Part shown: piece by piece, positions 1 to 64,000 of the stretch
Layout of the letters: each line of letters opens with the position of its first letter
Numbering within the stretch: position 1 is the stretch's first letter
Virus record (IMG/VR): IMGVR_UViG_3300023174_000052
Coordinates: 111,595-175,594 of that record
Direction: 5' to 3' (one strand)
DNA: 64,000 bases
Origin: a virus
The notes under the pieces: generated by a model
What the model was told of the DNA's origin: nothing
The model's database searches: none
Seen by the model: only the letters and a program-made list of their open reading frames with translations
Position numbers and translations under genes: made by a program

Positions 1-905
1 GCTGACATCTCTTCGCCGGCGGAGTCGTCGGCATCCATCTCGGTGTCATCGCCAGAATCATCATCACCGGCGTCCATCTCGACGTCGTCATCTTCGAATA
101 GGTTTTCATTAATACCACGACGACCTTCTGATAGAAGGTTGCGGAGTAGGGTTTTAGTAGACATTTCAACAATCTCCTTTTCTATTTTGGTAAGTTCTCG
201 CTTCGCGCTCTCCGCAAGGGGACCAGGAACTGAGTCCTTGATCTCTTGCTTAAGTCCAATCGCCTTGCGGAGTACCGCGTTGAACTCCTCGACGATACGA
301 CCGCCTGCGCGAAGCTTTTCGCGGCCATTGAGAGTGTCGAGTCCCCTCCTAATCATTTTAAGCTCAAGTTGAAGAGAGCGCGCCCTCTCAACAAGTGTAC
401 CGCGACCATCGACAAGACGAATAAGATCTTGAACGTTAGATTCATCTAGATTTACTATTTTATCTAACTTCGAAGAAGTCTTCGTTCCCTTCTTAGATTC
501 GGCAACAGTCAATGTAACTTTTTTAACGCCTCTTGGAACCTTAATGTCGAGTCCGTCCGCAGAATCAACTGGCGCTGGTGTTGCGACGGGAGGAAGCGCA
601 CTAGTACCTACCTCTTCGAAATCCTCGGCATCATCTTCGAGATGATCGACGTCGTCGGAAGTCGCTTCCATAGATGCGTCGCCGTCTTCTAGTTCGCCGT
701 CAGAATCTTGGGATAGAATCATATCAAGATCGTCATCGTTAACTTCCTCTTCTTCGCCTTCCCCTTCTAGAATTCTTTTCTCTAAGAGTGAACGAATCCT
801 TGGCATAACTGATTCGATGAGTTTGTCACGAGCTCGTTCCTCTGCCATTTTGACGAGGTCGTTTGCTTCATTAATAGCTTCTTGGTAAAGTTTGCCTGTT
901 GACAT
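1..905 (-). CDS. Prohead core/scaffold protein (T4 gp22-like), 3' end outside window
   Basis: Not in ORF track. Hand translation from ATG at 905 (GGAG upstream) gives MSTGKLYQEAINEANDLVKMAEERARDKLIESVMPRIRSLLEKRILEGEGEEEE..., open for 301 codons to the edge. Helical N-terminus, long acidic tracts and many L/I-x-E sites; lies downstream of portal and protease. Confidence 0.75.
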   Translation of the reverse strand, partial: MSTGKLYQEAINEANDLVKMAEERARDKLIESVMPRIRSLLEKRILEGEGEEEEVNDDDLDMILSQDSDGELEDGDASMEATSDDVDHLEDDAEDFEEVGTSALPPVATPAPVDSADGLDIKVPRGVKKVTLTVAESKKGTKTSSKLDKIVNLDESNVQDLIRLVDGRGTLVERARSLQLELKMIRRGLDTLNGREKLRAGGRIVEEFNAVLRKAIGLKQEIKDSVPGPLAESAKRELTKIEKEIVEMSTKTLLRNLLSEGRRGINENLFEDDDVEMDAGDDDSGDDTEMDADDSAGEEMS

Positions 906-931
906 TGCTTTCTCTGAACGCTCCAGATTAA

Positions 932-939
932 TAACTATA
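932..939 (-). promoter_or_regulatory. Candidate late promoter TATAGTTA upstream of scaffold
   Basis: In the intergenic gap, 26 nt before the scaffold ATG and upstream of GGAG. Confidence 0.4.
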
Positions 940-948
940 CGCCACAAC

Positions 949-1554
949 TCATTTTCGTAACAAATTTAAGTCGTGATATGTTCTAACTATCCGTCTAATA
1001 TTTGAAACGGGATCATTATCGTCAAAAAAATCTTCTTCCCACGCTTGCGGAACGTCAACTAAACTTTGCAATGCGCTAGAATAGCCCTTTTTTGTTCCCT
1101 TAGTGTGTTGAATCGGTTTTTGTACCGCGTTCCAACTATTCGATCCACCGACAACAGCTTGCTTCCCAGCATACGCACGCGGTGACGCTACGATTGACCC
1201 ATTAGATGAATTTCTACCGATAGCTTCTCCGAACATATCGAACGGTGTAGCTGCTCCGACAAAATATTGATTGTCGACTGATCTCGCAGACAATGGATCC
1301 GAAGGGCCAATACTTCCTATTTTATTTCTAAATTCAGCCTGGTCCTTTGGATCTTCGACCGTCTCGTCTTCGACGTCTTCTAATTCATCGTCATCGACAG
1401 GACTTTTATATGGATATGTTGTCGCTGATTGTCTTGGGAAATGATTCTTTGGGCGCAAAATGCCGTAGCCTGCGCCCGTGTTCGCATCATAATTTGGAAA
1501 GTTAGCAGGTGAACTTAGCGCTTCCCATAAAGTTTTCTTATTTTTATGATGCAT
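949..1554 (-). CDS. Hypothetical head-module protein
   Basis: 201 aa, low complexity, co-oriented and overlapping the upstream gene; between protease and scaffold. Confidence 0.6.
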   Translation of the reverse strand: MHHKNKKTLWEALSSPANFPNYDANTGAGYGILRPKNHFPRQSATTYPYKSPVDDDELEDVEDETVEDPKDQAEFRNKIGSIGPSDPLSARSVDNQYFVGAATPFDMFGEAIGRNSSNGSIVASPRAYAGKQAVVGGSNSWNAVQKPIQHTKGTKKGYSSALQSLVDVPQAWEEDFFDDNDPVSNIRRIVRTYHDLNLLRK

Positions 1555-2077
1555 TCGCCGTCGCGGGTGATTTACCAGGTACTAGTGGAAGTTCTTCTGG
1601 ACCGTGCGACATTCTCTTAGAAGATTCGTAAGGATTTCTAGAAGGTGTCGTCGCATCCGTTGAATTACCATCGTTCGCTAGACTATTCGTAACTCTTGTT
1701 CCGAATCCTTCCGGAGCAGGGCCCTGATCTGTAGGGTTCGATGAACCCGGACCTGGGGACATGGGATTCGGAAGGTACGGCGACGCAGGAAGCCCACCAG
1801 CTCCTGTTTCGACGCTTTCAAGATTTGGTGGACGACGTGATTCGCTAGAAGCATTAGCGCCGAAATCTCTATCGACAGTACCCGCCTGTAGATTTTCGAC
1901 AACCTCACCTTTTAATAATTTTTCTAAAGCATCTTTTTTAAAAGAGTTTATATCTCGTAAATGAAGACCAGGAGAATGAGGAAAAAGAGCATCAATCGTC
2001 GCTGAATCAGACTTTCCAAGACCGCGAGCGGTTGCTTGTCCTAATTTTGTAATAGTTGGGTATTTATAAGATGACAT
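1544..2077 (-). CDS. Pro/Gly-rich hypothetical head-module protein
   Basis: 177 aa; strong SD AAGGAG 6 nt before ATG; LPASPYLPNPMSPGPG segment. Confidence 0.7.
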   Translation of the reverse strand: MSSYKYPTITKLGQATARGLGKSDSATIDALFPHSPGLHLRDINSFKKDALEKLLKGEVVENLQAGTVDRDFGANASSESRRPPNLESVETGAGGLPASPYLPNPMSPGPGSSNPTDQGPAPEGFGTRVTNSLANDGNSTDATTPSRNPYESSKRMSHGPEELPLVPGKSPATANAS

Positions 2078-2107
2078 CCTATTCTCCTTTAGAGTTTAAT
2101 TAAAAGC

Positions 2108-2398
2108 TTACTTCTTAAGTTGACGAACTGCGCGAGTTTTTGCTTCGCGAAGTTGCTTAAGCTTACGAAGTAAAGCCTTTTCATCGCGTTCCATCATCAT
2201 AATTTGATGTAGACGACGCTTTGCTTCCTTCACGGTGAAATCTTCAGGATCTTCTAACGCTTTGTCAGTGCCAAGTTCATCGGCTTCAAGCTCGACTGGA
2301 TCGCTAACAAATTCTTTAGCCTTTTCTCTGAGTACGCGATTACGCTCTTCGAGGACGATCTTGCGAAGAAGCGCGGGTGTTAATTTACGGACTGCCAT
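2108..2398 (-). CDS. Small coiled-coil head/internal protein
   Basis: 96 aa; SD GGAGGT; N-terminal LLRKIVLEE resembles a protease-cleaved leader. Confidence 0.7.
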   Translation of the reverse strand: MAVRKLTPALLRKIVLEERNRVLREKAKEFVSDPVELEADELGTDKALEDPEDFTVKEAKRRLHQIMMMERDEKALLRKLKQLREAKTRAVRQLKK

Positions 2399-2423
2399 GT
2401 TTACCTCCAGAGCGAAATGCTCT

Positions 2424-2431
2424 TATTTATG
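2424..2431 (-). promoter_or_regulatory. Candidate late promoter CATAAATA
   Basis: 7/8 match to TATAAATA in the intergenic gap, 25 nt before the ATG at 2398. Confidence 0.4.
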
Positions 2432-2433
2432 TA

Positions 2434-2868
2434 TCAAGCTCGCCCACGATTTGTCGCAGGAGAACCAAAAGCTAGCGAAGCCCAGTTGTCAGCGCCTTCG
2501 AATAACGCTATAGGATCTACGCCGGTATCATTCACGTGAACGCTTCTCCCAGAATCAGCGGCTACTTGCTCGCGAAGTGTGGTAGAAGCAGTATCTTCAA
2601 AAATAGAAGCCATAACGGGATCGTTTGGTACTATATTTTCGACGACCTTCGAAGTAGTCTTTTGTCTTAAACTTGTTTCTGTCGTATTTTTCTTATCGAC
2701 AACAGATCGATGTTGACCTGCAGGTAGAACATAATCTAAAGCCCTTCGTCGAGGTTGTTGTTCGACGTTTTCTTTAACTTGCTGTCTAGCTGTAGGAGCT
2801 GCAACGCCTTCCATCAAAATTTCCAGAAGACATTCTTTAACAACTGCTTTTAATTCGCTTCTTTTCAA
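2434..2868 (-). CDS. Hypothetical head/internal protein
   Basis: Likely TTG start at 2868 overlapping the protease stop (TTGA); begins KRSELKAVVKECLLEILME. Confidence 0.65.
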   Translation of the reverse strand: MKRSELKAVVKECLLEILMEGVAAPTARQQVKENVEQQPRRRALDYVLPAGQHRSVVDKKNTTETSLRQKTTSKVVENIVPNDPVMASIFEDTASTTLREQVAADSGRSVHVNDTGVDPIALFEGADNWASLAFGSPATNRGRA

Positions 2869-3479
2869 TTTTTCTTCCCCCAATCGATAATATCATTAAA
2901 AATTCTATCGATTCGGTCGTCCTTTGTAAAGACACGCTTCAATTCGGCAGGATCTATTTTTTTACCTTCAGCCATTAAAAATGCGCCGGGCGTTGAAGGC
3001 TCAGCGACTACATCCCAACAGATAAGTTGAAAATCGTCTTGAACTACCTGCGAGTCTCCGTCCCTTTTAGTAGAACCTACACCGCGTGACGAAATTCCAA
3101 GCGTCACGCCTGATTCTACAAGACTCTGTAATATTTTTCCACAAGGGGTATCAAGCAGCTCGACAGTACCATAACATACATCACCGTCCATATAAGCTTC
3201 TCTAATAATGTGAGATACCTTCTTGAGTTCTACGACGGAAGAGTCAGGATGATCACATTCTCCAAGCGCGCGATTTTCTCGAATAAATTTTTGATAATTT
3301 CTAACTTCTCTTTCAAGAATCGGGCGAGGATAAACTCTACCATTTTGATTTAAGGTTTCTGATTTTTGGAGAATACCTTTCATGACAATTTTTCCACCGT
3401 TTTTATCTCGGCTCTCCTTAATCATGTCTGGCGTGTAACTGAACTGTGTCCAGCTTGTCAATAACCTAACGTCCGCCAT
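2865..3479 (-). CDS. Prohead protease (T4 gp21-like)
   Basis: NQNGRVYP, ALGECDHP (catalytic His), TPCGKIL, GISSRGVGS (catalytic Ser), WDVVAEPSTPGA. Confidence 0.95.
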   Translation of the reverse strand: MADVRLLTSWTQFSYTPDMIKESRDKNGGKIVMKGILQKSETLNQNGRVYPRPILEREVRNYQKFIRENRALGECDHPDSSVVELKKVSHIIREAYMDGDVCYGTVELLDTPCGKILQSLVESGVTLGISSRGVGSTKRDGDSQVVQDDFQLICWDVVAEPSTPGAFLMAEGKKIDPAELKRVFTKDDRIDRIFNDIIDWGKKN

Positions 3480-4305
3480 CTTCGACTCCTGTCATTTCCT
3501 CTATCATTTTATTCAAAAGTAAAAACCTGGAGACATTGCCTTCGGTAATGTCGCTCGACGAAAGACTTTCAATTTGTGTTTTCACTTCGTTTAGTTTTTC
3601 TTTTAAAATTCCGTTACTATTTTTATGTGAAAATTCGTTAATAGTTTCGAAAGCTTCACATTTCGTCTTTTCTAAAAGCGGAACTAGATTTCTCTTGTCG
3701 CCTTGTAAAGACATTTTAACCATCTTAAATTGTTCTGTTGTTAATTCTTGTGAAACTTTCTCACAGACCTTTTTCTTCATGATATCGACGGACAATTTAC
3801 TCGTTCGTCCACTCATTTCGAGAGATTCGATTTGTTTTCTTTCGCATAACATTTTCGAAACCTTTTGTTCATATTCAACGACTCTAGCTATATCTGCGTT
3901 AGTACCCATACGCCAATCGTTCAATAATGTCTGAACTGTTGCGAATGCTCTATAATCGGGAACTCTTTGCTCAAAAAACATGGGTTGATCGAGTCTTTTA
4001 TTAATTGATTTAATTAAAAGACCCTTTTCTCTATCGAGCGCATTAAAATCGTGTTGCTTCGCAGCACGCTTTGCTTCGTCAAGAATTCTAAGAGCGATAG
4101 ACTCAGTGTCGACCGTAGTTCTTACGAGCGCGTTAAAAAGTCTAAATTCTCTATGAAGATGCGTTCCAGGTGCAAAGTGTTCACGAACAATCGCCATCGC
4201 CTCACGAGCCTGATCGACGTTTCCATCGATCAAAGACTTCGAGATGAAGCGCACGAGCTGCTCATAAATAATCGCAGCATTTCTCTTTTTATTGTGCCTC
4301 ATCAC
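3466..4305 (-). CDS. Helical hypothetical protein between portal and protease
   Basis: 279 aa; GTGA overlap with the portal stop; starts RHNKKRNAAIIYEQLVR. Confidence 0.75.
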   Translation of the reverse strand: MMRHNKKRNAAIIYEQLVRFISKSLIDGNVDQAREAMAIVREHFAPGTHLHREFRLFNALVRTTVDTESIALRILDEAKRAAKQHDFNALDREKGLLIKSINKRLDQPMFFEQRVPDYRAFATVQTLLNDWRMGTNADIARVVEYEQKVSKMLCERKQIESLEMSGRTSKLSVDIMKKKVCEKVSQELTTEQFKMVKMSLQGDKRNLVPLLEKTKCEAFETINEFSHKNSNGILKEKLNEVKTQIESLSSSDITEGNVSRFLLLNKMIEEMTGVEDGGR

Positions 4306-6230
4306 TCACTCTCCAGGTCATCACGACCCACTAAAACTTCTGAAAGAATTCCGCTACCCGATTTATTACCTATATTGCCCGAAAGCTTTTTGAAAATATT
4401 CTCTAATTCTGATGTCATTCTAGGCGAAGTCGAAACGCTCGTTTCTCCTAGCATAGCATCCTTTAATGATATAGGTAGTTCATCTTCGAAAATATTAGCT
4501 CCCGTTAATGTATCTCCGAATGGTCTATTTAAAGTATCTTGTGTTCGACCGCCAGATACCATCGAAGAAAAGTCTGGGAGGTGTTTTTCTCCACGGCCTT
4601 TAGACCTGGTTAATTTTTTCTTATTTATTTCTTTTCCCCACATATTTTTCTTCGCTTCACTCGATGCTTTTACAGGAAATTCGATGTTACCTCGACCGGT
4701 GGGTTCATAGGCCGAGAATAAATCTCCTCCAGCTTCTTCGCCGCCACCGGCATCTGGGGTCGTAGTATCTCCGCCCGTATCACCGCCCATGTCTCCACCT
4801 GCGTCTCCACCTGCGTCTCCACCTGTCCCACCTTCAGGCGTTGCAGCTTCAACTTCTGCGTCTTCGATCTTATCTTTCTTTCTACCGTCTTTAATTCTAG
4901 CGATCTCTTCTTCTGTAAGGCCGAGAATATTCCTTCGTATCCATGTTTTATCTACAGCTCCTTCGGGAGCTGCACCTGCTATTTCAAATTTTGTCTTAAT
5001 TAATTCAAGCTTTTGCATTTGCGCAACAGAACTTGGATTATTAAGCATCAACTTAAAATTTAGAATCGCTTCATCAGTAAACCCATGTGAATAAAGATGA
5101 ATCATTGCGATCTTATTCAACTCAGAAATAATGACCTTCTGGATTCTAGATATTGTTCTTGAAAATCGTATATCTTCTTGGGCCAGCGTCGCCTTAGAAC
5201 CAATTTCTTCGTCATACCCAAGATACGCCTTTGGTATTTTAAGCGCTGCGAATAATTTCTTTTGGATATACTGTACGTCTTCGACGGCTGCTGTATTTTG
5301 TCCACCTGCCAAAGTGTCGATCTTCGTACCAGACTCTCCACCTCTAACCGGGATGAAATAGTCGTCAAGACCACTAAGTGGATTGAATCGAAGATCGACC
5401 CTACCTGTCGACTTATCGATAACCATATTTCTTTTAAGACTAGATTGTATATTTTGCATATAGTTTTCTACTTCCTCAGGAGGAATGTTTCCTACGTCGA
5501 TGTAGAATATTCTTCGTTCAGGAGCGCGGACAACTCGATAAAGAAGCATCGCATCTTCGCTAAGAATTAACTGTCTCCAAATTCTACGAGCCGATTCTAG
5601 AACAGACGCTCCATATGGAAGAAACGCGTCGTTCCCCAATAATCTAAAATGCACTACTTGCCAATTTTCTAATACTTTGTTTCCTTTCGTGACCCATCGA
5701 AATCGAACTGCGAGTGGATCTTCTGGGTCGTATCCTTCTTCTCGTTCCATTTCTGCGATCGGAATTGGAAGCGCATTGATAATCCCAAATTTTGGATCAA
5801 CGTCGAGAAACGAAAAGAAGTCTCCATATTTGCAAAGATTTCTTGTCCACATCGGAAGATTGAAATCTATATTCAAATTATCATAAAAAAGATCCTCGAG
5901 CAATTCTCTTATTGCTCGATTGTCAGAATAAATGTGTAATACCCTTCCGTTTTCATCTTGCGATGCGGCCTCTTCCGAATAAATGTCGAGGGCCGAAGAA
6001 ATTTCTGGCGTTGATTCCATTTCGCTGAAATCACTGTAACGACTCATTCTATCGAACGAACCATACGCAGAAACTGTAGAAGCGTAGATGTCCGAAACAT
6101 TTCTTCGAAAAAGTTCATAGGAGGACGAAGCCGTAGGAGTAGTATACCCTTTTACTTTCCTCTTTACGACGGGTCCTGATCTAAAAAGCTTTGTTAGTCT
6201 ACTGAATAGACTCTCATTTCTATCTGCCAT
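4302..6230 (-). CDS. Portal protein (T4 gp20-like) with long disordered C-terminal extension
   Basis: EISSALDIY, EDAMLLYRVVRAPERRIFYIDVGNIP, DDYFIPVRGG, TKIDTLAGG, YIQKKLFAALKIP motifs; directly follows terminase. Confidence 0.95.
   Translation of the reverse strand: MADRNESLFSRLTKLFRSGPVVKRKVKGYTTPTASSSYELFRRNVSDIYASTVSAYGSFDRMSRYSDFSEMESTPEISSALDIYSEEAASQDENGRVLHIYSDNRAIRELLEDLFYDNLNIDFNLPMWTRNLCKYGDFFSFLDVDPKFGIINALPIPIAEMEREEGYDPEDPLAVRFRWVTKGNKVLENWQVVHFRLLGNDAFLPYGASVLESARRIWRQLILSEDAMLLYRVVRAPERRIFYIDVGNIPPEEVENYMQNIQSSLKRNMVIDKSTGRVDLRFNPLSGLDDYFIPVRGGESGTKIDTLAGGQNTAAVEDVQYIQKKLFAALKIPKAYLGYDEEIGSKATLAQEDIRFSRTISRIQKVIISELNKIAMIHLYSHGFTDEAILNFKLMLNNPSSVAQMQKLELIKTKFEIAGAAPEGAVDKTWIRRNILGLTEEEIARIKDGRKKDKIEDAEVEAATPEGGTGGDAGGDAGGDMGGDTGGDTTTPDAGGGEEAGGDLFSAYEPTGRGNIEFPVKASSEAKKNMWGKEINKKKLTRSKGRGEKHLPDFSSMVSGGRTQDTLNRPFGDTLTGANIFEDELPISLKDAMLGETSVSTSPRMTSELENIFKKLSGNIGNKSGSGILSEVLVGRDDLESE
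4764..4823 (-). repeat. 5 x 12-bp coding repeat, GGD(A/M/T), in portal tail
   Basis: GGTGGAGACGCA twice, then degenerate copies; encodes GGDAGGDAGGDMGGDTGGDT. Confidence 0.85.
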
Positions 6231-7823
6231 TTATTTATACATCCATAATAGTTCGGGTGGTATCGGTGCAGTTGAATCTGAACCGAAATACTTCGAATCG
6301 TACCTATTCGGTTTCAAGGCGTCTCTGGCGCCGAATTGAATCGGCATATTATTGTTTTTTTGTTCGTTGACTTTAAATCCTGCTGCGAGAGACCATTGAC
6401 CAGATTGATACGATTGTGATGTATCTCTGTTTGGTTCAAAAAGACTACATCCAATTGCCGAGGCCATGACGAGATCGTCGTTGAATCCTTTTTGAGCGCG
6501 AGCTGTGTTTCCGATCCAAACGAAAGTCTTAAGCTCATCTAATAACCTCGCTGAGTATATTCTAATCCGTCCTGTGCGAAGGTATTCCTCAAATTTCGTT
6601 AAAATCGTAGGTTTATTTTGTCCTGAGGTGTTAAAACCTATTTTTCCGATCGGAATGTCAACTGCGTATTTGAATCTTATATCATTTATGTGCAGGTTAG
6701 GATACGCTAATTCTTTTAATTTTGTGATGGTCGCAAATCCATATGTGTTATTCTCAGGACAGACTATCGCCTTATTATATTTTAAACCGATTTCGTTGAT
6801 CAACGTGCCCAATTGATCTGGTGGTAGCTTTCCTCTAAATTCACAAACCTGTTCACATTCGTTAGTGTCAAAGACTTGTATAGTAGAATAATCTAATGCG
6901 TCTCCTCGAGAAACGTCAGCGGATAGAACGTACTTGTGATTTGGTAGAGCATATTTCCAAACCCAAACTCCCATTTCTGGGCCCCATCTTTCTAACGGGT
7001 TTCTACACGAGGCTCTAATCTTTTCATAATCTTCTGCATTTATAAAAGTATCGCCAGATGAAGAGAAGTCGCAAAGTAATTCTTGCGCGATCTCTTTTCT
7101 CGTTAAGTTCCTAGACTCTTGCTCGAACCATCTTTCGTCTCTATCAGGGTGAACGTCCCAAGGTAATTTTATGGGATTAAAATCAGATGTCCCTGCGTCG
7201 GCGTCTATCCATAATTTATGAAATTGATTTCCGACACCCGACGGTGTACTAAGAATAATCGCAGAACCACCCGTCGACAAGGTAGGGTAAAGACCTTTCC
7301 ATAATTCGTCGAAGTCTCTAATGAATGCAGCTTCGTCGACGATCAGTAACGATAGTGCTTCAGAACGACCCGCATCTTCTGACGTTGGAACTGCCTTTAT
7401 TATAGAACCATTAGAAAATTCTATTTGCGTTTTTGTATGCGACGTAATTTCTGAAATCACAAGCCATTCAGGCAATCCCTCTAACATCGTCTTTACTTTT
7501 CTAATAAAGTTTTGAGCAACTGCAAGTTTCGTCGCGATTACTAAAATGTTTTTTTGCTTATAGAAAACGCCTTGCCATAGAGCATACGCAGCAGTGATAG
7601 TAGATAGCCCAAGTTGTCTAGACTTTAAAACGATATTAAAACGATGCTTATTAAATTCTTTTACGCAATCATCCTGGAATGGGTACGTTCTAAATGGAAC
7701 GAGGCCTTTTTTAGGGTGCGTAATTTTAACGTACGTATTAATAAAATGTAGAGGTTCCTTACCGCATTTAATGATTTCATTAACCTGCGATTGCTTGGTC
7801 ACTACTACTTTCTGACTAGCCAA
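6231..7823 (-). CDS. terL: Terminase large subunit (T4 gp17-like)
   Basis: YPFQ adenine-binding motif, KSRQLGLST P-loop, LLIVDEAAF Walker B, LSTPSG coupling motif, nuclease SADVSRG...DYS...NDDLVMA. Confidence 0.95.
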   Translation of the reverse strand: MASQKVVVTKQSQVNEIIKCGKEPLHFINTYVKITHPKKGLVPFRTYPFQDDCVKEFNKHRFNIVLKSRQLGLSTITAAYALWQGVFYKQKNILVIATKLAVAQNFIRKVKTMLEGLPEWLVISEITSHTKTQIEFSNGSIIKAVPTSEDAGRSEALSLLIVDEAAFIRDFDELWKGLYPTLSTGGSAIILSTPSGVGNQFHKLWIDADAGTSDFNPIKLPWDVHPDRDERWFEQESRNLTRKEIAQELLCDFSSSGDTFINAEDYEKIRASCRNPLERWGPEMGVWVWKYALPNHKYVLSADVSRGDALDYSTIQVFDTNECEQVCEFRGKLPPDQLGTLINEIGLKYNKAIVCPENNTYGFATITKLKELAYPNLHINDIRFKYAVDIPIGKIGFNTSGQNKPTILTKFEEYLRTGRIRIYSARLLDELKTFVWIGNTARAQKGFNDDLVMASAIGCSLFEPNRDTSQSYQSGQWSLAAGFKVNEQKNNNMPIQFGARDALKPNRYDSKYFGSDSTAPIPPELLWMYK

Positions 7824-8184
7824 TTTCGTATGTCACAAATCGACGATAGTACGCGACTTTTTTAGGAGAATGAAACGTAACAGAAATCACTTCAATAGAA
7901 TCGTCGGTAGAAACCTCTTTGCATTTCAATGCCTTTCCTGACGCTTCTTTGTAAGTTTTTTTGACTGTCTTTAGTGCGTCATTTATCATGTCTATGGATC
8001 TAGTAGATTCCTTACCTACCTGCGATCTCAGCGATGCGTCACTGGCGAAATTGACTATCGTTGTATAGGTCAACATCATGCGACCTTCACCAGGAAATTT
8101 ATAGATGATAGATTCGGTTCCGTTTGAAGAACCTTTGATATTTTCAAGACATTGCGCCAGACAGTTTAAGTCGTAAGTTAACAT
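7816..8184 (-). CDS. Hypothetical protein
   Basis: 122 aa; SD GGAG; overlaps the terminase start. Confidence 0.7.
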   Translation of the reverse strand: MLTYDLNCLAQCLENIKGSSNGTESIIYKFPGEGRMMLTYTTIVNFASDASLRSQVGKESTRSIDMINDALKTVKKTYKEASGKALKCKEVSTDDSIEVISVTFHSPKKVAYYRRFVTYEIG

Positions 8185-8185
8185 T

Positions 8186-8521
8186 TTATTTCTCCGTAGT
8201 TAAATATCTAATCACAAGCAAAGAATTTCGATCTGTTTTTTTGTTTTCTACGTCCTGGGCTGACGGACGGACGCCTTCTTTCCACGCTTTTAGATTCATT
8301 TCTGCGAAATCACTTTCGCATGCCCTACAACAAAAAACTCTGTCATATGCTTCGTTATCTATGTTGCTAGACATGACAGTATCACAAATTGGACAAAAAA
8401 ATGGTGCACCGACTTCTTCTATTTTCGAAAAGAAGTCGGCCTGTTTTTCAAGCCCAAACGTAAGCGTCCGCGCCTTGCTTTGATATTTCGATGATGTTGT
8501 CGACTGCATCTTTGATTGCAT
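8186..8521 (-). CDS. Small zinc-finger protein (start uncertain)
   Basis: CPIC...CCRAC...WKEGVRP; annotated start overlaps the SbcCD gene by 74 nt. Confidence 0.65.
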   Translation of the reverse strand: MQSKMQSTTSSKYQSKARTLTFGLEKQADFFSKIEEVGAPFFCPICDTVMSSNIDNEAYDRVFCCRACESDFAEMNLKAWKEGVRPSAQDVENKKTDRNSLLVIRYLTTEK

Positions 8522-11500
8522 CCACGTGTGATATTACAATAATTGTCTTAAAAAATCTCTTCAATGAAACAAGAAGACGATTGCATGCTTCTACGTTAAC
8601 GTCGTCAAGAGCGCCGAAACCTTCATCGATAATAAACATATCTGATTTGGGCAAAGACGAAACATTAATGAGAGCGACTCGCAAAGCTAAAGACGCCATC
8701 ATTTTTTCCATTCCCGACCCCAATTCTACAGGACGTTGCGAATCGCCATAATCTAAGTTAACATCGAGATTATTTCCGTCAGATACTAAAACAACGGTAA
8801 ATCCGCAAATACCTTGTAGAATAGAAGCGATCTCCTGATTAATTCTTGGTAATTGTTGAGCAAGAACAACCTGTGGTAATCCGTTCTTCCCGTACGCTTG
8901 GATTAATGCTTCGAAGATCTTCCAGTCCTTGACGTGTTCAGAATATTTTTCTTTATCATTTTTATGCTTCGCGAGATTCGAAATCTCAGAACCGATCATT
9001 CTCTCCGTGTTAAGGAGGTTAGATTCTGCTTGACGCAATGAACCGGTCGTTTCCTTTAGTTCGGATTCGATTGATTCGATAATCGCAGCGTTATCTTCGT
9101 CGATCAAATTGAGTTTCATCTCGACGATTTTCTCTTCGATTTCTTTGATCTTCTTAAGAGCGTCGATAGATTTCGAAGCGTAAGAATTCTTTTCGATCGA
9201 AGATGCTTTGGAAGCAGCGTCTAAGCCAATCTCTTCTCGGAGTACTGCTTCGTATTTCTTTAATTTTTCTTCGATAGACTTCGACTTGATTAAAGAAATA
9301 GAATCATTTGCATCCTTTAATTGTTGCGTTAAATTTTCAATCGTCAGTCGCTGTGTTTCGATGAGTGTCTTATCACGATGCGAATCTTTAATAAATTTGC
9401 ATGTAGGAAACTTATCTCCGCAAGGTACTTCTGACAACCTTGAGATAGACTTTTGTTGCTGTTTAAGCTTCTCGTTTTCTTTTTCAAGATCCGATGATAG
9501 TTTAGCCTCGCCGATTTCGAGTTGTCGTAATGAAGACAGTTCTTGTTTAAGAGCATCAATGGGAAAATTATTTTTGATACTCGAAATTTTTTCGAGTCTT
9601 GAAGATTGTTGTTTGATTTTTTCGTCAATTTCTTCCATACTCTTTTCGTAAGAAATTAAAGAATTTTGCAATTTCGTGAGATCTTGTTCCTTCGACTTAA
9701 TATCAGATCGTGTATATCCAGAACCTGTTCTGGACGTTGCAAGACTTACATTGAGGCTGATCTGTTTTTTCTTTAAATCTTCTATTCTCTTTTCTAAATT
9801 ACTCTTGCTATTGTTTAGTTCGTGAATTTTATCGTTGCAATCTTCAATTGCGACTTCATAATTAACGTTCGAACCTTGCTTTAAGGCAACCTTTGTATTA
9901 TACGATTCCTCTTTTAGCTTAACAAGAATCTGATCAAATATCCCAAGATCCAAAAAGTTATTCAATAACTTCTTTCTATCTGTTGCTCCGTTTCTAATGA
10001 ACGTGTTCATTTCTCCTTGTGAAGCAAATGAAGTCAAAAGAAAATCGCTGGGCTCGCCGATTAATTCTCGCAGTGCCTTATCTGAATCACGGCGTTGCTC
10101 TCCAGATATATCTTCGATAATCTCTCCAGATTCATCGATTCGATATAGATTCATCTTCGTGTTAGCGCCGACACCTCGAGGATTGCTCCACTTAATCGAC
10201 ATTCTCTCTGCGCGGTATAGATTGCCGTTCATTTCAAATTCGACTTTAGCTTCGCAATCTCCCTTCCTCGCGTTAATGACGTGTAGATTGCTGATAGACC
10301 CACGATCTGTGTCATTAAAAAGAGAGTACATTAATGTACCAGGAATGGAAGACTTTCCACATCGATTTACTCCGAATAAACCGATAACTCCTTCAAGAGA
10401 CGAAAAATCTATACGATTGCCCTTTCCATATGCGAATGTATTTTCCCATTCCATATTTCGAATCGACCACTTACGATTTCGATTAGTCTCAAAATTCTCG
10501 AAAGAATGTAGAATACTATAAACAGTATTATCAATTCGCTCCCACTCTTCTTGCGTAAACTTTGATTCTCCGAAATATTCGCGTAATGCTTTATTATGAA
10601 ACTCTTCGTTACGAAGCGATGATTGCTCTAATTCTGATTCGCCGATTAAAATATTTGAAGCGTTTTGATGCTCAGTAATTCGCCATGTTAATTCGGATGG
10701 TTCTAATGTCGATTTCACGAGAAAAGAAAACTTTTTAATATCTTCTTGACTCAAAATTTGATCTGACATTACCCGGAGACGACAACCTTTCGAAAATCCA
10801 TCGCAAGAAGCGAAGGTAAGATCTGCGGTTCCATCCCATTCAATCGTATAAAATGGATTCGGCGACTTAATTACACGGCGGACTGATCTGAATTCATCTT
10901 TAGACCGAATATCCCATAGAAGATATCCCTTATCAATATCCTCGGAGTAATCCTGTTGAATCGTAGAGCCAGGATATGCGAATCGCTTAGCTGTATCAAG
11001 ATATTGAAATTTGTGAATGTCTCCGAACATTCCGAAATCGAATCCTGCGAATAGAGACAAATCGCATTCAGATTCGATCTCCCAGCCAATGTCGGTCATA
11101 GACTTCGCGATTGGTCCGTGAAATAAAGAGATATTGATTTTATTTTCGATCGGTTTAAGGTTTCCCCAATTCTCCTCGTCGAAACAACTAAAATTCGTCC
11201 ACACTACTCCAAATTCATCGTCGTAATACTGCATGGAATCTCGAAGAAAAATAATTCGAGGATTCGAAAGCGTATTAATGATAGGAGTGATCGTATCCAT
11301 TCGAGATTTATTAAGAATAAGACCGTCATGATTACCGAGCGTCACAATAACAGGCGCAATTTCTGCAAGACGATTGAACCACCACGTGAGTCGTTGAATC
11401 AACTCGGGAGAAATTCCCATCGTCTTCGTATGCACAATATCGCCTGCGACGACGATGCGATCAACTTTTTGTTTCTTCGCGTCGGCGGCGAGGCGCTCGA

Positions 11501-11570
11501 AAACCTCAGTATATTCTTCATGACGTTTTAAACCACGCCAATGAACATCTGCAATATGACAAACTCTCAC
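8448..11570 (-). CDS. Fused SbcD/Mre11 nuclease - SbcC/Rad50 ATPase (T4 gp47+gp46-like)
   Basis: N-terminal HIADVH, AGD, GNHD, FHG, GDIH phosphoesterase motifs; then GVNRCGKSS Walker A, coiled coil, GSGMEK signature, FIIDEGFGALD, ISH. Confidence 0.93.
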   Translation of the reverse strand: MRVCHIADVHWRGLKRHEEYTEVFERLAADAKKQKVDRIVVAGDIVHTKTMGISPELIQRLTWWFNRLAEIAPVIVTLGNHDGLILNKSRMDTITPIINTLSNPRIIFLRDSMQYYDDEFGVVWTNFSCFDEENWGNLKPIENKINISLFHGPIAKSMTDIGWEIESECDLSLFAGFDFGMFGDIHKFQYLDTAKRFAYPGSTIQQDYSEDIDKGYLLWDIRSKDEFRSVRRVIKSPNPFYTIEWDGTADLTFASCDGFSKGCRLRVMSDQILSQEDIKKFSFLVKSTLEPSELTWRITEHQNASNILIGESELEQSSLRNEEFHNKALREYFGESKFTQEEWERIDNTVYSILHSFENFETNRNRKWSIRNMEWENTFAYGKGNRIDFSSLEGVIGLFGVNRCGKSSIPGTLMYSLFNDTDRGSISNLHVINARKGDCEAKVEFEMNGNLYRAERMSIKWSNPRGVGANTKMNLYRIDESGEIIEDISGEQRRDSDKALRELIGEPSDFLLTSFASQGEMNTFIRNGATDRKKLLNNFLDLGIFDQILVKLKEESYNTKVALKQGSNVNYEVAIEDCNDKIHELNNSKSNLEKRIEDLKKKQISLNVSLATSRTGSGYTRSDIKSKEQDLTKLQNSLISYEKSMEEIDEKIKQQSSRLEKISSIKNNFPIDALKQELSSLRQLEIGEAKLSSDLEKENEKLKQQQKSISRLSEVPCGDKFPTCKFIKDSHRDKTLIETQRLTIENLTQQLKDANDSISLIKSKSIEEKLKKYEAVLREEIGLDAASKASSIEKNSYASKSIDALKKIKEIEEKIVEMKLNLIDEDNAAIIESIESELKETTGSLRQAESNLLNTERMIGSEISNLAKHKNDKEKYSEHVKDWKIFEALIQAYGKNGLPQVVLAQQLPRINQEIASILQGICGFTVVLVSDGNNLDVNLDYGDSQRPVELGSGMEKMMASLALRVALINVSSLPKSDMFIIDEGFGALDDVNVEACNRLLVSLKRFFKTIIVISHVDAIKDAVDNIIEISKQGADAYVWA

Positions 11571-11578
11571 TATTTACC

Positions 11579-12544
11579 TCAGAGTAACGAACCAGTCGTA
11601 ATGTTGTTGATTCTAAAAATTAGACCACTCATTGGATTCCACTCGGTAGCTGTCTTTTTTAAATTTTCGAATTCTTCATTCGACATATCACCGACATCGA
11701 TTCCAGCAGGAATCTTTACGAATTTTATAGAAATGTTATACTGATATAAAATCTTTGCTATTTTATGCGCTTTTATAATCGCATCTGGGTCTAATGCTAT
11801 GGTTACGTTCGTTTGGTTTTCAACTATCCTCCGAAATAACAAAGAATCCTGTGGTAACGTCGAACCTAATAAAGAGACTGCATTTTCACCAGCCTTGAAT
11901 AAATCGAATGGACCTTCTACAAGAGTAAGAGGTTTCCTCCAATCGATATCGACTTCATTAAAAATGATCGACTTTCTATTGACCTTTGGATTAACGTATC
12001 GATACTTGGCATCAGGTTCAATCGAGCGAGCGGTCCAATAATTAATCTTTCCTTCTGAATCGAAAGAAGGTATGACGACTCTTCGTCTCAACCTACCACC
12101 GATAGCTCCTAAAATCCTATATCGATAAGCAGAGTCGATATCGATACCACGACGTTCCAAATAATTTACGATTGCCTGTGCGTCTGGGTCTGATGATTCG
12201 TATAATTCGTCGATGTTCAATGCGTCAGGAAGTTCTACGACCTCGTCTTTGGGTTTTTCATCGTCGATAAAGTCAGAGCGAATGGCATTTTTTTCAAATC
12301 TTTCGCACCACTCTCTGTGTAAAGACGGAGCAAACTTTCTTAAAAGTGAAGGTACAGAACGACCTTTTACTTCACATACCCAACAATGCCATTGTCCAGT
12401 ATCAATTTTAATAGCTAGCTTTTTCTTATTTTTCCCGCTTCCACACGCAGGACAAGAAAAAGCTACGTTAGCCCCGTCTCTTGCTACTTCGCAATCGCCC
12501 AGGGCTCTTTTCAGTAGCGTCAGTCTTTCGCCTACGTCGATCAT
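11579..12544 (-). CDS. DNA primase (zinc finger + TOPRIM, DnaG/gp61-like)
   Basis: CPAC...CWVC zinc finger, YLERRGI, RVVIP, VEGPFD, LDPDA, DVGD. Confidence 0.9.
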   Translation of the reverse strand: MIDVGERLTLLKRALGDCEVARDGANVAFSCPACGSGKNKKKLAIKIDTGQWHCWVCEVKGRSVPSLLRKFAPSLHREWCERFEKNAIRSDFIDDEKPKDEVVELPDALNIDELYESSDPDAQAIVNYLERRGIDIDSAYRYRILGAIGGRLRRRVVIPSFDSEGKINYWTARSIEPDAKYRYVNPKVNRKSIIFNEVDIDWRKPLTLVEGPFDLFKAGENAVSLLGSTLPQDSLLFRRIVENQTNVTIALDPDAIIKAHKIAKILYQYNISIKFVKIPAGIDVGDMSNEEFENLKKTATEWNPMSGLIFRINNITTGSLL

Positions 12545-13109
12545 GATTGATTGTAAACAGGTCTGGTTTGTTTTTTAACAACAATACAGCTCGAGCGATG
12601 ACATACGCGTCCATGGCATCTTCAACGCCCTTTTCCAGTACAGTCTCGCCTTTTCTTGGCCCACTCTTTAGTACTTTCGTTTGCCATGCGTAATCTTTTT
12701 CTTGAGAATCTACCCACATTTTAACGATCGCTTTTGGATCCGAACCCCGAGGAATCTTTATACCAAGATTATTTCTGGCTATGGTCACAGATATAACATC
12801 GGGCGGGATCGATAATACTTCTCTCGCGAGATAAGTCACTACACCATTAAATCTCGCGAGAGTCATTAAGACATGTGCCGATGAACGACCCCTTTGAAAA
12901 CCCGTCAGATTAGCCTCTATTGAGACACGTTCTATGCCCCTTGTACTATATCGTTCTATCTCTTTCTTCACGTCCAGTGCTCTCTGGTGATGATCCGGAG
13001 AGTCTAAATAGACGAAGCTGGCTTCTATTAATTTTCCTGTTTCGTCGATCAGTGCAAAACCCGTACATGACGTGCTTACATCGATTCCGAGATATAATTT
13101 AGAAGTCAA
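12468..13109 (-). CDS. RuvC-like Holliday junction resolvase
   Basis: YLGIDVSTSCTGFA, VSIE, EDAMDAYVIA acidic RNase H-fold residues; basic tail overlaps primase by 77 nt. Confidence 0.8.
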   Translation of the reverse strand: MTSKLYLGIDVSTSCTGFALIDETGKLIEASFVYLDSPDHHQRALDVKKEIERYSTRGIERVSIEANLTGFQRGRSSAHVLMTLARFNGVVTYLAREVLSIPPDVISVTIARNNLGIKIPRGSDPKAIVKMWVDSQEKDYAWQTKVLKSGPRKGETVLEKGVEDAMDAYVIARAVLLLKNKPDLFTINHDRRRRKTDATEKSPGRLRSSKRRG

Positions 13110-15420
13110 TTTTAGTTCTCACCATTATTCTATCGCTTGTTCGTTTATTAATAGGTTGCGCCAAGTCTGTCCTTGCAACTATGTTAAGATTATCATCATG
13201 AAAATTAACTCGACTTATTCGAATAAATCCTGTCTGTTCTTCGTTCACGTAATCAGAAAGATATAACGATTTCCAGTCTGGATTCGAGCTTGTGTTTAAT
13301 TGCCACGCTGGCGCGATCGCTGGTATTTCTAGAACGTCGACAGGTTGCATACCTCTCAAATTAACAGTGAATCCATCTTTTCCGAAAAGCTCTCCGTAAT
13401 AAGGATTAGTCACGACCGACAATCCTTCTGGGTACATCACAAAGCCAACACTCGACCATGTTGCATGTTCAGTATCAGCATCTGCTCTATATAAAAACCC
13501 CCTACCGTTATCTTTCAATCTTACCCGCATTGTTCCATTACTACCCGTCAACGATGGATCTATTAATTCGTAACTTTCAGGTAAAATTCGTGTACCATAA
13601 AATAGATTGGACGCGTCGAAAAAAGTCACGGCATTTGAACTATCGTCCCTTGTTCTTTGGAAAATTGTCAAAACTGATCCAGGAGAAACGCCAGGATTTT
13701 CAGGCGATGCTCCAGCGATTTGATTCAATATATCGCCATCTTGTATTAATCCTGGGAACAGCGAAGTTGTTGCAATAAGATGCGATAAATTAACGAAAGA
13801 TAAATCAGGAGTTCCCATATCGGTGACAAACTTTTCCATGGCTCCACCGTATGAATAGTCGGAGTCAGTTCCGCTGTATAATAAAGAAAAATTAGGGTAA
13901 AATTTACCATTATCGCATGGCAAAATTGTAAGATTTCTTCTGACAGTCGAACCTGTCGCGTAAAGATAAACGTTCGCTTCCAAGAATGTTGAAGAGTCGT
14001 AGTCTGCTTCGCTAGAAGTTAAAAACAATAGTCTAGGATAGTAACCTCTAACCATTTCTCTGAGGTGATTTTCTATATTTATTTGATGGCCACCTACACC
14101 AAAACTTAACGCTACGTTAAACGGGTCATCAGTTTCTAATATGTCAGACTGAAACGGCGTTTGTAATACTTTCCTTGTCTTCGTTTCTTTTCTAAAAAAT
14201 GGTGGTAAATAAAAAAGTAAATCATTCTCAAGTTCTACACCATTAATACTACCGGACGCTAATGACTCTGAATCTCTTCTCGTTTTCCACAATCTTATTT
14301 CGTGTAGTTCTCCCTTAAAAGGGCTCCGCATATCGAAAGTTTCTGGTGCCTCGCTATCGTCGGGAGAATTAAACGCGTCAGTTACTCCTTCATCAACGAT
14401 CGCAGTCTCTGAAAAGAAACCGTGCAATCCATTTAGAGATGTATTTGGACCATCGTAATAATTTCCTATCACGATGGCTGATCTATCATTATTCGAGGCG
14501 CTAAATGGCAATAGATTTAAAGAACAAGAAAAAAATCCTGCAGAGTTACCGTCGATTATAAATGAACCTGTAGAATCATTGTGAGACGGTGACCATTGCA
14601 CGGCAACATGATGCCAGTGATTTTTAAATATCTTTAAATCTTCAGAAATAAACGCAAGATTAAGTTGTGAACTTCCGAGATTAGCAACATTAATACTTCT
14701 GGGATTTACGTCTGCACTATGTGATAGTTGTAATAGAACTCTAAACGAGTCTACTTCACCCTTATAATTTTTTTTGCTTCCACTCACTATAGAAACAGCG
14801 AGACAAGAAGACATATGCATGATTGTACCTGCGTCGTACGTCACACCGGTATATGATGGTTTAACATAAAATTCTAACGTAAAATCTTGCGACGGTGAAT
14901 AAACAGGTAGGTTATTTTCTAATGGATTCGGATATACAATACTGGCAGACGTTGGACCGATATCATTAGGAAAGTGTATAGAATTATAATTTGTATAACC
15001 CCAACCGATTCCAGGTTGGGCGATTCTATAATGCGGCATTAAACTTGAACGTATGACATTCTTTCTTAATGTGTCAGACGTGAATTTAAATGAAGGTTCG
15101 AATCTTATAACTTCTACAGATTTGTCGAATCTTGGATCAATAGCTGCATTATTCACAGCCGTCATATAATTTTCTAAAAAGATCTCAAAGTCTGATTCGT
15201 TTGAATGTTCTTTCACATCTCTTAATGAACTTTCTGGCGAATTCTCAGAGTATGCAGCATCGTTGAATACGCTGGAATTTTTTTCGATTTCAGATAATCT
15301 TTTATATACTCGAATCGTGCCGTCGATGCCCGTCGTTGAGGACGAAGTGAACGTCCGTATAGGACGAGCCATGACTGTGAAAGTGTCGAAGGCATCTACG
15401 GGTAATTTTATGAATGCCAT
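13099..15420 (-). CDS. Baseplate/tail protein with LamG (ConA-like) domain
   Basis: FTLEFYVKP, WHHVAVQW, FIIDG, FKGELHEIRLWKTRR; C-terminal VNFHDDNLNIVARTDLAQPINK...KIDF. Confidence 0.75.
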   Translation of the reverse strand: MAFIKLPVDAFDTFTVMARPIRTFTSSSTTGIDGTIRVYKRLSEIEKNSSVFNDAAYSENSPESSLRDVKEHSNESDFEIFLENYMTAVNNAAIDPRFDKSVEVIRFEPSFKFTSDTLRKNVIRSSLMPHYRIAQPGIGWGYTNYNSIHFPNDIGPTSASIVYPNPLENNLPVYSPSQDFTLEFYVKPSYTGVTYDAGTIMHMSSCLAVSIVSGSKKNYKGEVDSFRVLLQLSHSADVNPRSINVANLGSSQLNLAFISEDLKIFKNHWHHVAVQWSPSHNDSTGSFIIDGNSAGFFSCSLNLLPFSASNNDRSAIVIGNYYDGPNTSLNGLHGFFSETAIVDEGVTDAFNSPDDSEAPETFDMRSPFKGELHEIRLWKTRRDSESLASGSINGVELENDLLFYLPPFFRKETKTRKVLQTPFQSDILETDDPFNVALSFGVGGHQINIENHLREMVRGYYPRLLFLTSSEADYDSSTFLEANVYLYATGSTVRRNLTILPCDNGKFYPNFSLLYSGTDSDYSYGGAMEKFVTDMGTPDLSFVNLSHLIATTSLFPGLIQDGDILNQIAGASPENPGVSPGSVLTIFQRTRDDSSNAVTFFDASNLFYGTRILPESYELIDPSLTGSNGTMRVRLKDNGRGFLYRADADTEHATWSSVGFVMYPEGLSVVTNPYYGELFGKDGFTVNLRGMQPVDVLEIPAIAPAWQLNTSSNPDWKSLYLSDYVNEEQTGFIRISRVNFHDDNLNIVARTDLAQPINKRTSDRIMVRTKIDF

Positions 15421-15462
15421 CCGTCATCTCCCTATGTCATGGATGTCGGGCGGCAAGACTTT

Positions 15463-16731
15463 TTAGAAGTCAAGCCTGACCCTGACCGTCAGGTCCTTTT
15501 CGTAATTTTTTTCGATTGGTCTTGAGAATTTAGCGACAGCCAACAGATTATCGTTCGCATCGTATAGACCAATAGTCGTTGGGTACGTAAAACTAGTCTG
15601 GACATCTTCTTGACCAGCTTCTATAACAACGATTCTATCATCCGTGTCTGTATAAGTTGGATTCGTGGAATAGTTAAATTCGTCGGCAGTTGCTCTACAG
15701 AAAACGAGAGTTGAATTTATCGTAGTTTGATTCTGAAATGTGATGGCCGTATACGAACCCGACGAGAATCTGCAAGAAGCAACATGATCAATAATATCGT
15801 CCATCGAAGAAGAAACGAAAAAGTCGGGTATAAACTTGGCTGATCGATTCGAACTTGGGAACGATCCACTTCCTAAAATCGTAGTACCAGGACCATATAG
15901 AGTTCCTGTGGTCGCCGAAATTACTCCTGAAACGTGTTGATCTGCCCAAATAATCTTTTTAGCATCCAACACTACGATACCAGCGTCGTAAAATGCAAGA
16001 CCTACTTTTCTAGAAGAGTTCGCTGCGTCAACTATATCGCCAACCTCTCCGCCGAATGTAACGCGTCTATTTGAAGTAGAACCCACGTCTGTAAATAATG
16101 TCGCGCCAAAATCTGATGTTCTGCTAACATTCGAACCCGTATACGCGTTCGCTATGGCGCGCTCTTCAACAGAAGCGTAGGGACTACCGTCCAATGTAGC
16201 TGTCACGTAAAATCTCATAGCGAAAGATTCTCGCTTTAATTTATCACGCATAAATAAGCGTTTGAAATCTAAAAAGATAGCCTCGTCGATTCTATCGTCA
16301 GCGGCAGTCGAATCAAATGGCGAATAAAATGATTCCTCATTATCTCCAAGTAATTTACCAGCGTGAAGACGATACATATCAACTTTTTCTCGCATCATTA
16401 ATGATGAAGAATTAAATAACATCTTTCCAGTTGTATCTGTTCCAGTAGAACAATCGCTGACGGTAGGAGAAGAATGAAATAAACCGACTGTCAAATCGAA
16501 AATTGGATTTGCTACTTGTAACGTATAATCCTGATCGTAAATCGTTTGGAACAACGAAGATGTAACTGAATAGACCGTCGCAGTTTGGTCGGCAGACGAT
16601 GTAACGAACATATCATATACTTTTCTCGTGGTCGAACCAGAAATATCGTTTTGAACGATATCGATTAATTGATTCAACGCAGTCCTGGTAGTTTGTATAT
16701 CTGCGGATGTTAATTCTTTGAATGTTGCCAT
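15463..16731 (-). CDS. Baseplate/tail structural protein
   Basis: C-terminal EFNYSTNPTY...TTIGLYDANDNLLAVAKFSRPIEK...RVRLDF, paralogous to the end of 13099..15420. Confidence 0.75.
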   Translation of the reverse strand: MATFKELTSADIQTTRTALNQLIDIVQNDISGSTTRKVYDMFVTSSADQTATVYSVTSSLFQTIYDQDYTLQVANPIFDLTVGLFHSSPTVSDCSTGTDTTGKMLFNSSSLMMREKVDMYRLHAGKLLGDNEESFYSPFDSTAADDRIDEAIFLDFKRLFMRDKLKRESFAMRFYVTATLDGSPYASVEERAIANAYTGSNVSRTSDFGATLFTDVGSTSNRRVTFGGEVGDIVDAANSSRKVGLAFYDAGIVVLDAKKIIWADQHVSGVISATTGTLYGPGTTILGSGSFPSSNRSAKFIPDFFVSSSMDDIIDHVASCRFSSGSYTAITFQNQTTINSTLVFCRATADEFNYSTNPTYTDTDDRIVVIEAGQEDVQTSFTYPTTIGLYDANDNLLAVAKFSRPIEKNYEKDLTVRVRLDF

Positions 16732-16752
16732 TTTATCACTTTATTACGTTTA

Positions 16753-17463
16753 TTATGATGAAATCGAAATTACGAAATCGCTTACGGCGCCCGATTGAAG
16801 ACCGGTCACGCTTCCGACTGCGTTTATTATTGTCTTATCAGTTGAAAGGCCATAGATTAAAAATTGTGTACTTGTAATAGATTTTAACGCTAGCGTAAAT
16901 CCGACAATTGATCCACCGGCAGCCGTTGTAGTCGGATTCCTGACGATCGTATAATAAGCGATGCCGTCCCTATCGACGTAACCAGGAGTTGCACCTGCGA
17001 TTTGCAAAAACATGTTAGGGATCTTTACCATAAATTCTTGATCCCTTAAATCGACGTCGATAGTAGGTTCACCAGTAATTTGTTGCGTGAATGTTACAAA
17101 TTTTGTAGAGTCGACGGAGTTTAATTTCATCGAAAGTAGGTTACTCGTTGTAGAACTAGAACCTGCAGTTAGAGATATATTCGGCATTCTCACAAGATTA
17201 GGATTAGAAACAGATACATTTTTATATTTTAAAGCCAATCCTGCATTTGTTTGCGCTTCAAAAACGGGAGTATTCTTTTCTATCTTTTCTTTTCCTATTA
17301 CTCTTCCAAACTTTTCTATAATAGTATAATCTACTTCGTCGTCAGCGAATGCAAATTTGACTATACTAAAACTACCATCATTTCTCGCAAGAAATTGACG
17401 ACCAACATCTGTTAAAACTGCGTCGACGATAATATTTGATGACGAATGATCAAGAAATCCCAT
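16753..17463 (-). CDS. Baseplate/tail structural protein
   Basis: MGFLD...DAVLTDVGRQFLAR...IVKFAFADDEVDY; Thr/Ser/Gly-rich beta C-terminal half. Confidence 0.75.
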   Translation of the reverse strand: MGFLDHSSSNIIVDAVLTDVGRQFLARNDGSFSIVKFAFADDEVDYTIIEKFGRVIGKEKIEKNTPVFEAQTNAGLALKYKNVSVSNPNLVRMPNISLTAGSSSTTSNLLSMKLNSVDSTKFVTFTQQITGEPTIDVDLRDQEFMVKIPNMFLQIAGATPGYVDRDGIAYYTIVRNPTTTAAGGSIVGFTLALKSITSTQFLIYGLSTDKTIINAVGSVTGLQSGAVSDFVISISS

Positions 17464-17489
17464 GTTATTTTACCCAGCTCGTTTAAATA

Positions 17490-19202
17490 TCAAGAACTTG
17501 TCGTTCTAAGTAAATCAGTTATTGTTATTGGTACAGATATAACCTGTCCCCTCGTGACATCTAAAATATTTATGCAATACCCACCAGTCCCATCAGTTTT
17601 CACTGCTTCAACGATAGAACCATCGTTACTTTTTAATTTCAAATACTCGGGATCAAAATATACATTGATTCTTCTTTTTTTCGAAGTAAGAATAAGATCT
17701 TGGAAAAAATTTTGTTTAATAAAAATATTGGGATATTGTCGAGGAGCACCTTGAGGCGATATCGATTTTTTAATTAGAACATTTTTTATTTTATCGAATG
17801 TCACTTCAAACTGATGCGAATAATTTGAAACTAAACCCCGAGCATCAACGCATGCGACAGTATAAATGTACTTAGAATCCTTTTTAAATGAAGTATCTAC
17901 GTAAATATTATAGGGAGACGTTACTTTTTTTGTAAGTTTTTCTAAAACGTTTTCGGATCGAAATGGTTGTTTCAAAGAATCGTTGAAATCATATTCGATC
18001 AATAACTCAAAAGGTTTATCAAGAGCATCTCTTCTAAAAACTTGAAAATATTTTACATCTTGTCTCGGATTGACTGGAAATGCCCAAGATAAAACGAGGT
18101 TATTATTTTGATAATCCCATCGTGCATTAAAATCAGCAGGTGGTTCGGGTGGGATATCATCAAATAAAAAGACGGTCGATGCGTTGGATGGTTTGGATTG
18201 AAATAAAATATCAGCGCTTAATATATCACCTGTATCACTTGCTAGTGCTGACGTGGTTACAAGATATACAGCGTGTAACCAGTAGTTGTATCGAGCTCCT
18301 AACTTGACTTTATAATCAATGTATGTTGAAATATCAGGAGAAATAACATCAATTAATTTAGACTCTATCGTGCCGTCTTGCTTCGTTTCACTTCTATAAA
18401 CAAGTGTAGCTACGTTAACAATACCCGACGAAAATTCTCCAACTGTTGAATGACTTATCGAAACGGGTTCGAGGATGGTTAAAAAATCACTCGATGATAT
18501 CGCGGGAGATTTAGCTCGACCTTTATCTTGAATTTCCTTAATTTTTTTTGATAATAATCCCATTGATGTAGTCTGACCTACTAATGAGTTGGTTTCTACT
18601 TTAGATATTAGATCTTCTATAAATTTATCATTTATTGTATAGGCCGAAGAATTTTGCTTTACTTCTTCGAATTTATTCGAGTTTATAATCTTTCTATCGC
18701 TTATAAATTGTGCGCCAGCTTCAGCATATGAGACGGCAAGCTCTTGTAATAGTTCTCTATCTACGGACGGACCAAGATTTTTGCCCAATTCTAAAGCGAC
18801 ATCCGTCATGTTGCCATTTATACTACGAAGCGTCGCAGATCTCATGATCGTTTGAAACACTCTATCAGAAATAGAAGAATCTTGCGTTAAAATCGTAGTT
18901 GAACTTGAATTTCCGATATCCTCTGCGCCATAAATTCTATCGATGTTTAATTTAACTACGTCTAACTTATTAACGTCTGAGATTTTTACTTCTTTGGGCG
19001 TAGTAAAGTTTAATGTAACATATCTTGGGGATTTTCTTGACCTATCTTTTTCATTTGCGTATTTTGCTATGTTCGGACTAATCGCTTCTATAACGGCTTC
19101 ATCCTTTGTAAAAAAATTATAAAAAAACTTTGCGCTTAAATCTTTATGTGTAGGTAGACGTATCGAAGAAATTAAGTTCGAAGAATATGTATAAGTTTTC
19201 AA
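17490..19202 (-). CDS. Structural protein with fibronectin type III domain(s)
   Basis: PPEPPADFNARW...LVLSW...YFQVFRR...YVDT...YIYTVACVDARGLVSNYS FN3 pattern. Confidence 0.75.
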   Translation of the reverse strand: MKTYTYSSNLISSIRLPTHKDLSAKFFYNFFTKDEAVIEAISPNIAKYANEKDRSRKSPRYVTLNFTTPKEVKISDVNKLDVVKLNIDRIYGAEDIGNSSSTTILTQDSSISDRVFQTIMRSATLRSINGNMTDVALELGKNLGPSVDRELLQELAVSYAEAGAQFISDRKIINSNKFEEVKQNSSAYTINDKFIEDLISKVETNSLVGQTTSMGLLSKKIKEIQDKGRAKSPAISSSDFLTILEPVSISHSTVGEFSSGIVNVATLVYRSETKQDGTIESKLIDVISPDISTYIDYKVKLGARYNYWLHAVYLVTTSALASDTGDILSADILFQSKPSNASTVFLFDDIPPEPPADFNARWDYQNNNLVLSWAFPVNPRQDVKYFQVFRRDALDKPFELLIEYDFNDSLKQPFRSENVLEKLTKKVTSPYNIYVDTSFKKDSKYIYTVACVDARGLVSNYSHQFEVTFDKIKNVLIKKSISPQGAPRQYPNIFIKQNFFQDLILTSKKRRINVYFDPEYLKLKSNDGSIVEAVKTDGTGGYCINILDVTRGQVISVPITITDLLRTTSS

Positions 19203-22200
19203 TTTGACACCAAATTAATTTTAACGCTCATTTCTTCCGCAATAAGTCTGGACATTTTACCTTCTTCTTTCGTATATTTCAAAGTCGTGCCATTGTCGGT
19301 CATCAATAGCGAACGCAATAAACCTGATATCATAGTCGTGGCTGACTCGATTGAGTAAGATAGTTCTCTATCTATCTCGAAATCATTTGATGAAAGGACA
19401 AAGCAATAAGTTCTTTCAAAAATAGCAGGTGCCGTAAGTTCATTTAATTCATTTTCATATGAAAATATTGGATCGTTTATAAACGAAGTGAACAATCTAT
19501 GCGTAGGTTGGTCCGTCTTGTCGATTACATTTTTTCCTAATTGTGAAAATGTCTTAAATAAATAATTCTCTCCGTCTTTAAATAAATAATCTTCTTCACT
19601 CATATCGCCTAATGGCAAAATGTTTCCTATAATCTGATCTGATTTAATACTTCTAAAGAATTCGAATCCAGATCTCGACATTCTATTCCTATTCTTCGTC
19701 GAGGTTAAGTTTTCGAATTCTATTCCATTTAAAGATTTCGTAGTCAATTTACATAAACAATCTATAATATGATTAATTGCTATTACGACTGAATCGCTAT
19801 ACTCTAGTCCGGTTACATTACTTATAAAAGTTACTGCGTCGGTGAATTGATGTTGATTCCATTTTTTATCGTAATAACACAAAAATGTGAAATCTTCAAA
19901 AGAAGAAATCATATCAGACTTAATACTAAACTGTGGTATTACTTCTAAAAGCGGCGTGAATCTTATTTTCGCTGGTTTATTAATGATATCAGAGAATTGT
20001 ACATCTCTTTTAGTTATTTCTATTTCGAGATATTCTCCTCGACCTGAAATATCTAGATCGGTTATTCCTTTAGAATCAACTCTTCGAAGAGTTTCTACAC
20101 TTTTGACAGGTATTCCAACAGTTATTATATCAAAGTCCTTTATATTTGGAGATCTTAATAAAAACGAGACTATATTGTTAGCTATTCTGGACGATCTCGT
20201 TGAGTATCTAACTGTTATTGGATTTTCAAATTCTTTAATTAATGATAGTTGTTTTAGCGAAATATATTCTTTAGTAAGATTATCTAACAATTCTACTTTG
20301 TTGTTCGCTTTAAGATTATTGACTATTTTTTTCATCTCGTTAGTAGAAATAGTATTTGTAAGAGATGATACAGAAGCCGTGTATGTTTCTACGTACGCTT
20401 TCATCAAACAGTATCTTTCTATAGCTAAATCATTCGAAGTAGAACAATAAGAAATCGCTTTTAATATATCAGAAAATTTTGTAATAGCCGTAGTAGAAGC
20501 AGCTATATCAGCAGTAGTACCACTAGACGAAGCTAAAACGCTCAATATACGTCTCTCTTCGAGCAATTTTTCGACGTCTATTCTTGACTCGACCGTTAAA
20601 ATATTAGTCGATTCACTATTTCTATTTCTTATTTTTACAAGTCTTGAAGAATTAAATAGTGATAAAATTGAATTAAATATTTGATATATGATAAACTTAA
20701 TCTTTTGATTATTTAAATAATAATTACTCGTGACATTATCGACATCACTTGATAATTTTAAAGTTTCTCTTATCGCTTTTGTAAGTTCAAAATAAAATTC
20801 TTTCATACAATGTGATATAGAATTGTCAAAGTTTAATCGATCTACTATTTCCTCGAGTGTTGATGGAGTTATAACTCCATCAACAATATCATTTGTACCA
20901 TCTAATAATGTACTAAGAATATCGAAATATCTTTCGGGAATATTCATGCCATCATATACGGTCATATTCCTCGTACCTTTTTTTATATTTGAAGAAGCAA
21001 TATTTAAATTTGTGTTCTTCTTAAATGTATTTTTGTCTTCTTCTCTAGATTCTCCATCTATTAGATTAATAGATGAAATTAAATTAGACAACTCTTCTAT
21101 CGTTCCATCGTCATTCGCTTCTGACGGGTTCGAAAGATAGAGCTTTTTAGAAATTTTAGAATTCGAATTTGAACTTAAACCGCCATAAGAAATATTAGAG
21201 TGTTCTATAACGCCATCTTTAATTAAAGATGTCCCGAGAATCCTAGACGATTGTAAATCTATACTTATCCTCTTAATATTCGGCGAAATAAATGTAGAAG
21301 TTATTTTCGAAGACTTAGCGCTATTATTCTCTAACTTCTTTGATAATTTTCTTGTGTTAAAGTTTTCTATTCTTTTATCTTTTAAAAAAGATCTATTCGA
21401 ATTAATAGGATTTTGAATTTTTATTGATGTTTTTTTCTTTAGAACTTTTGCTTCTAATGCGTATGATCCGAATGTAATGCCTGATATTGCGCTAGAACGT
21501 GTGATTTCATCATGATTTTTTTGGTCATTCTTCTTATTGGTTCTAGCTGTCGATTTTGAACTAGCAATTTTTAAAATTGGATTTTGCAAATTAGGATCTT
21601 CGATATCTTTGTCTCTACTTTTTAAAATATCATCGATTGAAACATCAAGTAATTCAAGAGATGCTTTACTAATACCTACTTTTCTTTCATCGGTGTCTGC
21701 ACTTGGAACTATGTTTTTATTTCTTTCTTCGTTTGTTTTGCCTGTTCTCGACGAGTAAAAACCACCTGATGAATATGGTCCTTTTTGTTCTGCACTTACT
21801 TGATTCGAATCTCTAGTCTGTAAGTTAAAAGCAAAGTTATTTTTTATATTTGTCGGTTGAACCTTAAATGGAATTAAGATAGCGGGTCTTATTAACGGAG
21901 ATGTATTCGTGTTAATCGATTCTGTAGTATCTTCGAAAATTTTCGTGAATATATTAAATCTTGCGCCTGTTCCATTCGTCGTATTATTTTTAGCTATTTC
22001 ACAAAACAATGATAGTTGTATGAATTCTTTAGGAGCAGTTACAATTTGACCGGGTTTTTGAAGTTCTCTATATCTATCCGTACTTTTTAAAACGTATTCG
22101 CATATCCAAGTTAACAAACCAGACCCTGTTATTCTCGAATCTCCGTCTTCTATACCTCTTATAATTTTAATTTGATTTAGATATGAACCGATTTTTGATG

Positions 22201-23383
22201 AAAAGTCTCTAGAAAACGTAGTTAACTTTGAAAAATCAAGCGATGCATCGGTGACAGATGGATCGACATATTCTTCTAATACGCCTTTGTAAGATACTCC
22301 ATCTATCGCATGCGTGCGTACCTCAAAAGGTAGCGTATTATTGTTTCTCAGTAACGAAGTAATAGCAGTATCTATAGATTCATCACGAATTACATTCGTA
22401 ATAGGTGATACTTTACTAGTTAATACATCGAAAATATTATTAGAACCTATTTTTTTTAAACCAATCGTTGTAGTAAGTTCATATGACAACGCGTCGGCCA
22501 AAATACACAATCTAGCGTATGCATCTTTAGGAAGACTGGTTTCTATATCGAAAAAATCCGATTTATTCATCACGTCTTTTGTTGATAGTAATTGTAAAAA
22601 ATCATTGGCAACATCGTGTTCAATAACGGGCAAAAAGAATCTGGACGCTTGTTCTATCGATCTAGTTGATGGTTTAAAACTCACATTTCCAGGAAGGACA
22701 AGAGAAATTAATAACAATTGCAACAGTGAAGTATTACTCAAAACAGTAACGTCGTCTAATCCTAAGAACGTTCTTTTTAAAGACATAGAAGATCCTTTGG
22801 GATCTTCACTAAATTTAGTGACTATTCTTTCTCTTTTTTTAGATGCGACTTTATGCAAGTTTTTGTTAGATTCTATAAAGTTTATTGAATCTCTAAAATC
22901 ATCAATACTCGAGACTATTCTCGCAAGCGACGAAAAAATATCGTTAGTATTACTTCTATTCTCGAAGTATCCATTTAAACGCTCTTCAAGTGCATTACGT
23001 AACGAGGGTCGTGAGAATATTAAATCGAAAATTGTTTTTAAATCGGCTTCATCGAGCGATGCTTCGAGATTTTTTAAACTTAATAATTTTTGATATAAAA
23101 TAGGATCGTCTTCGAATAACTGAGTGATAGCTACGATCTCTGGTCTTTGTGGATCGACTGAAAATTTATCGCTTCCTTTTGAATCGAATATTCCCGTCAA
23201 AGATATAGCATCGTCAGCATTACGTTCTAAGTTAACTTGTCGCTCTATGGTATCAATAAACCCTATCGGAACACCAGCGTAACCGTCTTCTTCGTCATAA
23301 GCAGTGGAAACGACTTTTTCTGACGTTTTAGCTTTTGGTTGACAATTTAATAATGAGCGTCGAAAGGAATTTTTAATTGGCAT
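19199..23383 (-). CDS. Large hypothetical (probable virion) protein
   Basis: 1394-aa ORF coupled to both neighbours in the baseplate module; K/S/N-rich central region. Confidence 0.7.
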   Translation of the reverse strand: MPIKNSFRRSLLNCQPKAKTSEKVVSTAYDEEDGYAGVPIGFIDTIERQVNLERNADDAISLTGIFDSKGSDKFSVDPQRPEIVAITQLFEDDPILYQKLLSLKNLEASLDEADLKTIFDLIFSRPSLRNALEERLNGYFENRSNTNDIFSSLARIVSSIDDFRDSINFIESNKNLHKVASKKRERIVTKFSEDPKGSSMSLKRTFLGLDDVTVLSNTSLLQLLLISLVLPGNVSFKPSTRSIEQASRFFLPVIEHDVANDFLQLLSTKDVMNKSDFFDIETSLPKDAYARLCILADALSYELTTTIGLKKIGSNNIFDVLTSKVSPITNVIRDESIDTAITSLLRNNNTLPFEVRTHAIDGVSYKGVLEEYVDPSVTDASLDFSKLTTFSRDFSSKIGSYLNQIKIIRGIEDGDSRITGSGLLTWICEYVLKSTDRYRELQKPGQIVTAPKEFIQLSLFCEIAKNNTTNGTGARFNIFTKIFEDTTESINTNTSPLIRPAILIPFKVQPTNIKNNFAFNLQTRDSNQVSAEQKGPYSSGGFYSSRTGKTNEERNKNIVPSADTDERKVGISKASLELLDVSIDDILKSRDKDIEDPNLQNPILKIASSKSTARTNKKNDQKNHDEITRSSAISGITFGSYALEAKVLKKKTSIKIQNPINSNRSFLKDKRIENFNTRKLSKKLENNSAKSSKITSTFISPNIKRISIDLQSSRILGTSLIKDGVIEHSNISYGGLSSNSNSKISKKLYLSNPSEANDDGTIEELSNLISSINLIDGESREEDKNTFKKNTNLNIASSNIKKGTRNMTVYDGMNIPERYFDILSTLLDGTNDIVDGVITPSTLEEIVDRLNFDNSISHCMKEFYFELTKAIRETLKLSSDVDNVTSNYYLNNQKIKFIIYQIFNSILSLFNSSRLVKIRNRNSESTNILTVESRIDVEKLLEERRILSVLASSSGTTADIAASTTAITKFSDILKAISYCSTSNDLAIERYCLMKAYVETYTASVSSLTNTISTNEMKKIVNNLKANNKVELLDNLTKEYISLKQLSLIKEFENPITVRYSTRSSRIANNIVSFLLRSPNIKDFDIITVGIPVKSVETLRRVDSKGITDLDISGRGEYLEIEITKRDVQFSDIINKPAKIRFTPLLEVIPQFSIKSDMISSFEDFTFLCYYDKKWNQHQFTDAVTFISNVTGLEYSDSVVIAINHIIDCLCKLTTKSLNGIEFENLTSTKNRNRMSRSGFEFFRSIKSDQIIGNILPLGDMSEEDYLFKDGENYLFKTFSQLGKNVIDKTDQPTHRLFTSFINDPIFSYENELNELTAPAIFERTYCFVLSSNDFEIDRELSYSIESATTMISGLLRSLLMTDNGTTLKYTKEEGKMSRLIAEEMSVKINLVSN

Positions 23384-23385
23384 TT

Positions 23386-25662
23386 TTATCTCAAAAACGT
23401 GGGTGCATTATTTTGTATGACGATTTTTACGTTAGCTTCACCACGTAGTTCTGTAAAATTTAAACTAACAGGTACTACTCTGTAAATAACCTCGCCGATT
23501 CTGTCGAACATTTCGCGATCTTCATAAAAATAAGAACCGTCTATCACATGTGGATGCGCGCATCCTATAAACGCCTCTATGCCATCTGCGATTGTATAAA
23601 TCCTAAAATGATCAATCATTGTAGCATCTCCAGTGATCGACCAACTTATATGATTGAATCCTATTAACGTTTTTCTAATCGACAATCCACTAACGTTGGG
23701 TAGATAATCGTCAACCGATGCGTCGATGGAAGATTCTACACCTAATGAAAATTCTAGAAAATTCTCGGCCAAAGATGATGAATCATTAGATACAAGTTTT
23801 AAAGTCGAAGGAAGATTTCCGCTTTTTGGATTGATTTTAAATTTGTACGATTTATAATCATATTTTCTTTTTCCAATGGGAGATGTTTTTACAGAAGTTT
23901 GCGTCGATACTAAGGCCCCAGGATCTCTTAGACCCAATCTAACGAAATATCTATAGTTATCTAACAAATTCAACGGTGTAATCGTTCTTAAGTTTGACGA
24001 TTTCGAAGAATCATCGACAAACTTTGTTTCGTATATTGAACCGAAAGTTTCAACATCACCCGTTCTTAGATTCTGTCTATCAATTTGATATATTAAAAGT
24101 TTTTTGTAACCACCAGTCTCAAGATCTGGTATGCCAAGCATATTTTCGCTTAGACCATTTAACGATAAAAATTGTTTAGCTACTTCCACACCCGCTGCGG
24201 TGAGTTTTGCATTAATATCGAAAGATATTTTCGTGTATGAACTTCCGTCTTCTTCTACTATTTCTCTTATTAAATTTGTTACTTCGAGAGATGCAGGTTC
24301 AGATACATTTGTAGAAGAATAGTGGTATATAAAAGTATTACTAGAATTTTTTGTGTTCGATTTATTATCGACAAAAAATAATCTATATTCATACACATGA
24401 TTGTGCATTAAATCGACATCTTCAAAAACAATCGATGAATTATCAGTAACTAAAACAGGATCCAAACCTATCCCGGATAATTTTCGAAATTTTTCAAAAG
24501 TCGTTACATCTCTGCGTTCTATTCCGATCGAAATAATTCCTAGTTTTGTAGAGTGTACTTTAATCTGTAAGCTGTTTCCAACTTTTAATACATTAAAAGG
24601 AATTACACTATCGCCAAATGTTCTGGGTGTCTTTTGATTCCTCGGTTTAAATTTCGTTATATACGAAGAATTATGATATTTTCCTATTATCGTTCTCGTC
24701 AATCTAGAATCTTTACTTTCCATTCCTTCTCGTTGTTTCAAGAATCCAGATTCCAATGAGACGTATGGACTTTGAGATGCGTCTAAACTAGAATTTAATA
24801 TTCTACAATATTTTATTGTTTCGTCTTTTTTATTTTTACTTTCTAAAACTTTAACATCGAGTTCTAAAGCTTGCGTAAATATATTGATTTTTTCTCTACT
24901 AATTGTTGCGCCTAATTTATTGGCTAAGTCGATCTCGAAATATAAAACTGGTAGGTCTGATATCGTTTTTCTTGGTAGAGTAATCGTATTCACGCATGAA
25001 GAATGACGGCTGTTAATGATTCCCGCTGTATACTTTGAAGAGTTTCCGACTTTTTTGTATGATTCATATTGATGTTTCTTGATACCAGGTACGATTCTTT
25101 TTATTGAAACAGCCGGGTTTATTGTTGGGAACGAACCTTTTAGTGTTGCAGGATCTTTACCCAATCGAAGCATTTCTCTATTTTCTTCTTCGATTGATAA
25201 TGAAGTTTTTTCTTCTGGTGTTTCGACTGTGAAATCTATATTACTAATAGTCTCCAGATTAGAATCATAAGTTTTTATTATATCGATCGTTGAAGTAGAG
25301 TCATTTTTTATTTTTTTTATCGAATCATTAGAAATTAATTTCGTGATATCGATAGGTATCGTCGCGACTCGATATTCAGTACGCATTCTCGTTATTAATG
25401 ATTTTTCTGATGCATCCGTAAAAATAGTAGCACGTAGTCCGTCAGAAAAGTCTTTACTCGCCGGTGTTGATGTTACAGAAGGAATTTCATGTCCAAAAAC
25501 ATTTAACATAATAACTTGAACTTCATTTTTTAAACATGAAGCTATGTCTATTCCGAATTCAAATTCTAGTAAAATGTCTCCACTTTGCGAAAGCTTAATA
25601 GACGTGATAGGATTTTTCCCTATTTTTACTATATCTGTTTTTTTATTTACTTTAACTCTCAC
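23386..25662 (-). CDS. Structural protein with FN3/Ig-like domains
   Basis: IERRD...FEDVDL...YEYRL, YQIDRQ...FVDD...YRYFV and ISW...IDHFRIY...YRVVPV patterns. Confidence 0.7.
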   Translation of the reverse strand: MRVKVNKKTDIVKIGKNPITSIKLSQSGDILLEFEFGIDIASCLKNEVQVIMLNVFGHEIPSVTSTPASKDFSDGLRATIFTDASEKSLITRMRTEYRVATIPIDITKLISNDSIKKIKNDSTSTIDIIKTYDSNLETISNIDFTVETPEEKTSLSIEEENREMLRLGKDPATLKGSFPTINPAVSIKRIVPGIKKHQYESYKKVGNSSKYTAGIINSRHSSCVNTITLPRKTISDLPVLYFEIDLANKLGATISREKINIFTQALELDVKVLESKNKKDETIKYCRILNSSLDASQSPYVSLESGFLKQREGMESKDSRLTRTIIGKYHNSSYITKFKPRNQKTPRTFGDSVIPFNVLKVGNSLQIKVHSTKLGIISIGIERRDVTTFEKFRKLSGIGLDPVLVTDNSSIVFEDVDLMHNHVYEYRLFFVDNKSNTKNSSNTFIYHYSSTNVSEPASLEVTNLIREIVEEDGSSYTKISFDINAKLTAAGVEVAKQFLSLNGLSENMLGIPDLETGGYKKLLIYQIDRQNLRTGDVETFGSIYETKFVDDSSKSSNLRTITPLNLLDNYRYFVRLGLRDPGALVSTQTSVKTSPIGKRKYDYKSYKFKINPKSGNLPSTLKLVSNDSSSLAENFLEFSLGVESSIDASVDDYLPNVSGLSIRKTLIGFNHISWSITGDATMIDHFRIYTIADGIEAFIGCAHPHVIDGSYFYEDREMFDRIGEVIYRVVPVSLNFTELRGEANVKIVIQNNAPTFLR

Positions 25663-26558
25663 TCTATCACCAACGTAAAAATATTAATAAAAGTTGGAAC
25701 ATCGAATCCATCAAAAAAAACTTTACCGACAAAATATAGGTCTGTTGAAGAACCTTCGCGCGATATTCCTACCCTTCCATATTTTATTATATCTAATTTT
25801 TTTACGTTAGATCCTACTATTTCATACATTTGAATTGCTAAATCATTATACTCCGTCAATCTTGAAAGCTCTATAGTAGCTTCTTCCAATTCGTTTAAAT
25901 CGGCAAAAAAACTTCCATCGTCAATATCATTCGATTCTGCGAAGGACGTGTATTCTCCCAATCCAGTCGATTGCGATCCGATTTCTCCAGAATTTTGAAT
26001 GGGTGGTAAGAACATAAAATTCGGTAATTTAGAAAGTCTCTTATCTGCAAATAGACTATCTGCATCGGTTATCGAAGATACGCTTGGTTCTCCATCAAAT
26101 GGTCTATCATTCGTAATAGTAAAATTGATATTCTTTAAATTAGACGATAGCCCTTCATCTTTTCTTATAACATCTAAAGTAGACGCAATTTGTTGTTTTT
26201 TTAAAGATTCAGATACAGTTTGAGCGATGACCAAACCAAAATCTATATCGTTTGATCCGTCTCGAATGATTACGTCACCTGGCGGGGTTATAGACGTTGA
26301 ATCACCAGAATATTCAAATAGCTGCCCGTTATCGTTAGTGATAGGAAAAATTATATCATTCGAAGTAGAAAATGCTTCTAAATTAAAATGAATAGAACTT
26401 GAAACAAAAATATTGTTCTGATCTCCGTCATAAGGAAATCCAATATCAGAAAATGTGGCATAAGCAATTCGCATGCCACCAGAAAACATTTGTCGTCGAC
26501 CTTCGGGCGTTATTATTGTATCTAAAACGCGCGACTTCGGATCAAGAAGTCCAGCCAT
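25659..26558 (-). CDS. Baseplate/tail structural protein
   Basis: MAGLLD...LDTIITPEGRRQM...IAYATFSD, resembling the N-terminus of 16753..17463. Confidence 0.7.
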   Translation of the reverse strand: MAGLLDPKSRVLDTIITPEGRRQMFSGGMRIAYATFSDIGFPYDGDQNNIFVSSSIHFNLEAFSTSNDIIFPITNDNGQLFEYSGDSTSITPPGDVIIRDGSNDIDFGLVIAQTVSESLKKQQIASTLDVIRKDEGLSSNLKNINFTITNDRPFDGEPSVSSITDADSLFADKRLSKLPNFMFLPPIQNSGEIGSQSTGLGEYTSFAESNDIDDGSFFADLNELEEATIELSRLTEYNDLAIQMYEIVGSNVKKLDIIKYGRVGISREGSSTDLYFVGKVFFDGFDVPTFINIFTLVIE

Positions 26559-26565
26559 TATGCCC

Positions 26566-26910
26566 CTAACTAATTATGGTTGTCACCGTATCGTTTGTAT
26601 TGTCTATGTATTCGATTCTATCAACTAGTTGTTCGGGAATAATTTCGTCCTTATAAGGACCGAATATTCTATTAGATTCGTCCAAATTCGAACACATCGT
26701 TTGATTCGGTATTAAAGGATTACCACTTTCGTCAACGAATCTAGCCGTAATAGGCGCATTATAATGACCACTTTTTATATTCGCGATACTAAACCAGGCG
26801 GTATTTAATACTCCTTGGACTAAATCGCTACTATATCCATAGTGATTAGGATTAAATCTAGCTATTAAATTAATTTTTACTTTAGGTTGTAATATTTTTG
26901 CAATAGGCAT
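26566..26910 (-). CDS. Hypothetical protein
   Basis: 114 aa; SD AAGGTGA; fills the gap between neighbours. Confidence 0.6.
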   Translation of the reverse strand: MPIAKILQPKVKINLIARFNPNHYGYSSDLVQGVLNTAWFSIANIKSGHYNAPITARFVDESGNPLIPNQTMCSNLDESNRIFGPYKDEIIPEQLVDRIEYIDNTNDTVTTIIS

Positions 26911-26917
26911 AATTTTA

Positions 26918-29900
26918 TCACCTTAAAACTCCGCTTACGTATTGATCTAACAATGATATAGAATCGTTACTAGCGACGACGAACCTGCCCACTGTTCCAG
27001 ATCTCGAATCAACTCTCAATGCAGCGTCGTAATCGACGCCTCTAGTATTATTCGACATTGTACCTGTAATAACTTGCGACTGATATGTCCCGACATACGC
27101 AGATACCTCTGCGTTATCGTATTGATCTAATACAGGATCATTTCCTATAGTCGTAGACATATTTGAAGAATTGATAGTTCGAATCATTTCTACTTTTTCA
27201 CCGTCTCTGATGTAGTCACCTATCAATATCATCTCTGCGCTTCCAGGTAATATTCTCATATAAGAATTACCAGCGTAATGCCATATTTGTTCTTTTAAAA
27301 TTGGGTTCACAAATGCTTTTTGAGCGGGTTTATTTGAACCATTTTCATTATAGTCAGTTAAATTTTTACCAAAATATGGAGCAATATCAGGAGGAGGAGT
27401 TATTCCAGCGTCTAAACCCAAAACTAATTCGTCTTCCGGTAATAGAATGTATGGATTATATACGTTTCTTCCAGCGTTTGGAGATGACGGAGAATATCCT
27501 ATCGTAAGAGATGATAAAAGATCTGAGAAAGAACATCCGTCTAATCCTGTTTTTATTGTAAATGTACCCGTTAAATACACTGATGGTTCATCATTATACG
27601 TCGATGCTGTAATAATCTCTGATCTTTGAAATACAGCTGCTAACGGTGGTTTGGCATTTTTGGCTAATGTAGCTGTAATTCCTCTAGAATCATTAACTAT
27701 TTGAATGCTTGTGTTGAATGGTGTACTAATTAAATTATAGAACGAAAATCCTGTTCTTGCTATCTCTATATCAAATTCGGGAGCAGTCGAACCCAGATTT
27801 ACGAATCCCAAACCATAGGCTGTGAAATCAGAAAATTTTGGCCATTGTAATAATGAATTTTGATTTCTTAAAATGTCTATATCGTTATCGAATTGATAAT
27901 ATGGAGTAATCGGAACTCTTTCGATGGAACCTGGTGGTTCGTATCCGTCTGATGCGCTAGCAACAACTACTGGTTGCTGCGTTCCACCAAACCAAAAATT
28001 TTGAAATATTGTAGAAATAGGTGGTGTTGTATTTTGTTCTAGAAACGCGTTTGTTCCCTTTTGCGGATACCAATTAAACAATCTATTAGCGAGCGTTGGA
28101 TCAAATGCGGGTAAATTTAAACGACCGTGAAATGACGTGCTTAAATGCCCTTTGCTCGTTGTAACATACATTAACGTACTATTCGGGTAACCTCCCAAAA
28201 CATATGCAGGATCGATTTGTATTTCTAAATATTTTTTCTCGATATATGTTGAATTGTCAGAAAAATCGTTTAAATTCGTATTAAATGATACGGCAGGAGT
28301 ATGAAGCGGCGAAGATATATTTTCTAAACTTTCTCCTGTGATTAAATCTTCTCCTGCGTTTGATCTTCTAAATACTTCATTTAATTCGAAAGTCGCAGGT
28401 ACTCCTGGTATGAGTGATGAAACAACGGGCGTATTAATGCCGAATTGTTCTGAAAATCCATCTCTATTCGATAAACCAAATGACGAAGAATTATAGACGC
28501 AAACGCTACCCGAGCCTATTAGGAATCTCATAGACGATGATATGTCTTGCAAAGAATCTATCGCGTTCGAAGAATTCGCCCTACGTTGTCTATATAAAAA
28601 GAAAACGTAATTATCCATATCCTTTCGCATAGTCACATTTTCAGTCCAATTCCAACTATACTCGAAAGAATTTAAGCAATTACTATATAATAAATCGATG
28701 TACTCCTGCGCTAGCGATCGTTTCCAAATTGTAATCGATGCTATTTTACCTCTCAAATCAGCCGTATCAGTACCTCTTGATCCAAAAAACAATTTAAATG
28801 TATGTGATCTCGCTGTAGTAAATGTTCCACTAGATGACGACGTATTATCTCGTCTTATTCTATCGATAAAAATTTTCATTCCTGTCGAAGAATTGCTACC
28901 ATCATATGTGACAACAAAATGATGCCATTTTGAATCTTGTATGTATCCATTCGCAACCGCGCTTGAAACACTGCGTTCTATATAATCAGTTGAATATATA
29001 GACGAAGCGATATCGCTTATCCTGAATCTAAGTCTATCTGTGGCTCTATCGTAGAAAAAATAGTATTCTGAATCTAACCCTGTAGAAGATACTTTCGCGA
29101 ATAGATTGTGATTCTTGCCGGGTGCAAAATCACTAAATTTTACCCAAAAACTTATCGATAAACCGTCGATGCCAAGCTTAATATCGTTGCTATTATCAAC
29201 GACTAAATTATCATTTGTCAAAGTTGTAAGCGCATCATATGTAAGATCAAGCGAACCGCGTCCTGTTATATTACCAGGAGTATCGTTTATATCTACAGTG
29301 GCTAAATTCGATAACGTCGCGATATGATCGTTTCCTGATCGGTCGGGTATCGTATCAGGAGACGATGCAGTCGATTCAAAATTAAAATAAGCTGCTGGTT
29401 TATATAAATCGATATATTGTCCTTCGTTTATTTCATTTATTCTTTGAATTTCTACAGGTATTTTTAATATTACTTTTTTTAATAAAAGTGGACTACTTAT
29501 AAATTTATCTAACTTTATTGATTCATCATTAAACGCGTGATATTTTGGAGAAAATGGTGCTCCAAATACGATAGTAGGCGATCCAACATTTTCGTACCCT
29601 GCTCTTTGTAGATGTTCTTTTTTAGATGTAAAATACCCTAATTGCGGCGATGCAGTAAATTGCCGCATAATTTCATTCGTACCTGTCACCTGTAATTTCG
29701 AAGAATAAGTGTAGCGAAGATCGGAATACGAGACGAAAGTTCCTGTCACTAGATTCAAATTCGCTGCATTATTTGAATATTGTGAAAAAATATCTAAATC
29801 AAATGAAAGCCACCCGCCATCATGATCATCATTAGCGTATGAATTAACTTCAATTGTGTTTACTGCTCCATTAGAATCTTTAGTCTGGGTATTCGTACCT

Positions 29901-31462
29901 AAAGAATTTTCATGTTGTGATCTTTTTTCCACCCAACAGCCTTTTATGGGCGAATAATACAAAAAACCTGTTCCTGCTACGCCTAGGTCCAGACTTTTAT
30001 ATGAATTGTCAAGTCGACCATGGCGATCTAGCGCGGAACTTAGAAACATGGAATAGTTTGTTGTAGCGTACTGGAGGGTTTTTGCAGATTTAGAATCCGT
30101 TCTTCCAGCGTATTGTAGATTATCGTTTCTTTGCACCGATGATATGTCTATTTTAATTGCTGTGGATGCAGTCGTTCCATCTATACAATTTAACATAGAT
30201 TTTTGTAATAATTCTTCGAATGGCTTTTCTTTAGTACTTTTTCTACCATCTTTTAAATTATTTTGAATGATGATAGAATTTAAATTCGTCGAAAGTTCTA
30301 AACTTTCTTCGCCGTCGAAAGAATCAATCAAAGAATTTTTTCCAACGTAAGAAGCTCGATTACCAAGTATAGTCTTAGTATCGTCGAATGCCCCCTCGGA
30401 ATTATTATTTAAAATTAAACCTAAATCTAACTTTCTAGGTGGCTTTGAAATAGACGTGAAGCGTTCTACGTATACACCATCTAACGTGCCTTTATGTAAC
30501 GCGATTATTTCTTCATCACTTAAAATTCTATCCCATTTAGATAATTGAAAATAAGAATGATTTGCGAGAAATAATCTATCATTATTACTGGACATAAAGT
30601 CCTGGTATTTTGGCGCAAAATAAGAAGCCGTCCCTAAAATAGGAAAAATTATTTTTCCGTCTTTTAATAATTGATTTTCGCCTATGACACCATCGCCAGG
30701 CGATAGACGATTTAATGGTTTATCACCCGATTCGTTTGAATAATTCTGTAAATATAGAGAACGTCTTTCGCCATTAATCCATACGTCGCAAATACCATTA
30801 GAACCATTTTTTCTAGTTTTGTTTCTTATTACGACGTGTGTCCACTCGCCAAATGGAATATTTTTTTCATTTGCGAATTCTGATGGATAATTTAAACTAA
30901 CGCTTTGTTCTACATATGACCTGGTTATTAGGTTCGTATTATCAAACGTGTCGCAAAAATTAAACGTATAGTCTGGGTCAGATGCAACGTAAAAGTTTCT
31001 TAAGCCAAAGTACGATCGTAAACCATCACCTGTACTATTCTTTTTTAAATAAGTAGAAAATCGTATCGTTTTCGTTATAGGTGGAGAAATAATTGGTCTA
31101 ACTGCGATATAATCAAACTGTCTATTTACTGTTGAATCATAATTTGGCGAAAATCCGGTGTCGATAAATTTTACCCAAAAAGAAATAGTAAAATTATCAT
31201 TTGCCCAAGATATATTCGGAATTAAATTTGAAAAACATTCAGACCCGTTAATCGTAGCGCCAGTGTGATTTGCAGGACCTGGCGAGGACGTGTGTCCTGA
31301 TCCTCCTAAAATATCACCTGTGAAACGTTCAATTACGTTTGAACCGTCCCATTGTATCTCGAAATGTAAATCTCTCGATAAATCTATAACACGGCCACCA
31401 GATCTAACTGAAAATGGTTTCATTAAATCTATCGATGTGAGTTCGCCTCTTAGTCGTGCCAT
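26918..31462 (-). CDS. Large virion protein with two LamG domains
   Basis: FTISFWVKF...EWTHVVI...WINGE...KWDRILSDEEI, and LSISFWVKF...KWHHFVVTYDG...IFIDR...IWKRSLAQEYI. Confidence 0.8.
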   Translation of the reverse strand: MARLRGELTSIDLMKPFSVRSGGRVIDLSRDLHFEIQWDGSNVIERFTGDILGGSGHTSSPGPANHTGATINGSECFSNLIPNISWANDNFTISFWVKFIDTGFSPNYDSTVNRQFDYIAVRPIISPPITKTIRFSTYLKKNSTGDGLRSYFGLRNFYVASDPDYTFNFCDTFDNTNLITRSYVEQSVSLNYPSEFANEKNIPFGEWTHVVIRNKTRKNGSNGICDVWINGERRSLYLQNYSNESGDKPLNRLSPGDGVIGENQLLKDGKIIFPILGTASYFAPKYQDFMSSNNDRLFLANHSYFQLSKWDRILSDEEIIALHKGTLDGVYVERFTSISKPPRKLDLGLILNNNSEGAFDDTKTILGNRASYVGKNSLIDSFDGEESLELSTNLNSIIIQNNLKDGRKSTKEKPFEELLQKSMLNCIDGTTASTAIKIDISSVQRNDNLQYAGRTDSKSAKTLQYATTNYSMFLSSALDRHGRLDNSYKSLDLGVAGTGFLYYSPIKGCWVEKRSQHENSLGTNTQTKDSNGAVNTIEVNSYANDDHDGGWLSFDLDIFSQYSNNAANLNLVTGTFVSYSDLRYTYSSKLQVTGTNEIMRQFTASPQLGYFTSKKEHLQRAGYENVGSPTIVFGAPFSPKYHAFNDESIKLDKFISSPLLLKKVILKIPVEIQRINEINEGQYIDLYKPAAYFNFESTASSPDTIPDRSGNDHIATLSNLATVDINDTPGNITGRGSLDLTYDALTTLTNDNLVVDNSNDIKLGIDGLSISFWVKFSDFAPGKNHNLFAKVSSTGLDSEYYFFYDRATDRLRFRISDIASSIYSTDYIERSVSSAVANGYIQDSKWHHFVVTYDGSNSSTGMKIFIDRIRRDNTSSSSGTFTTARSHTFKLFFGSRGTDTADLRGKIASITIWKRSLAQEYIDLLYSNCLNSFEYSWNWTENVTMRKDMDNYVFFLYRQRRANSSNAIDSLQDISSSMRFLIGSGSVCVYNSSSFGLSNRDGFSEQFGINTPVVSSLIPGVPATFELNEVFRRSNAGEDLITGESLENISSPLHTPAVSFNTNLNDFSDNSTYIEKKYLEIQIDPAYVLGGYPNSTLMYVTTSKGHLSTSFHGRLNLPAFDPTLANRLFNWYPQKGTNAFLEQNTTPPISTIFQNFWFGGTQQPVVVASASDGYEPPGSIERVPITPYYQFDNDIDILRNQNSLLQWPKFSDFTAYGLGFVNLGSTAPEFDIEIARTGFSFYNLISTPFNTSIQIVNDSRGITATLAKNAKPPLAAVFQRSEIITASTYNDEPSVYLTGTFTIKTGLDGCSFSDLLSSLTIGYSPSSPNAGRNVYNPYILLPEDELVLGLDAGITPPPDIAPYFGKNLTDYNENGSNKPAQKAFVNPILKEQIWHYAGNSYMRILPGSAEMILIGDYIRDGEKVEMIRTINSSNMSTTIGNDPVLDQYDNAEVSAYVGTYQSQVITGTMSNNTRGVDYDAALRVDSRSGTVGRFVVASNDSISLLDQYVSGVLR

Positions 31463-31465
31463 GTG

Positions 31466-32335
31466 CTAAATCCCCTTTTGATCCAAAAACGCGATAGAAT
31501 CCGTACCGTTTTCGTTATCAATAAATGTATAACCAGCACACGCAGAAATATACGTTTTTCCCACATCATCGAATGCTGTCGTAGAGTTAGATAACGCATT
31601 CGCAAAATCTTCGCCAACTATCTGCGCGAATTCTAATTCTTTTGTTCGTTCTCTAAAAGGAGATTTTCCTGTTGGATCTTCTGCGAAATAACCTGCTTTT
31701 TGTTCTATCGGTCTATTTGAATCGTCTCCATATTCCAGAAATGGTCTTGTACCTGCATCGTATCCTACAATTGTTTTGCGTTGTTCTATAAGCACGCTAT
31801 ATCCGAATGGATCTTCGTGTGCGTTTGCTATAGAAGCTCTTGGTCGTCGAGCAGATTCGGGTCTATCTATAGTCTGTCGAGTCGCGTAATCTCTTATGGA
31901 TAACGGCTCTATAACGCCGTCCATTGAACCAGGGTCTATTTTTCCAGGTGTATCCAGAACGTAAGGATATAAAAGATCTATTAATTGGTATCCTGAACTT
32001 GGATCTCCTTGCATTTCAATATAGCTTGTAGCATTAGCATACGTAAATTCTTCGAAGGGAGTATCATCATTAAATAATTTTAATCTACCGAGATCTCTAT
32101 TTTCTATTTCGTGAGTTGGTACAAAGAATTTTTTAACAGAATTTATTTTATCGACTTGTCCATCGTCGAATGGTCCATTTTTTTGCTTTATGATTCCATC
32201 GATTACTATTCTAGAATCACCATTCGCCATTATTCTTGGTAACGTCGTACTAAACACATCGTCGTACGTTTTAATTTCAACGCCTTGACGACTGTATAAA
32301 CCGTCTAGAGACTGTGAGATTATTTGAGATGACAT
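31466..32335 (-). CDS. Hypothetical baseplate-module protein
   Basis: 289 aa, translationally coupled; ends GTDSIAF. Confidence 0.65.
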   Translation of the reverse strand: MSSQIISQSLDGLYSRQGVEIKTYDDVFSTTLPRIMANGDSRIVIDGIIKQKNGPFDDGQVDKINSVKKFFVPTHEIENRDLGRLKLFNDDTPFEEFTYANATSYIEMQGDPSSGYQLIDLLYPYVLDTPGKIDPGSMDGVIEPLSIRDYATRQTIDRPESARRPRASIANAHEDPFGYSVLIEQRKTIVGYDAGTRPFLEYGDDSNRPIEQKAGYFAEDPTGKSPFRERTKELEFAQIVGEDFANALSNSTTAFDDVGKTYISACAGYTFIDNENGTDSIAFLDQKGI

Positions 32336-35300
32336 TAAAATCTCCTGACGTTCGTACTTAATTTCGCTAGACCTATTGTTCCTCTAAGATTTCTGCGATT
32401 ATTTTCGCCGAGATACAAATCGCCCCAATGATATTTCATTTTTGTTCTTTCAAGCATGTGACTCTCTACAACAAGATTGACGCCTAAAAATCTCGAATTA
32501 GCAGGTAAAAACTGTTCTATTAATCGCGATAATGTAGATTCAAACCATTTACTAAACAACACTACGTTTGAATATTCGGGTATGCCTGTCAATCGATTGA
32601 AATATACATCTCTCATATCTTCAAGATCAGGATAGCTATCGTCGAATAAACTGGTAGGATCACCGATCGCATTATCGATAATCGTTAAATCAGAAAACAT
32701 TTTGATAATGTCTTCATTTAAACCTTGGACTATTGATATTTCTATTCCAAAACGATTGTCGTCATTACCCTGTTCGTATTTCGGTACTTCATAAATTGGA
32801 GCTATTTCAACTCCTGCAGCTTTCGCTAGCGCGTATGATTGAAACGATCGAATTCTTACCTTATTATCCGTACTACGTTCGTCGAATTTCGGATCAAGCG
32901 ATGAAAAAATGATATCATCAGAACCTAAGATTGTTTCGTTTGCAAAAAATCCTGAACCTGACAGGTGTAAATTATTTTGTGAATAATCGAATATAATAAT
33001 TTTTCCATAAGAATCGGCGTTAATTTCTTCTTGATCGAATGACGTGTCTAGTCTCAAACGTTCGAAAGATCCGGATTCGAGAGTAGTAAAATTAAAATTT
33101 ACCAATGGATTTTTGACACCAAGAGATTCATGATTCGTAACGTGTTCGTACCATTCAGTATCAAATAAATATTTAGAATAAAATTTGACACCTGACACCT
33201 CGCCACCGAACGTAGATAAAGTTGATCCTGGTAACGTGTACGGATCAATAAAACTTGTGTTAATACTACCTACGTAATTTCCTAATTGAAAACATGTACC
33301 TGACGCGTTATTTATCGAGTTTATATTCGACAAAACGTCTGATGTATTACTAGAATTTGTTAAATATAAAATTTCTTCGTCCAATATTATCGGTTGACCT
33401 GCTTGTTGTTTGCCTAGTCTCAAAAAGTATTTACTTTCAAAATCACCTATTTTTTGTCGACCAAAGCTTATATGCCATCTATCTCCATCATATAGCGTTC
33501 TTCCGTCTATCGATATAGAAAAGGCATTTGAGGAAATAGTGTCAGTAGAACCGTATAATGTCAAAGTAGCTATATTGTCGTCTTTAGATCCACTTTTCGA
33601 TGCAATAAGATTAAATAATAAGCCCGTTCCGAACGAACCTGTCGTATAAAATCTAACAAGCGATTCATTAGAATAAGAAACGTCATCCTGAAATCTATAC
33701 GTTGCTTCATATGTCCACGATGAACTAGTAAATAATCCGTCTGAGACATCGTCGCTACCATATAAACCGATATTTCCTTGCGGTTCCGGAACCCCAGGTT
33801 CTATTCGAGATCCCGACAGGAATGGCGAAGTGATTGTGTATCCTGTCTTTGGTAATAATTTACCTGCAGAAATTCTACGAGGTCGTCGAGCTTCTATTAC
33901 ACCTTCACGAGCGCCACCATACTCTCGCAATCTAATAGACGTATCTGGATTTACTCCGAATGCTCTTATTAATTCTTTAACTGAAGATATCGTGCCCTTT
34001 TCTCTTAAAATAGTTGGTATAGAAGCAAGCAATCGACGCCAAATTTGCGATTGAATTTCTTGTAACGTCATTGTATTACTTGAAGATTCTACTCCAAAAT
34101 CATTTCCATCTATTTCATCGTTCGGTTTTATAGTAGAAAACAATTGTGGTAATTCTATACCAATATTTCTTGCTTGGTGGACTAAAAATTGATCTGATAT
34201 TGAACCCATATCAACGTATTCGAACGATTCTATTTTTGAAAAATGATCTAAATAAATTTTCATTTCGTCGAATTGTTTTGCCCAAACATATAACAATGCC
34301 GATAGTATTTGCGCTGCGCCGAGTTTAGAATTACCCGGCCGATTTCCACTGGCAGGATACGTTTCGACGACAGGACCTTCGTCAGTCTCAAACCCCTGTT
34401 CAAGTCTACCTTCGAAAAAATAGTGAGGTGGTACAAGACGAGTTATAAGATTTGGATTTATTTCATCATACTTTGAAGCAGATAGCAATAATTTTTGATT
34501 TAACGTAATTAATTCGTCATAATCTGGGAAAAGAATCGGATTTTCTTTTAATGCTTCTTTAAACGTTGCGAGACCGTCGAGATTCGACCTAAGTGTGTCT
34601 ACGTATCCGATTACATTAGAGTGTAATCCATTACCACTATGATCTAATATAAGAGTTTTTTGAGAATAACTACCAGATGGTTCGTTAAATTTATAGAATA
34701 ATTTTAAATTATCTTCAGGATATTGGCTGGAAGATATAGCCATTTTAATTTTTTCACTCGATCTATTTCCATGAAATATTTTAAAATCGTCGAGCGATGC
34801 AGATAAATTTTGTTTTGGCAAAAATACGTTAGAACCATACGTATGCGAACTTCCTGTTCCTATTGTAAGAAGTGAGCCGACGGTATTAAATTCATAAAAT
34901 TCATAAGATCTAGAACTTGATGATGCTAAAATTCCGTCCAAATACAATAACGTTCTATTCGAACTCGGTCGTCGATTAAAACAAGCTGCAATATCTATCC
35001 AGTTTCCTTTATTAATTGAGTATGATGAGCTAAGATGCGCAGAGCCAGATGATACTATAAAAATTAAATCGCATTTTGTTGTTGAAGTCGAAGCTGATAT
35101 CGCCAGTGTATAACCACTTGTCGACGATAATCTTTGTAATAAAACTTGATTATCATTAATTTGTTCGGGGAAAAACGCTTTAAACTGAAACGATATACTT
35201 CCATTGCCTGGATCTAAGACCGGTTGTCCATCTACTTTTTTCGATATATCGGGAGCCATAGCTCCTGGGACATCGTTAACTTCAATGTATGAATTTTTAA

Positions 35301-35667
35301 AGTGCAACGCGCCGCGATGTTTAGGAAAGTTATCAAAAATCCATTTTTCAAAACCTGTTAATCCATCCAAAAAATTTTCTATATCTATCTTTTGTCCATC
35401 AAATGGAAAACCGTTTATTATTTCATCAAAAGCAACATTAACATTAACTTCGGCGCTGCTAAAAAACGTGTGATTTTCGAATACAGACCAATCCAGAGGT
35501 ATTTGCTGAGTTGAACGTAATGGACTTCCTGGTGGATCGTTTTTAAACGATGTCGTTCCAGATTCTATCGATTTAAAATCGGCCCCTCTCATAGTTAGAA
35601 GTGCTGATCCCTCTGACGAAAATCGAGATAGACCGGGTGATCCCAAGAAATCTTTTATTGTTCTCAT
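32335..35667 (-). CDS. Baseplate wedge protein (T4 gp7/P2 gpI-like core) with two LamG domains
   Basis: IWRRLLASIPTILREKGTISSVKELIRAFG...IRLREYG wedge motif; LamG-like LYLDG...LDDFKIF and RWHISF...FGGEVSGVKFY. Confidence 0.75.
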   Translation of the reverse strand: MRTIKDFLGSPGLSRFSSEGSALLTMRGADFKSIESGTTSFKNDPPGSPLRSTQQIPLDWSVFENHTFFSSAEVNVNVAFDEIINGFPFDGQKIDIENFLDGLTGFEKWIFDNFPKHRGALHFKNSYIEVNDVPGAMAPDISKKVDGQPVLDPGNGSISFQFKAFFPEQINDNQVLLQRLSSTSGYTLAISASTSTTKCDLIFIVSSGSAHLSSSYSINKGNWIDIAACFNRRPSSNRTLLYLDGILASSSSRSYEFYEFNTVGSLLTIGTGSSHTYGSNVFLPKQNLSASLDDFKIFHGNRSSEKIKMAISSSQYPEDNLKLFYKFNEPSGSYSQKTLILDHSGNGLHSNVIGYVDTLRSNLDGLATFKEALKENPILFPDYDELITLNQKLLLSASKYDEINPNLITRLVPPHYFFEGRLEQGFETDEGPVVETYPASGNRPGNSKLGAAQILSALLYVWAKQFDEMKIYLDHFSKIESFEYVDMGSISDQFLVHQARNIGIELPQLFSTIKPNDEIDGNDFGVESSSNTMTLQEIQSQIWRRLLASIPTILREKGTISSVKELIRAFGVNPDTSIRLREYGGAREGVIEARRPRRISAGKLLPKTGYTITSPFLSGSRIEPGVPEPQGNIGLYGSDDVSDGLFTSSSWTYEATYRFQDDVSYSNESLVRFYTTGSFGTGLLFNLIASKSGSKDDNIATLTLYGSTDTISSNAFSISIDGRTLYDGDRWHISFGRQKIGDFESKYFLRLGKQQAGQPIILDEEILYLTNSSNTSDVLSNINSINNASGTCFQLGNYVGSINTSFIDPYTLPGSTLSTFGGEVSGVKFYSKYLFDTEWYEHVTNHESLGVKNPLVNFNFTTLESGSFERLRLDTSFDQEEINADSYGKIIIFDYSQNNLHLSGSGFFANETILGSDDIIFSSLDPKFDERSTDNKVRIRSFQSYALAKAAGVEIAPIYEVPKYEQGNDDNRFGIEISIVQGLNEDIIKMFSDLTIIDNAIGDPTSLFDDSYPDLEDMRDVYFNRLTGIPEYSNVVLFSKWFESTLSRLIEQFLPANSRFLGVNLVVESHMLERTKMKYHWGDLYLGENNRRNLRGTIGLAKLSTNVRRF

Positions 35668-35668
35668 A

Positions 35669-37159
35669 TTACACCTTCACAATAAAGACGTAATTTTCAT
35701 CAGCAATAATTCTTTCCGCGCCTGCATATAACACTTTAAATTCCAATGCAAGAGGTCTTCCTTTTGGAAACGGGGTCGAATTGACATTAACATAATTACC
35801 AGATGCATCAAGAGATAACCTTGTATAATTTTTATCAAAATCAAAAATCAAGGCTTGCGTTTGTAAATCTTTTACTCGATATTGTGCGTCTAATATTTTT
35901 AAAGGTTGTCTTTCGTAACTAAATTTGACTGCATCTTCTTCAAGTGCTATATCATAGAAAGAAGTTTTTACATAAAAACTTTCTCCCCATTTGACTTCCT
36001 GTGGTCCATCGCATCTAGATATTAAACGAACGCGTTCTGTGATCGTAGGAGACGCGTCGCCAGAACCTATCGTTATGCTACCCGTGTAAAATATTTTTGT
36101 ACCATCCAAACTCTTCCAGGTCTCATCAAATGTTATAGAACCACTTTTGGCGATATGTTGAGCTAACGTTAAACTACCAGAAACTATACCTACGTCGTTC
36201 GAAGAGATAGAGAATGGTAGCACATACATTCCTGTAATGGGAGCGCCCAGGAGCTTCTGAGAGCCCGTATGTATCGAATTATACGATCCTGTGGATAACT
36301 GAACTATTATGCAATTGTCGCCTACTAACTGTTGCCCGCCTGCTAACGTTAAATTAGCTGGCGCGCTTGATTTTCTTGACGACAAATATATGCTTCCTGT
36401 AGTATCAAATACTAAATCACTTCTTTGATCGACAATAGAATCATCAAATTTAATTTCTAATCGTGGTGAAAGATATTCGTTTTTAACGTGTCTTGACCCG
36501 AATCTTTTTACGAATCTAGAGACATTATCATTTTCTTGAGAACCCGTAAATGAAATCCTAAATCCATTATTTTCCAAAAGTCCTGATAGCGTTGAACTAA
36601 CTATTAATTTAACATCAATATCAAGATCTTCTATACCCAAAATAAAATCTTGTTTAGACTCTAAAGAAATCGAACTAGAACCCAACATGATATTAGAATA
36701 ATAATCTATATTCGAATCGCCTACGAAACCAGATGCTTCGCATCCACTAGTGTACCAAGTTATTAAATTACTAGCTGATAAAAAATTTGCGCTTCCTACA
36801 TCTGCAAACGAAATTACATCTCTTCCCATACCTTCTTCGAATGGTATCGCTAAAGGAAATACTGACACTGTAAAATTACTGGGGCAAGGATTTCCAGTTG
36901 TAATTGTGTGTAACTTAAGTCTTGCTTCGAAATTATTACTATCAAAAATAGAAGACGATAAAATTCTTAATTGTTCTATATCAAATTTAATTAAAATTCT
37001 CGATAATTCTTTAACGTTATTTGTGATATCTACTTCATCGTATAAATAAAATAAATCGAGAGTTCCCGCTTTTCCCACGTTCGATTCAATCGATGGTCGA
37101 GAATCGATGTATTTATTCGTGATGTATGTATCTGCAGAAGCTGTAAGAGAAATTATCAT
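35669..37159 (-). CDS. DNRLRE/CBM96-like domain virion protein
   Basis: ASADTYI...NVG...SRILIKFD...ARLKL...PRLEIKFDD pattern, followed by Ig-like segments. Confidence 0.65.
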   Translation of the reverse strand: MIISLTASADTYITNKYIDSRPSIESNVGKAGTLDLFYLYDEVDITNNVKELSRILIKFDIEQLRILSSSIFDSNNFEARLKLHTITTGNPCPSNFTVSVFPLAIPFEEGMGRDVISFADVGSANFLSASNLITWYTSGCEASGFVGDSNIDYYSNIMLGSSSISLESKQDFILGIEDLDIDVKLIVSSTLSGLLENNGFRISFTGSQENDNVSRFVKRFGSRHVKNEYLSPRLEIKFDDSIVDQRSDLVFDTTGSIYLSSRKSSAPANLTLAGGQQLVGDNCIIVQLSTGSYNSIHTGSQKLLGAPITGMYVLPFSISSNDVGIVSGSLTLAQHIAKSGSITFDETWKSLDGTKIFYTGSITIGSGDASPTITERVRLISRCDGPQEVKWGESFYVKTSFYDIALEEDAVKFSYERQPLKILDAQYRVKDLQTQALIFDFDKNYTRLSLDASGNYVNVNSTPFPKGRPLALEFKVLYAGAERIIADENYVFIVKV

Positions 37160-38991
37160 TAGCTCGTACTCACAATTATGTCAAAGTTTGGGTATCGTAA
37201 CTCGAAAATAGAACCAGGTGAACCAATCACAAGACCTTTCGTCGTATTGGACTGCATGTCGAAAAATATTCCCGGGTAGTCTCGACCATCATGTTGACCG
37301 CTCACATTAAAAAATTCCAATCTTATTAAAGAAAGTACACCAGGAATATTGATAACACTTGACATTATATCTGCTATAACGATCGGTTGATCAATTTGAA
37401 ATTTTCTTGTCTCTAATAATGTTTGCAACGTAGAAATTACATTCTTTATAACATCAGCAGGATTTGTATCCGGAGCAGGAACTATTGATAGAGATATCGC
37501 GTAGTTAATAATCGCAGCGTCTACTACATCAATTGCGTCTGATATTAAACGATATTCATTGATATACGTTTTTAAATTTTGTTTAAGTGTATCTGGTGCT
37601 AAAATTAAGCGATTTGAATTGTCGCGTGACAAAACGAATAATTGTGAAGAGAGCGGGTTATTTGGATTTTGTCTAACACCTGCTCGATATACGCTACCAA
37701 ATTTAGATGGTAGTGAATAAACTCTTGATAAAAGGTCGGCTTTTGTAACAATCCGAGATTGTGAATTTCGAGCTGCGGGTATTAACGATCTTAACGTGTC
37801 TATTGTCGGAGCAGATGCTCCACCTGTTGCCGGTTCATTATTAGTAACATCGACCGATGCTCTGACTGCGCTGGCTAAGGATGCTGATGCTCCATTCTTA
37901 AAATCGATTCGCAAAGTCTTTATAGATCTTATTGAATTGACAGCAACATTATGAGTCAAACCACCACCTGCTCTATAGGTTATTATTAATGTTGTGGATA
38001 CTGGCGCGACTCCAAGTGTTTTGCTTTTTAATAGACTATTTGGGTCTATTGAAAATTTAGTCATCGTATTTTTTCCATACAACGGTATGACAAGCTTTGA
38101 CGGATCAGGAAATACATCGTCATCTGTCAACGATGGATCACCGCTTCCGAATAGCAGTGTTGTATTTCTACGTTGTAAATCTGTAGAAGTCATAAATCTT
38201 TTCGGAGCAGGAACTATGGTTAAATTTTTCTTAACGATATGATTGTCTTCGTTCGTGTTAACTATTCCTACGAATGCTGTGTCTTGCGTTAAACTTTCAA
38301 CCTCATACCAAGTATCACCGTCAGTATCTATAACATTAATAATTTCTGTTACGCTTGGATTGCTTAAAGATATCGTTCTATAAGGAACAAATTGCGAACC
38401 GAAAGTATAAGATTCTACATAAATTTTTCCAGAAACTCCTAATACGTCTCTTGAAAGTATAAAAGTATCGGGTTGTCCATTTTCGTCGACATCTCCAACT
38501 ATAATAGTAGCAACTAAATTTCCAAACCGATCGGTTTCAGAAAAGTCTATGTCTTCTATCGTCGTGAAAGGTACTCCATCTCTAGAAGATACTTCTGTAG
38601 CTTCTTGTATAATAGGAAGAGATGAACGATCTGGTACTCGTTTTCCAGATTCATTTATAGCGGGAACTTCAATATAAAATGATAAATTGACAGTAGATGG
38701 AGATGAGCCGATTATTTTTACGCCGCTATTTCTTATTAATCTCTCGACGTTCGAAATTTCGACTGCCTCTGACCATAACGTTTCTCTAAACTGGTGATCT
38801 AAATAGAAAGACATATTGTCTCCTACAGATGCAGCCATGTCTAATAATAAACCGCCTACAGATGCTTCGCTGAAGTCCTGAATTTTATCGGCGAAAAATG
38901 TTTTCGCATATTTTAAAAGATCGCTTCTTAATGAATTATAATCTTTCGCGAGATAATTTCTCGTAGGATTTACTTTTCTTTGACCTGCCAT
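37159..38991 (-). CDS. Baseplate wedge protein (T4 gp6 / baseplate J-like)
   Basis: YLAKDYNSLRSDL, DFSEASVGGLLLDMAA, LLFGSG, TYRAGGG, NNEPATGG, QSRIVTKADL. Confidence 0.9.
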   Translation of the reverse strand: MAGQRKVNPTRNYLAKDYNSLRSDLLKYAKTFFADKIQDFSEASVGGLLLDMAASVGDNMSFYLDHQFRETLWSEAVEISNVERLIRNSGVKIIGSSPSTVNLSFYIEVPAINESGKRVPDRSSLPIIQEATEVSSRDGVPFTTIEDIDFSETDRFGNLVATIIVGDVDENGQPDTFILSRDVLGVSGKIYVESYTFGSQFVPYRTISLSNPSVTEIINVIDTDGDTWYEVESLTQDTAFVGIVNTNEDNHIVKKNLTIVPAPKRFMTSTDLQRRNTTLLFGSGDPSLTDDDVFPDPSKLVIPLYGKNTMTKFSIDPNSLLKSKTLGVAPVSTTLIITYRAGGGLTHNVAVNSIRSIKTLRIDFKNGASASLASAVRASVDVTNNEPATGGASAPTIDTLRSLIPAARNSQSRIVTKADLLSRVYSLPSKFGSVYRAGVRQNPNNPLSSQLFVLSRDNSNRLILAPDTLKQNLKTYINEYRLISDAIDVVDAAIINYAISLSIVPAPDTNPADVIKNVISTLQTLLETRKFQIDQPIVIADIMSSVINIPGVLSLIRLEFFNVSGQHDGRDYPGIFFDMQSNTTKGLVIGSPGSIFELRYPNFDIIVSTS

Positions 38992-38992
38992 T

Positions 38993-39472
38993 TTATCCCA
39001 CCGTGTAAAGTATTACTTCTACTGCTCTTTCCCTTGTATTCGCCGAGGGGACAGAGTAAGTTATTCGTATTCCAATTCTCGCAACGCTTTCATCGATCGA
39101 TCCCAATTTAATCGGTTCAAAAGTATTAAGCGCAATATAAGGCATATATCTTGCACATGCGTATTGTATTCTTCGAATAGCCTCTTCATCAGTTTCTTCG
39201 CTGCCTAATTCAAAAGTTAATTCTTTTAAATTTGCTCCAAAATTATAGTCGAAAAGTCTTTCGCCTCGATTTGTCAAAATTAAATTTTTTAAATTATCAG
39301 CGATAACGTCTTCGATATCACTATGCATTTTAAGAAAACTATCGTCTCCATCTGACAATTCAAGAGGCGTTTTTATTCCAATCGGTGGGCGCTTTATTTG
39401 TTGCGCGGCTCTTTCTCGCTGCGCAAAAGGCTCTTCGCCAACAGATTTAAAGCTATATACTCGAGCTGTCAT
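38993..39472 (-). CDS. Baseplate gp25/GpW-like sheath-initiation protein
   Basis: NLKNLILTNRGERLFDYNFGANL motif; adjacent to the gp6-like gene. Confidence 0.9.
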   Translation of the reverse strand: MTARVYSFKSVGEEPFAQRERAAQQIKRPPIGIKTPLELSDGDDSFLKMHSDIEDVIADNLKNLILTNRGERLFDYNFGANLKELTFELGSEETDEEAIRRIQYACARYMPYIALNTFEPIKLGSIDESVARIGIRITYSVPSANTRERAVEVILYTVG

Positions 39473-39500
39473 GACAAATATGTAGGTTGTTATTCAAAGT

Positions 39501-39881
39501 TCAAGATGTTCCTGGTGACGTTGTTTTTCCAACGCCAGAATATTTTTTCCCTTCAACTTCTGTGTTAACTTCAACTTGAATATCTGATTTAATCGACACA
39601 ATAATTTCTTTAATGTATTCGTCTATAGCGAAGGCTATCCGCTCAGACAATTTTGACGTAACACTTTCTGTTATTTTTTTGATTTCTTCTTCGGTGATTT
39701 CGCCTTGTTTTTTCGAGGCTTGCAAAGATTTCATTTCAACTTTTGCGTCTTCTTGAGATTTTGAAAATGCAAATTTTATAGCTTCTTTCAAAGATAAATT
39801 CTTTTCGAATAATGACGATTTAGAATTTTGTTTATCATCGATTAATTTAAGTGGTGTATCACCAGGAGTTTTTATAGGCAT
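39501..39881 (-). CDS. Hypothetical spike-adjacent protein
   Basis: Likely ATG at 39881, directly after the upstream stop; SERIAFAIDEYIK helix then a beta-rich tail. Confidence 0.6.
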   Translation of the reverse strand: MPIKTPGDTPLKLIDDKQNSKSSLFEKNLSLKEAIKFAFSKSQEDAKVEMKSLQASKKQGEITEEEIKKITESVTSKLSERIAFAIDEYIKEIIVSIKSDIQVEVNTEVEGKKYSGVGKTTSPGTS

Positions 39882-39882
39882 A

Positions 39883-41346
39883 TTATTCCCCAAATATTCT
39901 TTCACTCTTTATACTATCAATTTTACTCTTTCTTACGCCAACGTCGCTTAATAATTTAGAAGCTGCGCTTAAAATTTGAGGCGATGGCATGCCATATCCA
40001 GGTGTAACGTGTGTTGACAATGTATTGCAGAAACCAGATATATCTTCGATAATACCTGCTAATAAATCTTTTAGTTCTTTAAACTTTACGTATGGCTGCG
40101 AGTTCTCCGAGTCAATGGATAAATTTCCACCATTCTTTTCAGATAAACCTAGGTATATTTTATTTGCCGCGATGTGAATTGCTCCATCATCGTGTAATAA
40201 TACCGAACAACCATCTTCTCCTAGCTTTCCTTCTTTTATTATTCTAATTGTGCCATTTATACCTAGTTCTTCATCTTTTCTTGCGACGATTCTAATATGA
40301 TCAGCTTTCGATATTACAGAAGAACCAACAGAAGCTGGTCGAATTTCTTGTTCGCCTGGTAGAAGGGGGGTAAAATTAGATAGAGTTAACGCATCATCTA
40401 TCGATGTATTCATAGAAACGTAAATTCTTGCAGCATCAGAATGAAAATCAGGATCGCCCTCGGATTTGACGTTTTTATCACCTTTTCTAGGATCTTTGAC
40501 AACCTCTTCATATGATCTAGAATTTTTAAAAGTAGCAGGCGACGTTCTCGTCATACTTCCTGATATCAAACCTCTAGATCGACCGGCTACTATATCTATT
40601 ATTCCTGAGAACGGTTTGGGTACAGTAAGAGAATTACTTTGTTCTTCTTCAGGCGTGTCGATCTGCTTCCAATATCTATCTGTACCTAATAATATCATTG
40701 AATTATTGCTACCGTGAATAGCAAAATCGCCAGGTCTTTTAGTAAATCTTGGGATAGGTTCATATATAACAGGATCTTTCACAGAAGATACTATTTTTTC
40801 GTATTCATTTTTACCATTTTTTTGTTTTAAAGACAGATTAGGAAAATCTTCGACAGGTGCTTTCGCTTTTTTATCTCCTGATGCCTTTTCTACCGTACCT
40901 GGCGAATCGCCTTTTGCTTCTTGCGGTTTATAGATTTTATCATAATGCGAATAGCTTAGATCTTCGTTGTATTCATCTCCGTGAACTCGACTTAACCAAT
41001 AACCGACTGTCTTTATTTCTCTATCAAATAAAATCCATACCGTCTCTCCTGTTTTAACAGGCATACAAAGATGTGAAGAGAAGAATGGATATGCCAAAAT
41101 AATCGAAGTAGAAGTAGCATCGGTACCACCCGTTATTTTTCTAACGATACATGTATTTCTCGGTATTCTATCTGGCGAAAAAGTATTAAAAACTTCAGGA
41201 TAAGTCGACTTTAACGTTCCGATACCTGTTTGATCGGTGATTACGTTGACGACAACTGCCTTTTCAAATTGACCAATATCTTGTTTTTCTTTGTTTAATT
41301 CATTTTTTTGCGCTATATTAGTTATAGCAGCATTGATAGTGGTCAT
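39883..41346 (-). CDS. Baseplate central spike (T4 gp5 / P2 gpV-like, no lysozyme domain seen)
   Basis: OB-fold-like AYPFF...MPVKTGETVWI...YWLSR; PGDFAIHGSNNSMILLG beta region; C-terminal THVTPG; upstream of gp25-like gene. Confidence 0.7.
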   Translation of the reverse strand: MTTINAAITNIAQKNELNKEKQDIGQFEKAVVVNVITDQTGIGTLKSTYPEVFNTFSPDRIPRNTCIVRKITGGTDATSTSIILAYPFFSSHLCMPVKTGETVWILFDREIKTVGYWLSRVHGDEYNEDLSYSHYDKIYKPQEAKGDSPGTVEKASGDKKAKAPVEDFPNLSLKQKNGKNEYEKIVSSVKDPVIYEPIPRFTKRPGDFAIHGSNNSMILLGTDRYWKQIDTPEEEQSNSLTVPKPFSGIIDIVAGRSRGLISGSMTRTSPATFKNSRSYEEVVKDPRKGDKNVKSEGDPDFHSDAARIYVSMNTSIDDALTLSNFTPLLPGEQEIRPASVGSSVISKADHIRIVARKDEELGINGTIRIIKEGKLGEDGCSVLLHDDGAIHIAANKIYLGLSEKNGGNLSIDSENSQPYVKFKELKDLLAGIIEDISGFCNTLSTHVTPGYGMPSPQILSAASKLLSDVGVRKSKIDSIKSERIFGE

Positions 41347-41355
41347 TTTTAATAC

Positions 41356-41718
41356 CTACCCTGAGATTTTTGAAAAAATATCGTCTGGTGTTATTTTAGA
41401 GTCTTCTTCTTGAGTTGAACGAACAATTTCGGCCAACTTTAATAATTGTTCATTTGCCTTTGACATTCTTTCAAGATATTTTGTCATAATAGGGCCAACA
41501 TTGATATGTTCAGTTTGGGCTCCTGAAAATCCTGCGTATGCATTAAGATATAAAGCGTAAGCGTTTTCTCGATCTATTATGGCGTTATTATAGATTTCCT
41601 TCCATAGTATTTTTCGTTTATCGTCCGTCGTTGACAACGTATCTAGAAGTTCTGAGAACGATTTTACCTTTTCTTCGGCGTCCTTGATTCTTTTCAAAAC
41701 ATCATCGTAAACGCTCAT
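41356..41718 (-). CDS. Helical hypothetical protein (possible small terminase)
   Basis: 120 aa, all-helical coiled-coil pattern; function call is a guess. Confidence 0.55.
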   Translation of the reverse strand: MSVYDDVLKRIKDAEEKVKSFSELLDTLSTTDDKRKILWKEIYNNAIIDRENAYALYLNAYAGFSGAQTEHINVGPIMTKYLERMSKANEQLLKLAEIVRSTQEEDSKITPDDIFSKISG

Positions 41719-42446
41719 GATTCGTTCTCCTGTATGACGATTTCCTTATAGTGTTTTCTTATTGCAGATAATGCAGTCGATAATTGTTTCTGATTTAGGT
41801 TAGACATATCCCTAATATACACGAATATCGCCCGCTTGTGCAGTATGTCTATGTCGTCGATGTGTTCAAAGATCGTTATAATTGATTCCATACATATCTT
41901 TTCGTTTTCATCGATTAATCTTTTTTGTATCTTCTTAAATACTTCTTTTATATGGTCTTTTTGCATTGCCTGAATCATCACGTCATCGGGTGATTCTGCA
42001 ACAGCATAGTGAGCTATCGTACTTCTATCCTTCGATGAAAGTAGTCCTAAATCTTCGAACGATACATTTCTTTGACTAGACGTTGTCTTTTTTCTTGCGT
42101 TCTGTATTAACCAGTTTCTTGCTATCACGTTGAAATAGCTGAACGCTTTTGTTCCTCGCGCAGAGTCAAATTTTCGTAAATTTTCGTATAGAAAAGCAAC
42201 ACAATCGGTTTGCATTTCGAATATATCTTCGCCAGGTTCTGAGAATCCGTAGATCAAAATAAGACTTTCGGCTAGTTTCATTAACGCTGGCGATATCGTG
42301 TTGTGATAAAGCTCTATTTTTTCATTTTCATTAACAATACAATTATAATACGTTATCGCCGTTGTTACCTCAGGTCCGAAGTACATTTTCTTTTCACTAC
42401 CTTCTGTAGACTTTCTACGACGACGTATTCTTTTTGTTCCAATCAT
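41715..42446 (-). CDS. Phage sigma factor for late transcription (T4 gp55-like)
   Basis: MYF, KLAESLI, KFDSARGTKAFSYFNVIARNWLIQ sigma region 2 motif; likely ATG at 42446 after the upstream stop, with GAGGAAGG SD. Confidence 0.75.
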   Translation of the reverse strand: MIGTKRIRRRRKSTEGSEKKMYFGPEVTTAITYYNCIVNENEKIELYHNTISPALMKLAESLILIYGFSEPGEDIFEMQTDCVAFLYENLRKFDSARGTKAFSYFNVIARNWLIQNARKKTTSSQRNVSFEDLGLLSSKDRSTIAHYAVAESPDDVMIQAMQKDHIKEVFKKIQKRLIDENEKICMESIITIFEHIDDIDILHKRAIFVYIRDMSNLNQKQLSTALSAIRKHYKEIVIQENES

Positions 42447-42447
42447 C

Positions 42448-42744
42448 TTATCCTTCCTCTTCGACTTCATTTTCAATCGTTGAGAAAGTTTCTGCGACTT
42501 TTATTATCGCGTCTCTCGACAATCTCAAATCATCATGCACCCGTCTAATTTCAGGACTATCAAAAAACAAAGGTATTTCTAAAACTTTGTCGATAGATCT
42601 GATTCTTTCGTCCATGACAGCCAGACAATCTTCTATCGAATCCTGAACTCTGATTATAGTTCTTGCGAATCTATAACAATAAATTGCAAGAAATGTTGTG
42701 GAACAAATTAGTATTAAAATTATGAACCACAAAAAATATATCAC
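42448..42744 (-). CDS. Small membrane-anchored coiled-coil protein
   Basis: N-terminal ~22-residue hydrophobic helix followed by a coiled coil. Confidence 0.7.
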   Translation of the reverse strand: MIYFLWFIILILICSTTFLAIYCYRFARTIIRVQDSIEDCLAVMDERIRSIDKVLEIPLFFDSPEIRRVHDDLRLSRDAIIKVAETFSTIENEVEEEG

Positions 42745-43892
42745 AGTAATTCCCCGATAACCGCGTCGTATAGATCGCAGACGGCATTTATCGAATATTT
42801 TTCGCGAATGATTTTTGCTAAATCATCTGCCCACTCTTTAGGCTTAGAATAAGATTCAACTGTTTTTCGCATTCTACGTTTCGCATCAGGTTCGCGAACT
42901 TGTGCCCATCGAGCGCCTTGGATGAATATTGTACCATCTATTTTTTTATCAGAAACAGGAACTAAATCATATTCCACCTTCGAAAAATGACCTTTTGATA
43001 AAAATTCGAGATGTCCTGACCAGTTCGTTGCTAAAACTGGGAGTGCGGAAGCTGCCGCATCTATAAGAGGAAGCCCGTAACCTTCGCCTCTTGTTAGTGA
43101 AATCATAGACTTGACCTTGGGGCTCTTCATTAAGCCTGCCACTTCTTTTCCAGACATATCACCATTTAACAAATAGACTTTTGGAAATTCTCCCTTTCTA
43201 ACTTCCGACAATAATTTTTGAAATAATAAGACAAGTTGTTTTCTATGAAAAATACAATTTGTCCCTAAATTTGATTTGATGATAAGACCAACATTTTTAT
43301 CACCAGCGAACTCTTCACAAAACCACTTTACCGTGTGGAAAAGATTCTTTCTATCGGAATCTAGATCCATTCCAGTAACTTGTCCGAATAACAAGAAATT
43401 AAACGAAGTAGCTACTTCGTTTAACTCTAAGGGTAGAACATCTTTGTCTATTTCGCAGTTATATGCTTCTGGTACGACTGATATTTTCGTTGTGATTCCA
43501 CCACCAAGTGTCAAAGAATCGGAAGCAAACTTAGATGGAACAATAACATGATTCATCTTATTACATGCGATCTTCCATTCTGGATTACACTTATCTGTTT
43601 CAATACCTGCAGTTATTCCAACATTAACTTTCGCTAATTCTGGATCCCATTCATTCGGTAGTTGGATTTGAAGACTTAGATCGGGTTTTTCTTCAAATGG
43701 AGTCGATCGATCCATAATTTGTCCGACTAGACCGTCCAAATCGTCTCTATCGAGAAACCATGGAGTAATACCCCAGTTTAAAATTTGACACCTTACGTCA
43801 TGTCCACGAGATAGTGCCCATTTAAAGACTTGTCGAGCGTGTTCACCATAACCAGACTTAGAAAGAACAGGTCCTCTTACAATAACTTTCAT
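42741..43892 (-). CDS. GT-B (GT4-like) glycosyltransferase
   Basis: SGYGEHAR, VIVPSKF, DRKN, RGEGYGLPLIDAAA, ATNWSGHLEF. Confidence 0.88.
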   Translation of the reverse strand: MKVIVRGPVLSKSGYGEHARQVFKWALSRGHDVRCQILNWGITPWFLDRDDLDGLVGQIMDRSTPFEEKPDLSLQIQLPNEWDPELAKVNVGITAGIETDKCNPEWKIACNKMNHVIVPSKFASDSLTLGGGITTKISVVPEAYNCEIDKDVLPLELNEVATSFNFLLFGQVTGMDLDSDRKNLFHTVKWFCEEFAGDKNVGLIIKSNLGTNCIFHRKQLVLLFQKLLSEVRKGEFPKVYLLNGDMSGKEVAGLMKSPKVKSMISLTRGEGYGLPLIDAAASALPVLATNWSGHLEFLSKGHFSKVEYDLVPVSDKKIDGTIFIQGARWAQVREPDAKRRMRKTVESYSKPKEWADDLAKIIREKYSINAVCDLYDAVIGELL

Positions 43893-45133
43893 AGCGCATT
43901 AACCTCGAAATTCTTGCGATCCTTTCGCCAATTCTCAATGAGATCACCGAGCGTCTTGTCCCATGAATCAATAACTTTCTGATATCCAAACTCGCTTAGA
44001 GCATATTCTCGAGCCTTTGCACCTAGACGTTTTCTTCCATCTTTGCCAAGCTCGTAAAGTTTCATAATACCTTTCGCCGTAGTCTCAACCGTGACATAAT
44101 CTTCGTAAATGTATGGAACGCCCTGTGATCCAACAAGAGTCTTTAATTCGACAGGAAGCGCTGCGCCGTTCTCTTCGCCAGTGTAAGCATTAACGACTTG
44201 TCTAGTTAGACCACCAGTTTTCACTGCGACGATTGGATTCCCAACATTCATAGCTTCGAGAGTCGCAAGACCGAAACCTTCTGCGTATGAAATATTGATA
44301 CAAAAATCACTAACATTATGAATAACGTTCATTTTATCAAATTCGACGCGTTCTTTACTAAAGGCTACATTTTGTTCTATGTCGAGATTTCTTGCAACTT
44401 CTACAAGATTAGGACCCTCTTGATCGAAAGGATCGGTATGCATGATTAGAGTAGCTTTTCTGTGACCATGTTTTTGTTCAAGTTCGTCTAGGAAAAGTTT
44501 CCATGCCCATATAACATCTGAAGGTCGTTTTCTTCTAGCATTTCTATTGATCCACAGTCCGACAAAATGATCTGCTCTATGTGTACCGAGAAGAAGTATT
44601 TTATTCCTCAATTTATCCTGTTCAGACATAGGATAAAACATACCTGGTGGTAATGAATGAGGAATAAAATTAGTCTTTTCCGGAAATAACTTGTGGCAAA
44701 ATTCGTATGTCAAATATGAATGACAATTAATGAGATCGGTCGCCTCGTACATCGGACTATTAAACATGGGAGTAGGATAATTATCCCAAACGTGCCACCA
44801 TGCTATTGGACATATTTGATGTACTTCGTCTTCCATCTCAAAAAGCCAAGTAAAAAATCTTGGGTCGGTGAAGATCAACATAGCATCTGGCTTTTCGGTT
44901 GCGAGAGCTTCTCTAATCATCGCTCTGTTGCCGAATCCATCGATCGGCTTAATAATAAAATCTTCATTGACAACGATCGTACGATAATCGGCGTGTTTAA
45001 TCGCCGCGCCGAACTGTCTAAATGACCATCCACCTTTCTGTATAAGACCATTAATTAAGTGTCTTGTTTGATTTCCAACGCCCGATGGAGAAAGAGCGTG
45101 ATCAGAAAGAACCAAAACTTTTCTCTTCTTCAA
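43889..45133 (-). CDS. GT-B (GT4-like) glycosyltransferase
   Basis: SGVG, NRNARRK, EGFGLATLEAM (E-x7-E), VKTGGL. Confidence 0.9.
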   Translation of the reverse strand: MKKRKVLVLSDHALSPSGVGNQTRHLINGLIQKGGWSFRQFGAAIKHADYRTIVVNEDFIIKPIDGFGNRAMIREALATEKPDAMLIFTDPRFFTWLFEMEDEVHQICPIAWWHVWDNYPTPMFNSPMYEATDLINCHSYLTYEFCHKLFPEKTNFIPHSLPPGMFYPMSEQDKLRNKILLLGTHRADHFVGLWINRNARRKRPSDVIWAWKLFLDELEQKHGHRKATLIMHTDPFDQEGPNLVEVARNLDIEQNVAFSKERVEFDKMNVIHNVSDFCINISYAEGFGLATLEAMNVGNPIVAVKTGGLTRQVVNAYTGEENGAALPVELKTLVGSQGVPYIYEDYVTVETTAKGIMKLYELGKDGRKRLGAKAREYALSEFGYQKVIDSWDKTLGDLIENWRKDRKNFEVNAL

Positions 45134-45194
45134 ATTAACCTCGCTACAATATCATCCGGCGGATTAATGAAGATGTTAACGGTCTTTAATATAA

Positions 45195-45980
45195 TTATCT
45201 TACACATTGTCCTGATTTCGCAAAATCGCAATATTCGCAATTATGTTTATTTTTTGGAAAAAATCCACGTTTAACCGTATTAATCATGCTGGACACGAGT
45301 TTATTTGCCTTCTCTTGAACCTTGGGTCCTGCCGAAAATGCGACTAAATCGATAGACTTACCAGATTTCGCCCCTTTTTTAAGCACGACAAAAGCGGTAC
45401 CAACATCTGCGGAAGACAATTCGAATTTCTTCATGACGTGCCATTTATAGAGGATCAACTGTGCCTGTGTATTGAAATCTTCTTTTTTATCTCGACGCCA
45501 TCCATAGGCTGGACCTGTCTTCCAGTCGATGATTAGAAGCTTTTCCTTACCTCGTTTGTCTTTAAGCTTAAGAATCGCATCGATGAAACCTTTAAATTTA
45601 ATATCATGATTATCGATAGATTCCATAAGCGCATGTTCTGCATCGAGTGTCTCCCATTCCGGAAAATTTTCATCCAAAAATGTAGGAACATCATTAATCA
45701 CAGTTTCTGCCCAAGAACACCATTTTTCTACGTCAGGGAAACCTTTTTCTTGCCAAATCCTACGAATTTCTGACGTGCAAAGTTCTACGTCTACTTCTCG
45801 AGTCTTAAGATATTTTTCGCAAGACGAATGGACGGCAGTACCAAAATAAAGGTGTTCTGATTCTACATCTGCTTTGACTTTATCGATATAGGTCAGCTTA
45901 TGTTTCCACGGACACTCTGCCCAAGTTCGAACTTCAGAAAAAGAAATATGAGCTTTACCTGTTGGAAACGTATTAGACAA
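45195..45980 (-). CDS. PD-(D/E)xK nuclease, Cas4/AddB-like with 4-Cys Fe-S staple
   Basis: SFS...CPWK, GTAVH, E...KGFID...IIDWKT, QLILY, CEYCDF...C. Confidence 0.88.
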   Translation of the reverse strand: MSNTFPTGKAHISFSEVRTWAECPWKHKLTYIDKVKADVESEHLYFGTAVHSSCEKYLKTREVDVELCTSEIRRIWQEKGFPDVEKWCSWAETVINDVPTFLDENFPEWETLDAEHALMESIDNHDIKFKGFIDAILKLKDKRGKEKLLIIDWKTGPAYGWRRDKKEDFNTQAQLILYKWHVMKKFELSSADVGTAFVVLKKGAKSGKSIDLVAFSAGPKVQEKANKLVSSMINTVKRGFFPKNKHNCEYCDFAKSGQCVR

Positions 45981-46025
45981 TCATCACCCCACTCTAAACA
46001 ATATTGCGTGATGATTCGATAATTT

Positions 46026-46982
46026 TTAATCTTCTACATTAGAAATAGCTCTACCCTTTAAGCTTTTCCAGTCTTGTCTTGGTCTAACTTCAAGATTTTT
46101 TTCCCATACGCCCTTAAGAACTTTTGGATCTACGTTATTTTTTTCTAAAAGATAAATTAAAGCATTAATATCCTTTGGAAAACAACTTCCGCCGAAACCC
46201 ATGCTTTGTTCGCCAGTATCATCTGACGGCATTGGACCAGGAACTTGCCAGTGAGAATTACCCAGTCTTTTATCAAGAGTCGCTAATTCTATAATCGAAT
46301 TATAACTAATGTCATAACCAGCTTCGAAAAGAGCCTTACACCCTTGATACATTTCATTTGCAAAAGAAACTTTCGTAGCCAGAAAACAATTTGCTACATA
46401 TTTTACCATCTCGGCGTTTGTAGAAGACGTCTCGAATATCGGGACAGTTGGAAATGAGGACTTAAATACGGCCGTCACAAATTTAGAACTTTCTATTGGA
46501 CCACCGATGATGATTCTATCTTGGTTTCTCATATCATCGATAGCATTTGCTTCTGTTAAAAATTCTGGATTGAATACTACACTAATCGCAGATTTTTCGT
46601 ATTTTTTATTCCACGTTTCTGTAGTTCCTGGTGGTACTGTAGATTTTACTATGGCGATTCTTTGTTTGGAACTATTAATATTTTCGGATAAAACTTGTAA
46701 TACAGACTCGACAATTGAAGTATCACATGATCCATCTAAATTCATCGGAGTCGGCAAACAAATGAAATAAATCCCAGAAAATTCTTCAATAGATTCGCAA
46801 CACTCTATAAAAATCTCTAAGTTTTCGGGTGTAATAACATTTTCAAATTTGAACTGTTTAATTCCACCTTTCGAATTTTTTCCCGCTTTATCGTATGTAT
46901 AGACCTTATTTCCACGTTCGGACAAAACTGTGGTTAGACTTCCACCTACAAATCCTTGACCAATTACAGCTACGGTATGCAA
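46026..46982 (-). CDS. ugd: UDP-glucose/GDP-mannose 6-dehydrogenase family protein (C-terminal domain absent)
   Basis: GQGFVG, CLPTP, KSTVPPG, NPEFL, KY..N.FLA.K, GFGGSCFPKD (catalytic Cys). Confidence 0.88.
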   Translation of the reverse strand: MHTVAVIGQGFVGGSLTTVLSERGNKVYTYDKAGKNSKGGIKQFKFENVITPENLEIFIECCESIEEFSGIYFICLPTPMNLDGSCDTSIVESVLQVLSENINSSKQRIAIVKSTVPPGTTETWNKKYEKSAISVVFNPEFLTEANAIDDMRNQDRIIIGGPIESSKFVTAVFKSSFPTVPIFETSSTNAEMVKYVANCFLATKVSFANEMYQGCKALFEAGYDISYNSIIELATLDKRLGNSHWQVPGPMPSDDTGEQSMGFGGSCFPKDINALIYLLEKNNVDPKVLKGVWEKNLEVRPRQDWKSLKGRAISNVED

Positions 46983-46998
46983 ATAAACACCTAATTTA

Positions 46999-47952
46999 TT
47001 ACCATTTAAAGTTTTTTCTATAATACTCTACAAGTTCTCGTATTTCTTCATCGAAAATCTTTTTAGGTCTCCAACCGATCGCCTTTAATTTTTCATCGTT
47101 AAGAGCGTATCTAACGTCTTGTCCTTGTCTTACATAAGATAAATCGAGATAATCTTCATAAGATAATGAATCAGATTTAAAATAATTAGAAATTATTTTT
47201 TCAACTGTTAATCTATTAGATTGTTCACAGTTTCCTGCGATGTTAAAAATTTCATTTTTAACGTTTGAATCGATAATAGAAATAACGGCTTCTGCAGTAT
47301 CATCTGCGTGTAACCAATTTCTTACGGGTTTCCCTTCATTGTGTAATCTAATCTTTTTATTACGCTGTAATAACTTAACACTTAACGGTATTAATTTTTC
47401 AGGATATTGTCCCGTACCATAATTATTCGTCGGTCTCAATATTACATAATCGATATTATACGTTCTATGCCATGCTAAAACTAACATATCGGCCGCGGCC
47501 TTAGATGCCGAATATGGATTACTAGGTTTCAATGAATCACTCTCTACGTGTTGACCGTCGACTATGTCTCCATACACTTCATCGGTACTGAAATGTATAA
47601 AAATCGGTCGACTGGCTACATTCGTAGGCTTGCTCTTAATTAGATCTAATAAATTTTGAACGCCAATGATGTTCGTTTTAATGAATGAGTTAGAATTTAT
47701 TATGCTATTTCCAACATGCGTTTCTGCTGCTACGTTGATAACGTAATCACAATCAGGTAAATAATCTAAATCACATATATCTTTCTTTAAGAAAGTAAAA
47801 TTTTCATATTGTGAAAATGTATCTAGAAAATTCTCGTTGCTGGCGTAGGTTTGAGAATCGACTCCAAGTACCCTCCAACCTTTATCTAAGCACTTTCTGG
47901 TAATATGTGAACCGATTAATCCCAAACATCCTGTTATGATTACTATCTTCAT
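46999..47952 (-). CDS. rfbB: NDP-glucose 4,6-dehydratase
   Basis: TGCLGLIG, AAETHV, STDEVYG, PYSASKA, NNYG.GQYPEKLIP, RNWLH. Confidence 0.92.
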   Translation of the reverse strand: MKIVIITGCLGLIGSHITRKCLDKGWRVLGVDSQTYASNENFLDTFSQYENFTFLKKDICDLDYLPDCDYVINVAAETHVGNSIINSNSFIKTNIIGVQNLLDLIKSKPTNVASRPIFIHFSTDEVYGDIVDGQHVESDSLKPSNPYSASKAAADMLVLAWHRTYNIDYVILRPTNNYGTGQYPEKLIPLSVKLLQRNKKIRLHNEGKPVRNWLHADDTAEAVISIIDSNVKNEIFNIAGNCEQSNRLTVEKIISNYFKSDSLSYEDYLDLSYVRQGQDVRYALNDEKLKAIGWRPKKIFDEEIRELVEYYRKNFKW

Positions 47953-47956
47953 GTTT

Positions 47957-48571
47957 TTACTTGACTGTTTCGCAATTTTTAAATAATGGAAACTCTCTTA
48001 GGTCTCGATATTGAGGCTCTTCAGGTAGATCTTCGGCATGTTGAGGATAGTTTTGCATTAGCATTAGTCCTCGAGCGGCTTGTTCTGGGGTCATGTAAGC
48101 ATTATGGCCATTAATATCGATTTCATCTTCATGATACATCACTTCGCCGCGGCCTTCGTACCTAGCCTTTCTAAACCAGTCGCGTGCTTCTTCGCTATTA
48201 GTTAGAATCATTCCACCCTTTCCAATTTTTAAATGCTTTTTGATATGGAAAGAAAGACACATATAAGAGTCTTGAACATACATATTAGATGTTAATCTTT
48301 TCGCAGCGTCATAGATTGGGTACGGTTTTAGTTGATAAACACCCTTCCAACTTACTTCTTCAAACTTTACAGTTCCGCCAGCATGGATTATTGACTGTGG
48401 TACAGAAAGATAAGTCCTTGCAGGAATAGTAACTTCTTTAACGCCTAAGTATTCACAACACAATAAAATTGCGTCGGTACAATTGTCAGTTGAAACAGCA
48501 TATTTTGAACCACAATAATGCGCCATTTCTTCTTCGAACATTTTGATGATTTTGTAAGGATTATGTAGCAT
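47957..48571 (-). CDS. DegT/DnrJ/EryC1/StrS-family PLP sugar aminotransferase, minimal form
   Basis: FEEEMAHY.G.KYAV...CTDA, IPARTY, YDAA, SFHIKKHL.IG.GGMILT (PLP lysine). Confidence 0.85.
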   Translation of the reverse strand: MLHNPYKIIKMFEEEMAHYCGSKYAVSTDNCTDAILLCCEYLGVKEVTIPARTYLSVPQSIIHAGGTVKFEEVSWKGVYQLKPYPIYDAAKRLTSNMYVQDSYMCLSFHIKKHLKIGKGGMILTNSEEARDWFRKARYEGRGEVMYHEDEIDINGHNAYMTPEQAARGLMLMQNYPQHAEDLPEEPQYRDLREFPLFKNCETVK

Positions 48572-48958
48572 TTATTCTCTTTCCAATAGGTAGTATTTAA
48601 TTTTAAAACCAGACGATTGAAATAATTTTAAACTGGCCTCGTTTGTTATTTTAATTTTTGCCAGGGCATTTGGAAATTTATTTTTGATCTGTTCTAACAT
48701 AAATTTTCCAACGCCTAATTTTTGATAGTCTGGATGGGTTGCGACTCGTATATCATCATTGATAACGCCGACGTATCCTGCAGGTTTATCATCGATTAGA
48801 CAGATGAAGAAGCAATCGCTATATTTCTTCATGTATTCTTTTTGTTGTTCTTCTGTGATGTAAGAAGTTTCTATAAATCCTGGGATAACTCTTGGGTCGT
48901 TTCTTAATTGTCTAATAAATTCATGATATTCGGGTTTATCAGCTTGTACTAATAGCAT
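48572..48958 (-). CDS. GNAT N-acetyltransferase (amino-sugar acetylase-like)
   Basis: LRNDPRV (PseH-like), HPDYQKLGVG acetyl-CoA loop, NEASLKLFQSSGF. Confidence 0.85.
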   Translation of the reverse strand: MLLVQADKPEYHEFIRQLRNDPRVIPGFIETSYITEEQQKEYMKKYSDCFFICLIDDKPAGYVGVINDDIRVATHPDYQKLGVGKFMLEQIKNKFPNALAKIKITNEASLKLFQSSGFKIKYYLLERE

Positions 48959-48961
48959 GTA

Positions 48962-49750
48962 TCACCAAATGCATTCTTTTTTTGAATATTCATCGTGTTG
49001 ATTTAACCAATATCCCCGTAAATATCCTCTCGATCCGATCCACCCATTCATACCCAGTAAAGGATTAAGTGTGCTACCGATATCGACGTACGTGTTGTCG
49101 GGAAATTCTTTGTACAACTCGTATATTAGAATATTACTCAGACTAGCCGCGGAAAATAAAAATAAATGATCTTTTACATCATTTTCTTTGACCCACACTT
49201 TCATCTCGTCTACAAGTCCAATATTTCTAATGTGACAGTTATTACCTACTCTAAAATCTTTTACTAAATTTAACGGAAATTTAGACAAGTCTGCGATTTC
49301 ATTACACACGTATACGACCTTATAATCTTTCATCGCAGGTAAAGCTTGCTCTACGAATAGTGGATAATTCGAATTTATAAAAACATTAGACCAAGTCAAA
49401 TGTGCTTCATCTTTTGATAGATGGTTATCAAATTGCCATGCGAACCACTCTTCGCCAATGCAACACCTACAACATATTCCCTTATAGTAACTGTCTTGTT
49501 TATGTTCAAAACACTCTATTAACTTCTTTCTAAAATCTTGTTGTGTAGAAGGGTCAAAAACCTTATGTTCTTCGGCGCCCCAAAATCCACCATGAGCCTG
49601 GCCGTGCACTATCGCCATATTTTCCGAGATAACGATTAGTTGATTTTTAATAACCATCAACTCGCCATCTGAGAATCTCGAAAATGCAAAATGCTTTTTA
49701 TCTTTTAATAATTGAACAATATGAAAAAAATCACCCTTAAACGTTTTCAT
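48962..49750 (-). CDS. Putative GT-D-fold glycosyltransferase
   Basis: FAFSRFSDGEL (RxxDGE) near the N-terminus and YVDIGS near the C-terminus. Confidence 0.6.
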   Translation of the reverse strand: MKTFKGDFFHIVQLLKDKKHFAFSRFSDGELMVIKNQLIVISENMAIVHGQAHGGFWGAEEHKVFDPSTQQDFRKKLIECFEHKQDSYYKGICCRCCIGEEWFAWQFDNHLSKDEAHLTWSNVFINSNYPLFVEQALPAMKDYKVVYVCNEIADLSKFPLNLVKDFRVGNNCHIRNIGLVDEMKVWVKENDVKDHLFLFSAASLSNILIYELYKEFPDNTYVDIGSTLNPLLGMNGWIGSRGYLRGYWLNQHDEYSKKECIW

Positions 49751-50183
49751 TTCTATACCTTATTGGAAAATCAGTACAAACTCCGAGACACGTAGACACA
49801 TCATCATTAAAAATTTCTGGCATTACTGCTATGCTATTCTCTATGGGTTGTTTCCCAGGATAAGCCCAAATATGACCTTTCGATGTCAAAGTAACATCGT
49901 CATTTTGATGCCAGAAATAATTGAAGTCATTAGTTTTATTGAAATGAATTATAGCTTCAATATTCTTACAATGTATCCATAATTTGTCTTTTCTTGCGCG
50001 CAACCAAGCAATATCGATTTGATATTGTGGTTCATCGTGACCTAAAAATATTTCTAATTTATCATTTATCCATACATCGACTTCGACTTCAAAATGAAGC
50101 AAAATGGCCTCGTCGATATAATCCGGACTATTCTCGAGATTCGATTTTTTTCCATTAATATTTCCACGATGAGAAATTATCAT
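49737..50183 (-). CDS. GDPD/PLC-like phosphodiesterase (short)
   Basis: ISHRGN, ENSP, VEVDVW, LGHD, WIHCKN, GVCTD. Confidence 0.8.
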   Translation of the reverse strand: MIISHRGNINGKKSNLENSPDYIDEAILLHFEVEVDVWINDKLEIFLGHDEPQYQIDIAWLRARKDKLWIHCKNIEAIIHFNKTNDFNYFWHQNDDVTLTSKGHIWAYPGKQPIENSIAVMPEIFNDDVSTCLGVCTDFPIRYRNENV

Positions 50184-50848
50184 AATTTTTCCAATTGATA
50201 ATTACCCGTATATCCTGTAGAAATATGTACACCATTGTGATTTTTAACGTAGATAAAATCAAATATTTTATTTATAGAAATTTTATTTTCTTTTAAAAAA
50301 TTCAATAATGAGACTTCATTTGAAGTATCGTTTTTCGAATGTCTATCAATTTCATAATATTCTAATACAAATCGGGATATTACATTCATCGTCGCACGAT
50401 CACCGACATAAAATTCATCATTTATCCATTCTTGTTCATTCCATTCGTTTAGATGAAAAGACTTAGCAGATGAATATATCGAATTTTTATTTAAATTATC
50501 GAATTCTAAATTGAGACTAGAACTAAAAAATAGATCGCATCTATTTTTAATGTAGAAATCATAATCATCAGGTGTTTGTTCTATGACACTTTTTAGATTC
50601 CAGAATTGCCAAAACCCAGATTGACCTGCGTTATTGTCACGATTTTGATACCATTTTGTTTTTTCTATTTCTATTTTGGGAGTAGTAAAAATTTCTTTTA
50701 TTTTTAAATCACTAGATTTCCAATCTTGATAATAATGTTCGAAACAAGAAACAAACAAATCGTATTGTCCAAAATAATGATTATAGTTTTTAACTATATT
50801 TTTATTACCTCTATAAGGTCCGGACATTATGACCGCTGCATTCTTCAA
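50180..50848 (-). CDS. Putative sugar transferase (WavE-like GT-A pattern)
   Basis: AVIMSGPYR...YDFYIKNRCDL...INDEFYVGD; paralog-like to 52910..53653. Confidence 0.5.
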   Translation of the reverse strand: MKNAAVIMSGPYRGNKNIVKNYNHYFGQYDLFVSCFEHYYQDWKSSDLKIKEIFTTPKIEIEKTKWYQNRDNNAGQSGFWQFWNLKSVIEQTPDDYDFYIKNRCDLFFSSSLNLEFDNLNKNSIYSSAKSFHLNEWNEQEWINDEFYVGDRATMNVISRFVLEYYEIDRHSKNDTSNEVSLLNFLKENKISINKIFDFIYVKNHNGVHISTGYTGNYQLEKL

Positions 50849-52227
50849 TTTTTAATTCCAAAATTTTCTATGTAATAATTTAAATCCTCAGGTGTACCAA
50901 GTCCCCACATACCAGACACATTAAAAGTCTTTATCTTTTTACCGTCTGCTATAGCCTGATTAAACACTGGACATACGTAGAATTCGTTATTGACCCTAAC
51001 ATTCTGTTCTATCATTTTCTCGGCGTATTTAACAAAGTCACTACCATTTTTCCAGTAATAATATCCCACAGTAGCTATATCACTAATAGGATTCTTCTCT
51101 GCTACTTCCGTAACATATCCTAAATCATCGATCTTTGCAAATGACCACTTTGGATGTGTAGCCTTAAACGTCACAATTCCACCGTCGACGTTCATTTCCT
51201 GCATTTTATACATAAATTCATTCGAATCCCATTCTACGAACTGATCTGAATTTGCGAAAAATAAAGGCAAATCGTTATCGATATATTCCTTGGCTAGTAG
51301 CGCAGTACACGCAGCACCCTCGGTCAAACCTTCGGTTTCTACGATTTTACAATCGGGAGTAATTAGATTTAGTAAAGTATCTAAGTTATATTTTTCACGG
51401 TGCGACTTTTGTACAACATAAATGTAGTTCGCATCTAGATTAAGATTATCTACTACGACTTGTATCATCGGTTTTCCATTAACTTCAATTAGTGGCTTTG
51501 GAAATGTGTAACCGGCCTTTTCGAAACGAGATCCTGCGCCGGCCATTGGAATTAATACGTTCATTTTTTTGTCTTTCCACTTAGGAGAAGTTAACATATT
51601 CGCACCCTTTAATTCTAGAATTTTTTTAGAAATATTATCTATTGTAACATCTTTATGATTATTAACACGTAATATATTCGATTTGCTTCTATGAGCTGCA
51701 AGTAAACCATGCGGAGAATCTTCTACAATCAGTGTCTCTTCCGGCAATACACCCAAGATTGACATTGCTTGCCAGTATATCTCTGGGTGTGGTTTACTGT
51801 TTTTTACGTCTTCATTAGATAAAATCAAGTCCATGTATTCTATTAGTCCTAGTTTCGATAGAACTACCAGTACTGTTTTTCTTATGGAGTTTGAACAACA
51901 CGCTATTTTATAATTGTTAGAATTCAACCATTTAAATAATTCGATTAGCTGGACGTTTTCTTTTAGATTCGATATCGATTCTAGCGTTAGTTTTTGCTTG
52001 ATTTCCCAGATTTTTTTATGCGTATCTATGGGCAAATTTTTATTTTTTGTTAGCATCTCTAACTTTTGGTTAGTCTTTAACCCATCGTAAAGTGATAGAT
52101 GCTCATTCATAGTAATAATAAATTTTTCGCCGGCAGCTAACTTAATCGCCTCGTTCAACGTAGAATAGTGTATTTCCTTTGCTTCGACCAAGACTCCATC
52201 TAGATCAAATGCTACTAACTTAATCAA
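50845..52227 (-). CDS. HAD phosphatase fused to sugar-phosphate nucleotidyltransferase (BcbE-like)
   Basis: FDLDGVL, CSN, KPHP, VEDS HAD motifs; then IPMAGAGSRF...PKPLI, GAACT, NSDQ, VAEK, EFYVCP, GLGTPEDL. Confidence 0.9.
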   Translation of the reverse strand: MIKLVAFDLDGVLVEAKEIHYSTLNEAIKLAAGEKFIITMNEHLSLYDGLKTNQKLEMLTKNKNLPIDTHKKIWEIKQKLTLESISNLKENVQLIELFKWLNSNNYKIACCSNSIRKTVLVVLSKLGLIEYMDLILSNEDVKNSKPHPEIYWQAMSILGVLPEETLIVEDSPHGLLAAHRSKSNILRVNNHKDVTIDNISKKILELKGANMLTSPKWKDKKMNVLIPMAGAGSRFEKAGYTFPKPLIEVNGKPMIQVVVDNLNLDANYIYVVQKSHREKYNLDTLLNLITPDCKIVETEGLTEGAACTALLAKEYIDNDLPLFFANSDQFVEWDSNEFMYKMQEMNVDGGIVTFKATHPKWSFAKIDDLGYVTEVAEKNPISDIATVGYYYWKNGSDFVKYAEKMIEQNVRVNNEFYVCPVFNQAIADGKKIKTFNVSGMWGLGTPEDLNYYIENFGIKN

Positions 52228-52913
52228 GCTATCCCTCTTAGTTTTTCATCTATTCCACAAGAAAATAAAGTTTCTTCTAACTCTTTTTTATATTCTGAAA
52301 AGTTCCATCTTCCCTTTACTATAGCGGTCGCGATGTATGGAAAAACTTCGCTATCATAGTGATATATTCCTCTTTTTTTCTCATTACCTAGAATCGAAAC
52401 AAATTCATTTCCAAAATTTTGAATCGAACTCTCAAATTCCCAGATATTTTTAGGACCGTATTTATCCAACAAATCGACTAAATGCGATTTAGAAATTATC
52501 GTAGGTTGTATAGAAAATTTTGAATATTCAGTGATGTATAAAGTATTATCAAATTTCGAAACGTAACGATTTGAACCGACAGGTATTAACTTTATCGATT
52601 TAGCGAAATTATTTTCGACGTGCGTGAAATATCTTTCGATGTGTTCATATTTTGGAGTATCGTAAAGAAACATGTCTTCATGCATGAATAGAAAGAAATC
52701 TATATTCACTTTCTCAAGACAAGATTTCAATCGTTCAGTATAACACAAGGATTCATCGTAAATAACCTGTTCACAATCTATCTCGAGATTTTCACTCAAC
52801 TTATTCACGAATAAAGTAATTTTATAGTTATTCAAATACTTTTTTATACTAACAAATAACGGTTTCCACACGTCACTATAATCTGTATGACTATAAATTA
52901 TTAAATTTCTCAT
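52224..52913 (-). CDS. Putative GT-A glycosyltransferase
   Basis: YSHTDYSDVW, FMHEDMFL (DxD-like), IWEFE, IVKGRW; ATGA overlap start. Confidence 0.55.
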   Translation of the reverse strand: MRNLIIYSHTDYSDVWKPLFVSIKKYLNNYKITLFVNKLSENLEIDCEQVIYDESLCYTERLKSCLEKVNIDFFLFMHEDMFLYDTPKYEHIERYFTHVENNFAKSIKLIPVGSNRYVSKFDNTLYITEYSKFSIQPTIISKSHLVDLLDKYGPKNIWEFESSIQNFGNEFVSILGNEKKRGIYHYDSEVFPYIATAIVKGRWNFSEYKKELEETLFSCGIDEKLRGIA

Positions 52914-53653
52914 TCCCATGTAGTCTCGAGATTAATCCTATTTTCCCATAAACCATTGTTTAGCATCCAGTACTTGTATAAAGCGATTGCGTTTGATAGA
53001 TCGCCAGGATTTCCTTCAATCGACATTGCGAATTTATGAAAATCACCACCAATATGCAAATTTGTAACTACAAAATCAAAAAGACCAGTAAAGTTTTTCA
53101 TAGTTTTATGATCGCCATAAAACCACATGTCAGCTGGACCCATACGAAAATGTTGCCAATTCGCATTATATAACTTGTTCGGTTCTATATTTGTTTTAAA
53201 ATTAATGCATTGTACAGGATATGGATTTTGTCTACCAGGCCCTGACGTCCCTCTATTAATCCTTCCCAGATCGAATCTTGCTTTAACGACTATGTCGTAA
53301 TCATAATTTTGTTGATACGCCAACTTCATAGTCTCAGTAACGCTGTATAGGTGAGATATAACGTTACCAATCGGTCTTGGGCAATTTTGTAGTTTATCTA
53401 AATTTCTTTCTTTAATAAATGAAGAAAAATCTATTTGTTCCTCAAACACTGAGGCTTTAGGACGATATAGTTCAAGAATTTCATCTTTCTTTTCTTTTTC
53501 CCAACTATGAATAAAAGTATCGACTTGAACATCTTTTCTATCTAAGATGTTCTTTCTAATGTGTTCATATCCATCGATCCCTTTAGAAGATGAGTCAGTC
53601 AAAGAATCGAATAGACCATGAATACAAAGCGCGACTTTCTTTTTATTTTCCAA
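52910..53653 (-). CDS. Putative sugar transferase (WavE-like GT-A pattern)
   Basis: VALCIHG...DTFIHSW...YDIVVKARFDL...PADMWFYG. Confidence 0.55.
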   Translation of the reverse strand: MENKKKVALCIHGLFDSLTDSSSKGIDGYEHIRKNILDRKDVQVDTFIHSWEKEKKDEILELYRPKASVFEEQIDFSSFIKERNLDKLQNCPRPIGNVISHLYSVTETMKLAYQQNYDYDIVVKARFDLGRINRGTSGPGRQNPYPVQCINFKTNIEPNKLYNANWQHFRMGPADMWFYGDHKTMKNFTGLFDFVVTNLHIGGDFHKFAMSIEGNPGDLSNAIALYKYWMLNNGLWENRINLETTWE

Positions 53654-54319
53654 CTACTTCGTTCCTTTGATATAGTAAGAAGGAAGATTAGTAAAATAAT
53701 CTATACCTGTCAAACATTCGATATTCTTAAATCCAATTTTTTCAAAATCGTCTATTAGAAATTGCGGATTTTCTACCCTTGAATTTTTGTATTCGACGCA
53801 ATCTTCGTGATAAGGAGCAGACACGGTTAAATCCATATAATGCAAACTAGCAAGACCACCAACTGTTAAAGAACGATAAATGTCTTTCAAAATCGAAAGT
53901 CTAATGCTGTAGTTCGAGATATGCTGGAATACGATGTGCGACATTATAAAATCATATTCATTTTCATTAGCAGGTTGAATGCTATCGCCCGGTGATTCCC
54001 ACGTATTTACTTTCGAAGAATCATAAAAAGTACTTACCCATTCTTTTGCAAACTTAGCATTTTGACCTGATATGTCGCACCCATCAACACGATTCCAATC
54101 CGCCAAGTCTAAAAGATTCTTTATATTTCTACCACAACCACAACCGAAATCAAGTGCGTTTTTATTCTTCCAACGATCTCGATTTTGCTTTACTTCTCGT
54201 AACAATAAATTCCAGTACTCGGGATCTATATTGTGATGTTGATGATTCGTATCTCTCATAAGGTGATGAGTCGATTCAAATTCATTTTTATAGTTAGATA
54301 GATATTTTTCTAATTCCAT
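53654..54319 (-). CDS. Class I SAM-dependent methyltransferase
   Basis: ALDFGCGCGRN, GCDIS, YDFIMSHIVFQHI, LTVGG. Confidence 0.9.
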   Translation of the reverse strand: MELEKYLSNYKNEFESTHHLMRDTNHQHHNIDPEYWNLLLREVKQNRDRWKNKNALDFGCGCGRNIKNLLDLADWNRVDGCDISGQNAKFAKEWVSTFYDSSKVNTWESPGDSIQPANENEYDFIMSHIVFQHISNYSIRLSILKDIYRSLTVGGLASLHYMDLTVSAPYHEDCVEYKNSRVENPQFLIDDFEKIGFKNIECLTGIDYFTNLPSYYIKGTK

Positions 54320-55322
54320 TTAGATCCCCCAGTATTTGTGCAATTCTAGAACACGTGTTTCCATCACCGTAAATCGTATTCTGTTCTACAACATAATTGT
54401 CTCTTATTAATAATTCTTTTTTAATTAAATCATTCGGATCATCGCACATAATCGTGTTGACGTCTATAGACTCTGGACGTTCGGTCACTTTTCTACAGAC
54501 AATTACTTTCTTGCCTAGGAAACTTGCTTCTTCCTGTATTCCGCCACTATCAGTTATCAAATAACGACAAGAAATAAATTTCTTTAAAAATTCGTCATAA
54601 GGTAATGGATCTATAATATTCAATCCAACTAATTCATCTTTATATTTTAATACGTTCGGATTGGGATGAATCGGAATGGTATAACGTATATTGGGATTAG
54701 ATAAAGCGATAGTCGATAGCGCCTTAAACCAATTTTGCATATTCGAATGATTTTCTCTGCGATGTAAAGTTACTAGAACTTCTTCGTTATAAGAACATTG
54801 ATTTTTAAATTTCACCAAATTATCGAGAACAGTATTTCCAACTACATAAATTTTTCCATTTATACTTTCGTTCAATAAATTGTTTTTATTGTTTTCTGTT
54901 GGACATAAGTGTATTGAAGTGATCCTGGAAATCAATTGTCGATATCCTTCCTCGGGATATGGATTTTCAAAATCTCTTGTCCTTAATCCGGCTTCGAGAT
55001 GTATCACAGGTATCTGTCTATGAAATGATGCCATGGCACATAATAGAGCAGTGGCAGTATCACCCTGTACTAATGTATGAGTTATACCACAAAAACAACC
55101 CTCGTCGATATCTGCGATGGTAGATAAAATTAAGTCTAATCTATTTCGACTAATACTCTGTTCTCTCAAAAAGACTGTGTGTTCGGCTTCATCTTTTACG
55201 AGATTTTCATGTTGTCTAATATTTAGTGTACTAAATTTTATATTAGATTTTTTAAATTCATCTAAAAGTGGTTTAATTTTAATGTATTCTGGTCTTGTGC
55301 CATAGCATACTAATATTTTCAT
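54294..55322 (-). CDS. wecB: UDP-N-acetylglucosamine 2-epimerase (non-hydrolysing)
   Basis: GTRPEYIK, VQGDT, HLEAGLRT, PEE, VGNT, TLHRREN, TDSGGIQEEA. Confidence 0.93.
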   Translation of the reverse strand: MKILVCYGTRPEYIKIKPLLDEFKKSNIKFSTLNIRQHENLVKDEAEHTVFLREQSISRNRLDLILSTIADIDEGCFCGITHTLVQGDTATALLCAMASFHRQIPVIHLEAGLRTRDFENPYPEEGYRQLISRITSIHLCPTENNKNNLLNESINGKIYVVGNTVLDNLVKFKNQCSYNEEVLVTLHRRENHSNMQNWFKALSTIALSNPNIRYTIPIHPNPNVLKYKDELVGLNIIDPLPYDEFLKKFISCRYLITDSGGIQEEASFLGKKVIVCRKVTERPESIDVNTIMCDDPNDLIKKELLIRDNYVVEQNTIYGDGNTCSRIAQILGDLNGIRKISI

Positions 55323-56065
55323 CGTGGTTCATTCACAAATTTGTAGCCGTTCTTTCTGGCATGCATTACATATTCGTTCATTGAAAGTCCACCATTCGTT
55401 TGTGGATTCGATATGGCGACCAGTTCTGTTCCATATGTCATAGCGTCTTGTGGTTGTGAACCCCACAAACTTAAATCGCTGGCGGGATGTGGAGGTACAT
55501 ACGTTTCTAATCCCATGTATTTTTGTAAAGCATATGAAAAGTGTATGTCTTCTCCGCATCTTACGAATTTGGGATCAGGTAACTCTCGCCAAAAAGCAGT
55601 TAATAACTCTCGTTCAAAGAACCACGAATGTCCGACAATGTCAGCCTTCATAATATTTTCATTCGCACTGGGCCAGCCAATTCTCTGGTATGGACCATCA
55701 TAACCTGCGTCACTATTAAAAACGATTCCAACCGTACCATAAAGTCCTCGATAGACCTTGTTATGTTCATAACAATTTTCTAACCATCGATTTCCAGGTA
55801 TCGTATCATCATCAAAAATACAAACGTATTTTGTTTTTGCCATGAGAGCATACGCAAAGCGAGCCCATACACCGAGATTCGCGTTCCCAATAAATGCAGT
55901 AGTATTAGAGATTACTTCGCTATCGAACTGGTCGGCTAAATCCGAATCATTTCGCCAAAACATAACCTCTTTTGGGGTTATTGTTTGAGCCATGACTGCG
56001 TCATATTGTTTTTTGAGTGTATGCGGTCTTTTATAGCCATTTAAAATTACGGTTACGTCTTTCAT
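55319..56065 (-). CDS. GT-A glycosyltransferase
   Basis: VILNGYKR, YVCIFDDDTIP, CGEDIHFS; likely ATGA start at 56065 with GGAG SD. Confidence 0.75.
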   Translation of the reverse strand: MKDVTVILNGYKRPHTLKKQYDAVMAQTITPKEVMFWRNDSDLADQFDSEVISNTTAFIGNANLGVWARFAYALMAKTKYVCIFDDDTIPGNRWLENCYEHNKVYRGLYGTVGIVFNSDAGYDGPYQRIGWPSANENIMKADIVGHSWFFERELLTAFWRELPDPKFVRCGEDIHFSYALQKYMGLETYVPPHPASDLSLWGSQPQDAMTYGTELVAISNPQTNGGLSMNEYVMHARKNGYKFVNEPR

Positions 56066-57066
56066 TTGTTGTCTCCGATCCATTTTTCTACTATTTTAGG
56101 ATGACCCATATTAACGAAAATCCAATTGTTTTTTGATTCGTCCCATGGAGCATGAAATACATGACCACCTGTTTCTGTCTCAAGACGCATAGCGTATTGT
56201 TTAATCATCGAGTCGGTAATTTCGTTCCATGTTAGTCCTGGGAAAAATGGATTATTTCTTTCGTCGCGACTTTCATTATAGAGACTCTTCCAAGAATCAT
56301 TCCAGAAAGTCCGAAAATTCCTTATCTTCCTTTCTATATTAAACCATGAATAGTGATGAACAACGGGTAATTTTGCCCAAACATCGTTTAGATAATTTTG
56401 AATTTGTGGCACAAGAGAATCGTTTTTAAGAGCCGCGAATTTAAATGCATCAAAATCGCTCGGTAAAAATCCTGCGCATGGAACTACTTTTCCAGTTTTC
56501 TCGAAAATATAATCGCAGCCATCAGTACCATGATGCGCATATAAAAGCCCATTTACATACTTTCTTAAATGCAGAGGTATACCATGCGTAATATCAGGAT
56601 CGTTTTTAGATATCCTCCATTTCCAAGGAGTAACATCTAAACGAGCTCTACCTTCACGACCCCAGTAATCTATGACTGGCAGTGCAAGTAAAACGAAATC
56701 ATTTTGTTCATGAACACTTTTGGAGATTGTTTCGATCAATGACACTTGACTTTCATGCACAATTTCATCGATATCAAACTGCCAAAGAATATCGCCCGTA
56801 CACTTTTTTCTAGATAAAGCCTTAGTATGCCCATCGTAAATACCCTTGTTTGGGGCCGACCAATTTATCGATGAGTCATGATATACTTTTAGATTCTTGT
56901 GTTCTGTAGCTAACGAATTTAGTTCATCTAGTGTCCCATCTTTTCCATCTGAGGTGTCATAGACGACTACTTCATCTGCGAATGCAAGATGACTTAATAT
57001 AGATTCAATAAATGGATATTCCATTTCCTTAGCATTTCTAGTTGTACAATATGCGCTAATTTTCAT
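56062..57066 (-). CDS. GT2-like glycosyltransferase
   Basis: ISAY...N, ADEVVVYD..DGKDGT, CTGDILWQFDIDE, VHHYSW. Confidence 0.8.
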   Translation of the reverse strand: MKISAYCTTRNAKEMEYPFIESILSHLAFADEVVVYDTSDGKDGTLDELNSLATEHKNLKVYHDSSINWSAPNKGIYDGHTKALSRKKCTGDILWQFDIDEIVHESQVSLIETISKSVHEQNDFVLLALPVIDYWGREGRARLDVTPWKWRISKNDPDITHGIPLHLRKYVNGLLYAHHGTDGCDYIFEKTGKVVPCAGFLPSDFDAFKFAALKNDSLVPQIQNYLNDVWAKLPVVHHYSWFNIERKIRNFRTFWNDSWKSLYNESRDERNNPFFPGLTWNEITDSMIKQYAMRLETETGGHVFHAPWDESKNNWIFVNMGHPKIVEKWIGDNK

Positions 57067-57077
57067 CGTTTCACCAC

Positions 57078-57983
57078 TTATTTTATGAATGTTAGAGTTC
57101 TATCCCAAAATACTTTTCTTCTATTATAAAGCCATGCGAGTGTATTTTGTTTATTCTTATCAATTAACCAATCCTCATCAGCGTGCTGGACTTTGTCGTT
57201 TGTTACTACTTCGCAACCTAGTAGAGTAGCTTCTGTAACCATTCTATTGGAAACGTCTGCTCCTCTGGGAAGAGTAATGAATCCTTCAGCATTTGCCATA
57301 GCTTCCAGTACTTGATCCGGGCTCATATTTTTTATTAATTTATAGCTTTTACCATTGTCCTTTAACCATTTAATGGCATCATCTGTGCCTTTAATCCAAG
57401 AATCAGAATCTAGAGTCAACCATCCACTCTTTTTTCTATCTGGCAAAGATTCCATTAATGGAACTATTTTTCTGAAGAAATTCTCATCGAAGGTCGCCGA
57501 AAGTACTTCACAATTGGCTAACCGCAGAGCTGGGAATCGATCTAAATAAACTTGCATATGTTTTTTTGAACAGAACCAGACTTGTTTGGCTTTTAGAAAG
57601 AATCTTTCTATTAATTTGCCAATCGGTTCTTTTTCGCAATTACACTTTTCTTTTCCTTCTATTTCGTGTTTCTCTATAGAACGCCACTTACAGAACTTAT
57701 AGTCGTGTTCGAAGACACTATAACTAATCCCAGAAGATATAAAATATTCTATAGCTGTTGGATGTAAGTTAGAAAAATTACCAAATACCCAGTGACAGTG
57801 CTTATTCTGTTCAACTATCGCTTCAGTAAGTTGATGACTTCTAACTATTAAAAATGGTATAGGTGCCGATTCATGCAGAGCATACATGGATAATTCAGCA
57901 CCACCGATTAGATCTTGTATTAAGAAGTCTTGAACAAAGACTAATTTAACAGCTTCTTCTACTTTAAAAGGACTAGTAAACAT
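57078..57983 (-). CDS. GT-B-like glycosyltransferase
   Basis: GGAELS, EHDYKFC, WIKG, RMVTEATLLGCEVVTN. Confidence 0.7.
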   Translation of the reverse strand: MFTSPFKVEEAVKLVFVQDFLIQDLIGGAELSMYALHESAPIPFLIVRSHQLTEAIVEQNKHCHWVFGNFSNLHPTAIEYFISSGISYSVFEHDYKFCKWRSIEKHEIEGKEKCNCEKEPIGKLIERFFLKAKQVWFCSKKHMQVYLDRFPALRLANCEVLSATFDENFFRKIVPLMESLPDRKKSGWLTLDSDSWIKGTDDAIKWLKDNGKSYKLIKNMSPDQVLEAMANAEGFITLPRGADVSNRMVTEATLLGCEVVTNDKVQHADEDWLIDKNKQNTLAWLYNRRKVFWDRTLTFIK

Positions 57984-58124
57984 AATCTAAAATATAATAG
58001 CTGTTAGACTATTTATATAACTAATAGTTATTTATTAAAATTAGTAAATTAGTTATTAGTCTTTAGTATCTATTAATTAATTAATTAAATAATAGGAGAC
58101 TTCTTAGAGAATTTATAACGAAAT
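57984..58124. other. Very AT-rich intergenic regulatory region
   Basis: 23 G+C in 141 bp (~16%); four TTAGT at 58041/58049/58056/58063; (TTAA)4 at 58073..58088; 7-bp inverted repeat at 58017..58031. Confidence 0.7.
58010..58017 (-). promoter_or_regulatory. Candidate T4-type late promoter TATAAATA
   Basis: Exact T4 gp55 consensus 26 nt upstream of the first gene of the glycosylation island; the AT-rich context raises the chance of coincidence. Confidence 0.45.
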
Positions 58125-61100
58125 TTATGATATTTTTTCTATTGTAATTACAGTATCACCGTCGTTAATATCATCGTCTGACGATGCATCTGCAACGATA
58201 TTCACCTGAGGGTTTCTAGCTATACTATAATAATACCTCGGCGGAATTGCGCCGGTAAAAACTTGTTTGGATCGCCAACATGTCAATTTCTCAGCTACGA
58301 CAAAATCGTCAGTTTTACCAGTGGTACTATCTACTATTCTTCTATCAACACTGCGGGCTTTAAATCTTAGATAATCATTTTCTTCTAAATTACACGTTAA
58401 ATTAAACGTAATAGTTTTTAGCCGGTCTTCTACACCTAGAGGTTTATCGCGATCGAAAAGTAAGTTATTGGCTGATACTAATCCATCAGGTGGTGTGTTA
58501 TCGAACGTATCATCTTTATCATAATATCTTAATACACTCGATGGATTGAGAGGATTGCTATTATTACTTCCTACCTCGTCCGCTTCAGACGTTGTATCAA
58601 AGTACGTATCAAGAAACCCAGTAAGATAACTGTATGGAGCATTATCGTTAGACCAGTTATAAGAATAACCTCTAGCTATTTCTGTCCCGTTTATACCCTG
58701 TATAGATGAAACATCTCCAAAATCGCATGATTCTTCGATCAGAGGAAAAAATTTAATACTATTTTGAACGGAATTAAATTTTGCTCGTAATATGCTAAAA
58801 AATGATATTATATTATTCGGCGTAATTTGCATTCTTCCTCTATTAGCGTATCTAAACGTAGCGTTAACTGTAATTTTATATTTACCAGCTTCTTTTATCT
58901 GAAACGTCGTATATCTTGAAGTACCATTAGAATTGTGCGTCTGTTTCGTAACAAAATTTCCATAATTAATTTTTTCATCAGAGAAATCTAATATTCTTCC
59001 ACCGCCGACAATAGTATGATCCTTGTTATAAGAATAGTTACCTGACAAATTTGGGTATCCTTTGTCTACTCCTGCTAATTTAACATATATCCGCTTTCGT
59101 GTTGAACCACCATTAGTTGTGCTATCGTTATTATCAAATTTTGTGTTGGCATAATATCCTGTTTCGTTGTTTGCGCCCCAATTACTTAAACCCGCTATAT
59201 AAATTTTTTGTTGTGTACCGTCAGTAAGTTTCGTTATCGAAACAGTAGAAGTCAAGGTTTCTTTCGAGATTTTAACTCTAACTTCTATACCAGAACCTAG
59301 CGCTGCAGCATATTGATCCTGATTCATCGTCGCACTATTTCCAGTAATAGTCAAATAGTTGGGCATTAGAGAATTGTCAGAAGTTAAAGGTTCTTCGGCA
59401 CCTAGACTATTGACACGATAAACTTCCCAATCAGTGTCTAACAACACAAGCGCGCTAGTCAAATTTTGTAATGTTGCTGTGAAACGAATTATTTGATTAG
59501 TAGGATTAAAACTACCATTAGCTGACTTATTAAAGTAAGTTTTATCTACACTTAACGTAAGTAATTTAGAATCGGCGCCTGCTTTAGATTTTGTGAGCGT
59601 CTGTTCTTGAGTTATAACGGGTTTTTCTATCCCTTCGAGATCTTTTACATAAATAGAAAAGGTCGTTTTCGCTACGTCTAAAGATAAGTTAGACGTGGAT
59701 TGCGGTGTGAATTTTAATTTTTTATTATTTGATCCACCAACAATCGCGCCAGAATTTGAGCTATACGTAATACCAGTTGGCGGTCCAGCGACAACTCTAA
59801 ATTGTCCATTACCGGTAAAAGAACCACCAGTAATAGCAGTCAACGCAGTCGCTCCTTCAAACACATAAACTTCAGTTTCACCAGACGCGTAATTCGAAGC
59901 GGCTATTACACCACTTCCATCGGTCGGAAAAGAATGCGATGGATTTGAAACTATAATAGTAATAGCATTAGTCCCAGATTTAAGCCCTACAATTGTAACT
60001 GAATCTGTGGCTACAGCTTCCGTCACGCCCGATTCATATGTTTCAACTATAAATGTTTTAGGAATAGTAAAATACGCTGGAAATGTAGTTTGAACCTGTA
60101 CCGTAAATTTACCCGAATTATCTTGACCAAGATATGTTCTAGCATCCGGATTATCACTCCATGCACTCCAGAATTTATAGTTTAATCCTGCCGTTTTATG
60201 ATTATTTGCAACCGCAGTAAGAACAATGTTATCGTTAGGAGTCGGCGTCGTCCCATCTGTACTGTACGTAATGCTATATGTCGACGATGTTAATTTAACG
60301 CTCTTACCAGGCACGCCATCATTAACAGATAAGATTGACATTTCGTCAACTACGTAATTACTCCAGCTTGCGACTATTCTTATTCCTTTACCTGGTTTAT
60401 AATCGGGACTGACATAAGAATGAATGGCATTTGAAAATTGAGTCGAATTGACCGTAATAGCGTCTTTATCGCCATCGATAGTTGGGGATCCATCGTCTTC
60501 ATAATCAATCTCGGATTGACTAAAATAAATCTGATCGCCCGGGTCATCTGCTAGTAATCTATAACCACCATCTGCTAAAATCTTATAAATTTTCCACGTT
60601 ACTATAGCATTCGACGATAAATTACCTTTTACATTCGCAGTAAATTTAGATTCTTGGTCTGACTCTACATCACCTTCACTAGTGATTTTGAAAATTTGAG
60701 AATTTGCTCGAACTACTAAAAATCGTCCTGTCTTATTTTTGGTAATCTTAAAAACTCGTTCGATAATAGTGTCGTCAGAATTATCGACTAATACTCCATC
60801 TTGTATTTTCGCCGCCAATCGAAACGAAACAGTATCAGACGAATTAGACCACGAAGAAGTATTATCTATTTCGTATATTCCTTCATTATTAATTCTTATT
60901 ACTAGACCATCAATCGAATAACCATAAGTTGGAATCGTCGAAAATTTGTTTTGAGTATCTATATAACCAAAAGTAACAACTGGGCTCACAAGCTTCGTAT
61001 TACCTTTCATTACTACAAATTCACCAGTTTTATTACTAAGCCCTGCAGAATTAGTAGCACCAGTTGACCCAGCAGCGATTGTATCAAATTCGTTCGTTAA

Positions 61101-62501
61101 ATAAGAAGTGTACGCGTCTTGCCCTCTAAAAGAAAGACCTTTCGATTCCCAAATATTGGAAAGTTGTCCTGACGGTCTCGAAGAACTTAAACGAGTTTTA
61201 ACATACAACAAATGATTCTTGGTATCCATGTAAGAATCATTTATTTTAGAATTTTTTACCGAAAAATAATCTTTAGTGAACTCTTCTAAATTTCCATCGT
61301 AATAATCCGCGAGATTATATTGCGAAGCAGCTTCGACCGTAGGTAAATCAAACTTATTGGGGTCCATAAGACCTAAAACTATTCCGGAAGAAGCGTATGA
61401 TTCACCTGTTGATATCCATGAACCATCTATTTGTTTCCATATCTGGTGGCGCTTTGTATCGAAATATATGTCTCCGTCTATAGCTTCTTCGAACTCGGAA
61501 GGTAAAGTTTCATCGCTATTCCATATATTCGCATCACCAGATTGATTTGTCCCTTGGAATACTTTGTTTCCTCGCTTACCTGCGAATGACTCTCCGATTA
61601 CTTGCCACAAATTGTCATCGATACCATTTGTAGCAGGATTATCTAAAGCTATTTTTTTCCATAGTCTATGTGAATCTATTTCTATATAAACATCTCCGAT
61701 TATTGCATCTACAAGCTGGGGTCTCATACTAACGCTATTGGGACTTAAATTTCCTTGAAATAGACCATTAACACGAGGGCCTGGTGATCCATCTCGACCC
61801 CTAAATGTTGCACCTCGTTGTACCCAACCCGTATCAGTCTTTTTCCAAATTAAATGCGAATCGGTTTCGATGTATAGATCGTCATTCTTTGCATCAAAAA
61901 ATCCATCGGGTAAATTGGGGCTAGAAGGTAAGAGAGTATTCGGATCAGGCGCGCCTTCATAAACCGAACGACCTCGTTCTCCAGGTTGACCATCGACACC
62001 GTCTTCGCCATCTCTACCGAATGAAAGACCCGCATGTTGCCACTTCAATTCTCTTGGCGTGTCACTGACTTTCGTCCAGATCATTCTCCTTGAAGTAAGA
62101 GTCAATCCAGTTTCGATATAAATGTCGCCGATTTCTGCATCACTTATAGACACAACATTTGGATTTGATGGACCCTGAAATATTTTGCTTCCTCGAGGTC
62201 CCTGAGCACCTTGTTCACCACGTAGCTCGAAACCCACACCCCAGCCACTCTCAGTCCTCTTATAGAGCTGCATGTCATCGAGGTCGATATATACCACGAC
62301 TTCGGTAGGAAGAGTGTCAGAGGGCTGTCCATTCGCTGCATCGATAAGCTTCGCAACTCCGCCTTGTGCGGCAAGTGTGCTCATGAAATAAGAGACAGAG
62401 TCTCTGTCTTTGAATTTTATCTTTCCATTTTCATCGACGAATAACGATGCAGGATTTTCTTGACCGTCTTCTAAGACAATTTCGTTTACTATTGTTGACA
62501 T
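58125..62501 (-). CDS. Long tail/capsid fibre: six hinge+short-collagen repeats, tandem Ig-like modules, C1q/BclA-CTD-like end
   Basis: Repeated GDIYIET...IWKK...W...G.SF.G..G units; GxDA/GKS-initiated beta modules; FQIKEAGKYKITVNA and terminal VITIEKIS. Confidence 0.8.
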   Translation of the reverse strand: MSTIVNEIVLEDGQENPASLFVDENGKIKFKDRDSVSYFMSTLAAQGGVAKLIDAANGQPSDTLPTEVVVYIDLDDMQLYKRTESGWGVGFELRGEQGAQGPRGSKIFQGPSNPNVVSISDAEIGDIYIETGLTLTSRRMIWTKVSDTPRELKWQHAGLSFGRDGEDGVDGQPGERGRSVYEGAPDPNTLLPSSPNLPDGFFDAKNDDLYIETDSHLIWKKTDTGWVQRGATFRGRDGSPGPRVNGLFQGNLSPNSVSMRPQLVDAIIGDVYIEIDSHRLWKKIALDNPATNGIDDNLWQVIGESFAGKRGNKVFQGTNQSGDANIWNSDETLPSEFEEAIDGDIYFDTKRHQIWKQIDGSWISTGESYASSGIVLGLMDPNKFDLPTVEAASQYNLADYYDGNLEEFTKDYFSVKNSKINDSYMDTKNHLLYVKTRLSSSRPSGQLSNIWESKGLSFRGQDAYTSYLTNEFDTIAAGSTGATNSAGLSNKTGEFVVMKGNTKLVSPVVTFGYIDTQNKFSTIPTYGYSIDGLVIRINNEGIYEIDNTSSWSNSSDTVSFRLAAKIQDGVLVDNSDDTIIERVFKITKNKTGRFLVVRANSQIFKITSEGDVESDQESKFTANVKGNLSSNAIVTWKIYKILADGGYRLLADDPGDQIYFSQSEIDYEDDGSPTIDGDKDAITVNSTQFSNAIHSYVSPDYKPGKGIRIVASWSNYVVDEMSILSVNDGVPGKSVKLTSSTYSITYSTDGTTPTPNDNIVLTAVANNHKTAGLNYKFWSAWSDNPDARTYLGQDNSGKFTVQVQTTFPAYFTIPKTFIVETYESGVTEAVATDSVTIVGLKSGTNAITIIVSNPSHSFPTDGSGVIAASNYASGETEVYVFEGATALTAITGGSFTGNGQFRVVAGPPTGITYSSNSGAIVGGSNNKKLKFTPQSTSNLSLDVAKTTFSIYVKDLEGIEKPVITQEQTLTKSKAGADSKLLTLSVDKTYFNKSANGSFNPTNQIIRFTATLQNLTSALVLLDTDWEVYRVNSLGAEEPLTSDNSLMPNYLTITGNSATMNQDQYAAALGSGIEVRVKISKETLTSTVSITKLTDGTQQKIYIAGLSNWGANNETGYYANTKFDNNDSTTNGGSTRKRIYVKLAGVDKGYPNLSGNYSYNKDHTIVGGGRILDFSDEKINYGNFVTKQTHNSNGTSRYTTFQIKEAGKYKITVNATFRYANRGRMQITPNNIISFFSILRAKFNSVQNSIKFFPLIEESCDFGDVSSIQGINGTEIARGYSYNWSNDNAPYSYLTGFLDTYFDTTSEADEVGSNNSNPLNPSSVLRYYDKDDTFDNTPPDGLVSANNLLFDRDKPLGVEDRLKTITFNLTCNLEENDYLRFKARSVDRRIVDSTTGKTDDFVVAEKLTCWRSKQVFTGAIPPRYYYSIARNPQVNIVADASSDDDINDGDTVITIEKIS
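61120..62330 (-). repeat. Six degenerate ~55-90 aa protein repeats
   Basis: VYIDLD/DIYIET/DLYIET/DVYIEI/DIYFDT/DSYMDT, each followed by (I/L)(W/Y)xK...W and in most copies G-x-x triplets. Confidence 0.8.
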
Positions 62502-62529
62502 TTAATCGCCTAAAATAAGAGTGTTACAA

Positions 62530-64000
62530 TCATCCACAGTGGTAAGTACAACCGACGAATGCTTTTCTATAAGTCTGTCCGTTCCAAACAAACTCTTCGC
62601 ATCGATAGACTTGCGAATTTAAATCGAAGATACAATCGCATGTAATTTTTGCTACAGTATAATTTGCTAAAAATTCCGAATCCTGTTTCATGCCCAATCC
62701 AGGAATTTCGCAAGTTGTAATATAATTTCCATTTTCTAAATCACCATTAATATTACATACCCAAATTCCACCTTCACCTAAAGAATTGATAACCAAACGA
62801 TTGTCTTCTGGCGACTTCTTTTCTTCTACGGAAACAAATAGTCCCAAAAGATATTCACGTGAAGATTGATTAGGGTCTTCATGATCAGATATGACACCAA
62901 AAACAGACCTTTGATTTCTAACATTCGAGAGAGTAACAATAGGTAAAGCTTCATTTATACTAATATTATTTCTTGGATCATCGACAGCGATCGTATTGTC
63001 GTATTCTCCCGTCGAGACGACTATCAATCCAACGCTTGAATACTCTAAAAGATTATCATTTAATGGTTTGACTTTGTGTTGACCGGTAAAATTAACTTGA
63101 TTACTCGCAGTAGCAGCAGAGTTAAAATATCCTTTCGCTGTACCATTATACGCGAATTCTAAGTTATTCGAAGTGTTAACGTTATATCCCCATCTATTCG
63201 AAGAACCACTCGCCTCCAATGATATGGCTCTAGATGTATTATTATTTTGTTTAATTTGTATGTGATTCGAACCAGCAATCGTCGGCGTTCCAAAGTAAAG
63301 AGTATCAGACGATCGTAATCTAACGTCGGCATTAACATACGCTGTTGTTGCGTCTAACGTAGTAGAAGATCCTAACGTTATTCTTGTTGTCCCAGCGCTA
63401 TCTATTATATTATTGCCTTGAATTTGTAAGTCACCTGCGATGACAACTTTTCCTAAACTTTGTAATGTTATGTTTCCACCGCCAGAACCCGATATTTGAT
63501 TACTATTCAATATAACCGGTTGCTCAAAATAAGAAGAAGCAGTAACCAATAATAAATCTGATGATGTATTACCAATATAAGAGTTTCCACTCACGAACAT
63601 ATTGTTAGTTACATTTATTCCACCATTAACGTCTAATTTTTGCGAAGGACTAATTGTTCCAATACCTATATTAGATCCATTATTATAAATGTTTGTACTG
63701 TTTAAAACCCAGCTCGTACCGTTCCAATATGTTGTCGCTCCCGTAGTAGTGCCGTTCGATAATAATCCTTGCGCTCCTTGAGCACCAATAGCACCCTGAG
63801 CACCAATAGCACCCTGAGCGCCTGTGGTACCTTGAGAACCCTGAGCACCCTGAGCGCCTGTGGTACCTTGAGAACCCTGAGCACCCTGAGCGCCTGTGGT
63901 ACCTTGAGCACCAATAGCACCCTGAGCGCCTGTGGTACCTTGAGCACCAATAGCACCCTGAGCGCCTGTGGTACCTTGAGCACCTATAGCACCCTGAGCG
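62530..64000 (-). CDS. Collagen-like fibre protein with C-terminal intramolecular-chaperone-like domain (5' end outside window)
   Basis: The frame of the 62530..63600 ORF stays open to the edge: ...([12 protein letters not shown])n GLLSNG...YWNGTSW...[17 protein letters not shown]...NFTGQH...GEGGIWV...YTVAKIT...[10 protein letters not shown]. Confidence 0.88.
63766..64000 (-). repeat. 36-bp tandem repeat encoding ~26 Gly-X-Y collagen triplets
   Basis: GGTACC recurs at 63826, 63862, 63898, 63934 and 63970 (exact 36-bp period); two unit variants, [12 protein letters not shown] and [12 protein letters not shown]. Confidence 0.95.

Follow-up and report, generated by a model that had tools for sequence, protein, structure and literature searches.

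Introduction

Sugar-gene clusters like the one described here were already known from T4-like cyanophages in 2005, and they are usually read as a means of remodelling the host envelope. Phage P-SSM2 carries 24 such genes, interpreted as LPS genes (PMC1079782), and of the 22 genes interpreted as cell-wall genes in S-SCSM2R, 13 encode glycosyltransferases (PMC12801897). Phages also glycosylate DNA, using GT-B enzymes resembling BshA and MshA, HAD phosphatases, nucleotidyltransferases and epimerases; as many as three sugars can be attached in this way, or a hexuronic acid (PMC13326640; bioRxiv 10.1101/2023.12.21.572611). The locus studied here belongs to an uncultured giant phage from lake water and lies in a window of 64,000 nt, the whole stretch of DNA analysed, which ends where the contig ends. 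An earlier note had proposed that it directs the synthesis of a virion glycan late in infection.

Gene content of the island

The island consists of 18 contiguous, co-oriented ORFs running from 57983 down to 42741 on the minus strand (Table 1), as the earlier note had described, and they are tightly packed, with junctions of -26 to +61 bp. A glycan role was supported for 15 of the 18 genes rather than the 17 claimed, as g7 and g9 were without an assigned function and g16 specifies a Cas4-like nuclease. Likewise, seven glycosyltransferases were supported (g1, GT-B-like; g2, g3 and g6, GT-A; g11, GT-D; g17 and g18, GT-B) and not as many as nine, g7 and g9 again staying unassigned. The other enzymes named in the note, namely WecB, a UDP-sugar dehydrogenase, RmlB with an aminotransferase and a GNAT protein, a methyltransferase, and a HAD-nucleotidyltransferase with a phosphodiesterase, were all recovered.

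Table 1. Features of the island and its flanks (window coordinates)
Feature	Position	Strand	Basis or remark
Collagen-like fibre protein	62530..64000	-	5' end cut by contig end; Pfam Collagen E 5.5e-12
1458-aa protein, probably fibre- or tail-associated	58125..62501	-	similarity of residues 833-1007
141-bp AT-rich gap with TATAAATA; possible promoter, candidate only	57984..58124	-	between 1458-aa gene and g1
g1, GT-B-like, phage-specific, 301 aa	57078..57983	-	ESM Atlas structure neighbours
g2, probable GT-A (GT2-like)	56062..57066	-	Pfam GT2 E 2.6e-3, below cut-off; D-I-D at 98-100
g3, probable GT-A (GT2-like)	55319..56083	-	Pfam GT2 E 7e-4, below cut-off
g4, UDP-GlcNAc 2-epimerase (WecB)	54294..55322	-	TIGR00236 229 bits, above cut-off; PF02350 E 5e-65
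g5, SAM-dependent methyltransferase	53654..54319	-	Methyltransf_11/12/25 E ~1e-9
g6, GT-A fold glycosyltransferase, GT6/GT8-like	52910..53653	-	AF2 and Foldseek
g7, phage-only family, no assigned function	52224..52919	-	ESM Atlas
g8, HAD (beta-phosphoglucomutase-like) + sugar-1-phosphate nucleotidyltransferase fusion	50845..52227	-	HAD_2 E 1e-29; NTP_transferase E 5e-11
g9, no assigned function	50180..50848	-	no profile match
g10, 148-aa mini phosphodiesterase, GDPD-type motifs	49737..50183	-	conserved partner of g8
g11, GT-D fold glycosyltransferase	48962..49750	-	AF2, Foldseek, weak PF22882 GT-D-like match
g12, GNAT N-acetyltransferase	48572..48958	-	Acetyltransf_1 E 1.6e-9
g13, 204-aa 'mini-DegT', short sugar-aminotransferase fold	47957..48571	-	DegT-like alignment
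g14, NDP-hexose 4,6-dehydratase (RmlB-like)	46999..47952	-	TIGR01181 E 1e-87, 294 bits, below 365-bit cut-off
g15, short two-domain NDP-sugar 6-dehydrogenase	46026..46982	-	TIGR03026 201 bits, above cut-off
g16, PD-(D/E)XK / Cas4-like nuclease	45195..45980	-	PF12705 E 5e-27; Cas4 models
g17, GT4 (GT-B) glycosyltransferase	43889..45133	-	Glycos_transf_1 E 7e-12
g18, second GT-B protein, always paired with g17	42741..43892	-	weak GT4 matches
g19, 98 aa, N-terminal membrane segment	42448..42744	-	KD19 2.43 at residue 1; between GT pair and sigma gene
g20, gp55-like late sigma factor	41715..42476	-	phrog_234 E 9e-5; weak sigma-70 matches
Baseplate wedge genes	37159..39472	-	gp25-like + Baseplate_J
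gp25-like	38993-39472	-	Pfam GPW_gp25 E 1e-8
Baseplate_J	37159-38991	-	Pfam Baseplate_J E 4e-8

Among the transferases, g1 had no Pfam match, and its ESM Atlas neighbours were GT9 and, among phage proteins, GT2/GT1 fusions (TM by query 0.83-0.94). The GT2 matches of g2 and g3 were both under the gathering score. The AF2 model of g6 (pLDDT 86.6) matched BoGT6a, ABO transferases and glycogenin in Foldseek (structures including 4ayl and 4cj8; E 4e-5 to 7e-4); this protein has 432 homologs, and no Pfam domain was found in any of the 120 listed. For g11 (AF2 pLDDT 78) the top three Foldseek matches were all DUF1792 proteins (4phr, 5v4a, 4pfx; E 5e-6 to 2e-5), and the D-x-E motif is invariant (D28-G-E30). 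DUF1792/GT-D members of solved structure act in the cytoplasm, where they lengthen O-glycans of streptococcal serine-rich adhesins, and by way of this role the fold of g11 was counted toward a virion-protein acceptor. The two unassigned proteins gave little: g7 returned unnamed viral clusters only, plus a weak GT2 lead at 0.93, in the ESM Atlas, and has a homolog in the relative G001, while g9 matched nothing in Pfam, NCBIfam, PHROGs or PADLOC.

Several of the sugar enzymes are short or fused forms with wide distributions. The g8 protein has homologs at 57-59% identity in six T4-like cyanophages (S-8S55, S-PRM1, S-CAM9, DSL-LC03, B23, B3), and a g10 homolog stands directly after that of g8 in B23 and two genes after it in S-CAM9. 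Homologs of g10 (n=2699, 58-81% identity) share invariant H5-R6, E17-N18, E34-x-D36 and H49-D50. The g13 protein keeps the PLP lysine and is missing an internal stretch and C-terminal parts; such short proteins are a conserved type (159 cluster representatives at E<1e-30, mostly 200-220 aa), and phage immuto has a 214-aa protein that shares 44% identity with g13. Fusions of GNAT and mini-DegT proteins are found elsewhere. In g15 the catalytic Cys motif is retained and the C-terminal domain is missing, a short form that is again conserved, with the best 120 matches being 308-369 aa long.

This gene content supports a predicted soluble multi-enzyme system in which several activated sugars would be made and joined, with a methyltransferase. 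We infer that g8 would activate a hexose phosphate, that g14, g13 and g12 would together give a 4-acetamido-4,6-dideoxyhexose, and that g4 would convert UDP-GlcNAc to UDP-ManNAc. A uronic acid donor may come from g15, the glycan may be methylated by g5, and g10 is a candidate for some phosphodiester role.

Membrane machinery and flanking genes

A crude hydrophobicity scan, not a dedicated predictor, found no 19-residue window reaching Kyte-Doolittle 1.7 in g1-g18. Profiles for the initiating transferase and flippase (PF02397, PF00953, PF01943) matched nothing in the contig, in a complete 321-kb relative or in three cultured phages, while positive controls matched, and none of 359 ORFs at the equivalent position in 41 related contigs had two or more hydrophobic segments. 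Both absences agree with the earlier note. However, the peripheral glycosyltransferases of bacterial O-antigen loci are likewise soluble, so the missing membrane segments are still compatible with the use of host lipid carriers.

The flanks were as described previously, with the collagen-repeat and 1458-aa proteins upstream and gp55-like sigma, gp25 and Baseplate_J genes downstream. The collagen-like protein combines G-A-Q, G-A-I and G-T-T triplets with a globular C-terminal part. Its neighbour of 1458 aa had no match in Pfam or PHROG, and its residues 833-1007 share ~35% identity with Bacillus phage proteins annotated as tail or 'autotransporter'. The exact TATAAATA reported ahead of the island is present at 58010-58017 (-), 26 nt ahead of the g1 ATG, but is not recurrent: the window has 5 copies of the octamer where 8.9 would be expected, and the 175-kb contig has 7. 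Being this rare, it does not support a promoter class, nor does it lend support to a late timing of the island.

A conserved anchor and a variable cassette

When synteny was compared across related phages, the island proved to have two parts, a conserved anchor (g15-g18) and a variable cassette (g1-g13 plus g14). The order g16-g17-g18-g19-sigma-gp25-Baseplate_J, on one strand, was fixed in 75-80 of 80 related viral contigs, but g1-g13 recurred in only 3-4 of them. Gene by gene, the 80 loci carried g15 in 50, g16 in 75 (directly upstream of g17), g18 in 80, g19, sigma and gp25 in 78 each, and Baseplate_J in 76. The anchor is part of the sigma/baseplate block in uncultured aquatic T4-like phages that form a large lineage, the tandem GT-B pair being joined to that block in all 78 informative contigs.

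Conservation in the region is highest for g17, with a median identity of 65% across relatives versus 44% for sigma and 39% for gp25, and 133 invariant positions in 81 sequences, including E285-x7-E293. Its partner g18 has 50 invariant positions, retaining the first Glu (E270) of the motif and missing the second. Relatives of g17 occur in 152 viral contigs, and the family was absent from 185,579 cellular genomes except for two contigs of one MAG. The similarity of both proteins is of a generic GT4 kind (BshA, MshA, sucrose-phosphate synthase, chlorovirus B736L), and profile and homology comparisons gave no specific link to known protein O-glycosyltransferases.

Upstream of the anchor, 15 sampled relatives carry different sugar pathways, with 27 SDR, 9 DegT, 7 PseB-like, 7 CMP-transferase and 4 NeuB ORFs, as well as GT2, GT6, Glf and formyltransferases. 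The trio of g3, g11 and WecB is conserved and syntenic in relatives L003, L004 and L024-L027. Orthologs of g17 and g18, with the nuclease, are present in phages of Flavobacterium, Microcystis and, in part, Rhodothermus. Judged by the portal protein, these phages are also the closest relatives in culture. The nuclease module is syntenic in immuto and Mel-JY01, and the immuto island has a weak g2 homolog. The adjacency to fibre genes, seen here across the 141-bp gap, is not conserved: in the complete relative G001 the island comes after the genes for DNA polymerase B and dUTPase, and in immuto and Mel-JY01 it is far from the portal gene.

Possible acceptors

Virion proteins are the best guess for the acceptor, a proposal held with slightly less than even confidence. 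The virion-glycan interpretation of the earlier note keeps its soluble multi-sugar system without lipid-carrier genes and loses its argument from fibre adjacency. A phage-borne acceptor is favoured because the GT pair is invariably joined to the sigma/baseplate block, because g17 is better conserved than sigma and gp25, and because the module is shared by the Flavobacterium, Microcystis and Rhodothermus phages, which also makes a host-specific acceptor unlikely. At least seven soluble glycosyltransferases would build a multi-sugar chain on a non-lipid acceptor supplied by the phage, with fibres or the baseplate periphery as candidates; the inner sugars may be the work of g17 and g18, with a lineage-specific outer part attached by the variable enzymes. 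In the contig's 13 large Ser/Thr-rich proteins the tripeptide [ST]-G-S occurs 2.9-fold more often than expected (z 11.8); the island enzymes lack it, T4 long tail fibres show no enrichment, and the 1458-aa protein adjoining the island has no such site. Its hydrophobic-turn-hydrophobic context is typical of beta-helix turns, so the motif may be purely structural.

It is rather unlikely that the enzymes remodel the host envelope instead, acting on undecaprenyl-phosphate-linked intermediates, LPS core, glycolipids or S-layer/pilin glycans, with initiating transferase, flippase and ligase supplied by the host and an altered infected-cell surface serving, for example, superinfection exclusion or progeny release. 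The published interpretations of P-SSM2 and S-SCSM2R (PMC1079782; PMC12801897) point this way, and cyanophages B23 and S-CAM9, like the present phage, have homologs of g8 and g10 (46-59% identical) within glycosyltransferase islands. The GT4 relatives include lipid-acting enzymes, and the swappable cassettes resemble the diversity of O-antigen loci. The small membrane protein g19, conserved directly after the GT pair, fits here too, and was counted against a virion acceptor. However, the pair is 60-88% identical across contigs and has orthologs in phages whose hosts belong to different phyla with unlike envelopes, its position within the sigma/baseplate block is fixed, no membrane component occurs in 41 islands or in complete genomes, and lytic T4-like phages would presumably profit little from altering a cell soon to be lysed.

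Glycosylation of a hydroxylated pyrimidine in phage DNA by some of the transferases, chiefly g17 and g18, with the adjacent nuclease g16 acting on unmodified DNA, is very unlikely. The earlier statement that no base-hydroxymethylating enzyme is present holds for the window but not for the contig, which has a MilA/dCMP-hydroxymethylase-type enzyme, with Asp at the equivalent of ThyA N177, ~122 kb from the island, adjoining a carbamoyltransferase and with an NDP-sugar epimerase/dehydratase directly downstream; the genome encodes a predicted hydroxymethylcytosine pathway. The enzyme types of the island also resemble the published DNA-glycosylation set, and g17 and g18 weakly match PF20706 ('GT4 in conflict systems'). 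Yet that enzyme keeps Asp where Asn marks 5-hydroxy-dCMP synthases, and its operon is distant from the island. Mel-JY01 and RM378 have the GT module without a thymidylate-synthase-family gene, the transferases have neutral pI (5.9-6.8), and seven of them with four sugar pathways are more than is known for any DNA glycan. The alternative is weakened further by immuto, which has a syntenic nuclease-GT-GT module with GT2, WecE, methyltransferase and mini-DegT genes: LC-UV-MS of its DNA gave canonical dA, dC and dT plus formyl-preQ1, with no sugar-bearing bases reported and glycosylation not mentioned (bioRxiv 10.1101/2023.04.13.536721).

Alternatively, no macromolecule of the phage would be glycosylated: the product could be a free oligo- or polysaccharide or a small molecule carrying sugars, or the enzymes might reshape host nucleotide-sugar pools, whether as auxiliary metabolism or for counter-defence. 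All enzymes of the island are soluble, the g8 and g10 pair is very widespread and occurs outside structural modules too, and g7 and g9 are without assigned function; but seven transferases of four fold classes suggest a chain of several sugars, joined in order on one defined acceptor, and a fixed link to the baseplate block is not expected of general metabolism, making such products improbable.

The locus is thus best viewed as a cytoplasmic glycan-assembly locus in two parts, with outer virion proteins as its most likely, if still tentative, acceptor. What is new is this two-part organisation, in which the end beside the late genes is conserved and the rest is swapped.

The phage and the gene content of its island

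The window forms the terminal 64 kb of a 175,594-bp IMG/VR contig whose completeness CheckV estimated at ~52%, so that the phage genome would be roughly 340 kb. In the ORF listing the relevant genes lie on the minus strand throughout. T4-like markers in the contig comprise the portal, gp25, Baseplate_J and a gp55-like sigma factor, and the cultured phages nearest in portal protein were Microcystis phage Mel-JY01 (43%), Flavobacterium phage immuto (40%) and Rhodothermus phage RM378 (35%), with T4-like cyanophages at ~28%. The whole stretch was found in one lake-water metagenome, which may be its source, and small shares of it in two other aquatic runs. When the island was searched by megablast against 50,697 phage records, no DNA match was obtained.

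Coordinates of the features discussed in the text
Feature	Coordinates	Strand	Remarks
Island, g1 to g18	window 42741-57983	minus	g1 begins at 57983
Mini-DegT protein, g13	window 47957-48571		
Two-domain sugar dehydrogenase, g15	window 46026-46982		
Pair g8 and g10	window 49737-52227		
Small membrane protein, g19	window 42448-42744		
Portal protein	window 4302-6230		T4-like
[ST]-G-S-bearing protein, example	window 35669-37159		
[ST]-G-S-bearing protein, example	window 32335-35667		
[ST]-G-S-bearing protein, example	window 13099-15420		
[ST]-G-S-bearing protein, example	window 15463-16731		
Fibre protein at the contig end	window 62530-64000		
Thymidylate-synthase homolog	contig 31123-32103		of CMP/dCMP-hydroxymethylase type; MilA (CMP hydroxymethylase) gives the best PDB matches
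NDP-sugar epimerase/dehydratase (SDR)	contig 30092-31111	minus	directly downstream of the hydroxymethylase-type gene, ~80 kb before the window
Island genes of the complete relative G001 and the PhoH gene after the island	L010:14716-16952, L011:376-3414		

The island consists, as the earlier note had described, of 18 contiguous and co-oriented genes, with junctions of -26 to +61 bp. Seventeen of these had been called glycan-related; sequence profiles and structure comparison supported 15 of the 18, the non-glycan gene being g16, with g7 and g9 left without assignment, and up to nine proposed glycosyltransferases came down to seven. The proposed lack of transmembrane segments stood, since no 19-residue window in g1-g18 attained a hydropathy of 1.7 in a crude scan. 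Sequence profiles identified g4 as WecB (its score exceeding the curated cut-off), g5 as a SAM methyltransferase, g8 as a beta-phosphoglucomutase-like HAD domain fused to a sugar-1-phosphate nucleotidyltransferase, g12 as GNAT, g13 as DegT-like, g14 as an RmlB-like dehydratase, g15 as a nucleotide-sugar dehydrogenase, and g16 as a PD-(D/E)XK/Cas4-like nuclease, to which the sole PADLOC matches, Cas4 models, also fell. They placed g17 clearly in GT4, g18 weakly in GT4, and g2 and g3 weakly in GT2. Phmmer detected no paralogy among the island proteins.

A Pfam match was absent in six island proteins, four of which could be resolved (g1, g6, g10 and g11), g7 and g9 being the others. The g1 protein belongs to a phage family, and its predicted structure resembles phage multi-domain glycosyltransferases and GT9, while the model of g6 (pLDDT 87) has a GT-A domain nearest, by structure search, to GT6 and GT8 enzymes. 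The 148-aa g10 carries the glycerophosphodiester phosphodiesterase motifs H-R, E-N, E-x-D and H-D. For the g11 model, Foldseek returned three significant matches, all DUF1792 structures (4phr, 5v4a, 4pfx; TM 0.52-0.55), the fourth-ranked match being more than 1000-fold weaker, and a D-x-E metal motif (D28-G29-E30) is invariant in seven homologs. The predicted g11 structure is thus of the rare GT-D fold, an assignment made at fold level only because the score against PF22882 (E 0.12) was under the cut-off. Sequence-profile alignments of g11 and g6 against solved structures gave nothing, so that the folds alone are informative, and neither protein matched deposited phage genomes.

A conserved anchor with exchangeable cassettes

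The most useful new content of this analysis is an anchor-plus-cassette architecture, in which g17 and g18 are the conserved, testable core. A search with g17 led to 152 related viral contigs, 80 of which were analysed. Both g17 and g18 occurred in all 80, the nuclease gene g16 in 75 and g19 in 78, followed by the sigma gene, the two genes after it and gp25 (78 each) and Baseplate_J (76), and from anchor to baseplate these genes lie on a single strand at constant offsets. Median identity across the 80 contigs was 65% for g17, 46% for g18, 44% for sigma and 39% for gp25; in g17, 133 positions are invariant, an E-x7-E motif among them. The dehydrogenase g15 was found in 50 of the contigs and an SDR enzyme in 45, and g1, g2 and g8 in only three or four.

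Upstream of the anchor, a survey of 145 ORFs in 15 relatives found mostly other sugar genes: 27 SDR epimerase/dehydratases, nine DegT proteins, seven PseB/CapD-type dehydratases, seven CMP-sugar synthetases and four NeuB, as well as GT2, GT6, UDP-galactopyranose mutase, formyltransferases and methyltransferases. On a more local scale, g3, g11 and WecB form a second conserved unit, which recurs in six other contigs.

The 98-aa acidic protein g19, with one N-terminal membrane segment, is the gene that lies between the glycosyltransferase pair and sigma. The island of the complete relative G001 (320,934 bp) includes an O-carbamoyltransferase and an FkbM methyltransferase, and the PhoH gene after it bears LAGLIDADG, Hom_end and Hint (intein-type) domains. 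In two scans covering 185,579 cellular genomes, the g17 family was found only in two contigs of one MAG, labelled 'Halobacteriovorax sp.' (L108 and L109; 61% identity), and these are probably mis-binned phage DNA.

Compact enzyme forms

The small size of g13 (204 aa) and g15 (318 aa) raised the possibility of truncated pseudogenes, which was rejected, as both short forms belong to large conserved families and immuto has a g13 ortholog of 214 aa. The g13 protein retains the PLP lysine, but is without ~80 internal residues and the entire small domain, and is about half of a DegT aminotransferase; its family (mini-DegT) comprises 159 cluster representatives at E<1e-30, most of them 200-220 aa long. 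Natural fusions of mini-DegT also occur, to GNAT and to GT1 plus an FkbM methyltransferase. A two-domain form, g15 retains the catalytic cysteine motif without the C-terminal domain, and its best 120 matches were all of 308-369 aa, at 53-70% identity. This form is conserved in at least 120 clusters, many from contigs of more than 100 kb. The g8 and g10 genes form a third conserved unit, a pair shared with cyanophages; g10 has 2699 homologs, and its homolog immediately follows that of g8 in cyanophage B23 and lies two genes further on in S-CAM9. Biochemistry has not been described for any of these compact, conserved forms: the mini-DegT of ~200 aa, the sugar dehydrogenase of two domains, and the GDPD-like protein of 148 aa whose partner is a HAD-nucleotidyltransferase fusion.

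Phage DNA as a possible acceptor

The statement that no base-hydroxymethylating enzyme is encoded held for the window, but elsewhere the contig encodes a dCMP-hydroxymethylase-type enzyme, a thymidylate-synthase homolog. In this enzyme the N177 equivalent is Asp, at the position giving cytosine specificity, and its operon neighbours are a carbamoyltransferase, an ATP-grasp protein and an SDR-type NDP-sugar epimerase/dehydratase. The same genome therefore encodes an hmC-type pathway to a hydroxyl-bearing pyrimidine, which the island transferases might glycosylate in phage DNA, and published DNA glycosylation pathways (T4 glucosyl-hmC, RB69/DLP3 arabinosyl-5-hydroxycytosine, TET-linked glycans) employ similar enzyme types, namely GT-B, HAD domain, nucleotidyltransferase and epimerases. 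We nevertheless consider this very doubtful. The island stands apart from the base-modifying genes, ~122 kb from the hydroxymethylase operon, where the ten ORFs scanned included no glycosyltransferase. Asn at the E. coli ThyA Asp169 position marks the 5-hydroxy-dCMP synthases of RB69/DLP3 type (PMC13326640); the contig enzyme reads R-S-S-D in the thymidylate synthase alignment, and therefore retains Asp where those synthases have Asn. Moreover, Mel-JY01 and RM378 have the glycosyltransferase module but no thymidylate-synthase-family gene. Immuto carries a syntenic nuclease-GT-GT module, with GT2, WecE, a methyltransferase and mini-DegT, yet for its DNA the published LC-UV-MS lists only canonical dA, dC and dT plus formyl-preQ1, and no sugar-bearing nucleoside (bioRxiv 10.1101/2023.04.13.536721). 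Base modification might conceivably include a sugar step, through the SDR enzyme of the hydroxymethylase operon. As an acceptor for the island, DNA is not likely.

Virion protein or host surface

The earlier note had also reported no membrane or lipid-carrier machinery, and for initiating transferases and flippases this was confirmed with profiles. Initiating transferases (PF02397, PF00953) and Wzx-type flippases (PF01943) were absent from this contig, G001, immuto, Mel-JY01 and S-CAM9; control genomes were positive for the flippase, and the controls for the two transferase profiles were positive in 10 and 12 of 14 genomes. A crude hydropathy scan of 359 ORFs from the corresponding islands of 41 contigs found none with two or more hydrophobic segments, and one with a single borderline segment. 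By these profiles the island has neither the initiating transferase nor the flippase of a Wzx/Wzy- or ABC-dependent O-antigen or capsule locus, and by the crude hydropathy scan it has no multi-pass polymerase or exporter.

Soluble transferases are also usual in bacterial O-antigen loci. Two specifics of the earlier note did not survive comparison: adjacency to fibre genes is not conserved among relatives, and the octamer TATAAATA, 26 nt before the g1 ATG, is not a recurrent motif. It was rejected as a late promoter, there being five copies in the window against 8.9 expected, and seven in 175 kb; sigma-70 promoters and terminators were likewise fewer than shuffled sequence would give. For these reasons, action on the host surface, which is the standard reading of cyanophage clusters, is retained as an alternative, albeit an unlikely one. 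Four points favour an acceptor supplied by the phage: the glycosyltransferase pair keeps a constant place in the sigma/baseplate block, g17 is better conserved than structural genes, its family is phage-restricted when set against the cellular genomes, and orthologs occur in phages whose hosts span different phyla.

A possible sequon, [ST]-G-S, was considered but is not counted. Among 13 large Ser/Thr-rich contig proteins, probably outer virion proteins, it stands at 2.9-fold enrichment (z 11.8), against 1.0 and 0.9 for the permutations G-[ST]-S and [ST]-S-G; it is absent from the 18 island enzymes and shows no enrichment in T4 long tail fibres. The enrichment is statistically real, yet the 105 sites, almost all unique, lie in a hydrophobic-turn-hydrophobic context resembling a beta-helix turn, so that a sequon and a structural origin are equally likely. 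Separately, the fibre protein encoded at the end of the contig contains collagen-type triplets, including repeated G-T-T. In Bacillus BclA, threonine-rich collagen-like regions are O-glycosylated.

Returning to a phage-supplied acceptor, we tentatively propose, as a possibility that falls somewhat short of probable, that this aquatic T4-like lineage (>150 contigs) bears a coat of protein-linked glycan, in which the phage-restricted GT-B pair of the baseplate block would add the inner sugars and the swapped cassettes the outer ones, giving 'glycotypes' akin to bacterial O-serotypes. Depending on the member, the outer sugars would include nonulosonic acids, galactofuranose, amino-dideoxyhexoses and uronic acids.

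Comparison with known systems

Several glycosyltransferases and NDP-sugar enzymes are clustered here in a T4-like aquatic phage. Large sugar-gene clusters in such phages are already documented, as in P-SSM2 (24 genes; PMC1079782) and S-SCSM2R (13 transferases; PMC12801897), and the island is a further example. It shares with the clusters of P-SSM2, S-SCSM1, S-SCSM2R, S-CAM9 and B23 many soluble glycosyltransferases, NDP-sugar enzymes and GT6-like enzymes, and with the islands of S-CAM9 and B23 it has orthologs of g8 (57-59% identical) and g10 (~46%); the other 16 genes had no match in the glycosyltransferase regions of these two phages. It differs in its fixed place before the sigma/baseplate genes and its anchor of nuclease and GT-B genes, whereas the clusters of the examined cyanophages lie among auxiliary metabolic genes (hli, psbA, transaldolase). 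Among Kyanoviridae records there was no close match to g6, g11 or the g17 family.

To our knowledge, actinobacteriophages are the only phages in which virion glycosylation has been proven. Freeman and colleagues (2023) reportedly described O-glycosylation of the virions of Che8, Corndog and Myrna, with glycan on the C-termini of capsid and tail-tube proteins and few transferases. The likeness lies in soluble, phage-encoded glycosyltransferases, the virion-protein target being a proposal here; the island has seven transferases and its own sugar pathways, while the glycan of the actinobacteriophages has reportedly been shown experimentally. Giant viruses, with the capsid glycans of chloroviruses and the viosamine-containing fibril glycans of mimivirus, also combine virus-encoded nucleotide-sugar pathways with soluble transferases and methylation, and the dehydratase, aminotransferase and N-acetyltransferase of the island fit the logic of 4-amino-4,6-dideoxyhexose synthesis. 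The island, however, belongs to a phage of a bacterial host, and the likeness is without specific orthology; g17 had one weak match to chlorovirus B736L. Streptococcal serine-rich repeat adhesins are O-glycosylated in the cytoplasm by a GtfA/GtfB pair and then by GT-D and GT-A enzymes, likewise an all-soluble, multi-transferase set with a tandem GT-B pair, GT-D and GT-A of GT8/GT2 type. This apparent parallel is one of architecture only: GtfA/GtfB were not among the PDB sequence matches of g17 or g18, and no serine-rich repeat substrate was identified.

As cultured relatives exist (immuto and Mel-JY01), the g17/g18 pair offers a single experimental handle. Should the virion prove to carry the glycan, particle glycosylation of a complex and variable kind would no longer be confined to a few actinobacteriophages but would reach an abundant group of aquatic phages of Gram-negative bacteria and cyanobacteria. 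This would matter for the recognition of hosts, for the stability of particles and for grazing, and the cyanophage 'LPS genes', annotated without a tested function since 2005, would have a purpose.
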